Shown here: in pieces, positions 1 through 34,029 of the stretch | How positions within the stretch are numbered: position 1 is the first letter of the stretch | Layout of the letters: every line of letters begins with the position of its first letter | Origin: a virus | Lineage: Duplodnaviria; Caudoviricetes | IMG/VR virus record: IMGVR_UViG_3300042807_000447 | Span: 1 to 34,029 of that record | Length of the DNA stretch: 34,029 bases | Reading direction: 5' to 3' (one strand) | Notes under the pieces: model-generated | Database searches by the model: none | What the model saw: the letters and a program-made list of their open reading frames with translations, nothing else | Told to the model about the DNA's origin: nothing | Made by a program: the position numbers and the translations under genes

Positions 1-1911
1 GTTAACGGCACAGCGTTCGACGTGATCAAGAACGGACTTGCTGGAATTGGCGACGCACTTGGCGACGCATCACTTTCACTATCAGACGCAATTACCGACG
101 CGGCAAACCTTGCAAACCTTGATGCTGTCTTCAAGACAAGCGAGGACGTTATTCGTTCTCTTGGTGGAGCGTTAGGTAGCGCGTATGGCGCGGTACTTTC
201 TGCACTTGCAATTGCGGACCCACAGATTCGTAGCTTCTTTGACTTCCTTGAAGGTAAGGCAGGCCAGCTTGATGCGTGGCTAAAGACCGAGGACGGCAAG
301 AAGGAATTTGAGCGCATCCTCAAGGAGGCAGAGTCAATTGCCAAGGATGTATTTAAGATCATTGGCGACACGATCTCCGGACTATTTAATCTTGGAACAT
401 CAGGTGCAGGCCAGCCGCTGCTTGACTACTTTAAGGAAATAGCTGCAGAGTTTAAGGCATTCACTAGCACCGATGCTGGTAAGAAGCTATTTACTGATCT
501 ATCCACAAACGCGGCTAAGGTTCTTGACGCTATCGGCGGGTTTGTTAAAGAAATTATTAAGATTGGAGCTCGCCCAGAGGTTGGCATCGTCGCTGAGAAG
601 TTTGCAGAGATGGCTCCAACAGTTGGAAAGATTCTTGAGGAGCTTGTTAAGGCAAGCCCTGCCATTGCTGATTTTGCTGGCGCCTTCCTTGAGCTTATTG
701 CTACCTTTACACAGGGTGATCAGATCACGTCGTTCTTTAATGTTCTTACAGGCGCAATTGAGTTTGTAAACGGTATCTTCCAAAACGAGTTTGTCAAGGG
801 AATCCTTGACGCGGTTGCGCCAATCGTTGGTGCACTAACCGCCGTGGGTGTTATCTTTGACGTTGTTAAGTTTGGCTTGCTAGTTATCGCCGGTCAGATC
901 CTTCTTACCAAGGTTGCCTTTATGGCGGCAAAGTTTATCTTTAGCAGCGTATTTAACGTGCTAAGAACTCTAGGCGGCGTGTTCCTAAACATTGCCCGTA
1001 CCGTAATCCCATTGGTAATCAACGGAATGCGTCTTCTTGGCGCCGCGTTTATGGCTAACCCAATTGGCTTCCTCATCGGAATTATCGCTATTCTTGTTAC
1101 TGCATTTATTACCGCATACGCGACATCCGAGGACTTCCGCAACAAGGTGAACGCCGCGTTCCAGGCAGTAAGCGACTTTGTGAAGCCGATCATCGACGCG
1201 ATTCTAGGTGCGGTTACTGGAGTCTTTAACTGGGTACGAGACAACTGGCCTCTGCTACTTGCAATCATCACGGGACCGTTTGGTCTTGCCATTAAGTTTA
1301 TCTATGACAACTGGGACGGAATTCTAGCTTTCATAAAAGGTATTCCTGCAAAGATTGGTGGCTTCCTAAAGAACGCCTGGGACTCAATCACCACCGGTGT
1401 AAAGACAGCGTGGACAAACACCACAAACTTCTTTACAACTATCTTTAATACAATCAAGGGTTTGCCTGGTCAGTTTGGCGGATTCTTAAAGGGTCTGTGG
1501 GACGGGCTTCTTAGCGGTCTTAAAGGTGTATGGCAGTCTGTAAAAGATTTCTGGAATAGTACCATTGGCGGTAAGGGATTCAGCATTGACATCCCTGGCT
1601 GGGTTCCAGTCTTTGGTGGAAAGAAATACGACATACGCATTCCGCGACTTGCTCAAGGTGGTGTCGCGATGCCAGTACCTGGTGGTATTCTCGCCAACAT
1701 CGCTGAAGGCGGACGCCCAGAGCGTATTGAGCCTCTTGACCCAGACGGTTTGTCAAAGCGTGACAAGGCAATTATCAGTGAGCTTTCTGGCGGACGCGGT
1801 AATGGAATGACCTTTAATATCTATCCGTCTGCTGGTATGGACGAGCGTGAACTTGCGGACATGATCTCGCGCAAGATCTCGTTCATGATGCGTAAAGGAG
1901 CAGCTGCATAA
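1..1911 (+). CDS. Tail tape measure protein, C-terminal part (5' truncated by the window edge)
   Basis: The frame is open from base 1. Ala/Gly/Ile-rich amphipathic helices with Trp/Phe-spaced repeats (AWDSITTGVKTAWTNTTNFF), an ANPIG motif, and a C-terminal IPRLAQGG...IAEGGRPE motif typical of TMP ends. Lies directly upstream of tail tip genes. Confidence 0.9.
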   Translation, partial: VNGTAFDVIKNGLAGIGDALGDASLSLSDAITDAANLANLDAVFKTSEDVIRSLGGALGSAYGAVLSALAIADPQIRSFFDFLEGKAGQLDAWLKTEDGKKEFERILKEAESIAKDVFKIIGDTISGLFNLGTSGAGQPLLDYFKEIAAEFKAFTSTDAGKKLFTDLSTNAAKVLDAIGGFVKEIIKIGARPEVGIVAEKFAEMAPTVGKILEELVKASPAIADFAGAFLELIATFTQGDQITSFFNVLTGAIEFVNGIFQNEFVKGILDAVAPIVGALTAVGVIFDVVKFGLLVIAGQILLTKVAFMAAKFIFSSVFNVLRTLGGVFLNIARTVIPLVINGMRLLGAAFMANPIGFLIGIIAILVTAFITAYATSEDFRNKVNAAFQAVSDFVKPIIDAILGAVTGVFNWVRDNWPLLLAIITGPFGLAIKFIYDNWDGILAFIKGIPAKIGGFLKNAWDSITTGVKTAWTNTTNFFTTIFNTIKGLPGQFGGFLKGLWDGLLSGLKGVWQSVKDFWNSTIGGKGFSIDIPGWVPVFGGKKYDIRIPRLAQGGVAMPVPGGILANIAEGGRPERIEPLDPDGLSKRDKAIISELSGGRGNGMTFNIYPSAGMDERELADMISRKISFMMRKGAAA

Positions 1912-2846
1912 TGGTAGCAACGTCACCTACACCCGAGGGTATTGAACAGGGTAGAGAAAACGCATTTGTAAACAAGTCCTTAACTCCACTGGAGCAACCG
2001 TACATCACGGGAATGAAGCTCAACCGTGACATTGTTCTCGGTGATCTTGTTCTTAATGGAATAGATGAAAACGGTGTGGTTTGGGTTTGTACTGACATCA
2101 AAGGCTGGTGGGGTCACCCTGAGCCAGAGATGCGTGATTTCCCTCGCGGATTTGCAGACGGATCATTTGACGTTCGCGGTCGCTGGAACGCACGCGACAT
2201 CACGCTTGAAGGTGTATTCCTAGCACCGGATCCTGCGCTTGTTCCTATTGCACGCGATACACTTATTCGTGCAACCAGCCTTGTCTACACTGGCGCATGG
2301 TTGCGAACATATGAGGATCCTCCTCGTGCCTCCTACGTCCGTCTGAGCGGTCGCCCAGAGATCGAGACGGTTAACGCACGTGGACGCACAGAGTTCTCAA
2401 TTGGACTACGCGCGGCTGATCCTATTAAGTACGAGTGGTCTGACGATGACCCTGAGGGATACAGCATTGTTGAAATTGGTTGTGAAAACGCAGCAACAGG
2501 GGCAACGGGTGTTGGAACAATCAACAACATCGGTAACGCTGACGTTAGCGCGATATTTGAGATCCAAGGTCCACTAACTGGTCCAGCAACGCTGCAGAAC
2601 CTGACAACAGGTCAGCTCATGCTGATCATTGATTCAATACCTGCAGGCAGCTTCCTTGAGATTGACACCTACTACCGTGAGGTTGCACTTGACGGTGAGG
2701 TTGACGGCGCACGCTCAATCGTGGATACGCTGGTTGATTGGATTTCACTGCAGCCAGGACAAAACACAATTTCGTTCTCTGACGAAGGAAACGCAAACAG
2801 TACTGCAACAGTTCGCGTCTATTACCGCTCCGGATGGATAGGATAG
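1911..2846 (+). CDS. Distal tail protein (Dit-like, siphovirus tail component)
   Basis: Immediately after the TMP (TAATG overlap). Motifs ARDITLEG, FSIGLRAADP, NIGNADV, LQPGQNTISF and a terminal YRSGW match actinophage distal/minor tail proteins. Confidence 0.8.
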   Translation: MVATSPTPEGIEQGRENAFVNKSLTPLEQPYITGMKLNRDIVLGDLVLNGIDENGVVWVCTDIKGWWGHPEPEMRDFPRGFADGSFDVRGRWNARDITLEGVFLAPDPALVPIARDTLIRATSLVYTGAWLRTYEDPPRASYVRLSGRPEIETVNARGRTEFSIGLRAADPIKYEWSDDDPEGYSIVEIGCENAATGATGVGTINNIGNADVSAIFEIQGPLTGPATLQNLTTGQLMLIIDSIPAGSFLEIDTYYREVALDGEVDGARSIVDTLVDWISLQPGQNTISFSDEGNANSTATVRVYYRSGWIG

Positions 2847-2888
2847 ACCAACATATGACTTCAGTGACGCTTACGGAGGTAATGAACG

Positions 2889-4868
2889 ATGTCAGTTGAG
2901 CTTGGATCTGGCTTTGCGGCTGAGTATCGCTACTTCACCACGGACCTAGTTAGCAACACACTTATCGCAGAGATTCCATTTAACGGAGTCTCCTATGAAC
3001 GTGCAATCAAGGGTGCAGGAAAGTTTAGCGGCAACGTTCCAGTTATTGACCGAACAACTGCGTTTAACATCTATGACGCAACCATGCCAGGAAAGACTGG
3101 CCTATACATTACTCGCAACGGCGAGTGTGTCTGGGGCGGAATTATCTGGTCACGTAACTACAACCTTGTCTCACAGGAACTTGACGTTGACGCGGCCGAG
3201 TTCACAAGTTACTTCTACCACCGTCGTATCTGGAAGACGTGGACACACGAGTATGGCGCAACCCTTGTTGTGTCTGGTGGAGTTGCAACCGTAAACCTTG
3301 ACCCTGGATTTCAGTTTAACTCAGTTGCTGGTTCACTCGTGCGTGTTATCTTCCGCGAGGTTAGCAACTTTAGGTATAACGGCGAGTACACGATAACTGC
3401 AAGACTAAGCAGCACTTCATTTACATTTAGCGCTGGAAGTATTCCAAATGGAACATACCCGCTAACAACGATCTACGCACGTGTTGATACCTACGACTAC
3501 ATCCGCAGTCTCATTGACGCGGTATCCGTTGACTTCACTGGCATCGAGTTTCCAAACGCGGACATCGAGCCTGGACTAGGACTTCGTTTTACCGTAACAA
3601 ACAAGCGCATTGCTAGTGGACAGGCAACGTTAACAACATCTCAGCCACATAACGTTAACCCTGGACAGGTTGTTCTTATTCGCAACGTAGATGCCACGTT
3701 TAACGGGCAGTACATTGTTACCGCGACTCCAAGTGCCACAGAGATCCAATATGCCAAGACAGGCTCGCTAGGTTCTACAGCGGTAAGCGTGAACACCAAG
3801 ACAGTCGTAACGAAGCTACTCTCAAACTACGTGGCAACACTTACTACAGCAACGGTGCACGGCTTCTCAGTTGGGCAGGAGGTTGTTATCTCCGGAGTTG
3901 ACGACGCAAACAGCCCATCTGAGATCTTCAACGGCGAGTTCATCATCACCGCTGCGACAAGCAATACCTTTAGTTATCTAACAGGTGGAGTTACCAACGT
4001 GCCATCAACCAGCGTAAACCCTGGTGCAACGGCAGTCGTGACACCATACGTTCTCTCAGGTTCATACGGACCTTACTCCGCGAACTCTGATATCCAAATT
4101 GAGTTTAACGATGATGGCTTCTCTGGCGTCGCGGCTGAGCCACTCGTGTACCGCGGGTTTGAGATCAAGAACGTTGGCAAGGAACTAGACGTCTACTCTG
4201 ATTCCATTGATGGTTTTGAGTATCGCGTTGATTGCTTCTATGACCCAGGAAGCGCGTCATTTAGACGTGAGTTTATGTTTTTGCCTATTGACTTCCCTAA
4301 CCCTCCTGCTCCAGGTGAGATCTCGCCGATCTCACGATTTGGCGCTGATCAGCTTGTCTTTGAGTACCCAGGAAACATTACCGATATTCAGATCGATGAA
4401 AAGGCAGATGACGCGGCAACACGTTTTTGGATGGTTGGTAACATTCCTGACCTTGGCGACGATGCATCCCAGCCATACGCGGCAGCGGCAGCAACCGATC
4501 TTTTGTTACAAGGTTGGCCTCTTCTTGAGGAGGACGACAGCGCAGATGACGTTTCAGATGAACGAACTCTCTACGAAGGTGCAACCCGCTTCCTTAGCGA
4601 GTTTAGACCGCCAATTGGCGACATCAAGATAACCGTAAACGGTTCACTATCACCAACGGTTGGCTCATACGCTCCAGGTGACTGGTGCTCAATTATTGCC
4701 GACGACGAGTTCGTGAAGATGCGTCTAGCGTCAGATCTTGAACCTCGCGACACCGTTATTGTGCGTAAGATTGACTCCATAAAGGTAAGCGTTCCAGACT
4801 CTCCAACGTTTCCGGAGAAGGTAACACTTGATCTAATTGCGGAGTGGGAGGTGGACAAGCGTGGCTAG
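2889..4868 (+). CDS. Minor tail / baseplate hub-like protein with inserted beta-rich modules
   Basis: Follows Dit. N-terminal RNGECVWGGIIWSR motif of siphovirus Gp37-like tail proteins, with about three internal T-x-T-x-x-x-H-x-x-x-x-G-x-x-V-x-I...FNG-x-[YF]-x-[IV]T modules. RBS GGAGGT upstream. Confidence 0.75.
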   Translation: MSVELGSGFAAEYRYFTTDLVSNTLIAEIPFNGVSYERAIKGAGKFSGNVPVIDRTTAFNIYDATMPGKTGLYITRNGECVWGGIIWSRNYNLVSQELDVDAAEFTSYFYHRRIWKTWTHEYGATLVVSGGVATVNLDPGFQFNSVAGSLVRVIFREVSNFRYNGEYTITARLSSTSFTFSAGSIPNGTYPLTTIYARVDTYDYIRSLIDAVSVDFTGIEFPNADIEPGLGLRFTVTNKRIASGQATLTTSQPHNVNPGQVVLIRNVDATFNGQYIVTATPSATEIQYAKTGSLGSTAVSVNTKTVVTKLLSNYVATLTTATVHGFSVGQEVVISGVDDANSPSEIFNGEFIITAATSNTFSYLTGGVTNVPSTSVNPGATAVVTPYVLSGSYGPYSANSDIQIEFNDDGFSGVAAEPLVYRGFEIKNVGKELDVYSDSIDGFEYRVDCFYDPGSASFRREFMFLPIDFPNPPAPGEISPISRFGADQLVFEYPGNITDIQIDEKADDAATRFWMVGNIPDLGDDASQPYAAAAATDLLLQGWPLLEEDDSADDVSDERTLYEGATRFLSEFRPPIGDIKITVNGSLSPTVGSYAPGDWCSIIADDEFVKMRLASDLEPRDTVIVRKIDSIKVSVPDSPTFPEKVTLDLIAEWEVDKRG

Positions 4869-6669
4869 TCGTCGTTTTCGTGCACGTCGCTCGTTAGGTA
4901 ACAACCTAAACGATACCGCGATGCGTCTTGCCTATCTCGAGAAGCGCCCGTCTCCAAAGCGTCTTAAGCCTCAGGTTGTAACTACCGACAAGATCTATCG
5001 TGCAGCAATTGTCACAGACACTATCGCAAACACCGCCGTTGTTGAGGAAAAGATCCAGACCAACGCGGTATCTACTCGTACCATTGATGAGTTTGCTGTT
5101 ACAAACTCAGAGGTTGCTGACAGCGCGGTAAACAACCGCACCATTGAGACTGACGCGATTGACGCTCGTGTAATTCGTGCTAACGCAATTACCGCAAGTG
5201 AAATTAGCGCAGACGCCATTACCGCTGGAAAGATTAGCGCAGATGCCATTACGGCGCGCGAGATTGCGGCTAACGCCATTACCGCAAACGAGCTAAGCGC
5301 CAACTCAATCATTGCTGGAAAGATCAGCGCGGACGCGATTACCTCCCGTGAGATCAGCGCCAATGCCATCACGGCAAGTGAAATTAGCGCGGACGCAATT
5401 ACCGCGGGTAAGATATCAGCGGATGCAATTACTTCTAGAGAGATCTCGGCTAACGCCATTACCGCGACAGAGATTAGCGCCAACGCGATTACCGCGGGCA
5501 AGATATCTGCCGACGCGATTACCGCGCGTGAAATTAGTGCCAATGCGATTACCGCAGCAGAAATTAGTGCCAACGCAATTACTGCCGAGGAAATTAGTGC
5601 TAACGCAATTACCGCGGGTAAGATCTCAGCGGACGCGATTACGGCACGAGAGATCGCAGCTAATGCGATTACTGCTGCCGAGATCCAAGCAAACGCAATT
5701 ACCGTTGACAAGATCTCAGCCAACTCAATCACAACAGGCAAGATCATCTCAACGGGAATTAGCGCTAACGTTCTTACGTCTGGAAGAATTGACGCCAACA
5801 CCATCAGCGTCACAAACATAAATGCGTCCAACATTGAGACCGGTATTCTCTCTGGTAGAACAGTTAGAACTACAAGCGGCAGCAACCGCGTTGAGATGTC
5901 AAATACCGATGAGCTTCGCTACTATGTAAGTGGAGCCGTGCAAGCAAGAATGGAACCAACTGGTATTGGTGTTCGCATCAGTAGCGGCAGCGGAAACGTG
6001 TTTGTTGGTGGCGGACTTATTCAGCTTAACGCCGGAAACTCGGTGTTTTCAGCATCTGCCACTGCTCCAAAAGCTGCATTTCCTTTTGTCACAGACGGTG
6101 GACTTCAAGTTGGAGGCGGTCTTAGAGTAAACGGCACTAGCCTTACTTTTCCAAGTGGTCTAGGGCCTGCGCAGTCGTTTGCCGCGGTTGGACAACTTCT
6201 TGGTCTAGCGGGTGGCATCTCAGTAGTAGCAGTAACAAAACCTGCTTCGTTATCGGGACCTCCAGGACCTCCTGGACCAACTGGACCAACTGGACCTAAG
6301 GGTCCTCCTGGTCCTCCTGGTCCTCCATCGGATGCTCGTCTTAAGACAGCAGTGTCACCTGCATCTCTTGGCTTGTCGTTTATCAACATGCTTCGCCCGG
6401 TTTCGTTTGAGTGGAAAGACTCAAAGTACGAGGTTGGTGCTGGAACGCAATACGGTCTTATCGCACAGGAAGTTGAAGCTGCGCTAAGCAAGGCCGGTGG
6501 AAAGAACTACGGTCTTGTCTACAACAACAAGAACGAGTATCTAACAACAGAGCAAGGAACACAGGAACCTGTAAAAGGTCTTGACTACTACCAGCTTATC
6601 TCCCCTGTCATCAAGTCAATCCAGGAGCTTGATGCACGTGTAACCGCACTGGAATCTGAAAGGAAGTAA
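4861..6669 (+). CDS. Tail fibre protein with 10-aa repeats, short collagen segment and C-terminal intramolecular chaperone (peptidase S74)
   Basis: GTG start at 4861 after GGGAGGTGG. ANAITAxEIS repeats, (GPx)8, then SDARLK...LRPVSFEWK...YGLIAQEVE...LDYYQLISPVIKSIQEL, the S74 chaperone signature. Confidence 0.85.
   Translation: MASRRFRARRSLGNNLNDTAMRLAYLEKRPSPKRLKPQVVTTDKIYRAAIVTDTIANTAVVEEKIQTNAVSTRTIDEFAVTNSEVADSAVNNRTIETDAIDARVIRANAITASEISADAITAGKISADAITAREIAANAITANELSANSIIAGKISADAITSREISANAITASEISADAITAGKISADAITSREISANAITATEISANAITAGKISADAITAREISANAITAAEISANAITAEEISANAITAGKISADAITAREIAANAITAAEIQANAITVDKISANSITTGKIISTGISANVLTSGRIDANTISVTNINASNIETGILSGRTVRTTSGSNRVEMSNTDELRYYVSGAVQARMEPTGIGVRISSGSGNVFVGGGLIQLNAGNSVFSASATAPKAAFPFVTDGGLQVGGGLRVNGTSLTFPSGLGPAQSFAAVGQLLGLAGGISVVAVTKPASLSGPPGPPGPTGPTGPKGPPGPPGPPSDARLKTAVSPASLGLSFINMLRPVSFEWKDSKYEVGAGTQYGLIAQEVEAALSKAGGKNYGLVYNNKNEYLTTEQGTQEPVKGLDYYQLISPVIKSIQELDARVTALESERK
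5179..5748 (+). repeat. About 19 tandem 30-bp coding repeats (A[ND]AIT[AS]xx[IL]S)
   Basis: Directly visible in protein and DNA; synonymous positions differ between copies. Confidence 0.95.
6256..6327 (+). repeat. Collagen-like (Gly-Pro-X)8 coding repeat
   Basis: [24 protein letters not shown] directly before SDARLK. Confidence 0.9.
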
Positions 6670-6673
6670 TGAC

Positions 6674-7042
6674 ATGGCGCTAGAAACGCAGTACGTTGTT
6701 TCTCACAACGCCGAGGACAACTACCCGGTGATCTACAGGGTTATCGTAGTCGACGGTGCTGAGGTAAACCGCGGAGAAGCCGACTTTACAGAGGTAAAGG
6801 CAGCATATCCAGCTGTAGTTGAAGAGTACTTTAACGCAGTTGCTTTATGGGCGCATGAGCTTGCAGACTATCTTGACACGCAGACAGAGTTTACAGCAAA
6901 CAACTTTGTTACCGTGCGCAATGCCTCAAGATTTTTCTACGACTTTATGCAAAAGTTTGATTACATCGCAATTGCAAACTCTCCCGAACTACCACATCTG
7001 CAGGAGCCTCCTGTAGTCGAAGAAACACCAGTTACAGAATGA
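6674..7042 (+). CDS. Hypothetical protein, possibly tail-fibre associated
   Basis: 122-aa ORF 4 bp after the fibre gene, with an AGGA RBS; no motif recognised. Confidence 0.7.
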   Translation: MALETQYVVSHNAEDNYPVIYRVIVVDGAEVNRGEADFTEVKAAYPAVVEEYFNAVALWAHELADYLDTQTEFTANNFVTVRNASRFFYDFMQKFDYIAIANSPELPHLQEPPVVEETPVTE

Positions 7043-7106
7043 TAACTACAAAGCACGTCTACAGTATACAATATGTACTAACGACGGCACGACAGGGAGA
7101 CAAATA

Positions 7107-7577
7107 ATGTTTGAGGTAAAAGACGGCACCCGTACTTTACAGTTCAAAGGTAAAGAGCTTGCCAAGTCGTCGTCATGGCGTCGCGGTTCAACACGATGGA
7201 TCGAGTTTGAGCTGTACAAGACTGAAAGCGGCTCTTACATTCTTTCACGTGTCGGCATCTCGCTTGTCTATCACGGAGCTGCCTGCCCACTTGTTTCACG
7301 CTATGGTCTTACCGAGGTTCAGGTTAAAGAGCTGCAAAGTGACTCCATTCCGTGTGAGATCTGTAATGCAATGCCTGACGCTCAACTTATCTTCCCGGAG
7401 AAGCCAAGATACTGGGCACAGGTAAGCGAGGAGGCTACCGCCGTGCTTGAGGCTTTATATAAGTACGACGACGGCGGTGCACGTTATCTTACTCGAGTTG
7501 CTGAACGACTTCTTGAGGATGCCTCAGACGTTGACAGTGGCATTGAGGCAGTATACAGGATCGAGCTTATTCCATAA
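7107..7577 (+). CDS. Hypothetical phage protein (possible metal-binding H...C...CxxC)
   Basis: 156-aa ORF with a GGGAG RBS; contains HGAAC and CEIC. Confidence 0.75.
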   Translation: MFEVKDGTRTLQFKGKELAKSSSWRRGSTRWIEFELYKTESGSYILSRVGISLVYHGAACPLVSRYGLTEVQVKELQSDSIPCEICNAMPDAQLIFPEKPRYWAQVSEEATAVLEALYKYDDGGARYLTRVAERLLEDASDVDSGIEAVYRIELIP

Positions 7578-7589
7578 GTCACAGCTTAG

Positions 7590-7598
7590 TGATATAAT
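7590..7598 (+). promoter_or_regulatory. Extended -10 promoter element (TGnTATAAT) upstream of the nucleotide metabolism / polymerase operon
   Basis: TGATATAAT in the intergenic gap, followed by an AAGGA RBS and the ATG at 7625. Confidence 0.7.
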
Positions 7599-7624
7599 CA
7601 TTCTACAAAGACAAAAGGACGCAA

Positions 7625-8644
7625 ATGTTTATAGTTATTGAAGGCACGGACGCCTCAGGTAAGTCATCGCTTATCGAGGCAGTTCGGCAACAGCTTATAG
7701 AACGCTACCCTAACGAGCAACTGTCAGAGTTTCACAAGGGCAAGCCTGGCGAGGAGACTCGCCGCTGGGTTCTAAACGACTACGTTACGTCAATTGAAAA
7801 GCGCAACTGGTTGCGCTCCGTTGGTCTATCAGATCGTTGGCACTGGGGCGAGGTAACATACGCTCCAAAGTATCGCCCACACACAAACAACGATGGCTAC
7901 GGTTTACTTGGCAAGGCTGGCTGGCGCTGGGTTGAGCTGTTTCTTATGTCCCGTGGTGTTGCCCAATTTTGGCTTTATCAACCCTTAGAAGTGATCCAAG
8001 CGCGTCTAGAAGCCCGCGGAGATGAGTTCGTAAAGACCGATGACCTGCAGGAAATACTTGCACAATACGTTACCGCGTCTAACGTTTCTGTTCTTTCCGA
8101 CATCCTAAAACCAGACAGCGACAGCGTTGAACAGATACCAGCACTCGCAACCTACATAATTGACGTTGCTGGCCAGGTTGAAGAGTGCGCACGTCATCTT
8201 GAGCTATTCCCGTATTACATCGGAAACCCTAAGCCTAAGGTTCTACTCGTTGGCGACACACGCAATATAACTAAACGTTATGGCGAGGAAACTACCCTAC
8301 CTTTTATGCCAGTCGATGGCAACTCCGCAGAGTATCTACTTACCTCGCTGCCTGACGATCTCTGGCGCGACTGTGGAATCGTAAACATAAACGACCCAGA
8401 CGTCAAGCTTTCATTCAATGCTCTATGGAACCAACTAGGTTTCCCAAAGATAGTTGTACTCGGGCGTCTTGCCGAGAAGACACTGGCATCAATCCCAGTG
8501 GCTGAAGACTACTACACCGTGTTGCCTCACCCGCAATATGTGCGTAGGTTCTTTAACAAGACAAAGGAAGAATACGGACAGGCAATCGCACGGGTTGCCA
8601 ACGGCGAGACAAAAGGTAAGGAAGAGACATGGACACTGCGGTAA
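7625..8644 (+). CDS. Thymidylate-kinase-like dNMP kinase fused to a uracil-DNA-glycosylase-fold domain
   Basis: N-terminus has the IVIEGTDASGKSS P-loop, DRW motif and RLEARGDE lid. C-terminus has PKVLLVGDTRN, LPF, IVVLGRLA and LPHPQY, matching the UDG superfamily motif order. Confidence 0.75.
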   Translation: MFIVIEGTDASGKSSLIEAVRQQLIERYPNEQLSEFHKGKPGEETRRWVLNDYVTSIEKRNWLRSVGLSDRWHWGEVTYAPKYRPHTNNDGYGLLGKAGWRWVELFLMSRGVAQFWLYQPLEVIQARLEARGDEFVKTDDLQEILAQYVTASNVSVLSDILKPDSDSVEQIPALATYIIDVAGQVEECARHLELFPYYIGNPKPKVLLVGDTRNITKRYGEETTLPFMPVDGNSAEYLLTSLPDDLWRDCGIVNINDPDVKLSFNALWNQLGFPKIVVLGRLAEKTLASIPVAEDYYTVLPHPQYVRRFFNKTKEEYGQAIARVANGETKGKEETWTLR

Positions 8645-9492
8645 TTGAAATTAAGGACGGCGTCAACGGATATGTTGACCTAGTTCAGCACGTTTTGCGA
8701 CATGGCAAGGAGGTTGCTCCGCGCGGTCAAAAGACGCTTGAAATCGAAGATGCAATTATTCGCATTGACGACGTATACAACACTCTGCCAATGAACGTAA
8801 AGCGTAAGGCAGTCCCAGGTATCGGTGCCGTTGAGGCGTGTCAGCTTCTATCTGGCACGAGCTTCCCTGATCTTGTAATGATGGTTGGCCCACAGTTTAA
8901 GAACTACGCTGAGGATAACGGTGTGTTTCATGGAGCATACGGACCTCGCACAAATGGGCAGTACCACGCAGTTATTGAGCGTCTAAAGAATGACCCGGAC
9001 TCACGTCAGGCAGTCGTTACTATCTGGAATCCACAGTATGACCTTCAGTGGAACAAGCGTGATTATCCTTGCACGATCCTGCACCAGTTCCGTATCCGTG
9101 ACAACAAGTTGAACATGAGCGTTTACATGCGCTCAAACGATGTTTGGCTTGGTGCAGCCTATGACTTCTTCCAGTTTACACGCGTGCAGATCGCAATGGC
9201 ATCTGTCCTCGGAATTGAGCCTGGCAAGTATGCTCACCACGTTGGATCACTGCATATCTACGAGCAGCACTACGGCGTGGCTGAAGAACTAAAGTACACC
9301 GACAAGTTTACTGACATTCCTGTTATTACAGGACGCACATGGAACGAGGTTCAGTCAAGCTCTGTTCTTGCTCTGCATGGCAGCGTTGATCCAACCGCAT
9401 ATGTGCGTCTAACTGAAAACGAGAAATGGTACGCCGATGCAATGAAGGATGCCATCGAGAAGAACAAGGCTAAGGAACAGAATGACAAGTAA
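8629..9492 (+). CDS. Thymidylate synthase homologue, predicted dCMP-modifying (dCMP hydroxymethylase-like)
   Basis: AYGPR, DSRQAV, catalytic PC (C148), MRSNDVWLGAAYD with Asp179 at the base-specificity position, and GSLHIY. Confidence 0.8.
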   Translation: MDTAVIEIKDGVNGYVDLVQHVLRHGKEVAPRGQKTLEIEDAIIRIDDVYNTLPMNVKRKAVPGIGAVEACQLLSGTSFPDLVMMVGPQFKNYAEDNGVFHGAYGPRTNGQYHAVIERLKNDPDSRQAVVTIWNPQYDLQWNKRDYPCTILHQFRIRDNKLNMSVYMRSNDVWLGAAYDFFQFTRVQIAMASVLGIEPGKYAHHVGSLHIYEQHYGVAEELKYTDKFTDIPVITGRTWNEVQSSSVLALHGSVDPTAYVRLTENEKWYADAMKDAIEKNKAKEQNDK

Positions 9493-9664
9493 CCAGGATA
9501 TTCCGCAGTCCAGCGGAATAAGCGAGCTAAAGGTTGCGGCGATACAACTTCATGAAATGTACATGGAGTTTCGCGGCGCTGGTTTTACTCGTAGGGAAGC
9601 CTTATACCTTGTTGGAATAATTGTAGTTGAAGGGTCAGCAAAAGACAACGATGAGCGAAACTAA
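9482..9664 (+). CDS. Small hypothetical protein
   Basis: ATG at 9482 after AAGGA; overlaps both neighbours. The LHEMYMEFRGAGFTRREAL pattern resembles small actinophage proteins. Confidence 0.65.
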   Translation: MTSNQDIPQSSGISELKVAAIQLHEMYMEFRGAGFTRREALYLVGIIVVEGSAKDNDERN

Positions 9665-10130
9665 CACACCGCGTCCTTCCTGGGACAGCACCTGGATGCA
9701 TGTAGCTGAGACAATAGCTAAGCGTTCACGTTGTACCCGTGCGCAGGTTGGTGCAGTTGTAGTGTCTAGTCAACAGCGCATTAGCTCAACTGGGTACAAC
9801 GGTGCACCTGCTGGTTGGCCACATCAAAGCGACTGCATTGACTGGTGCCCACGCGCTAAAGGCGATGCCCCACTTGATCAGTTCTACGACGCGTGTCCAG
9901 CAATCCATGCTGAGGCAAACGCACTTCTATACGTAGATCGTTCTCAGGTCGAGGGTGGAACAATATATGTCACAGGTGCGTGTTGCATGCAGTGTGCAAA
10001 GCTCGTATCTAACTCAGGCGTATCACGCGTTGTCATGAAGGTGCGCAAGATCGACAAGCACCGTCACCCTGAAGAGGTTGTTGCATTTTTAGCTAAGTCA
10101 GGTTTAAGGGTGGAGACTATTGATGACTGA
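9651..10130 (+). CDS. dCMP deaminase (zinc-dependent cytidine deaminase fold)
   Basis: RPSWD, AKRSRC, VGAVVV, STGYNG, HAEANAL and CMQC motifs. Confidence 0.92.
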   Translation: MSETNTPRPSWDSTWMHVAETIAKRSRCTRAQVGAVVVSSQQRISSTGYNGAPAGWPHQSDCIDWCPRAKGDAPLDQFYDACPAIHAEANALLYVDRSQVEGGTIYVTGACCMQCAKLVSNSGVSRVVMKVRKIDKHRHPEEVVAFLAKSGLRVETIDD

Positions 10131-11946
10131 TGGTTTAGGTGATGTAAAACTCCACCTTGTAAACAACGTTGAGGAAGCACAAAACTTTCTGCGTTGGCTA
10201 GGTGAGCGTCGTCCACACAACGCTATTGCTATTGACACTGAAACTGGTGAAAATCCAGGAGGTGCTCGTAAGGATGCGCTTTCTCCATGGCACGGGCAAC
10301 TACGTCTAGTCCAGGTTGGTGATGGGCAGCAAGGTTGGTCAATTCCATGGAAGGAATGGTCAGGTGTTTTCTACGAGGCAATGAACAAGTTTGATGGACC
10401 CGTTGTCTGTCACAACATTGCGTTTGAGGCGCGTTGGTTTGATGTTCACTCGCACTGGAAGATGCCGTGGGAACGCGCACACGACACAATGATTATGGCG
10501 CACATCATTGACCCACTTGGTTCTGGTGCACTAAAGAACCTTGCGGCTTTGCACGTTGATGGTCGCGCAGTTGCATTACAGGAAACACTTGATATTGAAC
10601 TAGCAAAGAACGGCTGGACATGGGGAACTGTGCCTGTAGAGTTTCAACCGTACTGGGCATACGGTGCACTTGACACAGTTCTAACAATGCGCCTATGGGA
10701 AATGTTCTACGAGAAGTGCGGTCCTAACGGCGCATATCATCGCCCATATGAACTTGAAATGGCTGCCCGTAAGATCGTTACCCGCATGGAGATCAACGGC
10801 GCACGCATTGACCTCGATTACTCTAAGAAGAAGTTTGAAGAACTAAGCACATATGCCGATACGGTAAAGAACTGGGCAAAGCAAACCTATGGTGGTGTCT
10901 CGATTGGCAGCAACCAGCAACTAGTGCGCCTGCTTGAAAAGCTTGGTGCAGAGATTAACTCATACACGCCTTCTGGTCAAAAATCAGCCGACAAGGACGA
11001 GCTAAAGTTTCTTAGCATCAACGGTTCTCCTGAGGTTCAGCAGCTTGCGGATCTTGTTCTAAAGCAGCGCAAGGCTGACAAGCTTGCCAACACTTACTTT
11101 GCAAACTTTATCAACGATAACGTTGATGGCTTTGTGCACCCATCAGTAAAGACCCTTGGTGCTCGCACATCGCGTATGTCGATCCAAAACCCTGCACTAC
11201 AGACATTGCCTAAGGGTGACGACACGGTTCGTACCGCGTTTATTCCAAAGGACGAGGATCACGTCATTATTACGTCTGACCTTGACCAGGTTGAGTTTAG
11301 AATGTTTGCGTCATTGTCACAGGACCCAAATCTCATCACCTTGTTTAATCGCGCTGACGCGACTGGCTCAGATCCGTTTACCGAGATTGGTCGCGAGATC
11401 TATCAAGATCCAACAATGCAACGTTCTGATAAGCGACGCAATCTTATCAAGGGAACGGTATATGGACGTCTCTATGGTGCAGGCGTATCAAAGCAGGCAC
11501 TAACCGCAGGTGTACCTGAAGGACAGATGCGCACCGTATCTGACGCGTTTGATGAGCGTTTCCCAGGCATGTCGTTCTTCCAAAAACAAATTGAAGATGC
11601 AGGCATGCGCCGTCTAAAGTCTGAAGGACAAGGATATGTGTACACATGGACAGGTCGTCGCATTCCTTGTGACGAGGATCGTGCATACACGCTTGTCAAC
11701 TATCTAATTCAAGGTGGAGCCGCCGAGGTGTTCAAGCAAAACCTTATAAAGCTTGACGCAGCAGATCTAACAGAACTGCTAATCGTCCCGGTACACGATG
11801 AAATTGTTCTTAACGCACCACGTAAGGACGCTCATGAAATCATGCAAGTCGTGAAGGAATGCATGACTACAACCGAAGGCTGGGCAGTACCTCTTACTTC
11901 TGGCATTGATGGACCAATGGAAAACTGGGGAGAAAAATACAGATGA
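10123..11946 (+). CDS. polA: DNA polymerase family A with 3'-5' exonuclease, no 5'-3' exonuclease domain
   Basis: Exo motifs IDTET, HNIAFE and YGALD. Polymerase motif A DLDQVEFR, motif B RNLIKGTVYGRLYG, NYLIQG, and motif C VHDE. Confidence 0.95.
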   Translation: MTDGLGDVKLHLVNNVEEAQNFLRWLGERRPHNAIAIDTETGENPGGARKDALSPWHGQLRLVQVGDGQQGWSIPWKEWSGVFYEAMNKFDGPVVCHNIAFEARWFDVHSHWKMPWERAHDTMIMAHIIDPLGSGALKNLAALHVDGRAVALQETLDIELAKNGWTWGTVPVEFQPYWAYGALDTVLTMRLWEMFYEKCGPNGAYHRPYELEMAARKIVTRMEINGARIDLDYSKKKFEELSTYADTVKNWAKQTYGGVSIGSNQQLVRLLEKLGAEINSYTPSGQKSADKDELKFLSINGSPEVQQLADLVLKQRKADKLANTYFANFINDNVDGFVHPSVKTLGARTSRMSIQNPALQTLPKGDDTVRTAFIPKDEDHVIITSDLDQVEFRMFASLSQDPNLITLFNRADATGSDPFTEIGREIYQDPTMQRSDKRRNLIKGTVYGRLYGAGVSKQALTAGVPEGQMRTVSDAFDERFPGMSFFQKQIEDAGMRRLKSEGQGYVYTWTGRRIPCDEDRAYTLVNYLIQGGAAEVFKQNLIKLDAADLTELLIVPVHDEIVLNAPRKDAHEIMQVVKECMTTTEGWAVPLTSGIDGPMENWGEKYR

Positions 11947-12404
11947 TACACGTTTTAGCAGTAGACCCAGGCAAGGCAACCGGAATTGCCTTGTTCAAGT
12001 TTGAAGGACAGGAACCAGAGCTAGTCTGGTCAGGCGAGTACCAGCAACACGAATACGCAAAGCCGATCCGTGAGGCAATCTACGCGGCAAAGGCAATGGG
12101 ATACGTAATCGACATAACCTGTGAAAGATTTACCATCAATGCCCAAACTGTAAAGAACTCACAGGCTCCATACTCACTTGAGCAGATTGGTATCCTCAAG
12201 CAGATCATGATGGATAACGACCTAAACCACGAAAAGATCGCGTTCCAGTCACCTGCGGATGCAAAGGCAATGTTCCCAAACCCTGCCCTAAAGAAGCTGG
12301 AATACTGGCACAAGGGCGGCGAAGGTCACGCCCTAGATGCGATAAGACACGGATTACTACGGTGTGTCAAGCTAGGATGGAAGCCAACACGCCTGTTACA
12401 ATAG
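11943..12404 (+). CDS. RuvC-like Holliday junction resolvase
   Basis: VLAVDPGKATG, CERF, and a C-terminal HALDA; RNase H fold acidic residues; follows the polymerase. Confidence 0.75.
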   Translation: MIHVLAVDPGKATGIALFKFEGQEPELVWSGEYQQHEYAKPIREAIYAAKAMGYVIDITCERFTINAQTVKNSQAPYSLEQIGILKQIMMDNDLNHEKIAFQSPADAKAMFPNPALKKLEYWHKGGEGHALDAIRHGLLRCVKLGWKPTRLLQ

Positions 12405-12412
12405 TTTCAACA

Positions 12413-12458
12413 TACTAAGCAAAAAAGTAGTTTGCTTTAGTAAAATTCCTGATAGTAT
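12413..12458 (+). promoter_or_regulatory. Inverted repeat followed by an extended -10-like element upstream of the helicase
   Basis: TACTAAGCAAA (12413-12423) pairs with TTTGCTTTAGTA (12431-12442) with a one-base bulge; TGATAGTAT at 12450-12458. Confidence 0.5.
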
Positions 12459-12488
12459 GTATTTACGTAATGACGAAAGGATGGCGCG

Positions 12489-14294
12489 GTGCCAGTAGAA
12501 GTAGAGCTTGATGAATCAGGCAAGAACATAATCATCGCCACCGAGTGGCGGTACAAAGAGTTATGCAAGACCTTGCCTGGATCCAAGTGGGACCCTAAGC
12601 TACAGCAATGGCGAGTCCCTACATCATGGGCATCATGTCTTGCATTGCGCTCAACGTTTAAGACCGAGCTTGTGATTGGCCCTGGTTTGGCCGAGTGGGC
12701 TGGCAACGAAATGACCAAACGTATTACCCCAGCGAACGAACTTCGGGTCCTAGAGACCCTTGAGGACGCCTCTAATGAGGACCTATTTCCACACCAGCGC
12801 GCAGGCGTTGCGTTCCTTGCAACTGCAAAACGTGCGCTACTTGCTGACGAACCTGGACTAGGTAAAACAGCACAGGCAATCCGTGCACTAAAGAAACTAC
12901 AGGAAAATGGCGAGGAACCGTTCCCTGCACTAATCGTTTGCCCTAACACGCTAAAGAAAAACTGGAAGCGTGAGTTTGCAAGATGGTGGCCAGACGTAAA
13001 GGTTGAGGTTATCAAGGGATCAGCCAACCAACGCCGTAAGGTATTTGAGGAACAGGCTGACGTATACGTAATCAACTGGGAATCACTTAGATCCCACTCG
13101 CGACTTGCACCTTACGGATCAGTCGCACTTGCTCGTTGCACCGCCTGTGGCGGCCACGATGACAAGGTGACTGAAAACCGCTGCGAGGTACACGAACGCG
13201 AACTAAACACGATTAACTTTAACTCTGTAGTTGCAGACGAGATCCACCGCTCAAAGGAACCAAAGAGCAAGCAATCACGCGCCCTGTGGGCTGCAACAGG
13301 TGATGCACCAATTCGCTTTGCCCTTACAGGTACACCTATTGCAAACAACGTTCTTGATCTATGGTCAATCCTTCACTGGCTTGCACCTGAAGAGTGGCCA
13401 AGTAAAACTCGCTGGATTGACCGCATGGTTGACACAATGTTAAACGCGTTTGGTGGCATGATGGTTCTAGGTGTAAAGCCACACATGCAAACAGAGTTTG
13501 ACGCCACGTTAAATCCACGTATGCGTCGCATGCTAAAGTCGGTGGTGCTTCCTTGGCTACCGGAAATGATGTTCGAGCGACGTGACATCGAGATGTCAAC
13601 AAAGCAGGCAAAGGCTTACAAGCAAATGCGTGATCTTATGATTGCTGAGCTTGAAGGCGGAGATATTGTTACTGCGCCTTCGCCACTAACTCAAACAACA
13701 CGACTGCTGCAGTTTGCAAGCTCTTATGCTGAGATGGACGTTGACGAGACAACAGGTGAAAGCAAGGCACGTTTGACAGAGCCTTCCTGCAAGGTTGATG
13801 CTCTAATGGACGACATCAAGAACGGCGACTTTGGAAATGACAGCGTAGCTGTGTGTGCAGTATCGCGACAACTTATAGAGTTACTTAGCGCAGCACTAAC
13901 AAAGGAAAAGATCCAGCACGGTCTTATCACGGGTGCACAAACTGAGGACGAACGTCAACAAGCGGTTGACGATTTTCAATCTGGCAAGATCAAGTGGATC
14001 TTGTTTACGGCACAAGCTGGTGGTGTTGGAATTACACTTACAGCCGCACGTCGTCTAGTCATGCTGCAGCGTCCGTGGTCTCTTGTAGATCACAAGCAGG
14101 CGTTGGATCGTGTGCACCGTATTGGATCAGAGATTCACGATTCAATCATTGTCACTGACTATGTGACAGAAGGAACAGTCGAGGAGCGCGTCTTGCAGGT
14201 ACTCGAAACAAAGGCAGACAACTTTGAGGCTATCGTCCGCGATAAAGCGCAGTTGCTTGCATTACTCAAAGATGATAAGGCAGGAAACCTATGA
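12489..14294 (+). CDS. SNF2-family (SF2) DNA helicase
   Basis: LFPHQ Q-motif, LLADEPGLGKT Walker A, DEIH, ALTGTP, GGVGITL and QALDRVHRIG. Confidence 0.93.
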   Translation: MPVEVELDESGKNIIIATEWRYKELCKTLPGSKWDPKLQQWRVPTSWASCLALRSTFKTELVIGPGLAEWAGNEMTKRITPANELRVLETLEDASNEDLFPHQRAGVAFLATAKRALLADEPGLGKTAQAIRALKKLQENGEEPFPALIVCPNTLKKNWKREFARWWPDVKVEVIKGSANQRRKVFEEQADVYVINWESLRSHSRLAPYGSVALARCTACGGHDDKVTENRCEVHERELNTINFNSVVADEIHRSKEPKSKQSRALWAATGDAPIRFALTGTPIANNVLDLWSILHWLAPEEWPSKTRWIDRMVDTMLNAFGGMMVLGVKPHMQTEFDATLNPRMRRMLKSVVLPWLPEMMFERRDIEMSTKQAKAYKQMRDLMIAELEGGDIVTAPSPLTQTTRLLQFASSYAEMDVDETTGESKARLTEPSCKVDALMDDIKNGDFGNDSVAVCAVSRQLIELLSAALTKEKIQHGLITGAQTEDERQQAVDDFQSGKIKWILFTAQAGGVGITLTAARRLVMLQRPWSLVDHKQALDRVHRIGSEIHDSIIVTDYVTEGTVEERVLQVLETKADNFEAIVRDKAQLLALLKDDKAGNL

Positions 14295-15235
14295 CAGAAA
14301 TGACGCAAGGACCGTTGCGTATCTCAAACTCAGAGATACAGACCTTCAAGGATTGTCGTCGCAAGTGGTGGCTTAGCTACTACCGTCGCCTAAAGCCACG
14401 TGCGGAAAACATGACAGGCGCACTTGCGCTTGGTTCACGCGTTCACGCGGCGCTTGACGACTACTACAGCAAGGGAACGCCACTGCTTGAGGCGCACCGC
14501 TTCCACGTTGAAAAGGACCGCGCAGTACTTGAGGAACAGATGCGTGATACCTACGACCTGGACTCTGAGGCAGAGCTTGGCCGCATCATGCTTGAGGGTT
14601 ACCTTGACTGGGTTGAGGAAAACGGAATTGACTCAGAGTTGGACATGATCTCTACTGAAGAGATAATCGAGATGCCAATGTTTGACGGCAAGGTTATTCT
14701 TCAAGGCAAGATCGACATGCGTGTTCGTCGCAAGGCTGATGGTGTGCGTATGTTCCGCGACTTTAAGACTGTTGGTGGTTCGTTTACTGACTTTGCGTCA
14801 ATGGCGCACATGAATGAGCAGATCCTTACCTATATGACACTTGAGGCTGCACAGAACAAGGAAGGCGAACGATCAGAGGGCGGTATCTTCACAATGTTGA
14901 AGAAGGTAAAGCGTTCCGCAAATGCTCGCCCGCCGTTCTACGAGCAAATGGAAGTTCGTCACAATGTTTTCTCGCTGCGTAATTTTTGGCAGCGACTACA
15001 CGGCACAGTTAGCGACATGCTAGGTGTGCGCAAGGCTCTCGATGAGGGAGTATCACATCAACTTGTAGCGTATCCGCGTCCATCGCGTGACTGCAAGTGG
15101 AAGTGCCCATTTTTCGCTCTGTGCCCAATGTTTGACGACGGTAGCGCCGTTGAACAAGCACTTAGCGATTCATATGCGGTCGCCGACCCATATGGTTACT
15201 ACGGTAACACAGAAGAGAAAAAAGGAAGTGAGTGA
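14291..15235 (+). CDS. Cas4/RecB-like PD-(D/E)XK exonuclease
   Basis: SNSEIQTFKDCRRKW, GSRVH, GKIDM...DFKT, QILTY, and C-terminal CKWKCPFFALC (4-Cys Fe-S staple arrangement). Confidence 0.88.
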   Translation: MTEMTQGPLRISNSEIQTFKDCRRKWWLSYYRRLKPRAENMTGALALGSRVHAALDDYYSKGTPLLEAHRFHVEKDRAVLEEQMRDTYDLDSEAELGRIMLEGYLDWVEENGIDSELDMISTEEIIEMPMFDGKVILQGKIDMRVRRKADGVRMFRDFKTVGGSFTDFASMAHMNEQILTYMTLEAAQNKEGERSEGGIFTMLKKVKRSANARPPFYEQMEVRHNVFSLRNFWQRLHGTVSDMLGVRKALDEGVSHQLVAYPRPSRDCKWKCPFFALCPMFDDGSAVEQALSDSYAVADPYGYYGNTEEKKGSE

Positions 15236-15238
15236 CGT

Positions 15239-16006
15239 ATGTCAAACGAAGTACAGCGTTCCCTCACAATCATGGTGTATGGAGAGTCAAAGGTTGGTAA
15301 GTCAAGCTTTGCAGTAACCGCACCGTATCCTCGTCTCATGCTTGACGTTGAGGGTGGGCACCGATTCCTACCTATCAACGTAAAGTACTGGGACCCTCTG
15401 CGCGAGGAACCTCCCGTTGCAGATGGAACATGGGACACAGTGGTTGTGACGGTACGAGACTACGATGTAGTTCTCAAATCGTTCCAGTGGCTGCAAACTG
15501 GTAAGCATCAGTTTAAGTCATTGATCATCGATTCAATCTCAGAGCTTCAAGTGAAGTGTATGGATTCAATCGCAGGTACCGAGCAAATGAAGATGCAGCA
15601 ATGGGGTGAACTGCTACGTCACATGGGTGCGCTATTGCGCGATCTACGTGACCTAACAATGCACCCAACACAACCGCTAGAAGCTGTTGTGCTAACTGCA
15701 ATGGCACGACCAGGACAGGACGGTCGCATGCGTCCGTACCTACAGGGTCAGCTAGCAATTCAGGCTCCGTACTTCTACGACATTCTTGGCGCTATAAACG
15801 TTGAGACTGTACCTAACCCTGATCCACTGCAACCTCCGTTCAAGGTTCGTCGCATGTACGTCGAGCGCACAGATACTTATGAAGCTGGCGAGCGCGTTCA
15901 AGGTCGTCTTGGCAAGGTAGTAGAACAGCAAGATCTCGGCATTGAAAGAATGCTGGATATGGTTTTCGGAGAGAAAGCCGCAAGCAAGAAAAAAGCAGCG
16001 TCCTAG
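15239..16006 (+). CDS. Sak4-like AAA ATPase (phage recombination / annealing protein)
   Basis: VYGESKVGKS Walker A, LDVEGG and IIDSISE Walker B; sits between exonuclease and SSB as in Sak4 modules. Confidence 0.8.
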   Translation: MSNEVQRSLTIMVYGESKVGKSSFAVTAPYPRLMLDVEGGHRFLPINVKYWDPLREEPPVADGTWDTVVVTVRDYDVVLKSFQWLQTGKHQFKSLIIDSISELQVKCMDSIAGTEQMKMQQWGELLRHMGALLRDLRDLTMHPTQPLEAVVLTAMARPGQDGRMRPYLQGQLAIQAPYFYDILGAINVETVPNPDPLQPPFKVRRMYVERTDTYEAGERVQGRLGKVVEQQDLGIERMLDMVFGEKAASKKKAAS

Positions 16007-16043
16007 CCAAGTCGGTTAGCGCAATACATAAGGAGAAAACACA

Positions 16044-16613
16044 GTGAGTACACTCAACTGGGGCGACCTGGTAAAGGACGCCGGAGAAGTCGGTGGCAAC
16101 TACGAGCCACTTCCTGATGGTGATTATGACCTTCAGATTATCGAAGCAACTGCAAAGGTTGCACAGTCAGGTAAGACCATGTTTGCCGTAAAGGCGCAGG
16201 TTACAGCAGGAGCGCACGCAAAGCGTCTTGTTTGGGATAACCTAGTGGTTACACCTGACAGTCCTGCTGCGCTTGGCATGTTCTTCCGCAAGATGGCAGC
16301 AGTCGGTCTTGGTCGCGAGTTCTTCGCATCAAACCCAAGCAACGCACAAATCGAGGCAGCTCTTCAGAACCGTACATTCCGTGCACAGATTGGTTCACGC
16401 ACATGGAACGGCTCTAAGAAGAACGAAATCAAGATGTACTACGTTGCAACTGCAGGAGCTACTGGTACTACAGCTGCCGCTGCGGCAGCGCCTGCACCAG
16501 CACCTGCACCTGCCCCAGCGGCAGCACCTGCTCCTGCACCAGCAGCGGCACCAGCACCAGCAGCGGCGGACGTTCCACCAGCTCCACCTGCACCACCAGC
16601 TGCTCCGTTCTAA
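16044..16613 (+). CDS. Single-stranded DNA-binding protein (DUF669-like) with Ala/Pro-rich tail
   Basis: YEPLPDGDY...SGKTM...VWDNL...NEIK pattern, terminal PF, strong AAGGAG RBS, and position after the Sak4-like gene. Confidence 0.75.
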   Translation: MSTLNWGDLVKDAGEVGGNYEPLPDGDYDLQIIEATAKVAQSGKTMFAVKAQVTAGAHAKRLVWDNLVVTPDSPAALGMFFRKMAAVGLGREFFASNPSNAQIEAALQNRTFRAQIGSRTWNGSKKNEIKMYYVATAGATGTTAAAAAAPAPAPAPAPAAAPAPAPAAAPAPAAADVPPAPPAPPAAPF

Positions 16614-16620
16614 ATCAACA

Positions 16621-16676
16621 ATCGTCTGGTATCATCGTCCATGGCGCAAATGCGTCATGGGCGGTGATCCAACGAT
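16621..16676 (+). promoter_or_regulatory. Long intergenic RNA stem-loop (terminator-like or processing site)
   Basis: ATCGT-c-TGG-t-ATCATCGTCCATGGCGC-aaat-GCGTCATGGGCGGTGAT-CCA-ACGAT: about 25 bp stem with three G-U pairs and two single-base bulges. Confidence 0.7.
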
Positions 16677-16688
16677 AAGGGAGAACAA

Positions 16689-17900
16689 ATGAAAATCTTA
16701 ATGACAGGCTTTACGGCCTTACAGATCAACACGGAACGACGCACAATACAAAAGATTGACGTTCCTGCGCATGTCGCAAAGGCAATGCAAGACCTCGGTC
16801 ACGAGATTGATTGGCGTAAGGTCACACCTGGCGAGGACCTGTCAGGTTACGACATGGCTTGGATAAATCTTGCACCACTAAACTCGCTAAACGGACGTCA
16901 AGGTGCGATGGGTGCACTTTACACTTTATCTTCAGGATTACCTGCGGTCGGATTTTTTGACGACTGGCAGTTCAACACAGTTTTCAATGGCGCAAAGGCT
17001 CTTATGCGCAAACCGCAGATGCTGTATAAGCACCTTCTTGTTGGCACGGAACATCGCGGTGAAGAGGGCGCAACTTACTTTAGTCGTGCAGATATTGAGG
17101 CAGCGCTTGAGCGTGTCCGTGAGAAGGACCCAGAGGCTGCTAAGAAATGCTACATCGAGCGTTACTACATGATGGACACTGATGAAAGCGTCAAGCCTTA
17201 CGAAAAACAACTAGTGCAGACAGCGATTGACATGCTTGACGCACGTTGGGCTGCTGGTATGGTTCCAGTTTGCCCGATGTATGCGTGGGGTGATAGAACA
17301 GGTGTGCGCAAACGTATGCCAAAGGACGTTGGTCGTATCGAGGCACTTGACCCTACCAGCGTTGTGTTTGACACGCTTGCGGCGGTAACACCAACTCCGC
17401 CAGAGAAGAAGGAAAAGGCTTGGGTACTTGGCGCGTTGATGCCACATGATACTTGGCTTGAAAAGAAAAACCCAGGTTGGCCGGTTGAGATCGTTGGCAG
17501 TCGTAAGCTAATCCGCAAACTTGGTGGACAGCGTCTTGACACAGAGCTTGACGTTCTAAACTTCTACAATGACCGTTGGGGAATTCTGTCACCACCGTAT
17601 CCACATGCTGGTTCAGGCTGGTGGCGTTCACGATTCCTATATGCTGCGCGCATTGGTTCTATTCTTGTCACTGACAAGGGTGAGGGCGATCCGCTAGGTG
17701 ACGCGTATAAGCTAACAATTGCTGACGTTGAAAAGATGAATACCGAGGAACTGGCAGCTGCTGCACAGGCGCAGGCTGACGCATTGCGCCCATACATTGG
17801 AACATACGACATGTTCAAGGATCACATACAGAACATTCTTACTCGTACCATGCAAGAAGACAGAGGACTAAAGCTAAACGCGGATGGAACTAGAGCATGA
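16689..17900 (+). CDS. Putative GT-B fold glycosyltransferase 1 (candidate DNA base glycosyltransferase)
   Basis: Rossmann-like start MKILMTG...AMQDLGHEIDW, FFDDW, and C-terminal GILSPPY...WWRSRFLYAARIGSILVTD resembling the GT-B C-domain R-x-x-x-A-x-x-x-G...TD pattern. Confidence 0.6.
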   Translation: MKILMTGFTALQINTERRTIQKIDVPAHVAKAMQDLGHEIDWRKVTPGEDLSGYDMAWINLAPLNSLNGRQGAMGALYTLSSGLPAVGFFDDWQFNTVFNGAKALMRKPQMLYKHLLVGTEHRGEEGATYFSRADIEAALERVREKDPEAAKKCYIERYYMMDTDESVKPYEKQLVQTAIDMLDARWAAGMVPVCPMYAWGDRTGVRKRMPKDVGRIEALDPTSVVFDTLAAVTPTPPEKKEKAWVLGALMPHDTWLEKKNPGWPVEIVGSRKLIRKLGGQRLDTELDVLNFYNDRWGILSPPYPHAGSGWWRSRFLYAARIGSILVTDKGEGDPLGDAYKLTIADVEKMNTEELAAAAQAQADALRPYIGTYDMFKDHIQNILTRTMQEDRGLKLNADGTRA

Positions 17901-18940
17901 AAAAGATACTTATAACTGGAATGTCCGCGTCACAGGCATCACTAAACGCCAATAGACGCTCGCTTTCCTTTGCAGGTGTAATTCATGATGTTCTTGTTGA
18001 ATCAGGACACGAGGTCGTCATGTGTGACCCACGTGTTAGCTGGTCACTTGAAGACGTTGAAGAATACTCTGCGGTGATTGTTGGTGTCTCACCGATAACA
18101 AGTCTTAGCGCAAACAAGGCATATGGTGCACTAAACCTAATTGACCTTCTGTGGGAAGATCCGCGCCTACGCCTATTAGTTGACGCACCGCACCCGGCAC
18201 AGATAAGTGCCAGTCTACGGTCGGTGCATACTAACCCGGCAAACCTCACTAAGCCTTTTTACACATACCGCCAGGGATATCAGTTAGCTGCCAGCGAAAG
18301 TGTCTCTAGGAGGCTTCTAGGGACAGTAGACAGGCTTCTAAACGATACCTGGCCAGGAACAATCTACCCATCGTTGCCTTGGCGCGATTCATTCCTTGTG
18401 TCTGATGAATTGCCTGCTGGAGCTCGAAGCGGGATAATTGGAATAAATCTAGACTCATTTCTTGTGGCTGAAAGCGCGCCAAAAGGCGACGTTGAAAAGA
18501 TTGCTAAGTGGGTAGCGGACAACAGGACATCTGCCTGGACAAAGAAGGTTGAAAAAACACTTGCACTTCCAGTATCGCCAATGAAACACACGAAGGGTGA
18601 AGATGATAGACAGGTTAGCAGTCAAATTCTGCGATCTGTTGGATCACTGATTTCGCCACACAGGGACGGGACATGGTGGACATATCGCTACATCCAGTCA
18701 CTAAACCTCGGTGTTCCCGTTGCGACTGACTGGAAGGAAAGCCAGCACATTGGTAATTCATGGAGTGTTCTTGCGGCAACAATTGAACACCTAAGTGACG
18801 GTGCGCGACGCGATCTTGCGTGGGATCAGTTGCAGGATTACATGTCGGCAATTCCGCGACGTGAAAATGTTAGAAAGACGCTTGAAGATCTGCTAGGTCT
18901 TCATTCCAAAATAGGAAAGGAAGCATATGCTGTTCGATAG
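17897..18940 (+). CDS. Putative GT-B fold glycosyltransferase 2 (paralogue of the upstream gene)
   Basis: MKKILITG...LVESGHEVV, SPITSL...GAL, and GSLISPH...WWTYRYIQSLNLGVPVATD align with the upstream protein. Confidence 0.6.
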   Translation: MKKILITGMSASQASLNANRRSLSFAGVIHDVLVESGHEVVMCDPRVSWSLEDVEEYSAVIVGVSPITSLSANKAYGALNLIDLLWEDPRLRLLVDAPHPAQISASLRSVHTNPANLTKPFYTYRQGYQLAASESVSRRLLGTVDRLLNDTWPGTIYPSLPWRDSFLVSDELPAGARSGIIGINLDSFLVAESAPKGDVEKIAKWVADNRTSAWTKKVEKTLALPVSPMKHTKGEDDRQVSSQILRSVGSLISPHRDGTWWTYRYIQSLNLGVPVATDWKESQHIGNSWSVLAATIEHLSDGARRDLAWDQLQDYMSAIPRRENVRKTLEDLLGLHSKIGKEAYAVR

Positions 18941-19409
18941 TTGGTTACGCAGAACAAAGGATCTTCAGAGAGATGTTTACTTCATCAACTATGAAGAGAT
19001 GGAGGGCGATAAGGACGCAAATATCCGTCGCCTTGTCGAGTACATGCGGTGGAACATGCTAGCCATTGATGACGAACTCGCAGAGATGCGTCAGGCAATC
19101 TCGTGGAAGCCTTGGCAGCACGACAAACCATACGCAGATCGCGAAGAGATCATCAAGGAAGCGGTTGACGTTTTACACTTTGTCGCAAACATCATTGTTG
19201 CGGCTGGTGGAACAGACGAGCAACTAAACAAGTTCTACGTTGAGAAGATGGAAAAGAACAGGCAACGTCAACTCAATGGTTATAAGGTAAAAGAGATCGG
19301 CGTCAAGTGTGGCATCTGCTCACGCGCAATTGACGACGTAGGTGAAGGCAGACGCCTCGGTGTTTGCGCAAAGTGTGAGCCAATAATCGAAGGAGAAACA
19401 AATGCCTAA
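18927..19409 (+). CDS. All-alpha dNTP pyrophosphatase (dimeric dUTPase / dCTPase-like) with C-terminal zinc ribbon
   Basis: DDELAEM...WKPW...KEAVDVLHF...YVEKMEKNRQRQ family motifs; C-terminal CGIC...CAKC. Confidence 0.85.
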   Translation: MLFDSWLRRTKDLQRDVYFINYEEMEGDKDANIRRLVEYMRWNMLAIDDELAEMRQAISWKPWQHDKPYADREEIIKEAVDVLHFVANIIVAAGGTDEQLNKFYVEKMEKNRQRQLNGYKVKEIGVKCGICSRAIDDVGEGRRLGVCAKCEPIIEGETNA

Positions 19410-19824
19410 CATTGATGAACAGTGGGTGCGCTCACAGTTTGAGGCCGCAAAGGTAAAGGTTGCGTCTGGAAAGGCAGTGCTTGAGCTACTAAAAACCTGG
19501 GAAGGTATTGACCTTAGCGAGAAGCAGGCAAAGGAAGCCGTAGAGATATTCTCTAAGGTTGCGCTGAACTACGCGCTCATAGAACCGCCAGTAAAGAATG
19601 AAAGATGGGAACCTCTGCGTCCAGGGTTTATTACCGTTGGCGACGAGGTACGCGTTGTGCATGACGCCTATGAAGGAGATCTAGGCAGAGTACACAACGG
19701 ACGTCGTGGAAAGGTGGTTGCAGTTCGCTACGGTGACGTGATCTTTAAGTCAACTGATGGAAAGAGCCCAGTACTTGACGGTGCGCACTACACACCGTAT
19801 AAGCTAGAGAAGTTGGTTTCGTAA
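19402..19824 (+). CDS. Hypothetical protein with possible SH3/KOW-like C-terminal domain
   Basis: AAGGAG RBS; VGDEVRV...GRRGKVVAVRYGDVIF. Confidence 0.7.
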   Translation: MPNIDEQWVRSQFEAAKVKVASGKAVLELLKTWEGIDLSEKQAKEAVEIFSKVALNYALIEPPVKNERWEPLRPGFITVGDEVRVVHDAYEGDLGRVHNGRRGKVVAVRYGDVIFKSTDGKSPVLDGAHYTPYKLEKLVS

Positions 19825-20012
19825 TGAGAACCACCTTTGAGTTCGAGGCAACTGGCACATCCCACGAGGAACTTCAGCGTAAGGCTGAGGAGCTTGTTGC
19901 ACGATACCTCAACATTGAATTGGATTCGGTTGAGTCCAAGACCGACATTGAAATGAACGTCAAGGCGGAAAATGATGTATTTACCGCAAAGGTACACGTA
20001 AGGATAAAGTGA
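19824..20012 (+). CDS. Small hypothetical protein
   Basis: 62-aa ORF translationally coupled on both sides. Confidence 0.65.
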   Translation: MRTTFEFEATGTSHEELQRKAEELVARYLNIELDSVESKTDIEMNVKAENDVFTAKVHVRIK

Positions 20013-20320
20013 TGAGTGAAGAACAGACAACAAGTAACCCTGCCCGCGTTGAAGCCTTACGTGAAGCTGCCCGTCTAATCAGCGGTGAACGCGACGCGCA
20101 GTACGGAAGCCCTGGAGATAACTTTGCGCGTATTGCAAAGATCTGGTCAGTGGTTCTCGGAATAACCGTCAGCGAGGAAGACGTAGCAATGTGCATGGTA
20201 GGTCTCAAGATGGCGCGCTACGCAAGCAAGTCTGGTTTCCAACCTGACACCTGGATTGACATCGCGGGGTACGCAGGTTGCGGCTACGAGGTTGGAAACG
20301 ACCTGTCCAAAAAGAACTAA
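20012..20320 (+). CDS. DUF6378-like protein (small helical phage protein, often near nucleotide metabolism genes)
   Basis: LREAARLISGERDAQYGSPGDNFARIAKIW...LKMAR...DTWIDIAGYA signature. Confidence 0.8.
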   Translation: MSEEQTTSNPARVEALREAARLISGERDAQYGSPGDNFARIAKIWSVVLGITVSEEDVAMCMVGLKMARYASKSGFQPDTWIDIAGYAGCGYEVGNDLSKKN

Positions 20321-20396
20321 AAACAGTACCATAAATGCAGACATAAGCTGCCTTCTCAGTATAAGGTCCTCTATAGGATAAACTACGGAGGCAACG

Positions 20397-21668
20397 ATGA
20401 GCAACCCTACTTTTGTTGACTGTAATGGCTTAGCTGGGTTTATGAGTCTTGGGCTTATCAAGTCCGGAATGCAAATGGTTGGTCGCACAGGTACGCTGAA
20501 CTTTGGTAACCCGCTTGCTGAGGCAAACAGAAACTACCTTGGAAACCAGTGGGGAACGTTCTTTAGCGATGACTCAGACGAGTGGCCAGTACACAAGGTT
20601 GACGTTGTTGCTGGTTGTCCTCCATGCTCTGGCTGGTCTGTATGGTCAGGTCCTGCAAATCGCGGTCCTGATTCTGCGGCGCACGAGCACACGCGTGCGT
20701 TCATGCGCTATGCCGCAAGAGTAAAGCCTAAGATGATTGCCTTTGAGTGTGTGCAGCCCGCGTACACAACTGGGCGTGCGGTTATGGTTAAGTACCGCGA
20801 CATGGTCGAGGAACTGTCAGGCAAGAAGTACGACCTATACCACGTCAAACATAACAACCTTCAGCTTGGTGGATTCTCATATCGACCTCGCTACTTCTGG
20901 GTAGCAGTTGAATCCGGAATGAAGTTTGGCGCTGCGGTGACAGAACCAACTCGGCTTCCACGTATCATGGACATCATCGGTGATCTTGCAAAGCTTCCAC
21001 AGACATGGAATCCGCAGCCGTACCTAGACGAACCTGGTCCATACGTAAAACACCTAAAGTCAAAGACCGGAACAGTCAACGGTCACATTGGTAAGGAAAG
21101 TATTCACACCCAAAGAATCCAGGAAGTGTTTGATCTTATTGGCAACACTGGTTGGCCAGGCAACGGTGATCTTGGATCTGCGGTGAAGAAGGCCGTTGAC
21201 ATGAACGGCGGAAAGTTTCCACAGAAGTGGATTGACATTGAGCCACGCCTACGCCGCCGCGACTTTAAGCTAGGTTTCTCCCAGCCGTATCGCTGGAAGG
21301 AAGATCACTGGTGTAACGTGCTAACAGGCTCCGCGCTCGAGGGTGTAATTCACCCAACGGAACCAAGACTTATTACACACCGTGAGGCTGCACGCATGCA
21401 AGGCTTACCTGACGACTGGGACATTGAAGGTGCAAAGGATTACTCAAGCCTAAAGGCTGTATGGGGCAAGGCTGTTCCATTGCAGGCTGCCACATGGCTT
21501 GGAGAGGCTCTCACTGCCTCCCTGAGCGGACAACCTAACGGTGACCAAGGTGAACTAATCGGCGAGCGCGAATACCTATTAGACCTTGATAAGGGCTTTT
21601 CTCGACATGCGGTGAAAAGAAAGTACTACCCTGAGGCAATTGAAACCGTGGTGCCAAGTGACAAGTGA
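20397..21668 (+). CDS. Divergent DNA C5-cytosine methyltransferase homologue with altered cofactor-binding motifs
   Basis: Motif IV GCPPCSGWS, motif VI FECV, motif VIII YRPRYFW, motif IX RLITHREAARMQGLPD, motif X WGKAVP; motif I degenerate (DCNGLAGF). Confidence 0.85.
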   Translation: MSNPTFVDCNGLAGFMSLGLIKSGMQMVGRTGTLNFGNPLAEANRNYLGNQWGTFFSDDSDEWPVHKVDVVAGCPPCSGWSVWSGPANRGPDSAAHEHTRAFMRYAARVKPKMIAFECVQPAYTTGRAVMVKYRDMVEELSGKKYDLYHVKHNNLQLGGFSYRPRYFWVAVESGMKFGAAVTEPTRLPRIMDIIGDLAKLPQTWNPQPYLDEPGPYVKHLKSKTGTVNGHIGKESIHTQRIQEVFDLIGNTGWPGNGDLGSAVKKAVDMNGGKFPQKWIDIEPRLRRRDFKLGFSQPYRWKEDHWCNVLTGSALEGVIHPTEPRLITHREAARMQGLPDDWDIEGAKDYSSLKAVWGKAVPLQAATWLGEALTASLSGQPNGDQGELIGEREYLLDLDKGFSRHAVKRKYYPEAIETVVPSDK

Positions 21669-21942
21669 GAAGAACACATACCCTTGCTGCGAGCGTTGCT
21701 GGGTAAAGGACAACTCGCGTTGGGAGCCAGACGGCGTCAGTGAACAGGGTGAACTTACCACCAAGTTAACGGCGGTCGCGGTTCCGGTGTTTCTTCAACT
21801 CGGTACCGTGAACATCTGCTCAACCTGCGGTGACGTAACGGTTGTTGGCATCTACCGTGATCTTGAGGAGGACGAGGTCCAATATGACGTTGATCCACTT
21901 GCGGTTGCAGATGGCGACGAGATACCACCGTTCCTGATATAA
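21640..21942 (+). CDS. Small putative zinc-binding protein
   Basis: CERC...CSTC pairs and an acidic tail; overlaps the MTase 3' end. The start may be the GTG at 21658. Confidence 0.6.
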   Translation: MKPWCQVTSEKNTYPCCERCWVKDNSRWEPDGVSEQGELTTKLTAVAVPVFLQLGTVNICSTCGDVTVVGIYRDLEEDEVQYDVDPLAVADGDEIPPFLI

Positions 21943-21943
21943 T
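21935..21943 (+). promoter_or_regulatory. Extended -10 promoter element (TGnTATAAT)
   Basis: TGATATAAT followed by an AAGGA RBS and the GTG at 21974. Confidence 0.65.
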
Positions 21944-21973
21944 TAGACTAAGACAAAATGACGAAGGACAACA

Positions 21974-22501
21974 GTGCAAACATTCATGCAGCAGACAGAC
22001 TCGTTCGAGCGCATTGCCGCGGAGCTTGATAACAAGCGCCTACACAAGCAAACCCTTGAAGGCTGGCAATGTCTACTTGCTCTAACCAAGCTTAACCCAC
22101 AAGGCGAGTTCCGCGACCCTAAAGGCTGGGTCAACCACCCTGTTGCGCACATGTGGCGTGGGCACGAAGCCCTGCTAGTTTCCTACCTTGCCGCGACATA
22201 TTTTGAGTGGCGTAAGCGTGGCTTCAAGTCAACCATGCTTGAAAAGATCTACGGCACATTTGACATTGCAGTCGACCGTGGCTTGATATCACCGGATATC
22301 ACCTTCCCGATATGGATGTCGGACAAGGACAAGTTTGAACAGGTAGCGGCAACACACCGTGTATCACTGCTGCGCAAGGACTACGCCTGGTATTCACAGT
22401 TTGGCTGGGCAGAAGACCCAGGCGAGCGCCCTCCGTACTACCAGTACCTATGGCCTGACGCAAACGGCAACTTATACCTCGGTACCTATAACAACATGTA
22501 G
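21974..22501 (+). CDS. Pyrimidine-dimer DNA glycosylase / DenV-like protein (MSMEG_6728-like family)
   Basis: MQTF...LDNKRLHKQTLE...GWVNHP...MWRGHE...EWRKRG...THRVSLLRKD...YLWP signature. Confidence 0.8.
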   Translation: MQTFMQQTDSFERIAAELDNKRLHKQTLEGWQCLLALTKLNPQGEFRDPKGWVNHPVAHMWRGHEALLVSYLAATYFEWRKRGFKSTMLEKIYGTFDIAVDRGLISPDITFPIWMSDKDKFEQVAATHRVSLLRKDYAWYSQFGWAEDPGERPPYYQYLWPDANGNLYLGTYNNM

Positions 22502-22520
22502 TTTGGCCTTTTAGGCCAAA
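22502..22520. terminator. Perfect 8-bp hairpin directly after a stop codon; possible terminator
   Basis: TTTGGCCT-ttt-AGGCCAAA; no downstream U-tract on either strand. Confidence 0.4.
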
Positions 22521-22649
22521 AAGCGAGGCTCTCAGACGCCCGTAGAGACACTTTCACGACCTGTCCTGATAGTTTCCATGGGCCAAAATTATAGGAAATT
22601 ACCGCCCTACCTTGTTCGCTTTGAGTACAACTCGATATACAATGTATCT

Positions 22650-22991
22650 GTGCGAGACTCTAGAGCAGGTGAAACCCTGTGGCGTGAATGGACCGGTGAA
22701 GGCTTTGAGCCTGCTGGCCAAACCTCCGTTGTGTTCTATACAGATGAACACGTTGACGTTGAACACGAGGTAGTCCGACGCGCTCTTGCGTCGGCGCTAC
22801 AGCGAGACGGATCCGCTGTCTCGTTAGGTGAAGGGTTTGGCGCCATCGACAACGGAGTCATTACACAGGGTTACGCAGGTACAGTTGACGGATCAACTGA
22901 GCTGTACTACTGTGATGAAGACGGAGAAACCGAGCACGGAGACTTGGTAGATGACCTAACCCCGGTTACGTGGGTTGAGGTCTTAATTTGA
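22650..22991 (+). CDS. Acidic hypothetical protein, probably leaderless GTG start
   Basis: The ORF track starts at 22578, but TACAAT at 22638-22643 sits 6 nt before an in-frame GTG at 22650 that has no RBS. Confidence 0.6.
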   Translation: MRDSRAGETLWREWTGEGFEPAGQTSVVFYTDEHVDVEHEVVRRALASALQRDGSAVSLGEGFGAIDNGVITQGYAGTVDGSTELYYCDEDGETEHGDLVDDLTPVTWVEVLI

Positions 22992-23524
22992 CAAAACATA
23001 CTGATCTAAGTTGGCAAAAAGGCGCGGTTTGCGCACAGCCACAAAATGAAGAAATTCGCGATTACTTTTTCTCAACGGTGCCCGCTGAGAAGTATCAAGC
23101 AAAGAACTTATGTTTCGAGTGCCCTGTTCGCAAGGACTGTTTAAAGTGGGCTCTAGAGAATCGTCAGATCTGGGGAATCTGGGGTGGACGCGATGAAGGT
23201 GAGATGCGTCGCGCGCTTAGCGTTTCATGGAACGGACAGGAGTCTCGTCGTCAACGTTATCCACAGTGCCCATATTGCATGGCACGACCAAATAAGCTTG
23301 AAACGCTAACTGTTCCTGTTCCTGGTGGTGGACGTTGGGCAACCATGCGTCTTGTTCATTGCACCGCATGTGACTTTACCTGGCGCTCACGAACAAGCGC
23401 TAACGCAGTTGATGCATACCACGTAGATCGAGTTGAGCGCTTAGAGCGTCAAGCTCGCGAGAAAGCTAAGAAGAAGCTTCGGGCTGAGCAGCGACGTAAA
23501 AAGAAAGATTTGAAGAAAGCCTAG
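22988..23524 (+). CDS. whiB: WhiB-family transcription factor with C-terminal zinc ribbon and basic tail
   Basis: W...AVC...FF...AKNLCFECPVRKDCLKWAL...GIWGG WhiB signature; additional CPYC...CTAC. Confidence 0.9.
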   Translation: MTKHTDLSWQKGAVCAQPQNEEIRDYFFSTVPAEKYQAKNLCFECPVRKDCLKWALENRQIWGIWGGRDEGEMRRALSVSWNGQESRRQRYPQCPYCMARPNKLETLTVPVPGGGRWATMRLVHCTACDFTWRSRTSANAVDAYHVDRVERLERQAREKAKKKLRAEQRRKKKDLKKA

Positions 23525-24542
23525 TCTTTTCTTCCTCTGGTGCAAGATCAACTGCAATACGACCGTGTTCTAACGCCTCGTCAAACTTGCCTAGACGAAA
23601 CGCGGCAATTGCCAACATGTCGTGTGGAGTATATCCCCACGACTCGGCCTCGTTAAGATACTCAAGCGGGCGTTCCTTAATTGCTAATGCTGCATGAGCT
23701 GCAGCGTAGCACTTTTCCCAGTCGCTTGTAGAGTAGTAGTACTTTGCAAGATCAACGTGCGGTTCGCGGCGTCCAGGTGACTGTTCAATTGCGCGCTCGC
23801 ACCAATACTCTGTCTTGCCCTGCTCGATCTTTGCGAGGTAGCGCATCGAGGCTGCTCGCTCTGGCGGCCAAACTGCACGTGGAAGAGCTAGGTGACGCTT
23901 AAACTCGATTGCCGCTTCGTCCCAACGGTTATAGAAATACAACTCGCGTGCGTAGTAGAACGCGTTGCGGTCATCGTGGGGATCCTCATCAACTGCAAAC
24001 TTTAACAGTGGAAGATACTGTGAACGTGGCTTAGTGTTATCGGCGTGGTGGTGGATCTTTAGACCAGTCCAACCTTCAGTCTGTTGCGTGTCACCGTAGG
24101 TTGTAAGAACCTCGTGAACCGGGTGCTTCCAGCGATAGCCAAAACGCTTGTGGATCTTGTCTCCACCATAGATTAGTCCCGGTGAGCCGTCTGCGTTCCA
24201 TGACCAGGTATATTCGTAACGCGGACGCGTCCAACCCTCTCTATGGGCCTTCTCGAGCTCTTCTCGCCATCCCGGGAGCAGCACCTCGTCCATGTCTAAC
24301 GCAATGCAATAGTCAATGTCAGCAGGTAGTGCAGCAAGCGACGCGTTGCGCGCCATGTCAAAACGCCAAGGCTTTACTACGACGTCAACAACGTTGATAC
24401 CAAGATTCTTGGCTGCCTCAATGGTGCCGTCAGTGGAGCCAGTATCTGCTATCAAAAGATAGTCAGCTTCCTTTGCAGACTCATACCACGGCTGAACAAA
24501 CTGCAACTCATTGAGTGCAATTGTGTATATCGCTACCTTCAT
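23466..24542 (-). CDS. Family 2 (GT-A) glycosyltransferase with C-terminal TPR repeats
   Basis: YTIALNE, DTGSTDGT, FDMARN, LDMDE (DxD), WKHPVHE, then TPR-like helices (FYYARELY, DLAKYYY). Confidence 0.9.
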   Translation of the reverse strand: MKVAIYTIALNELQFVQPWYESAKEADYLLIADTGSTDGTIEAAKNLGINVVDVVVKPWRFDMARNASLAALPADIDYCIALDMDEVLLPGWREELEKAHREGWTRPRYEYTWSWNADGSPGLIYGGDKIHKRFGYRWKHPVHEVLTTYGDTQQTEGWTGLKIHHHADNTKPRSQYLPLLKFAVDEDPHDDRNAFYYARELYFYNRWDEAAIEFKRHLALPRAVWPPERAASMRYLAKIEQGKTEYWCERAIEQSPGRREPHVDLAKYYYSTSDWEKCYAAAHAALAIKERPLEYLNEAESWGYTPHDMLAIAAFRLGKFDEALEHGRIAVDLAPEEEKTRLSSNLSFYVAAQPEASS

Positions 24543-24563
24543 ATGTCTCTCCCAGGTCTTGTG

Positions 24564-24818
24564 TTAAGCTTTGTCTGTGTCTACTTCTTCTGACTTTGTC
24601 TCTGGATCTGTGGATTCTTCTGTATCTCCACTGTAAACTTGAACTGTGTCTTTTAGTCTAACCTTGCGCTGGCTAATGTACCCGCCATCACGATCTAGTT
24701 TTTCTTTTGCTTCAGCCTCAGTACGCGCAAATATCTGAATAACCATCTTTACTTCATATGTGAAGCAGCGGGTTTCCATGTTATTTACTAGTTCTTCTAA
24801 GCTATCTTTCTCGGTCAT
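24564..24818 (-). CDS. Small hypothetical protein
   Basis: 84-aa ORF with a GAAAGG RBS and an upstream TAGGAT -10-like element. Confidence 0.65.
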   Translation of the reverse strand: MTEKDSLEELVNNMETRCFTYEVKMVIQIFARTEAEAKEKLDRDGGYISQRKVRLKDTVQVYSGDTEESTDPETKSEEVDTDKA

Positions 24819-24872
24819 TGCGTACCTTTCTTCGTTGGTGTCTTACGTAACATATCCTATACTATAGAAGTC

Positions 24873-25490
24873 CTAATATGGTGTAGATCCACTAAAACTA
24901 TCGTGGGCAGTTCCTGTCCAAAAGCCGGTGTCTCCATCAAAGTATGTTCCCGCGGTATCGCCTTTTTCAACCATGACGTCGTCAACGTAGAAGATATCTC
25001 CGCTTGTGGTAGATGCGGTCACGATACGGAAATTAAGGAAGTTTGCTGTGGCTGCCTTGGTGATTGTGCCTGAAAGTCGTACCCAGTTTCCAGTTACCGA
25101 TAGGCTTTGGATTCCAAGGTTTCCAGATGCAACTGTTGGTCCACCGATGTTTTCATATTGCAGTTGACGAATTGAGTAGTTTGCAGTTGTTGCGCCAGTT
25201 TCTAGCTTTACATACGCACTGATTGTGTAGAAGCCGCTACCAGCAACAAGAGGTAGGTTTGAGTATTGCGCCGCTGAGGCAGAAGAATTGACAACCTTTA
25301 GTGACGCAACACCACTACGATAGTTTACTGTGTCACGACTAAGAGTGGCGCCAGCAACGGCAGACCAACCTGCTGTGTCTACCTCAAATGCTGGATTTTC
25401 TACCCAGTTAGTTCTGTAACCAAGAAGGAAAGGTTCTGCAGGGTTCTTTAGATAACCTGCACCTGATACAACACCAAGACTAAGAGGCAT
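24873..25490 (-). CDS. Virion protein with carbohydrate-binding-module-like (CBM4/9-type) jelly roll
   Basis: NWVENPAFEVDTAGW...YTISAYVK...WVRLS...FYVDDVMVE...YFDG pattern common in actinophage minor tail proteins. Confidence 0.7.
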   Translation of the reverse strand: MPLSLGVVSGAGYLKNPAEPFLLGYRTNWVENPAFEVDTAGWSAVAGATLSRDTVNYRSGVASLKVVNSSASAAQYSNLPLVAGSGFYTISAYVKLETGATTANYSIRQLQYENIGGPTVASGNLGIQSLSVTGNWVRLSGTITKAATANFLNFRIVTASTTSGDIFYVDDVMVEKGDTAGTYFDGDTGFWTGTAHDSFSGSTPY

Positions 25491-25493
25491 CTT

Positions 25494-26762
25494 TTAATCT
25501 AACGCTAGGTCGCCGACAAGCAGCCACTCATCAGTACCAATTTTTACAACTGACGCAGTTGAGTATTGCGCACGTAGTTTTGCAGTCGGTGTCGCACGTA
25601 GTGTCACACCAGTGTCTGGCGCAACTGTTACCTGCCCTGCGCCGTACTGAAGAACGTCAACGCGTTGACCGATGCTAAATGCCTCGGCAGCGTTTGTTGG
25701 AATAAGAATCTGTGTTGCTGATCCGCTTGTGCATTTTAGCAGGTAGCCTGCATCTGCGGTGTCAAGCGTGTAGTTTGCTGACTTTGTTGAGATTGCCTGT
25801 GCAGTTGACCACGCACCTTCAGGCCCTGTTGGCCCTAGCGGTCCAGTTGGTCCTGTAACACTTGGTCCTGTTGGTCCAGTTGGACCAGTTGGACCAGTTA
25901 CAGTTGAAGCTGCGCCTGTCGCGCCGATAGGACCTGTAACTCCCGTTGGTCCCGTTGCTCCTGTCGGTCCTGTTGGACCTGTTGGTCCACCTGATGGTCC
26001 GGTTGGACCTTCAACACCAGTTGGTCCAGTTGCACCCGTTGGGCCTGTTATTCCTGGACCCGTAGGACCCGTAGGACCCGTGTCACCGACAAATGTGCCA
26101 GCATTTGCCCACTCGGAATTAAGATCAGACCAGATGTAAAGGTCTGTGCCAACAAGATACGCATCGCCGATGTTGCCAGTCGGATTATCAGACTGAAGAG
26201 ATGGCAAATCTAAATACGTGCCAAGAACGCTTACACCAGATCCTTGCGGTCCTGTTGGACCAGTAACACCTTGCGGACCAGCTAGCCCTGCTGGTCCTGT
26301 TGGACCAACAGGCGCGATGCTTGAAACAGTGCGAAAAGATGAACCTGTATAAACGTTAACATCGTCTGATGTACTGTCGATCCAGATGTCACCAACTTCT
26401 GGGAAACCTGGAGCTGTTGCCGCATATGTTAAGTTTGCGCGGCCTTCTTGCTCATAAGCAGCAGTTGCTGAAAATGCAGCAGTTGCAGTACTTGCAGCAA
26501 CGTAGATTTTGTCGCCAACCTGCATTGCAAATCTAAAAGTTTCAAAAGACTGGCCAACGCCAACAGTTAGGCTATTTACAATGTAAGCTCTTGCGTTTAC
26601 AGAACCTGGTGATTCTACAGGCTCGACGTATATTGTTGCACTGAGCTCGACTCCGCCGGTGTTAGCCACAATGACAGACGCGACGCACGTAACGTCAGCT
26701 GTAGCAAGTACAACACTGCTATTGGCTGCTGGAGTAGTAGCCCCAAGTCTTTTTACCGCCAT
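25494..26762 (-). CDS. Collagen-like fibre protein
   Basis: Extensive GPT repeats; C-terminal YTL...DAG...QYGAGQVT...LRAQYS...WLLVGDL domain typical of phage fibre ends. Confidence 0.8.
25818..26308 (-). repeat. Collagen-like Gly-Pro-Thr coding repeats in two blocks
   Basis: Interrupted (GPT)n tracts flanking a small globular insert. Confidence 0.9.
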
Positions 26763-26766
26763 GTCA

Positions 26767-27387
26767 TTACTCCAATGCTCGTAGTCGTGAGGCTAGTTCA
26801 TCTAAAGCGTCAGCAACAGTGGTCGGGACTGAATCCCAGTCTGCGCTTGTTGTAGGTGTGTAAAGATCGTCTGAACCTACACGCTCCCAGCCGGAAGTAG
26901 TCTTAACCTCAACGGCCTCGGTCTCTGTGTTAAATCTAACATAGCCTGTTTCTGCAGAAGTGCGACGCTCGGCGGTTGTTCCAGCGTCTAGATAGACAGT
27001 GTTGTCTGTGCCACGTATGACCTTGTTTGTAAAAGTCTGTGCGAGGTTGACAGGTAAAATACCGTCATCCTGCGGAATGCCGCTGCATGAAAACGAAGCC
27101 GTGTTTGTGCTAGAGCGAACATAAAGAGTGTCGCCAGCATTTACTGCAAACCTAAAGGTCTCGAAGGACTGCCCTACTGCAATTATTAAGTTTGAACATA
27201 TGTACGCATACTGCGTGGTTGTTTCTGCGTTTGCAGGTACAACCCATATTGTTACCTTTGTGATAGGTGTAGCAACGCTTGCCTTGTTGGCTGCAACGAC
27301 TGACACAAGATGAGCACCAGTGAAGTTTACAAGTGAAGAGTCAGTGTTAGCAGCGGGGTTGACAATTCCCAGTCGTGTAATTGGCAT
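26767..27387 (-). CDS. Putative virion structural protein; N-terminal domain paralogous to the downstream collagen protein
   Basis: Shares RLG...PAAN and the identical [11 protein letters not shown]; also has GTTAER...GYVRFNTET, a motif seen in phage fibre proteins. Confidence 0.7.
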
Positions 27388-27397
27388 TTGTCGTCTC

Positions 27398-30300
27398 CTA
27401 TGCTTGTGCTTCAGTCCATGTAAGCTTAGCGGATGTTAGTGTGTCGTTTCCTGTAAGACGAGAAACAGCGATTGTTACAATATCAGGACCGTCAGGGTAG
27501 ATTGAGTCTCCACCAAGGATTGAGTTTGAAAGCTCAAACAAGCTAGAAACGTCAACGCTAGTAGAGCCTTCTTGACCGCTCACACCGCCGGCGCCTTTAA
27601 AGTTGTAAACCTGAACTCCACCAGAGACTGTGTCAGCCGCCGTGTGCTCAACAATCTGAACTAGCGAAGGTGAATCTACGCCTTGGAAGTTTAGGTTGTT
27701 CAAACGTGGATTAAGAAGAAGCTTTACTTCAACAAGCTGTGTTGAGGAGATACCGACTTCTTTCAAACGTAGCTGCATTCGGTTGATAACGTCACGATCA
27801 CCAAGCTTACCTGTAAGACCAGACGATACCGATGGGCTCAAGCGTAGTGAAATCAAAGGCTGGTAGTTTGGACCAGATGTATTGTTTAGTGAGCCATTTG
27901 GATACAGGAAGTAGGTGTACTGAGTGTTGCCTTGGCCTGTAAAGTTGATGACCTCAGATACAACTCCGCCTGTCTGTGCGACTGCTGTCTGAGCGGTTCC
28001 AGCGGATGTGTACGTGAACGTTGTTGCGTTCGTTACTGTAATCGTGTACGCACCATTTGCACTTAGCAGGTTGGGGTTGTCAAGTCCGTAGATGCCAACG
28101 TAGTCACCACTTGATAAACCGTGATTAGTTGCTGTGACAATTGTTACGGTTGTGCTTGCGCGTGCGGCTGTTGCAACGCTTACGATAGGTGGTGCATCGT
28201 TTGGAATCAAGTGAATCAAGTTTGCTGAGTTCACAAGAACACGGTATAGCACTCCGTTTGTTAGCGTAGGTAGCGTGTTAGCCCCAACGATGGCAGTGGC
28301 AGGATGCTGGGCGTTATCACCACGTAGACCATTAGCGCCAATAGACTCGAATTGCACGATGTCGTTAGATCTAAATCCGTGAGTCTGCACTGTCATCAAG
28401 TCGTTTGAGAAGTTGATACCTGTAGCTGCGAATGACTTTGCGGTTGTGCCTTCAACATCAAGAGTCTGACTTGCTGCTGTGAACAGGTACGCGTTGTCAT
28501 CATCAAAGCGACCATCCATCATTACCGAGGTACCCCAGTGGAACAGGAACGGAATGTAGGTAGGGTTGTCGTAGGTAACTACCTCGTAGCGTGCTGGTAG
28601 GTTACCAGAGCGGAAGTATGATTCGTATAAGTTGTTGTTGTGAACAAACTCATGAACATACTGAACCTGACCATCACTAGTCTTAAATCCAAAGCGGATC
28701 TTACCAGCGCCGTACCAAGAGTAGTCGATATACGCCATCTGAATACGTGATAGATCTAGGTTATACCCTGTAGGACCTGAACCATCGCAAGGATCAATTG
28801 ACCAGTCGCCTTGCGCAACGCGGGTATCAACTGTCTTTGTCACGATGATACCTGACTTAGCAGGTGTGAATGAGTGTACTGTTGTTGTTCCTAGGCTTGA
28901 TAGGTTAACGTTGGTTTCTGCATCAGGTGAGGCAAGAAGCTTAAAGTTGTTGTTGTCAACAAGATCAACGTAGTACGTGCGTCCGTTAATTAGACCACCG
29001 ATCGCCTCGCCGTCAATAGAGTTGTAAGTGACTGGTAGAAGATCAGAGAAACCGTGACCAATAATCGTAAAGGTGTCTGCGGTAGTGTTTACTACACCAG
29101 TTGGGTTAAATTCCTTCTCTGTGCCAGATGAACCTTTGTACTCTGGGCGAACTGACATACGTGTATCAGAATCAATCTGAGTTACGCGGTATGACTGGCC
29201 GCGCATAACAACATAGTCACCGACGTCAAGCTGCGCACCAAACTTTGTACCTGTTCCAAAGATAAGTTCTGAACCTTGCTGAGCAGCAACTGTTCCAGCC
29301 ATCTGTTGCGTTGAAGAGCGACGAACAGCGTAGATTTCCTGACCATCAAACTCAAAGAACATACCGTTCTGGAAGTCAAACATACCAGTGCGAATAGCGC
29401 CGTTTGCCCATTCGCGGACGTAGAACTGCGGGAAGCCGTATGCCTTAGCCTCGGCACCCTCTGGGACAGTGACTGCTGGTGTAATGCGGAATGTTGTAAG
29501 AGAACCATCTGGGACAGTTACTTGGAAGGTTCCATTGTAGATTGTGCTTGGCACTCCCTGTGAGTCCTCTGCCTGACTGATTACAACGAATAGACCAGAG
29601 ATCAATCCGTGCGGACGTCGCGTTGTGCATGTGACTGTTGTTGAGCTAAATCGTTCCATTGACTCTAGATCAATTGATGGCTTGAAGTTAATACCGCAAG
29701 AAGTTTGTAGGCCCTTACCTGACTGGTAACGGAAGTACTTACGTGTTTGGCGAACAATCTGGCCAAGTGATGTACCTGTACCTACAGACATCTCGACGCC
29801 ACCATCAAATGGACGGTGCAAAGAATATCCTTCAGGGCGAACGTAGACGAACGTCGGGTAAGAATAACTTACTGCACTATACGCACTTGCGTAAGGACGG
29901 TCAACTGTGATCTGTGTGTCAGAGCCGATAGCAGCAATACGACGGATGATTGGGCCAACTGGCGCTGTTCTTGTTAGCGTGAACGCTGAGCCTGTTCCCT
30001 GTGTTGTAAAGTCAAGAGCTCCTGTGTTTCCGCTCGCGTCTGACGCAGAGTTGTGAAGTGTGATCTCCGTTGAACTTGCGCTGCGTACAAAGTAGTAGTA
30101 CTCGTTGACAAGAGGGCTAGGTGATACACCGCCACCTGCTGAGAACTTCACGCTGTCGCCTGTTGTAAAGCCGTGAGCAGATCCAAACACAATGCGGTTT
30201 GTTGTTGTGTTTACATCAGCAGCGGCAAATGTCTTAGTTAACGTGGTGTTCGGTGGGAAGATGCGGAAGCGGTCTCCTACCTTAAGGATCTTTGAGAACT

Positions 30301-33193
30301 GTGTACCAGTACCGTTTACAAGAACTGATCCTGCAGCAATGGTTACTGTACCACCACCAGTGACGTTTCCGTTGATCTGTGTAGAGGTGAAGCTGTGGCC
30401 CACACCAGTTCCAAAGTCAGTTACTGTAAGCGTAATACCAGCTGCGGCATTTTCTGCTGAAGTAGCTAATCGAATGTAGTCACGGTTGATTGTAACTACA
30501 TAGTAGTCAGTGTTATCTACAAGCCCTGAGATGTCAGTTGCAGCATCTCCTTGCGAATAAGTTACCGTGGTTCCAGTCGTAAAACCGTGTGATGGAATGA
30601 AGAATGAGCTCAGGTTTAGATCGATTGTCGAACGAGGGTTGAACGTCTTAGTGATAACCGGGACTAATCCTCGTGCTTCAACAGTAAATGTGTTAGTAGT
30701 TGGAACAGAGGTGATCGTGTAGACGCCGTCAGGTGTCTGGCTCAGTGACTGTAGCGTGTGTCGTCCAACACCTGCGGGCGTGTCAGTGATGTCAACAGCT
30801 GTTCCAGCTACTGCGTTCTCTGGAGTTGTTGCAAGCTTGATGTTGTCCTGGTCAATAAAGATCACGTAGTATGGTGTCGCAGTTGTTAGACCTGAAACTA
30901 CTGTTTGTCCGCGTGAGTCATACTGCACAAGCTCACCTTGAAGGAAGCCGTGTCCTGGAACTGTGATGATGTTGTTTGTGTAATCAAGCGAGGTAATAAC
31001 TAGTGACTGTGTGCCAGTTCCAGCTCCAGTGATGTTTGCAATAGTTGTTAGTGCCTTATTAGTGGCAAGTCGTACAATCGAGTTGTCTACCTTGATGATG
31101 TAGTAGGTTGCGTTGTTTGTTAGACCTGGAATGGTTGTTCCGCCACCATTGGAGTAGCGAACAGCCTGGCCAGACACAAGTCCATGGTTTGGAATATACA
31201 AAGTGTTTTCAGCAGGATCTACAGTTAAGAAGATAAAGCTGTGGTCTGTTCCAGTTCCAGCTGCTGTAAAGTTGATTGGTAGCGGAGCGTTTAGTGATAC
31301 CTTTAGTTTGATCTGATTTGCGTTTATCACCTCGGCAATGAAGTATGTTGCCTGATCTTGTAGAGGCTCAATTGCTGTTCCACCGCCAACATCATACTTG
31401 ATTGGTTGATCAACCAGGAAGCCGTGGTTGTTGATCGTTAGTGTATCAGTTGAGGTGTTGACAACTACCTTGCTTAGCGTTGAAGACGTGGACGTCTCAC
31501 GGGATGAAGGTGTTGTTAGGTTAATTGTTGTAAAGCTCGGGCTTGGCGTCGTGCTAAGACTATATGTCCAGTTATTTACCTTGTTGATGTAATAAATAGT
31601 TCCATTTGTAATTCCAAGTGGAGCTGTTCCATTGAAGTTTAGAACAACAGCCTCTCCAGAAGATAAACCGTGAGCTGATGCACTGTGGATTCTGTCGTTC
31701 TGAATGTCAAAGTTAACTGGGACAATAGCGTGGTAAGAACTTCCTGCTGGCTCGATCGCAATCTTGTTTGTGCCTGCTTCTGCGTCTGCAGCGGTAGGGT
31801 AGACTTCATTACCAGTTGTAAATGTAGAAACGATAGACATTGCAACGGAACCTTCACCAGTGTTGTATGAGGCAAGGTTTGTAATTGCAACACCATTGAA
31901 ACTTGAAGAACTGTTGTATTGTCCAGTCGATGTTGCTACGTTTGTTGCAGTAGGTGTTATGTACGAACCACCGCCGCCTCCTACTGCTTGTGCAGTAAAG
32001 TTTCTAGCTCCAGCTCCTCCAGAGTAACCACCGGCGCCGCCTGACTGACCCGCGGACTGCGCGTCGGATGTTCCTCCACCGCCAAATCCACCATTACCAC
32101 CAGTACGAGCGCCGTTGTCTGCGGCTGTTAGGCCGTCATTGAAGCCTCCGCCACCAGTTTCGCCCACCGTTGAGTTTCCACCGCGTGATGAGAATCCGCC
32201 TCCAGCGGCAGAGCGTCCACCAGTTGAAACACCACCTGAACCAGCAAGAGCTCCAGACGCACCGCCTGAACCAGCCCCTCCTAGTTCTGTGAGAACACCA
32301 TCTCGTCCTATTGTTGCGTTAGCTTCAGCAGAACCACCACCAGCAACAAACAAAGGCTCGTTTCCAGTTTTACGAACAACGAACGTTCCTCCACCGGAAC
32401 CACCGTAAATTCCACCGGCTGAAGGCGCTTCACCGACCTGTCCAACAGCGATGGTGATAATTTCACCTTTAGTCAAAGCAACTCTGCCTTGAACTGTTGC
32501 GCCTCTACCTACTCCGCCAGAACCAGAGCCATTGTAGCCAGAAGCGCCAGACACGGTGAATTGATAGATACCAGAGATTGGCACAGTCCAGTCTTGATAG
32601 CCTTGGAAAGCACCCTGTTGTAGATATGTTCCAGACCAAGCAGTGGCTCCTGTGTAAGCAGATCTCAATTGAGCAATTGTTGGGCCTACTCGACCTGTTA
32701 CTCCTGCTGTTGTAAATGTATGGGCGTTACTTGCTATGGTGTATAGAGCCTGTGTTCCCGTAAAGCCCGCTTCAACGTTCTTTAAGAAATATGTATTACC
32801 ACTAGTTAGACCCGTAAGAGGGGTTCCACTTGTGTAGTATTTGACAGCTTGATTTGACGCAGTTGATGCGCCAATATTGAGTTTTGTGTCATAGACAACA
32901 GGGGTATTAAGGGTAATAGTACCAGCAGCAGAACCTGTAATGTTTACTTCAACATCAGAAGCATCTCTTAGTTTTAACACGGAGTTACTTACTATCTCCG
33001 CGTATACAAGAGCTCCTTCTGAAATACCATCAACACTACCTACACCATCATTGTAAATATAGCTTGTGCCATCTACAATAGACGCAGGGATGTTGGCGTC
33101 TTTGAAGTAGATGTAATTGTCAACAGAATTGACACTAACTTTTCTAAAGGAGTGAGTGCCTGCTGCACCAGCGGCTGTAATGTTAATTGGCAT
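27398..33193 (-). CDS. Large (1931 aa) modular virion appendage protein with repeated beta modules and a glycine-rich domain
   Basis: Thr/Gly/Ser-rich; repeated HG[FL]xxGxxVxY...GL...YY[VI]...KLA modules; Gly-rich region after GYQDWTVP. Confidence 0.8.
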   Translation of the reverse strand: MPINITAAGAAGTHSFRKVSVNSVDNYIYFKDANIPASIVDGTSYIYNDGVGSVDGISEGALVYAEIVSNSVLKLRDASDVEVNITGSAAGTITLNTPVVYDTKLNIGASTASNQAVKYYTSGTPLTGLTSGNTYFLKNVEAGFTGTQALYTIASNAHTFTTAGVTGRVGPTIAQLRSAYTGATAWSGTYLQQGAFQGYQDWTVPISGIYQFTVSGASGYNGSGSGGVGRGATVQGRVALTKGEIITIAVGQVGEAPSAGGIYGGSGGGTFVVRKTGNEPLFVAGGGSAEANATIGRDGVLTELGGAGSGGASGALAGSGGVSTGGRSAAGGGFSSRGGNSTVGETGGGGFNDGLTAADNGARTGGNGGFGGGGTSDAQSAGQSGGAGGYSGGAGARNFTAQAVGGGGGSYITPTATNVATSTGQYNSSSSFNGVAITNLASYNTGEGSVAMSIVSTFTTGNEVYPTAADAEAGTNKIAIEPAGSSYHAIVPVNFDIQNDRIHSASAHGLSSGEAVVLNFNGTAPLGITNGTIYYINKVNNWTYSLSTTPSPSFTTINLTTPSSRETSTSSTLSKVVVNTSTDTLTINNHGFLVDQPIKYDVGGGTAIEPLQDQATYFIAEVINANQIKLKVSLNAPLPINFTAAGTGTDHSFIFLTVDPAENTLYIPNHGLVSGQAVRYSNGGGTTIPGLTNNATYYIIKVDNSIVRLATNKALTTIANITGAGTGTQSLVITSLDYTNNIITVPGHGFLQGELVQYDSRGQTVVSGLTTATPYYVIFIDQDNIKLATTPENAVAGTAVDITDTPAGVGRHTLQSLSQTPDGVYTITSVPTTNTFTVEARGLVPVITKTFNPRSTIDLNLSSFFIPSHGFTTGTTVTYSQGDAATDISGLVDNTDYYVVTINRDYIRLATSAENAAAGITLTVTDFGTGVGHSFTSTQINGNVTGGGTVTIAAGSVLVNGTGTQFSKILKVGDRFRIFPPNTTLTKTFAAADVNTTTNRIVFGSAHGFTTGDSVKFSAGGGVSPSPLVNEYYYFVRSASSTEITLHNSASDASGNTGALDFTTQGTGSAFTLTRTAPVGPIIRRIAAIGSDTQITVDRPYASAYSAVSYSYPTFVYVRPEGYSLHRPFDGGVEMSVGTGTSLGQIVRQTRKYFRYQSGKGLQTSCGINFKPSIDLESMERFSSTTVTCTTRRPHGLISGLFVVISQAEDSQGVPSTIYNGTFQVTVPDGSLTTFRITPAVTVPEGAEAKAYGFPQFYVREWANGAIRTGMFDFQNGMFFEFDGQEIYAVRRSSTQQMAGTVAAQQGSELIFGTGTKFGAQLDVGDYVVMRGQSYRVTQIDSDTRMSVRPEYKGSSGTEKEFNPTGVVNTTADTFTIIGHGFSDLLPVTYNSIDGEAIGGLINGRTYYVDLVDNNNFKLLASPDAETNVNLSSLGTTTVHSFTPAKSGIIVTKTVDTRVAQGDWSIDPCDGSGPTGYNLDLSRIQMAYIDYSWYGAGKIRFGFKTSDGQVQYVHEFVHNNNLYESYFRSGNLPARYEVVTYDNPTYIPFLFHWGTSVMMDGRFDDDNAYLFTAASQTLDVEGTTAKSFAATGINFSNDLMTVQTHGFRSNDIVQFESIGANGLRGDNAQHPATAIVGANTLPTLTNGVLYRVLVNSANLIHLIPNDAPPIVSVATAARASTTVTIVTATNHGLSSGDYVGIYGLDNPNLLSANGAYTITVTNATTFTYTSAGTAQTAVAQTGGVVSEVINFTGQGNTQYTYFLYPNGSLNNTSGPNYQPLISLRLSPSVSSGLTGKLGDRDVINRMQLRLKEVGISSTQLVEVKLLLNPRLNNLNFQGVDSPSLVQIVEHTAADTVSGGVQVYNFKGAGGVSGQEGSTSVDVSSLFELSNSILGGDSIYPDGPDIVTIAVSRLTGNDTLTSAKLTWTEAQA

Positions 33194-33202
33194 CTATATC
33201 TC

Positions 33203-34029
33203 CTAAATTAGTCCTGTGATTGAAATTGGATAACGGACAACTACAATTCCCGTTGCACCAGTTCTAGCGTTGCTTGGATCACTCCAAGAGTTTCCTCCAC
33301 CGCCTGAACCGCTGTTTGCAGCAGCAGTTCCGCCATCTCGGCTATCTCCCACAGATCCATTACCACCTGAACCTTGCCAAGCACCGGCGCCTCCAGGACC
33401 AGCAGTTCCGCTGTTTACAGAGCCGCCACCGCCACCACCGTAGCCTCCTCTACCACCTGTGGTAGAAGTGTATCCACCAGCGCCGCCTCCAGCTGCCCAG
33501 TGATACATAGTTCCAAGAATCGCGTTGCCTTGACCATTACCGCCCCAACCTAGTGAAGCGCCTTCGGTACCAGTGCTGGCTGATCCACCACCGCCACCGC
33601 CTTTTCTTTCTGATCCAGGAATTCCTGGGATACCTCTTGCACCTGCAAAACCTTGTCCAGCTGTACCAGCACCGCCAGTACCACCAGCATCTCCGTTGTC
33701 GCCACCGCCACCGCCAGAGCCACCAGCTTGACCTCCAGTAGAGCTAAATCCACCAGCGTGAGAACCTGCACCGCCGCCGCCGATAGCTGTTACACCGAAA
33801 GCTGAACTGTTGCCACCGTTTTGTCCAATACCACTAGCGTCTGCGCCAGTTCCGCCTAGACCTACCACGATTGGATAGGTTTGTGCAGCGAGAACTACAG
33901 TGCCTGTCAAATAACCTCCAGCACCACCACCGCCGCCGAGAGCACCACCACCACCGCCACCTGCAATAACCATGTACTCTGCTGGACCTAAGTTTCCAGG
34001 ATTAGTTACAACAAACGAAGAGCTACCAC
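33203..34029 (-). CDS. Glycine-rich virion-associated protein (5' truncated by the window edge)
   Basis: The frame stays open to the window end (GSSSFVVTNPGNLGPAEYMVIAGGGGGG); ends in GATGIVVVRYP, typical of phage Gly-rich domains. Confidence 0.8.
   Translation of the reverse strand, partial: GSSSFVVTNPGNLGPAEYMVIAGGGGGGALGGGGGAGGYLTGTVVLAAQTYPIVVGLGGTGADASGIGQNGGNSSAFGVTAIGGGGAGSHAGGFSSTGGQAGGSGGGGGDNGDAGGTGGAGTAGQGFAGARGIPGIPGSERKGGGGGGSASTGTEGASLGWGGNGQGNAILGTMYHWAAGGGAGGYTSTTGGRGGYGGGGGGSVNSGTAGPGGAGAWQGSGGNGSVGDSRDGGTAAANSGSGGGGNSWSDPSNARTGATGIVVVRYPISITGLI

Follow-up and report, generated by a model that had tools for sequence, protein, structure and literature searches.

A predicted pathway to sugar-bearing hydroxymethylcytosine in a gene block of an uncultured phage

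Gene content of the block

The window, the whole stretch of 34,029 nucleotides analysed here, comes from an uncultured phage whose host likely belongs to lake actinobacteria. It raises the question of whether the nucleotide-metabolism, replication and glycosyltransferase genes that it carries in one run build a modified cytosine, and which one. The first-pass annotation had proposed a cytosine hypermodification pathway here, and all of the open reading frames that it named exist where it had placed them, on the + strand. From 7107 to 23524 the genes form one co-oriented block on the + strand. No gap between successive genes exceeds 84 nt, and at 13 of the 21 junctions the genes overlap. The relevant features are as follows.

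7625..8644, +, dNMP kinase of the thymidylate type with a fused domain of uracil-DNA glycosylase (UDG) fold at residues about 190-339; core gene
8629..9492, +, predicted dCMP hydroxymethylase with a thymidylate synthase (TS) fold (PF00303, E 4.5e-29); core gene
9627..10130, +, dCMP deaminase (PF00383, E 1.2e-20; phrog_174)
10120..11946, +, family A DNA polymerase (PolA) with 3'-5' exonuclease (PF00476, E 1.5e-55; PF01612)
11943..16613, +, RuvC-like protein, SNF2 helicase, PD-(D/E)XK exonuclease, Sak4-like annealase and SSB; replication/recombination genes between both halves
16689..17900, +, GT1, GT-B glycosyltransferase by predicted fold
17897..18940, +, GT2, faster evolving GT-B paralogue of GT1 (structure, Atlas)
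18927..19409, +, dimeric dUTPase / T4 gp56-like dNTP pyrophosphatase (PF08761); core gene
19402..20012, +, two hypothetical genes (140 aa and 62 aa) that are conserved in close relatives
20009..20320, +, DUF6378 protein (PF19905)
20397..21668, +, C5-methyltransferase (MTase)-fold enzyme with a rebuilt cofactor pocket, assigned by fold; core gene
21974..22501, +, DenV-like / MSMEG_6728-like glycosylase (Pyr_excise, PF03013)

The genes at 11943..16613 are not modification enzymes; the RuvC-like label is carried over from the DSL-LC01 orthologue. Searches with the 140-aa and 62-aa genes gave no family match.

Gene order is kept in close relatives. We fetched 80 loci with GT1, and each gene occurs wherever the locus extends far enough to include it, with the TS homologue in 17/17, GT2 in 65/65, the MTase in 38/38 and the DenV-like gene in 32/32. 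This conservation is whole-genome synteny among kin and no independent evidence of a pathway. A survey of gene neighbourhoods, which the first-pass annotation had called for, found that the core genes also co-occur in distant phages. Most or all of them are present in the cultured Gordonia phages Forza, Mareelih, GodonK, GMA2 and others, in Micrococcus phage Kurnik and in Bacillus phage G, so the supposition that the combination is unprecedented is not supported. The DenV-like and DUF6378 genes lie near 4 and 8 of the 80 MTase-family clusters, respectively, and for that reason we do not regard them as pathway members. The DenV-like protein scores 79 bits against NF038085, below the cut-off of 100 for that model, and is most likely a UV repair enzyme. 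The pathway claim thus loses these two genes. It gains a cytosine-specific TS homologue with a hydroxymethylase signature, two GT-B proteins near T4 beta-glucosyltransferase (BGT), a gp56-like pyrophosphatase, the co-occurrence of the core across distant phages and a relaxed avoidance of restriction sites.

We propose, from homology, that the block probably swaps cytosine for a sugar-bearing hydroxymethylcytosine (hmC) as T4 does, but with PolA. The gp56-like pyrophosphatase would remove dCTP and dUTP, and the TS homologue would convert dCMP to hm-dCMP. The fused kinase would then make hm-dCDP, a host kinase would make hm-dCTP, and PolA would incorporate it. In the fifth step, GT1 would place a sugar, by default assumed to be glucose, from a nucleotide-hexose of the host onto the hydroxymethyl oxygen, and GT2 would add a second sugar or serve other sites. 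Alongside, dUMP made by the deaminase would go to the thymidylate synthase of the host, and uracil would be excised by the UDG domain. The MTase-fold protein, in which FxGxG is missing, likely works on cytosine that is unmodified and does not methylate it.

The thymidylate synthase homologue

The top PDB match of the TS homologue is the CMP hydroxymethylase MilA. Its residues were read from an alignment with E. coli ThyA, T4 gp42 and RB69 gp48. In ThyA numbering it has C146, L143D, H147T and N177D, with D169 kept. The diagnostic set D143/D169/D177 is the same as in T4 gp42; the motif RSND is found in the window and in T4, and RSQN in RB69. The mark of a 5-hydroxy-dCMP synthase, D169N, is missing, with D169 present in the window and in 64/64 relatives. 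According to rules set out in PMC13326640, Asp177 together with an acidic residue 143 and D169 predicts dCMP as the substrate and a hydroxymethyl product, not a methyl or 5-hydroxy one. In PMC8670742, Asp177 occurs mostly among contigs physically selected for modified C. The window enzyme is predicted to make hm-dCMP from dCMP and CH2-THF.

The TS homologue and the MTase-fold family occur together. All 64 of the 64 TS homologues in MTase-family records have D177, and the records that are at least 90% complete contain exactly one TS homologue each (31/31). This coupling spans cassettes of the GT type and of the kinase/amino-acid-transferase type.

Kinase, pyrophosphatase and deaminase

The N terminus of the 7625..8644 product is a thymidylate kinase (phrog_761, E 5.8e-13), and the fusion matches phage G gp315 over its full length. 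When isolated, the C-terminal domain matches the Pfam UDG model with an E of 0.0026 and 18.3 bits, below the cut-off of 24.3, and a UDG (PF03167) match is found in 3 of 35 aligned members. A search of the domain against PDB sequences gave no UDG match, and the Atlas assignment (0.88) is a lead only. Residues F227, N254 and H302-P-Q are conserved in 52-54 of 58 rows; the F, N and H may be the equivalents of uracil-pocket residues. The domain adjoins 41 of 50 TS loci.

The pyrophosphatase shares 31% identity with T4 gp56 over 107 columns (pairwise E 3e-11) and is likely a dCTPase-dUTPase, judging by this similarity. Genes of the gp56-like type lie near 46 of the 80 MTase clusters, and a MazG-like family lies near 12. 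Dimeric dUTPases are a common family, and the dCTP specificity here is predicted.

The dCMP deaminase, which may start at the ATG at 9651 instead of at 9627, likely supplies dUMP to the host thymidylate synthase. ThyX is absent from the window and its closest complete relatives.

The C5-methyltransferase-fold protein

The best structural matches of the MTase-fold protein are DNMT1/MET1. The canonical PF00145 marks are present: the fold, the Pro-Cys, the motif VI Glu (as ECV, not ENV) and the motif VIII RxR, with C77, E117, R163 and R165 kept. The canonical SAM marks, namely FxGxG, the motif II acidic residue and the motif X Asn, are absent. In an alignment with Dcm and CmoX, the Phe and Gly of FxGxG are replaced by N10 and L12, the motif II Glu by G32, and the motif X Asn by K358. 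The family comprises 171 clusters at 50% identity (E up to 1e-30). Among its best 150 representatives the catalytic Cys is kept in 123/125, the Glu in 141/142 and the two Arg in 145/147 and 147/147, and the motif X Lys occurs in 140/147. The FxGxG Phe is found in 2/120 and the first Gly in 1/120. Position 30 is Lys or Arg in 110/124 family members. The motif II Glu is Gly in 64/64 close relatives and is kept in 83/125 family sequences, so many family members may still bind an adenosyl cofactor. The family is annotated as an ordinary methylase, yet it lacks the SAM motif.

The protein persists whichever decorating genes accompany it, be they GTs or a kinase and amino-acid transferase. It is therefore unlikely to be an enzyme that decorates the base with this sugar.

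The M.SssI F17S and G19D and M.HpaII F38S and G40D mutants of PMC3804486 are altered at the two FxGxG positions that are lost here and likewise keep their catalytic residues. Replacing the Phe or the Gly cripples methylation, replacing the Gly increases C-to-U deamination in both enzymes, and an amine-bearing SAM analogue accelerates this deamination. Those mutants are engineered and slow, whereas the change here is natural, family-wide and accompanied by an invariant Lys. We tentatively suggest that the MTase-fold protein attacks unmodified cytosine, host or mis-incorporated, by SAM-independent C-to-U deamination, with K358 as the proton donor at C5. Excision of the uracil would follow, and the two activities would be a functional stand-in for the cytosine-DNA nucleases of T4. 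The wider claim that the whole family are dedicated DNA cytosine deaminases that have abandoned SAM, and that together with the kinase-fused UDG destroy host cytosine DNA so that the nucleotides are recycled, is doubtful. Such an enzyme may be safe solely in phages whose own cytosine is hmC.

Deamination is the weakest part of the proposal. The side reaction is slow, and the part played in it by C5 protonation is disputed (PMC3804486). Mareelih and Kurnik have the MTase but no UDG fusion, the phage G relative does not show the Lys, and the members with a motif II Glu may bind an adenosyl cofactor.

Three other activities were weighed. In the same hmC pathway, the protein could be a post-replicative C5 hydroxymethyltransferase for leftover cytosines, with formaldehyde or methylene-THF held in the basic pocket (R30, K358). 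This is unlikely, although it would explain the coupling to an hm-dCMP synthase whatever the decoration, and it fits the intact catalytic residues and the prevalence of Lys or Arg at position 30. The dCTPase ought to keep dCTP low already, and we know of no folate-binding C5-MTase.

We consider it quite unlikely that the protein acts on the 5hmC of phage DNA, forming a Cys-C6 adduct and then coupling an anionic nucleophile or stripping the hydroxymethyl group at chosen sites to give a second base. M.MpeI does bind 5hmC DNA covalently and take off its hydroxymethyl group, and in some family members the protein is fused to an FkbM-type methyltransferase or to the helical domain of a 5-hmdU kinase. 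Against this, the protein is unchanged across unrelated decorating cassettes, and it would have to compete for one and the same hydroxyl with the GTs.

It is just as unlikely that the protein still depends on SAM and makes 5mC despite its unusual pocket, or that it is a CmoX-like carboxymethyltransferase. Both would suit the fold and its DNMT1/MET1 matches, the motif II Glu kept across much of the family, and K358, the counterpart of CmoX R350 in the alignment and of the N374K change engineered into M.MpeI. However, FxGxG is lost family-wide, the Glu has become Gly in all of the close relatives, and nothing would tie an ordinary methylase to D177 synthases. CmoX of Synechococcus phage S-B43, as described in PMC12783734, has the C5-MTase fold and, like the window protein, a basic residue where HhaI has N304 (R350 in CmoX, K358 in the window), but it is 22% identical, ranks 50 in the fold search and keeps the adenosine-binding F25, E47 and F48, whereas the window protein has no intact adenosine pocket. 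A CmoA model found no partner in the phage genomes scanned (0/32 near-complete records, and none in DSL-LC01 or Mareelih); the S-B43 positive control matched and the C. glutamicum control did not.

The glycosyltransferases

GT1 (model pLDDT 86.9) and GT2 share 23% identity over 360 columns (E 1e-8). In a Pfam scan at E 0.01 neither matches any family, PF09198 included. A Foldseek search with the GT1 model places T4 BGT at rank 2. By VIA, GT1 aligns with T4 BGT with a Z of 16.2 and an rmsd of 4.2 over 302 aligned positions, in a tie with SenB and PimA. GT1 D92 aligns with T4 BGT D100 in a weak HMM match only (E 0.015), and GT2 has Ala at this position. GT2 is GT-B by structure and is linked by Atlas (0.95, 183 shared features) to a cluster that is 100% PF09198, T4-Gluco-transf. 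A comparison of the A2 and BGT profiles gave no significant match (probability 0.7%). GT1 is likely the first DNA-hmC sugar transferase, and GT2 is predicted to add a second sugar or to serve a different acceptor. GT-B is a very common fold, and GT1 and GT2 could use non-DNA acceptors; fibre genes and a further glycosyltransferase gene, GT2-TPR, follow just downstream.

GT1 homologues adjoin a UDP-galactopyranose mutase (UGM) gene in DSL-LC01, L101 and Erwinia phage FBB1. In distant relatives, GT-like and nucleotide-sugar genes (UGM, NTP transferase-kinase, SIS isomerase, RGP mutase, epimerase) occupy the slot flanked by SSB and the pyrophosphatase. There are no sugar-nucleotide genes within the window.

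An improbable alternative is that the DNA carries plain 5hmC or 5mC while the two GT-B proteins transfer sugars to other acceptors, such as virion proteins or small molecules. The fold matches are indeed tied between DNA and non-DNA glycosyltransferases, and for 33 of the 80 MTase clusters no decorating gene lies within the fetched flanks, some of which are short fragments. But the GTs sit in the replication operon, in the SSB-pyrophosphatase slot, which in other relatives holds hmU-kinase/amino-acid-transferase genes that decorate DNA, and in T4-like FBB1 a GT1 homologue is found with UGM and a T4 gp42-type synthase.

Restriction-site avoidance

We tested C-containing 6-bp palindromes with an expectation of at least 8 and scored a site as purged when the observed count was at most 15% of the expected. 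Over eight genomes with the system, 2 of 359 tests were purged, against 32 of 181 over four hand-picked control actinophages without it, one control, Pepy6, purging only 1/42. Among phages isolated on G. malaquae, the purged sites number 0/53 in GMA2, 12/47 in GMA3 and 6/44 in GMA7. Genome G001 still purges CCATGG and CGTACG. AT-only sites are still avoided (observed/expected 10/26 in the window, 102/170 in G001, with ATTAAT at 0/18.7, and 176/229 in G002), which points to C, not T, as the protected base. Not every genome avoids AT-only sites, and in DSL-LC01 the 6-mers stand at 28/25.

A modified base at T, which would arise if the adjacent deaminase converted hm-dCMP to hm-dUMP and the resulting hmU replaced thymine and was then glycosylated, is very improbable. 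The deaminase does adjoin the synthase, the closest cultured non-actinophage TS matches include SPO1-type phages, and HMUDK and ADDT, whose family names refer to hmU chemistry, are found in some relatives. But the window, G001 and G002 still avoid AT-only palindromes, the MTase-fold protein keeps the cytosine-reading Glu and Arg, and T4 likewise combines gp42 with a dCMP deaminase, which serves the supply of dTMP.

Relation to known systems

The proposed route to sugar-bearing hmC follows the logic of the T4 glucosyl-5hmC pathway (gp56, gp42, gp1, Cd, alpha-/beta-glucosyltransferase), with a TS homologue, pyrophosphatase, deaminase and GT-B enzymes. In contrast to T4, the window uses PolA, not PolB, its kinase is of the thymidylate-kinase type and fused to a UDG-fold domain, not gp1-type, and its GTs fall outside PF09198 by Pfam scan. 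It also has the MTase-fold enzyme, which T4, RB69 and FBB1 lack. The glycosylated 5-hydroxycytosine pathways of RB69, DLP3 and RL38JI, as treated in PMC13326640, share a TS homologue, a nucleotide kinase and several GT-B proteins, with UDP-galactopyranose mutase or arabinose nucleotide-sugar genes in relatives. Because the window TS homologue lacks D169N, the handle here is predicted to be hydroxymethyl, not hydroxy. Contigs with ThyS and GT-B are a described class (10.1101/2023.12.21.572611).

Glycosylated hmC is thus predicted for a large and abundant group of actinobacterial phages, on which we found no chemical report. The literature searched contained no nucleoside analysis of phages with the system, phage G included. 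Since whole cassettes replace one another at the GT slot, several new bases probably occur in the group, among them hmC decorated by the kinase and amino-acid transferase. Deamination, hydroxymethyl transfer or coupling would, if true, be new chemistry for the C5-MTase fold and possibly a tool for telling C from hmC. A natural deaminase would have been built from a side reaction that to date has been observed solely in methylases that are mutant or starved of SAM. GMA2, Forza, Mareelih, GodonK, Kurnik and phage G are cultured and have most or all of the core, which makes the predictions testable.

In Bacillus phage G, the region gp301-gp319 contains a kinase-UDG fusion (gp315), a dCMP deaminase, a D143/D169/D177 TS (gp319) and two genes resembling alpha-glucosyltransferases. 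It also has a divergent member of the MTase family, gp301, which does not show the motif X Lys. The region differs from the window in having other GTs, its own nucleotide-sugar gene and a DnaE-like polymerase.

Gene content and setting of the predicted replacement system

The window is a linear virus record of 34 kb, about 26% complete and with a GC content of about 49%, which also encodes tail genes and a WhiB gene. All of the genes that the first-pass annotation had listed for a cytosine hypermodification system were recovered, and they are co-oriented and tightly packed:

7625-8644, + strand, kinase-UDG fusion
8629-9492, + strand, TS homologue
9627-10130, + strand, deaminase
10120-11946, + strand, PolA
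16689-17900, + strand, GT-B-like protein GT1
17897-18940, + strand, GT-B-like protein GT2
18927-19409, + strand, pyrophosphatase
20009-20320, + strand, DUF6378 protein
20397-21668, + strand, C5-methyltransferase-fold protein (MTase)
21974-22501, + strand, DenV-like protein

The closest annotated relative is DSL-LC01, a metagenome-assembled lake actinophage that has an identical gene order and whose core enzymes are 51-81% identical to those of the window; cultured Gordonia phages of the Forza, GodonK and GMA2 groups are related more distantly. Among GT1-containing loci (the best 80 of 120), every gene was detected wherever the locus was long enough to include it, a co-occurrence that is synteny among kin only. 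A tRNA search of the window found none, and promoter and terminator scans gave signals at or below the shuffle level.

Outside the block, the window encodes a tail protein that carries an S74 chaperone domain and a collagen stretch in addition to long decapeptide repeats (4837-6669, + strand) and a virion protein of 1931 residues (27398-33193, - strand). A GT2-family glycosyltransferase with TPR repeats (23466-24542, - strand) closes the fibre operon on the opposite strand; its target is likely a virion protein, with no connection to DNA. In the complete relative G001, genes for an S-adenosylmethionine decarboxylase and for a class I methyltransferase (L112:4500-6631) are found, distant from its replication block.

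The synthase reads as a dCMP hydroxymethylase

When the TS homologue was aligned with E. coli ThyA, T4 gp42 and RB69 gp48 from annotated records, it showed C146, D143, T147, D169 and D177 (ThyA numbering). As excerpted, PMC13326640 states that D177 selects dCMP, that an acidic residue at 143 accompanies non-methyl products and that D169N marks 5-hydroxy-dCMP synthases. By these rules the residues D143, D169 and D177 make the protein read as a predicted dCMP hydroxymethylase. Among PDB sequences it is most similar to the CMP hydroxymethylase MilA, and Asp177 has been linked to contigs obtained by physical selection for modified cytosine (PMC8670742, in excerpt). A 5-hydroxycytosine pathway was rejected on the retained D169. 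The pyrophosphatase shares 31% identity with T4 gp56. Just 5 of 32 near-complete relatives have ThyX, and the closest ones lack it, so dTMP probably comes from a host enzyme supplied by the phage deaminase.

Glycosyltransferases GT1 and GT2

GT1 and GT2 are paralogous, and neither has a Pfam match. The GT1 model (pLDDT 86.9) has a GT-B fold. T4 beta-glucosyltransferase (BGT) ranked second in Foldseek, and by VIA-align it shared first place (Z 16.2, rmsd 4.2, 302 aligned) with SenB and PimA; comparing the GT1 and BGT profiles directly gave no significant match. In a weak alignment, BGT D100 corresponds to D92 of GT1, and GT2 has an alanine at that position. The nearest named Atlas clusters of GT2 (0.95) are one T4-Gluco-transf and one Glyco_trans_1_2. 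In nine loci of close relatives (L019, L035-L039, L042, L058, L059) the second transferase is swapped: it is 22-24% identical to GT2, versus about 48% elsewhere, while GT1 is still 75-82% identical. Matches to GT1 in Aeromonas T4-like phages span the first 123 residues only.

A UDP-galactopyranose mutase gene adjoins GT homologues in DSL-LC01, in locus L101 and in the T4-like Erwinia phage FBB1. The window has no such mutase, and none of the 44 scanned ORFs of G001 (a subset of its ORFs) encodes a nucleotide-sugar enzyme, which leaves a sugar nucleotide of the host as the default donor. In FBB1, where the GT1 homologue lies beside the mutase (L082:7937-10062) and a second TS homologue is of the T4 gp42 type, the arrangement suggests galactofuranosyl-hydroxymethylcytosine (hmC). 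The excerpted DSL-LC01 paper labels the mutase a cell-wall gene and the MTase an ordinary methylase (PMC10611076).

An MTase family with altered cofactor-motif residues

The MTase model (pLDDT 88.8) has a C5-methyltransferase fold, with CmoX appearing only at rank 50, and profile comparison with Dcm was weak or not significant. Alignment with Dcm and CmoX places N10 and L12 at the Phe and first Gly of the FxGxG motif and K358 at the motif X Asn. Among the best 150 of 455 family representatives with E up to 1e-10, the Cys, the Glu and both Arg residues are nearly invariant, and the motif X Lys is present in 140 of 147 sequences; the FxGxG Phe is kept in 2 and the first Gly in 1 of 120. At motif II, 83 of 125 sequences retain the Glu, whereas each of the 64 close relatives has Gly; the loss is thus not family-wide but is seen in the window's clade. 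The Lys resembles CmoX R350 and M.MpeI N374K (PMC12783734, in excerpt). A viral scan with the MTase of Mareelih found nothing.

Nine family proteins (P0266, P0287, P0289, P0312, P0324, P0329, P0366, P0386 and P0387) are fusions with an FkbM-type or other class I methyltransferase or with a 5-hmdU kinase helical domain. A low-scoring subgroup (L247-L255) has PRC for PPC, retains the motif X Lys and lies immediately upstream of a D177 TS homologue, kinase, deaminase and PolA, with Pam3-like genes alongside.

The MTase belongs to the predicted cytosine-replacement core

The survey of the family took in 232 loci, of which 231 contained a scored gene; they form 80 clusters at 70% identity. A TS homologue was present in 50 of 60 records picked for length, the ten misses being fragments, and each of the 31 records with a completeness of at least 90% contained a single one. 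D169 and D177 were found in every TS homologue read, 50 from records and 14 inside loci. Which decorating genes lie nearby differs between clusters: 32 of the 80 have another GT-like family accompanied by nucleotide-sugar enzymes, 9 have genes for hmU-kinase and amino-acid:DNA transferase and 8 have the GT1/GT2 family, with two clusters counted in two classes; for 33, of which some are short, none was seen. Because the TS homologue is always of the D177 type while the decorating genes vary, the MTase is a member of the cytosine-replacement core and not of the sugar step. It is absent from T4, RB69 and FBB1. The DenV-like and DUF6378 genes, proposed earlier as pathway parts, lie near only 4 and 8 of the 80 clusters and are better regarded as passengers.

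In the GT slot near the 32 clusters is a family of about 444 residues (L238:5484-6815 and 48 related ORFs) whose representative has no Pfam match. It is accompanied by NTP transferase-kinase, SIS isomerase, RGP mutase or epimerase genes and is probably a further DNA glycosyltransferase family with pentose donors. In other genomes (L139/L140 of G003, L181 of G004, L197 of G007; for example L140:6022-9581) the GTs are replaced by hmU-kinase, amino-acid:DNA transferase, DSP phosphatase, HAD and FkbM genes beside a D177 TS homologue, and some add inositol-1-phosphate synthase. These cassettes suggest a phospho-activated hypermodification of hmC, which to our knowledge is established for hmU only.

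Proposed pathway and possible role of the MTase

By homology, the system is likely to follow the T4 pathway: dCTP would be removed, hm-dCMP made by the TS homologue and then phosphorylated, the modified nucleotide incorporated by PolA, and hmC finally glycosylated. The first-pass annotation did not recognise the gene combination from a characterised phage, but contigs with ThyS and GT-B genes are a described class in the excerpted text of 10.1101/2023.12.21.572611, and the pathway varies on a system of a known kind. Literature searches of the main texts returned no paper on base modification in these phages and none on the MTase family; Iyer et al. 2013 may already list such neighbourhoods.

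A role tied to replacement of cytosine and not to its decoration fits an MTase that acts on unmodified cytosine. The favoured role, though less likely than not, is that of a C-to-U deaminase directed at host DNA: unmodified host cytosine would be converted to uracil, and the UDG domain would then leave an abasic site. The invariant Lys, which would lie beside C5, and the fused UDG domain fit this route. In T4, attack on host DNA is the task of cytosine-DNA nucleases. When SAM is absent, C5-methyltransferases convert C to U; methylation is crippled by FxGxG replacements, the Gly replacement increases deamination in vivo, and an amine-bearing SAM analogue accelerates deamination, the mechanism of which is disputed (PMC3804486, in excerpt). 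Three points speak against this role: known enzymes deaminate slowly, the ribose-binding Glu is kept in many family members, and Mareelih and Kurnik carry the MTase without a UDG fusion.

The UDG assignment comes from a weak Pfam match of the kinase C-terminal domain, in which F227, N254 and an HPQ motif are conserved across 58 aligned rows. This domain adjoins 41 of 50 TS loci, and some of the misses may be truncations because the flanks are just 1.5 kb. A profile of the domain found no UDG among PDB sequences, and the Pfam UDG model matched in only 3 of 36 genome records. One search for the fusion gave DSL-LC01 and Bacillus phage G as full-length matches, and another yielded no contig except that of the query.

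Post-replicative hydroxymethylation by the MTase is less probable than deamination of host DNA. Slightly less probable still is action on hmC, and equally so the transfer of a methyl or carboxymethyl group. A CmoX-like carboxymethyltransferase was rejected as the main reading on the alignment with CmoX and on CmoA searches, in which the model matched 0 of 32 near-complete records and the positive control S-B43 did match.

Bacillus phage G carries the same core, with a kinase-UDG (gp315), deaminase (gp317), D177 TS homologue (gp319) and MTase-like protein (gp301), the last a divergent copy without the motif X Lys. The same region (L418, L441; NC_023719 219303-234494) also contains two alpha-glucosyltransferase-like genes and a nucleotidyltransferase. 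Phage G provides a cultured test case for the core set.

Avoidance of restriction sites

If cytosine is shielded, restriction sites containing C should escape purging. Six-bp palindromes with an expectation of at least 8 were compared between eight genomes with the system and four actinophages with no TS homologue. C-containing palindromes were purged in 2 of 359 tests in the former versus 32 of 181 in the latter, in counts that ignore phylogeny and come from four hand-picked controls and partly incomplete genomes. Among three phages isolated on G. malaquae, the purged C-containing sites numbered 0 of 53 in GMA2, 12 of 47 in GMA3 and 6 of 44 in GMA7. AT-only sites are still avoided in the window, G001 and the relative G002, and two C-containing sites are still purged in G001. 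The 6-mers of DSL-LC01 gave no signal of AT-only avoidance, and 4-mer palindromes did not separate genomes with and without the system. Little purging was seen in one control, Pepy6 (ReqiPepy6, L424-L427), which has no TS homologue and strongly avoids AATATT (4 occurrences versus 36.5 expected); this phage may have some other protection.

Follow-up and report, generated by a model that had tools for sequence, protein, structure and literature searches.

Uracil-DNA glycosylases (UDGs) of family 4 carry a motif A of the form GE(A/G)PG and a motif B, HPAAVL (PMC4787834). An Asn at the site facing the Watson-Crick edge marks recognition of uracil-type bases, and Brig1, which cuts glucosyl-hmC, has a Glu there (PMC11078745). 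BdiUng, an enzyme without Fe-S, cuts both U and hydroxymethyluracil (hmU) through an open C5 cavity, hmU being shut out of Ung by Y66 (PMC5449639, PMC5295032). With regard to nucleotide modification, a YorR-like kinase adjoins a dCMP-modifying thymidylate synthase (TS) homologue in known modification clusters, those of RB69/DLP3 (PMC13326640, Table 1), and residue rules have been published for the TS family, according to which Asp177 indicates cytosine, position 143 separates hydroxymethylation from methylation and D169N gives a hydroxylase (PMC13326640, PMC8670742), this last change being the mark of 5-hydroxy-dCMP synthase (PMC13326640). It has also been reported that 5hmdU enters DNA in vivo through the action of TS-linked phage deaminases, in the T4 gp42/gp1 system (bioRxiv 2024.12.05.627091).

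The DNA analysed here, called the window throughout, is a 34-kb fragment (34,029 nucleotides) of virus record IMGVR_UViG_3300042807_000447. It contains siphovirus tail genes, PolA, a SNF2 helicase and WhiB, and this last gene (22988-23524) indicates an actinobacterial host. A tail-fibre-like gene (4837-6669, plus strand) encodes decapeptide repeats, a collagen stretch and an endosialidase chaperone domain. Near-identical DNA has been found in subsurface, lake and freshwater metagenomes, none of its listed holders being an RNA dataset. Within the window lies an ORF in which a kinase is joined to a UDG-fold domain (Table 1).

Table 1. Positions of the fusion, its main residues and the predicted modification genes in the window.
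Feature	Position	Strand	Basis
Kinase + minimal UDG-fold fusion ORF, 339 aa	7625..8644	+	ORF, relatives, AlphaFold2 model
YorR-like NMP kinase domain (residues 1-192), P-loop at 7643-7666; predicted hm-dCMP kinase	7625..8200	+	HMMER, structure match; substrate from context
Minimal family-4-derived UDG-fold domain without Fe-S loop (residues ~190-339)	8192..8644	+	Alignments, models
Motif A, G210-N214	8252-8266	+	Alignment
F227	8303-8305	+	Alignment
N254	8384-8386	+	Alignment
Motif B helix, H302-F309	8528-8551	+	Alignment
TS homologue, predicted dCMP hydroxymethylase, D143/T147/D169/D177 (E. coli numbering)	8629..9492	+	MilA match, residue rules
dCMP deaminase family protein; may supply dUMP and hm-dU nucleotides	9627..10130	+	Family match
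Family A DNA polymerase	10120..11946	+	Family match
Candidate DNA glycosyltransferase 1 (without Pfam match)	16689..17900	+	Relatives' annotation; look-alikes including T4 beta-glucosyltransferase cluster
Candidate DNA glycosyltransferase 2, apparent paralogue of glycosyltransferase 1	17897..18940	+	Look-alike
dUTPase_2-family pyrophosphatase, candidate dCTPase/dUTPase (T4 gp56 role inferred)	18927..19409	+	Family match

The fused ORF and its two domains

The fusion ORF encodes a P-loop, GTDASGKS (residues 7-14), and DRWHWGE (70-76), followed by LLVGDTRN (207-214), LPF (225-227), VVLGRLA (277-283) and LPHPQY (300-305). The original prediction of a P-loop kinase with a C-terminal UDG-fold domain stands, all the motifs it quoted being where it had placed them and the fold matching the UDG superfamily. 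Relatives of similar length amount to 409 of 4523 candidates and the fusion is present as a single ORF at 80 viral loci, which excludes an assembly or frame artefact. The AlphaFold2 model of the full protein (91 sequences) has a pLDDT of 94.8 and a pTM of 0.93, and the ORF is confirmed as a real two-domain protein. In phages, PolA is a known fusion partner of UDGs; in the literature searched, including the accessible text of PMC13697223 and PMC10201439, no description of a fusion to a kinase was found, although an earlier mention is possible, most likely in Iyer et al. 2013 (NAR 41:7635).

The P-loop, the DR motif and the NMP-kinase fold that characterise YorR-like and TMPK-fold proteins are all found in residues 1-192. 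This half matches YorR of a B. subtilis prophage (2axp) with an E of 9e-9 in HMMER, and its model superposes on the same structure with Z 17.5 (rmsd 2.8, 169 aligned), YorR ranking above thymidylate kinases. Judging from gene context, it is most likely an hm-dCMP kinase, the substrate being proposed because the kinase stayed beside the hydroxymethylase after the fission described below.

The C-terminal half, of about 140 amino acids, is confirmed as a UDG fold at the level of predicted structure. Residues 190-339 modelled alone gave a pLDDT of 86, and the structure search with this model (VIA) retrieved the T. maritima family-4 enzyme 1l9g (Z 10.3, rmsd 3.9, 133 aligned), UdgX 6ail (Z 10.1), the family-5 enzyme 2d3y (Z 10.1) and the phiLo PolA-UDG (Z 9.3); the top 11 rows all belong to the UDG superfamily, and the first non-UDG row has Z 6.6. 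The best Foldseek match was the family-4 structure 1ui1 (E 2.5e-5). In sequence searches, the Pfam UDG model scored the fusion protein at E 0.0026, below the cut-off, and reached E<=0.1 in 19 of 68 members; no NCBIfam UDG model matched among these 68, and HMMER searches of the PDB with profiles of the fused C-terminal domain found no UDG. The profile of a stand-alone form of the domain reaches the T. thermophilus family-4 UDG 1ui0 weakly (E 0.04), with E41, F54 and N80 in register, and the stand-alone and fused domain alignments (A4 vs A6) are homologous (hhalign, 99.2%). Taking both results together, GDTRN is a derivative of the family-4 GE(A/G)PG, and the earlier statement that it fits no known family was too strong, since it aligns to family-4 motif A.

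A search with the C-terminal profile gathered 1057 clusters at 50% identity (E<=0.001); among the best 150 of them, 130 are full length, and 129 of these begin with a P-loop. Conservation was counted over 151 rows (these 150 plus the window), which were picked by a profile of the same domain, a choice that favours conservation. With this reservation, G210 occurs in 150/150 non-gap rows, D/E211 in 148/150, F227 in 150/150, N254, H302 and P303 in 151/151 rows, and R308 in 150/151. The predicted domain thus holds the UDG pocket, that is, the motif-A Gly and acid, the stacking Phe, the Asn and the motif-B His; this His is, on structural grounds, equivalent to His 155 of 1ui0. The order of the motifs was reached in 0 of 100,000 shuffles, with a pattern itself derived from the family.

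The family-4 signatures are replaced in the fusion protein by GDTRN and HPQYVRRF. Fused forms have a motif A GDxRG/N, in which position 4 is mostly Arg and not Pro, and stand-alone forms have GDRPG/GEQAS, GDRPG and GERPN being nearest to the family-4 motif. Instead of the four Cys of the family-4 4Fe-4S cluster, the whole protein has only C188 and C250, neither of them conserved, and it must therefore be without this cluster; the Fe-S loop is deleted, in agreement with the earlier observation that the Fe-S cysteines appear to be missing. This loss need not abolish activity, because BdiUng is active without Fe-S. The GLAPA motif A of family 5 and the KRRIH loop of UdgX are absent from all alignments, and the Brig1-type Glu at the Watson-Crick face was not found, the residue being Asn in 151/151 rows. 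Thus, the domain resembles a family-4 UDG yet departs from this family in motifs and Fe-S cysteines, and is predicted from its sequence to be a new superfamily variant.

Two further segments have also changed. The spacing between the Asn and the motif-B His is 42-48 residues vs 75 in 1ui0 (counted to His 155), about 30 residues being missing after N254, and the DNA-touching loop would therefore be gone. The motif-A loop that caps C5 has 11-28 amino acids and no conserved residue, and a Glu in register with family-4 E47, presumably the C5 gate, appears in 4-7 of 66 fused rows. The motif-B helix HPQxx[RK]RF is retained in 24/24 stand-alone proteins, and is similar to the part of motif B through which the active phiLo UDG touches DNA (PMC13697223).

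Gene neighbourhood and relatives

The gene starting at 8629 overlaps the end of the fusion ORF by 16 nt. Although annotated as a thymidylate synthase, its best PDB match is the CMP hydroxymethylase MilA (E 8e-25), and its product has Asp177, a non-Leu residue at 143 and Asp169. It is thus a predicted dCMP hydroxymethylase, since D143/T147/D169/D177 fits the published residue rules. Three other assignments were considered and ruled out: canonical thymidylate synthase on active-site residues, dCMP methylase because a Leu143-type site is needed, and 5-hydroxy-dCMP synthase because D169N is needed.

Around the fusion in 65 loci, many of them truncated (the window, DSL-LC01 and 63 others below 44% identity), a TS homologue occurs in 63, a deaminase in 57 and PolA in 51. 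The four-residue signature is present in 106/106 unique active-site stretches or loci, derived from 219 ORFs, of which five end at contig edges and four that escaped the pattern have D-x-P-C-T on visual inspection. The linkage of the homologues to modified-base clusters is thereby borne out, and the neighbourhood is predicted to follow the logic of the T4-like hmC pathway. In two loci (L269, L277) the fusion lies beside TS homologues with D169N and E143; deamination of 5-hydroxy-dCMP would also give a 5-substituted uracil.

Other genes of this region deserve mention. In 43 of the 65 divergent loci, the fusion is immediately preceded by a gene which in the window encodes 156 aa (7107-7577, plus strand) without Pfam or PHROG match. 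A C5 cytosine methyltransferase-like gene (20397-21668, plus strand; Pfam E 6e-17) has altered motifs (DCNGLAGF, GCPPCSGWS, FECV) and sits, as in DSL-LC01, in a phage predicted to lack ordinary cytosine. A pyrimidine-dimer DNA glycosylase (PF03013; 21974-22501, plus strand) could process abasic sites; enzymes of this kind have AP-lyase activity. Among the relatives, L033 (11850-12893) and seven similar loci have a GT2-family glycosyltransferase inserted right after the hydroxymethylase gene, DSL-LC01 (23904-27049) has a UDP-galactopyranose mutase between two glycosyltransferase-like genes, which hints at galactofuranosyl-hmC, and others carry different glycosyltransferase families at the same slot. 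In L218 (840-2111) and L202 the hydroxymethylase is fused to an endonuclease VII domain.

The closest named relative is the freshwater Actinomycetia phage DSL-LC01, assembled from a metagenome, at 51% over the whole protein and with shared gene order. A pattern search of bacterial and archaeal genomes, able to find close relatives, gave three short matches, all to the kinase part; cellular copies are possible. A cassette of pyrophosphatase, kinase/UDG, hydroxymethylase and deaminase is found in the cultured phages AXL3 (gp29) and PW916 and in the uncultured ctUtU524. Of 37 restriction enzymes, 35, all with G/C in their sites, fail to cut AXL3 DNA, and the two that cut have A/T-only sites (PMC7504290), an indirect sign that the virion DNA may contain modified cytosine; in the accessible text of the same source gp29 is named a thymidylate kinase alone. 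The hydroxymethylase signature is present in all five distinct phage records with an intact domain among 50,697. The domain was found in 0/5 of Xp12 and PaMx74 (5mC), T4 (glucosyl-hmC), RL38J1 and SPO1, in a search that recovered its positive controls.

Seven of the eight complete actinophage-clade genomes tested are without a dTMP synthase of their own. Four complete relatives of ~130 kb (G025, G027, G028, G029) have a single TS-family gene, of the Asp type, with no ThyX found; as no dTMP synthase was found in these four, their dTMP would come from the host or by another route. In two further genomes (G002, G007) TGA stops lie within conserved matches, which could mean that the genetic code differs, that introns are present or that the genes are broken.

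A subfamily of 24 proteins consists of the UDG-fold domain alone. In the jumbo phage RsoM2USA, a lone 152-aa domain gene lies ~258 kb (record coordinates) from a hydroxymethylase, a deaminase, the kinase half and a T4-type glucosyltransferase. The stand-alone profile found 52 loci, and 24 genomes were tested: a TS-family gene is present in 18/24, and in 11/11 of those at least 90% complete. All seven near-complete jumbo genomes with a lone domain gene hold the D/T/D/D enzyme at least 85 kb away, together with an ordinary dTMP synthase (ThyA-like in six, ThyX in one). In these genomes the hydroxymethylase and the kinase half are 0.6-5.4 kb apart (one kinase match being weak, E 0.001). A quick tree groups 27 stand-alone sequences into a single clade (support 98) that lies within the fused forms, the 28th being a fused copy cut by the contig end, and one fission event rather than seven is therefore indicated. 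It appears that after fission the kinase remained close to the hydroxymethylase, whereas the UDG domain, now on its own, preserved its pocket. The fused form, the commonest, is probably the ancestral state; fusion would not be required for a glycosylase function, because jumbo phages carry the domain in a gene of its own.

The pocket has decayed in 5/142 non-redundant rows (Gordonia phage Forza, L063, L070, L114 and L123), in which kinase and hydroxymethylase persist; seven other flagged rows are pattern misses or a fragment. Alignment A4 holds 68 of 71 rows, three decayed ones having been left out, and because many of its loci were fetched with an HPQ-based pattern its motif-B counts are circular, the 151-row and stand-alone counts being used in their place. 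GC3 was rejected as a decay signal: the TS gene is lower than its top TS neighbour in 5/5 decayed lineages, but the comparison is with distant neighbours and is confounded by the hosts, and L063 does not differ from the rest of its neighbours.

Predicted role of the domain

Among the proposed roles, excision of hmU, and probably also of uracil, from phage hmC DNA is the best supported, and may be put tentatively at slightly below an even chance. According to this proposal, dCMP would be converted into hm-dCMP by the product of gene 8629 (following the published residue rules), and the kinase would then form hm-dCDP, with host NDP kinase, incorporation by PolA and glycosylation as the presumed later steps. 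hmU would arise by deamination of hmC in DNA, or through the phage deaminase acting on hm-dC nucleotides; not being removed by family-1 Ung, it would be cut out by the domain, and base-excision repair would act on the resulting abasic site. The fusion would co-produce the kinase and the putative glycosylase functions. The pocket of Asn, acid, Phe and His is kept next to a C5-cap loop free of conserved residues, and neither Xp12 nor PaMx74, 5mC phages in which deamination would yield T, has the domain. Glycosylation may shield hmU in mature DNA, and hmC phages can do without the domain, because T4 and RL38J1 lack it and it has decayed in five lineages.

A glycosylase restricted to uracil would fit the same pocket, all the canonical uracil-binding residues being kept. 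Flux through the dCTPase and the deaminase would raise dUTP, the domain then being the phage's own UDG for glycosylated-hmC DNA; the family-4 UDGs fused to PolA in phages remove dU but leave 5-substituted T intact (PMC13697223), and dUMP could build up in the seven of eight complete actinophage-clade genomes without dTMP synthase. However, this explanation, which we regard as rather unlikely, accounts neither for the loss of the conserved C5 gate nor for the absence of the domain from 5mC phages with TS and deaminase, and jumbo carriers with their own ThyA/ThyX still keep it. Less likely still is an N-glycosidase destroying free hm-dUMP/dUMP before the kinase feeds the dNTP pool. The prevalence of the kinase fusion, probably ancestral (129 of 130 full-length representatives among the best 150 of 1057 clusters), the deletion of the DNA-binding Fe-S loop and the crystallisation of UdgX with dUMP (title of 6ajp) agree with such an activity, which the original prediction had placed beside the kinase. 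This idea is weakened by the jumbo phages, where the domain survives at least 85 kb from the kinase with its pocket and basic helix intact, the invariant basic/aromatic motif-B helix being typical of DNA contact. Moreover, no enzyme with a UDG fold is known to us to use free dNMPs as substrates.

A non-catalytic role, in which the domain would sense dTTP, dUMP or hmU and regulate the kinase or tether it to the replication fork, is suggested by the tight two-domain model (pTM 0.93), by the inactive UDG domains of N4-like PolAs (PMC10201439) and by the decay of the domain in several lineages. We consider it improbable, because the catalytic acid, Asn and His are kept in 148-151 of 151 rows and also in the unfused gene, whereas the N4-like domains have lost them. 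The lowest probability of all is given to an attack on host DNA (on unmodified C, or on U made by the phage deaminase) or a base-exchange transferase, in spite of the strict link to self-modified genomes, of the conversion of UDG-fold Brig1 into a weapon (PMC11078745) and of the weak action of TS-linked deaminases on ssDNA (bioRxiv 2024.12.05.627091). The invariance of N254, where Brig1 has Glu, points to a uracil-type base and argues against attack on cytosine, and the earlier suggestion that unmodified host DNA is discriminated is for this reason disfavoured; for a transferase, the ~140-aa domain has no acceptor-binding extension.

Significance and comparison with known systems

With hmC in place of C, hmU takes over from U as the main spontaneous lesion, and family-1 Ung leaves it in place. 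The chances are about even for one of two readings: either phages with 5-hydroxymethyl- or 5-hydroxy-cytosine genomes have evolved a new minimal UDG family, free of Fe-S and dedicated to the repair of 5-substituted uracils in the manner of SMUG1, or the domain is the first with a UDG fold to use free nucleotides. Phages of this predicted type hold 1057 clusters of this tiny domain, and hmU repair is directly testable in the cultured AXL3 and PW916, with the decayed Forza as control. If hmU excision is true, an hmU-selective core of ~140 aa could be a reagent useful for hmC/hmU sequencing, and the domain gene would be a marker for cytosine-modified phage genomes.

The functional logic of the T4 glucosyl-hmC pathway (gp42, gp1, gp56, cd, glucosyltransferases) recurs in the window with a predicted hydroxymethylase, a dNMP kinase and a deaminase, and with candidates for the dCTPase and the glycosyltransferases, although the window has a YorR-like kinase and PolA, and T4 has no UDG domain. 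The kinases of SPbeta (YorR) and of the RB69/DLP3 clusters are alike in fold, P-loop and DR motif; in the accessible text of PMC13326640, no UDG domain is described on them and no substrate is established.

Family-4 UDGs (1ui0/1ui1, 1l9g) and UdgX resemble the domain in fold (Z ~10), motif-A Gly-acid pair, stacking Phe, Asn and motif-B His, whereas the domain is ~60 aa shorter, lacks the Fe-S cysteines and the KRRIH loop, and has a variable C5-cap loop, the HPQxx[RK]RF helix and the fusion to a kinase. Brig1 and BdiUng (Z 6.7) share with it the absence of Fe-S, a family-4-like fold and an altered base specificity; however, both are cellular, Brig1 having Glu at the Asn site and cutting glucosyl-hmC, and BdiUng having a family-1-like motif A. 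Finally, the PolA-fused UDGs of SPO1-like phages and phiLo/YerA41 are also UDG domains on a replication or nucleotide enzyme of pyrimidine-modified phages (PMC13697223, PMC10201439), but these are attached to a polymerase and occur in phages with modified thymine, where hmU must not be removed, whereas the domain described here belongs to cytosine-modified phages and is either joined to a kinase or encoded separately.

Follow-up and report, generated by a model that had tools for sequence, protein, structure and literature searches.

A phage C5-methyltransferase-fold enzyme with a rebuilt cofactor pocket as a candidate editor of hydroxymethylated cytosine

What does a cytosine C5-methyltransferase (C5-MTase) do when the residues that attack cytosine are kept and the pocket for SAM is rebuilt? 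The question is raised by a gene of a freshwater phage, found in a 34,029-nucleotide stretch of DNA (the window). A preliminary description had suggested a natural non-methyl transferase, with carboxy-SAM (Cx-SAM) as the leading donor, or a cofactor-independent enzyme that edits hmC.

Fold, catalytic residues and cofactor pocket

The gene has a stop-free translation of 423 amino acids, and a GGAGG stands 5′ of it at 20387-20391. Its features are the following.

20397..21668, + strand: C5-methyltransferase-fold enzyme with a rebuilt cofactor pocket, 423 aa (PF00145 E 5.7e-17)
20418..20438, + strand: motif I DCNGLAG, with Asn10 for the SAM-contacting Phe and Leu12 for the conserved Gly (alignment)
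20484..20492, + strand: motif II RTG, with Arg30 and Gly32 in place of the Lys-x-Glu of most relatives (alignment)
20625..20627, + strand: catalytic Cys77 (PPC), codon TGC (125/127 non-gap rows)
20745..20747, + strand: Glu117 of motif VI, codon GAG, cytosine N3/N4 contact by homology (140/141 non-gap rows)
20883..20891, + strand: Arg163-x-Arg165 of motif VIII (143 and 146 of 146 non-gap rows)
21468..21470, + strand: Lys358 at the motif X Asn position, codon AAG (alignment, conservation)

The assignment to the C5-MTases, first made from the sequence alone, is borne out by the match to PF00145, by a predicted structure with pLDDT 95.7 and by fold comparison (Z 28.9 with M.HaeIII, 26.3 with M.HhaI and 23.4 with CmoX, PDB 8YF3). 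The C5-MTase fold and the target-recognition domain are both present, the top fold matches are the maintenance methylases DNMT1, MET1 and ZMET2, and an ESM Atlas search returned PF00145 clusters only. The TIGR00675 score is 25.9 bits, under the cut-off of 100.65.

Motif I reads DCNGLAGFMSLG, and the FxGxG SAM loop is absent (NGLAG). Since the family profile aligns without gaps to motif I of M.HaeIII, Asn10 is placed at the Phe and Leu12 at the Gly; the motif II Glu position falls on Gly32. Motifs VI, VIII and X read ECV, YRPRYF and WGKAV, CPPC surrounds Cys77, and GKAV aligns with GNAV of M.HaeIII, which puts Lys358 at the motif X Asn position.

We found these residues to be strongly conserved. 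Cys77, Glu117, Arg163, Arg165, Gly32 and Lys358 are each present in 121/121 sequences (the window enzyme and the best 120 of 269 homologs), Lys occupies motif X in 140/148 distant relatives, and the motif I Gly (position 12) is replaced by Leu, Phe or Tyr in 121/123 non-gap rows. Thus the kept catalytic core, the rewritten motif I and the motif X Lys of the preliminary description all stand, and the substitutions, being conserved, are not unconserved decay. The absence of the motif II acid holds for the close homologs and does not extend to the wider family, about two thirds of which keep the Glu (83/126 in one alignment, 79/120 in another): the loss is limited to the branch of the window enzyme.

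Decay, chance and sequencing error are ruled out by this residue conservation, by purifying selection on the gene (pN 0.15-0.21 against pS 0.62-0.71 in 6/6 pairs) and by a 1008-base independent contig, possibly from the source sample, that is identical over 20664-21671. That the protein is a relic or a non-catalytic hmC-binding protein, as its degenerate cofactor motifs could suggest, has only a slim chance in view of the same selection, of the Cys77 kept in 125/127 distant relatives and of a frame split in only 1/80 close viral loci.

Judged from the alignments, Leu, Phe or Tyr at the motif I Gly likely blocks SAM; the bulky residue presumably falls at the ribose-binding place of solved enzymes. 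The motif II Glu of about two thirds of the family could still allow ribose binding. The pocket switched from Phe/Lys/Glu to Leu/Arg/small in each of two separate branches, as would be expected for internal packing.

An ordinary SAM-dependent methylase making 5mC on leftover C would agree with the intact fold and catalytic residues, the motif II Glu of most of the family, the methylase activity kept by engineered Lys variants and the public annotation. Against it, the window enzyme has other residues in place of the motif I Phe and Gly and of the motif X Asn, its branch has also given up the motif II Glu, and an ordinary methylase would have no reason to need a hydroxymethylase (see below). 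We consider this reading very improbable and regard the window enzyme as probably something else.

The family with Lys at motif X (Lys type) comprises more than 100 clusters at 50% identity and is almost confined to phages, with one full-length match among 185,579 prokaryote genomes. Cultured carriers are the Gordonia phages GodonK, Phendrix, Sixama, Forza and GMA2 and the Micrococcus phage Kurnik. Public records label Lys-type proteins as ordinary methylases, a label that is probably wrong, and a literature search, with most subscription papers outside its reach, found no study of the family. Most long forms carry a helix-turn-helix-like tail, often present as a separate next gene instead, and a class I methyltransferase or HMUDK-helical domain is joined to some members. 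We dropped fusions as a clue to function, the helix-turn-helix-like tails being common and the other fusions sporadic.

The hydroxymethylase partner and the modified base

The main clue to the role of the enzyme is a dCMP-hydroxymethylase-type gene at 8629-9492, which the preliminary description had overlooked. It belongs to a set of modification genes that flank a replication module.

7625..8644, + strand: predicted hm-dCMP kinase, thymidylate-kinase-like, with a UDG-like part at the C terminus (phrog_761 E 5.8e-13)
8629..9492, + strand: thymidylate-synthase (TS) homolog with the dCMP-hydroxymethylase signature Asp145, Asp171, Asp179 (PDB CMP 5-hydroxymethylase E 8e-25)
9627..10130, + strand: dCMP deaminase (PF00383 E 1.2e-20; 48/52 family genomes)
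10120..16613, + strand: replication module (Pol I, RuvC-like, SNF2 helicase, PD-(D/E)XK nuclease, AAA recombinase, DUF669)
16689..17900, + strand: candidate DNA glycosyltransferase 1 (Atlas feature score 0.96, T4 beta-glucosyltransferase-like cluster)
17897..18940, + strand: candidate DNA glycosyltransferase 2, a paralog of the first (same sequence cluster)
18927..19409, + strand: all-alpha dNTP pyrophosphatase, dUTPase_2/MazG-like, putative dCTPase (PF08761 E 1.3e-12)
20009..20320, + strand: DUF6378 protein, a neighbour in the freshwater branch only (10/51 lineages)

The three Asp residues correspond to positions 143, 169 and 177 of E. coli ThyA, at which an acid, Asp and Asp, respectively, mark a dCMP hydroxymethylase (PMC13326640). 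A TS homolog is found in 51/52 phage genomes carrying the Lys-type family, and in 30/30 of those at least 90% complete, although the actinophage genomes are akin and do not amount to 52 independent events. All 51 homologs have Asp143, Asp169 and Asp177 (49 by pattern, 2 by eye). The link spans two hydroxymethylase types, that of Kurnik being 51% identical to T4 gp42. The same replication module occurs in three cultured phages that have neither the Lys-type enzyme nor the hydroxymethylase, and a TS homolog accompanies canonical Asn-type enzymes in 0/5 tested records, which counts against the ordinary methylase.

Only three modification genes recur in 13/13 whole genomes: those for the hydroxymethylase, the kinase and the Lys-type enzyme. 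BLASTP clustering, which very divergent proteins would escape, found no common cofactor synthase when genes occurring in 5/13 or more of these genomes were compared. From the partner gene and its joint absence with the enzyme in three relatives we predict hmC in the phage DNA, and hence a C5 that is already occupied.

The remaining neighbours are more variable. A UDG-like domain is found on many partner kinases, and a homolog of the window kinase matches PF03167 weakly (E 0.009). The two candidates at 16689..17900 and 17897..18940 are probable DNA glycosyltransferases, to be taken as leads: the first has no Pfam, NCBIfam or PDB match, a single-sequence model of the putative glycosyltransferase has pLDDT 34 and profile searches gave only flavodoxin at E 0.018, while a relative of the second, in DSL-LC01, is annotated as a glycosyltransferase. 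The downstream module is swapped freely, with three unrelated putative glycosyltransferases in 11 genomes and ADDT plus an HMUDK-like kinase in 2. A pyrophosphatase of the all-alpha or PRA-PH type occurs in 46/51 lineage-representative loci and adjoins the enzyme in most lineages; a trimeric dUTPase replaces it in 2 lineages. By its sequence the pyrophosphatase may be only a dUTPase that spares dCTP.

Cytosine, not thymine, is likely the modified base. Two complete family genomes are without dCMP deaminase, and, over 17 sequence sets, 6-mer palindromes made of A and T alone fall further below expectation (O/E 0.66) than those containing C (0.88); the window has 10 AT-only palindromes against 25.6 expected. 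Some C-containing sites are fully avoided, as in G001, with CCATGG at 0 against 10.8 expected and CGTACG at 0 against 9.7 expected. With this avoidance and a pyrophosphatase that may be only a dUTPase, replacement of C may be less than full. In agreement with a modified cytosine, the DNA of phage AXL3 is cut only by A/T-site enzymes (PMC7504290); this phage has a TS homolog with the same signature and the kinase-UDG form, and is without a Lys-type enzyme.

We considered hmU because the deaminase is present in 48/52 genomes and ADDT and HMUDK genes are known from hmU phages. Its formation by deamination of hm-dCMP to hm-dUMP is disfavoured by the two complete genomes without deaminase and by the avoidance of AT-only sites, though it is possible in some lineages. 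A common target sequence or deamination footprint was likewise rejected, as no k-mer is depleted across the Lys-type family; CC is depleted in the family (0.68-0.85), and in AXL3 too, though AXL3 is without the enzyme.

Candidate reactions

The Cx-SAM reading takes its appeal from the cationic residue at the motif X position, which goes with Cx-SAM use in M.MpeI N374K, M.CviPI Y205K/R and CmoX (Arg350). Of the two engineered switches invoked earlier, M.MpeI N374K is described in PMC13288465; Dcm N436K was not found there. The gene context points elsewhere. The window itself is a 34 kb fragment; in the family genomes, cmoA was found in 0/52, against 8/8 Arg-type (CmoX-type) records as a positive control. 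On the host side, 301 genomes sampled from the likely host phylum gave cmoA-like matches in 4, none of which passed the cut-off, and no CmoY-type amide ligase was found among 45 annotated neighbour proteins. The residues Phe25, Glu47 and Asp69, through which CmoX touches the adenosine of Cx-SAM, are missing from the window enzyme, the Lys type forms a clade separate from CmoX, and the target cytosine should, by prediction, already bear a substituent at C5. The gene context and the pocket residues therefore led us to reject Cx-SAM use, and a natural carboxymethyltransferase is the least probable of the readings. The cofactor-independent part of the earlier idea fares better, as editing of hmC fits the gene context well.

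The kept cytosine-attacking residues, the rebuilt donor pocket, the hydroxymethylase partner and the lack of a carboxy-SAM synthase make editing of hmC without SAM a likely explanation. We propose, with a probability of about 0.47, that the Lys-type enzyme is an editor of the phage's own predicted hmC, with the hydroxymethyl group as its target. The partner enzyme would make hm-dCMP, so that C5 in the phage DNA is occupied. The Leu or Phe at the motif I Gly, the lost motif I Phe and an internal Lys/Arg-Glu swap would fill the SAM site. The enzyme would then flip hmC, Cys77 would add to C6 and Lys358 would serve as acid or base at the CH2OH, in keeping with known side chemistry. In an exchange route, water would leave and a small host nucleophile (a thiol or an amine) would add to give a new base; C5-MTases without SAM couple thiols to hmC. 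It is the better of the two routes, though rather unlikely when taken singly. In a removal route, which we judge unlikely, formaldehyde would leave to restore plain C; SAM-free C5-MTases release formaldehyde from hmC (PMC11347137).

Several observations argue for hmC editing: the dependence on the hydroxymethylase, the lack of a common cofactor synthase, the freely swapped downstream module, and the Bacillus phage G gp301 type, which in unrelated phages has the same Gly-to-Phe change and the same hydroxymethylase link. Others count against it. A core gene that is never swapped looks more like housekeeping than like a further decoration step, the Lys-type family is missing from many hmC phages (T4, AXL3), the motif II Glu is kept in about two thirds of the family and in 120/120 of the gp301 type, and engineered Lys/Arg variants remain able to methylate with SAM (PMC13288465).

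Housekeeping would be served by a fill-in hydroxymethylase that places CH2OH from formaldehyde or methylene-tetrahydrofolate onto stray, still unmodified C of freshly replicated phage DNA, so that every C can be decorated. SAM-free C5-MTases can add aldehydes, the gene is a core gene independent of the decoration module, in most lineages it adjoins the dNTP pyrophosphatase, which may leave dCTP intact, and its best fold matches are maintenance methylases. Nevertheless, such an enzyme could stand alone with a glycosyltransferase, yet complete genomes always have the hydroxymethylase (30/30), and at low free formaldehyde the reverse reaction would be expected, given the formaldehyde loss described in PMC11347137. 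We find this reading distinctly unlikely.

Another host cofactor (NAD(P)H, an NDP-sugar or a SAM relative) might occupy the rebuilt pocket and reduce or substitute hmC. New conserved residues (GFG, Asn44, Trp63) surround the pocket, its acid-to-small plus Lys-to-Arg switch resembles NAD/NADP switches, and the fusions to class I methyltransferase or HMUDK-helical domains could be read in the same way. The bulky residue at the motif I Gly and the missing common cofactor synthase render it improbable.

An anti-host enzyme that traps or deaminates unmodified host C, with the phage shielded by hmC, would account for the strict hydroxymethylase need, for the independence of decoration and for the UDG-like domain on many partner kinases. 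It is nonetheless very doubtful: AXL3, without a Lys-type enzyme, has the kinase-UDG form as well, and marine T4-like counterparts end in LEEFF-like tails, which presumably resemble sliding-clamp peptides and point to the phage's own fork.

Comparison with known systems and significance

Hydroxymethyl removal from hmC by C5-MTases has so far been seen only as an in vitro side reaction. If hmC editing is true, a dedicated enzyme would use SAM-free side chemistry as an organism's main function and may reveal a new DNA base. We tentatively suggest a widespread class of phage enzymes, spread over three or more phage groups (the Lys type, the phage G Gln type and the marine T4-like type), that would join a host thiol or amine straight to hmC with no activated donor, giving an undescribed base, or would erase hmC at chosen sites. 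For epigenome mapping, such an enzyme could be put to use in labelling hmC or erasing it, and the cultured Gordonia and Micrococcus phages already allow the question to be tested.

With canonical C5-MTases (M.HaeIII, M.HhaI, DNMT1/MET1), the window enzyme shares the fold (Z 26-30), the Cys, the motif VI Glu, the motif VIII RxR and motif IX. It differs in NGL for FxG, Gly for the motif II Glu and Lys for the motif X Asn, and the Lys type is under the TIGR00675 cut-off, almost phage-only and tied to a dCMP hydroxymethylase.

A natural DNA C5-carboxymethyltransferase, SpCmoX of Synechococcus phage S-B43 (PDB 8YF3), has already been published, with an SPPC motif and Arg at the M.HhaI Asn304 position as search criteria (PMC12783734). 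Both SpCmoX and the Lys type are C5-MTase homologs of phages, both have a cationic residue where M.HhaI has Asn304, and the Lys type shares, by prediction, the non-methyl chemistry. SpCmoX has Arg, SPPC, intact Phe/Glu/Asp contacts, cmoA/cmoY neighbours and plain C as target, whereas the Lys type combines Lys and (in the window enzyme) CPPC with a rebuilt pocket, goes with a hydroxymethylase and is not accompanied by cmoA. The engineered M.MpeI N374K and M.CviPI Y205K/R (PMC13288465) have Lys at or near the same position; each alters one residue of an enzyme whose SAM pocket is intact, and the variants still methylate.

The gp301 protein of phage G, annotated as a DNA cytosine methyltransferase, resembles the Lys type in the Gly-to-Phe change of motif I (118/120 in its type), in an altered motif X and in neighbours that include a dCMP-hydroxymethylase-type gene and glycosyltransferases. 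It differs in having Gln at motif X, in keeping the motif I aromatic and the motif II Glu and in forming a separate clade; given this Gln, Lys may not be the catalytic key.

The window gene set follows the same logic as the glucosyl-hmC pathway of T4 (gp42, gp1, gp56, Cd, glucosyltransferases), with a dCMP-hydroxymethylase signature, a kinase, a dNTP pyrophosphatase, a deaminase and putative DNA glycosyltransferases. T4 has no family member, whereas in the window-type set the C5-MTase-fold enzyme is a core gene.

Fold and conserved motifs of the enzyme

The open reading frame at 20397-21668 (+), preceded by a GGAGG site, encodes 423 aa, and the gene order of the window, a virus fragment of 34,029 bases, agrees with that of the 129 kb Actinomycetia phage DSL-LC01, a metagenome-assembled genome according to the title of its paper. 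In profile searches, the protein matches PF00145 (E 5.7e-17) and lies far under the dcm cut-off. For the structural comparison suggested in the preliminary description, we used an AlphaFold2 model with a mean pLDDT of 95.7 (alignment input of 117 sequences). The structural matches listed are C5-methyltransferases (C5-MTases) only, with Z scores of 29.6 for DNMT1, 28.9 for M.HaeIII, 26.3 for M.HhaI and 23.4 for CmoX. Structurally, the enzyme belongs to the C5-MTase superfamily.

We refer to the window enzyme and its relatives, nearly all with Lys at the motif X Asn position, as the Lys family. The family profile aligns with M.HaeIII without gaps across motifs I and X, bearing out the earlier claim that the motif X Asn is replaced by Lys (Lys358 in the window). 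In motif I, Phe is replaced by Gln, His or Asn, and the following conserved Gly by Phe, Leu or Tyr in 121/123. Judged by solved structures, any side chain in place of this glycine would collide with SAM. The enzyme thus appears not to bind SAM in the usual way.

The catalytic residues were rightly described as kept. When the query is aligned with the best 120 of 269 homologs, Cys77, Glu117, Arg163, Arg165 and Lys358 show no substitution. In a wider alignment (query and best 150 of 947 cluster representatives), Cys77 is retained in 125/127 rows with a residue, Glu117 in 140/141 and Lys358 in 140/148, with Arg in three further, so homologues do keep the Lys. The reported absence of the motif II acid holds for the window's branch but not for the wider family, where Glu is retained in 83/126 rows, counted simply by register and with a few rows mis-set. 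The gene has pN of 0.15-0.21 against pS of 0.62-0.71 (six pairs), and the frame is split in one of 80 close loci; next to these values and the retained residues, a non-catalytic role seems very improbable.

In a tree of 120 rows, two separate branches show a change from a Phe/Lys/Glu combination (58 rows) to Leu/Arg/small (27 rows). From the sequences, we read this as a probable repacking within a self-filled pocket; a change of ligand would give an identical pattern.

Carboxy-SAM, methylation and distribution

The leading idea of the preliminary description, carboxy-SAM use, fared poorly. A natural C5-carboxymethyltransferase, CmoX, is already published; in the excerpt of that paper available, it uses Arg350, holds the adenosine by Phe25, Glu47 and Asp69, and is accompanied by the carboxy-SAM synthase gene cmoA (PMC12783734). 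SPPC and Arg were mandatory in the homolog search of the same excerpt (PMC12783734), so the Lys family was left out of it. Searching with TIGR00740, we found cmoA in 0/52 genomes or records carrying the Lys family, including 0/30 near-complete ones, whereas cmoA-like genes occur in 8/8 records with SPPC/Arg enzymes and 0/28 others (E 7e-22 to 2e-40, under the curated cut-off). On the likely host side, 301 genomes were sampled from Actinomycetota, the phylum to which a Coriobacteriia MAG belongs; 4/301 matched at E <= 1e-15 (one being the unpublished genome G086), and none of the 301 exceeded the cut-off. The Lys family (support 99) and the Arg type (support 100) fall apart in a quickly computed tree of 56 rows. 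Carboxymethyl transfer by the window enzyme is thus extremely improbable.

No study of the Lys family was found in the literature searched. The parts available of the GMA2 and DSL-LC01 papers regard the enzyme as a protective methylase, those of a jumbo-phage survey name DCMs without detail, and those of a bioRxiv paper on phage glycosyltransferases contain nothing that matches. Since M.CviPI keeps its methylase activity in Lys/Arg variants (PMC13288465, in excerpt), methylation is not excluded by the Lys alone; with the motif I changes, we consider ordinary methylation improbable.

The Lys family is viral. Across 185,579 prokaryote genomes scanned, there was a single full-length match, located on a 17.6 kb MAG contig, besides one match of 41 residues. 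It is present in 15 of 50,697 annotated phage records: Kurnik, DSL-LC01 and 13 Gordonia records (carriers GMA2, Sixama, Forza, Mareelih, BlueNGold, Boopy, GodonK and Phendrix), and Lys is present in 4/4 named phage examples aligned. Action of the window enzyme against the host is likewise improbable.

A predicted hydroxymethylase partner and the likely modified base

The thymidylate synthase (TS) homolog at window 8629-9492 has a CMP 5-hydroxymethylase as its nearest PDB match. The rules in PMC13326640 assign dCMP selection to Asp at ThyA 177, hydroxymethyl transfer to an acid at 143 and a hydroxylase to Asn at 169; the window homolog has Asp at all three. Exactly one TS homolog is found in 51/52 Lys-family genomes (the exception is a 64% fragment), with Asp/Asp/Asp in 51/51. 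These genomes are longer contigs of ~300 loci fetched, picked for length and spread. Since they are kin to each other, we brought in two controls: Kurnik, whose hydroxymethylase is of a different, T4 gp42-like type, and 11 Microbacterium/Arthrobacter records with the same recombinase (41-69% identity) but without the Lys family, of which the three examined (Pumpernickel, A3Wally, Racecar) have neither TS homolog nor C5-MTase. The converse fails: T4, AXL3 and others have a hydroxymethylase without the Lys family.

All 13 whole genomes share the Lys-family enzyme, the hydroxymethylase, a kinase and six replication genes, and no cofactor synthase is common to them; use of another cofactor appears quite unlikely. 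An all-alpha dNTP pyrophosphatase occurs in 46/51 lineage-representative loci, mostly directly upstream, with a trimeric dUTPase instead in two lineages. Klimasauskas-lab work reportedly describes aldehyde addition and thiol coupling by SAM-free C5-MTases. Fill-in hydroxymethylation seems unlikely.

We favour SAM-free editing of the phage's own 5-hydroxymethylcytosine (hmC), with a probability of about 0.47. The enzyme would flip a cytosine-type base and add its Cys to C6, for which the needed residues are retained; it would require hmC, and it has no dedicated donor synthase. Editing by exchange is possible, if doubtful. Editing by removal, rather more doubtful, would resemble C5-MTases that liberate the hydroxymethyl group as formaldehyde without SAM (PMC11347137, in excerpt).

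The decoration module varies: one putative glycosyltransferase type in 8 genomes, two further types in 1 and 2, and ADDT with an HMUDK-like kinase in 2. No profile similarity links the three glycosyltransferase types, and their labels are leads, one from an Atlas score of 0.96 and GenBank annotation, the others from adjoining sugar-nucleotide genes. Separately, a 420-520 aa protein without Pfam or NCBIfam match (locus L102:7052-8368 and 25 other lineages) adjoins varied sugar-nucleotide genes (RGP mutase, SIS isomerase, epimerase, nucleotidyltransferase-kinase) and probably represents a DNA glycosyltransferase family not yet described. In loci L173, L175 and L256 and genomes G025 and G039 (the last without deaminase), the dCMP hydroxymethylase signature is accompanied by ADDT and HMUDK-like genes of the kind known from hmU phages, which suggests amino-acid hypermodification of hmC. 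Window 7625-8644 encodes a nucleotide kinase fused with a UDG-like domain (LLVGDTRN ... HPQY), also present in AXL3, that possibly repairs deaminated hmC. A pyrimidine-dimer-glycosylase-like gene (PF03013, MSMEG_6728 family; window 21974-22501) follows the enzyme gene in the freshwater branch.

The modified base is more likely derived from C than from T. A dCMP deaminase, which could in principle convert hm-dCMP to hm-dUMP, occurs in 48/52 Lys-family genomes; two complete genomes are without it. Across 17 sequence sets, O/E is 0.66 for AT-only 6-mer palindromes (318 of 480) versus 0.88 for C-containing ones, with wide scatter and small counts where genomes are GC-rich. AXL3 has the same-signature TS homolog, kinase and deaminase, and its DNA was cut by 2/37 enzymes, both with A/T-only sites (PMC7504290, in excerpt). 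CCATGG, CGTACG and CAGCTG are each missing from single genomes, which counts against full protection. By genome, G001 is without AATATT, ATTAAT, CCATGG and CGTACG, G025 without GATC and G035 without CAGCTG; the DSL-LC01 stretch (L002) wholly misses TTAA and ATAT.

Counterparts in other phages and known enzymes

Two further types were found:
L427:7304-8584 (JN638751.1:219303-220583), (-): gp301 of Bacillus phage G, Gln-type counterpart, motif I Gly to Phe
Viral loci L439-L445, L448, L460, L462: marine T4-like type

Gp301 matches the Lys-family profile (probability 99.5) and has 383 homologs. Its family has Phe at the equivalent motif I glycine in 118/120, the motif II Glu retained and a motif X Gln in 120/120. 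The neighbourhood of gp301 includes a dCMP-hydroxymethylase-type gene and two genes annotated as glucosyltransferases, and gp319 of the same phage has the hydroxymethylase signature. Viral gp301-type loci are in records with a TS homolog in 8/10 cases (exceptions are 3% and 37% fragments), with Asp/Asp/Asp in 7/8 and Glu at 143 in one. The marine type reads PLIGG in motif I and AQNV in motif X, ends in a LEEFF-like C-terminus and lies beside gp42-like hydroxymethylases. What these types and the Lys family have in common is therefore a bulky motif I residue together with a hydroxymethylase, not Lys.

A separate phage C5-MTase clade has a motif X Lys (GKS, GKC, GKA; loci L440, L446, L454-L456, L458, L461, L466, L468, L471, L475), and locus L450 has Arg. 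Most of the clade retain a glycine-rich motif I and the motif II Glu, some records have Asp177-type TS homologs, and cmoA was absent from 5 examined records. If a Lys enzyme still binds a SAM-like donor, this clade is the likelier place to find it.

The window enzyme, by comparison, differs from canonical methylases in their cofactor features and from CmoX in its defining features.
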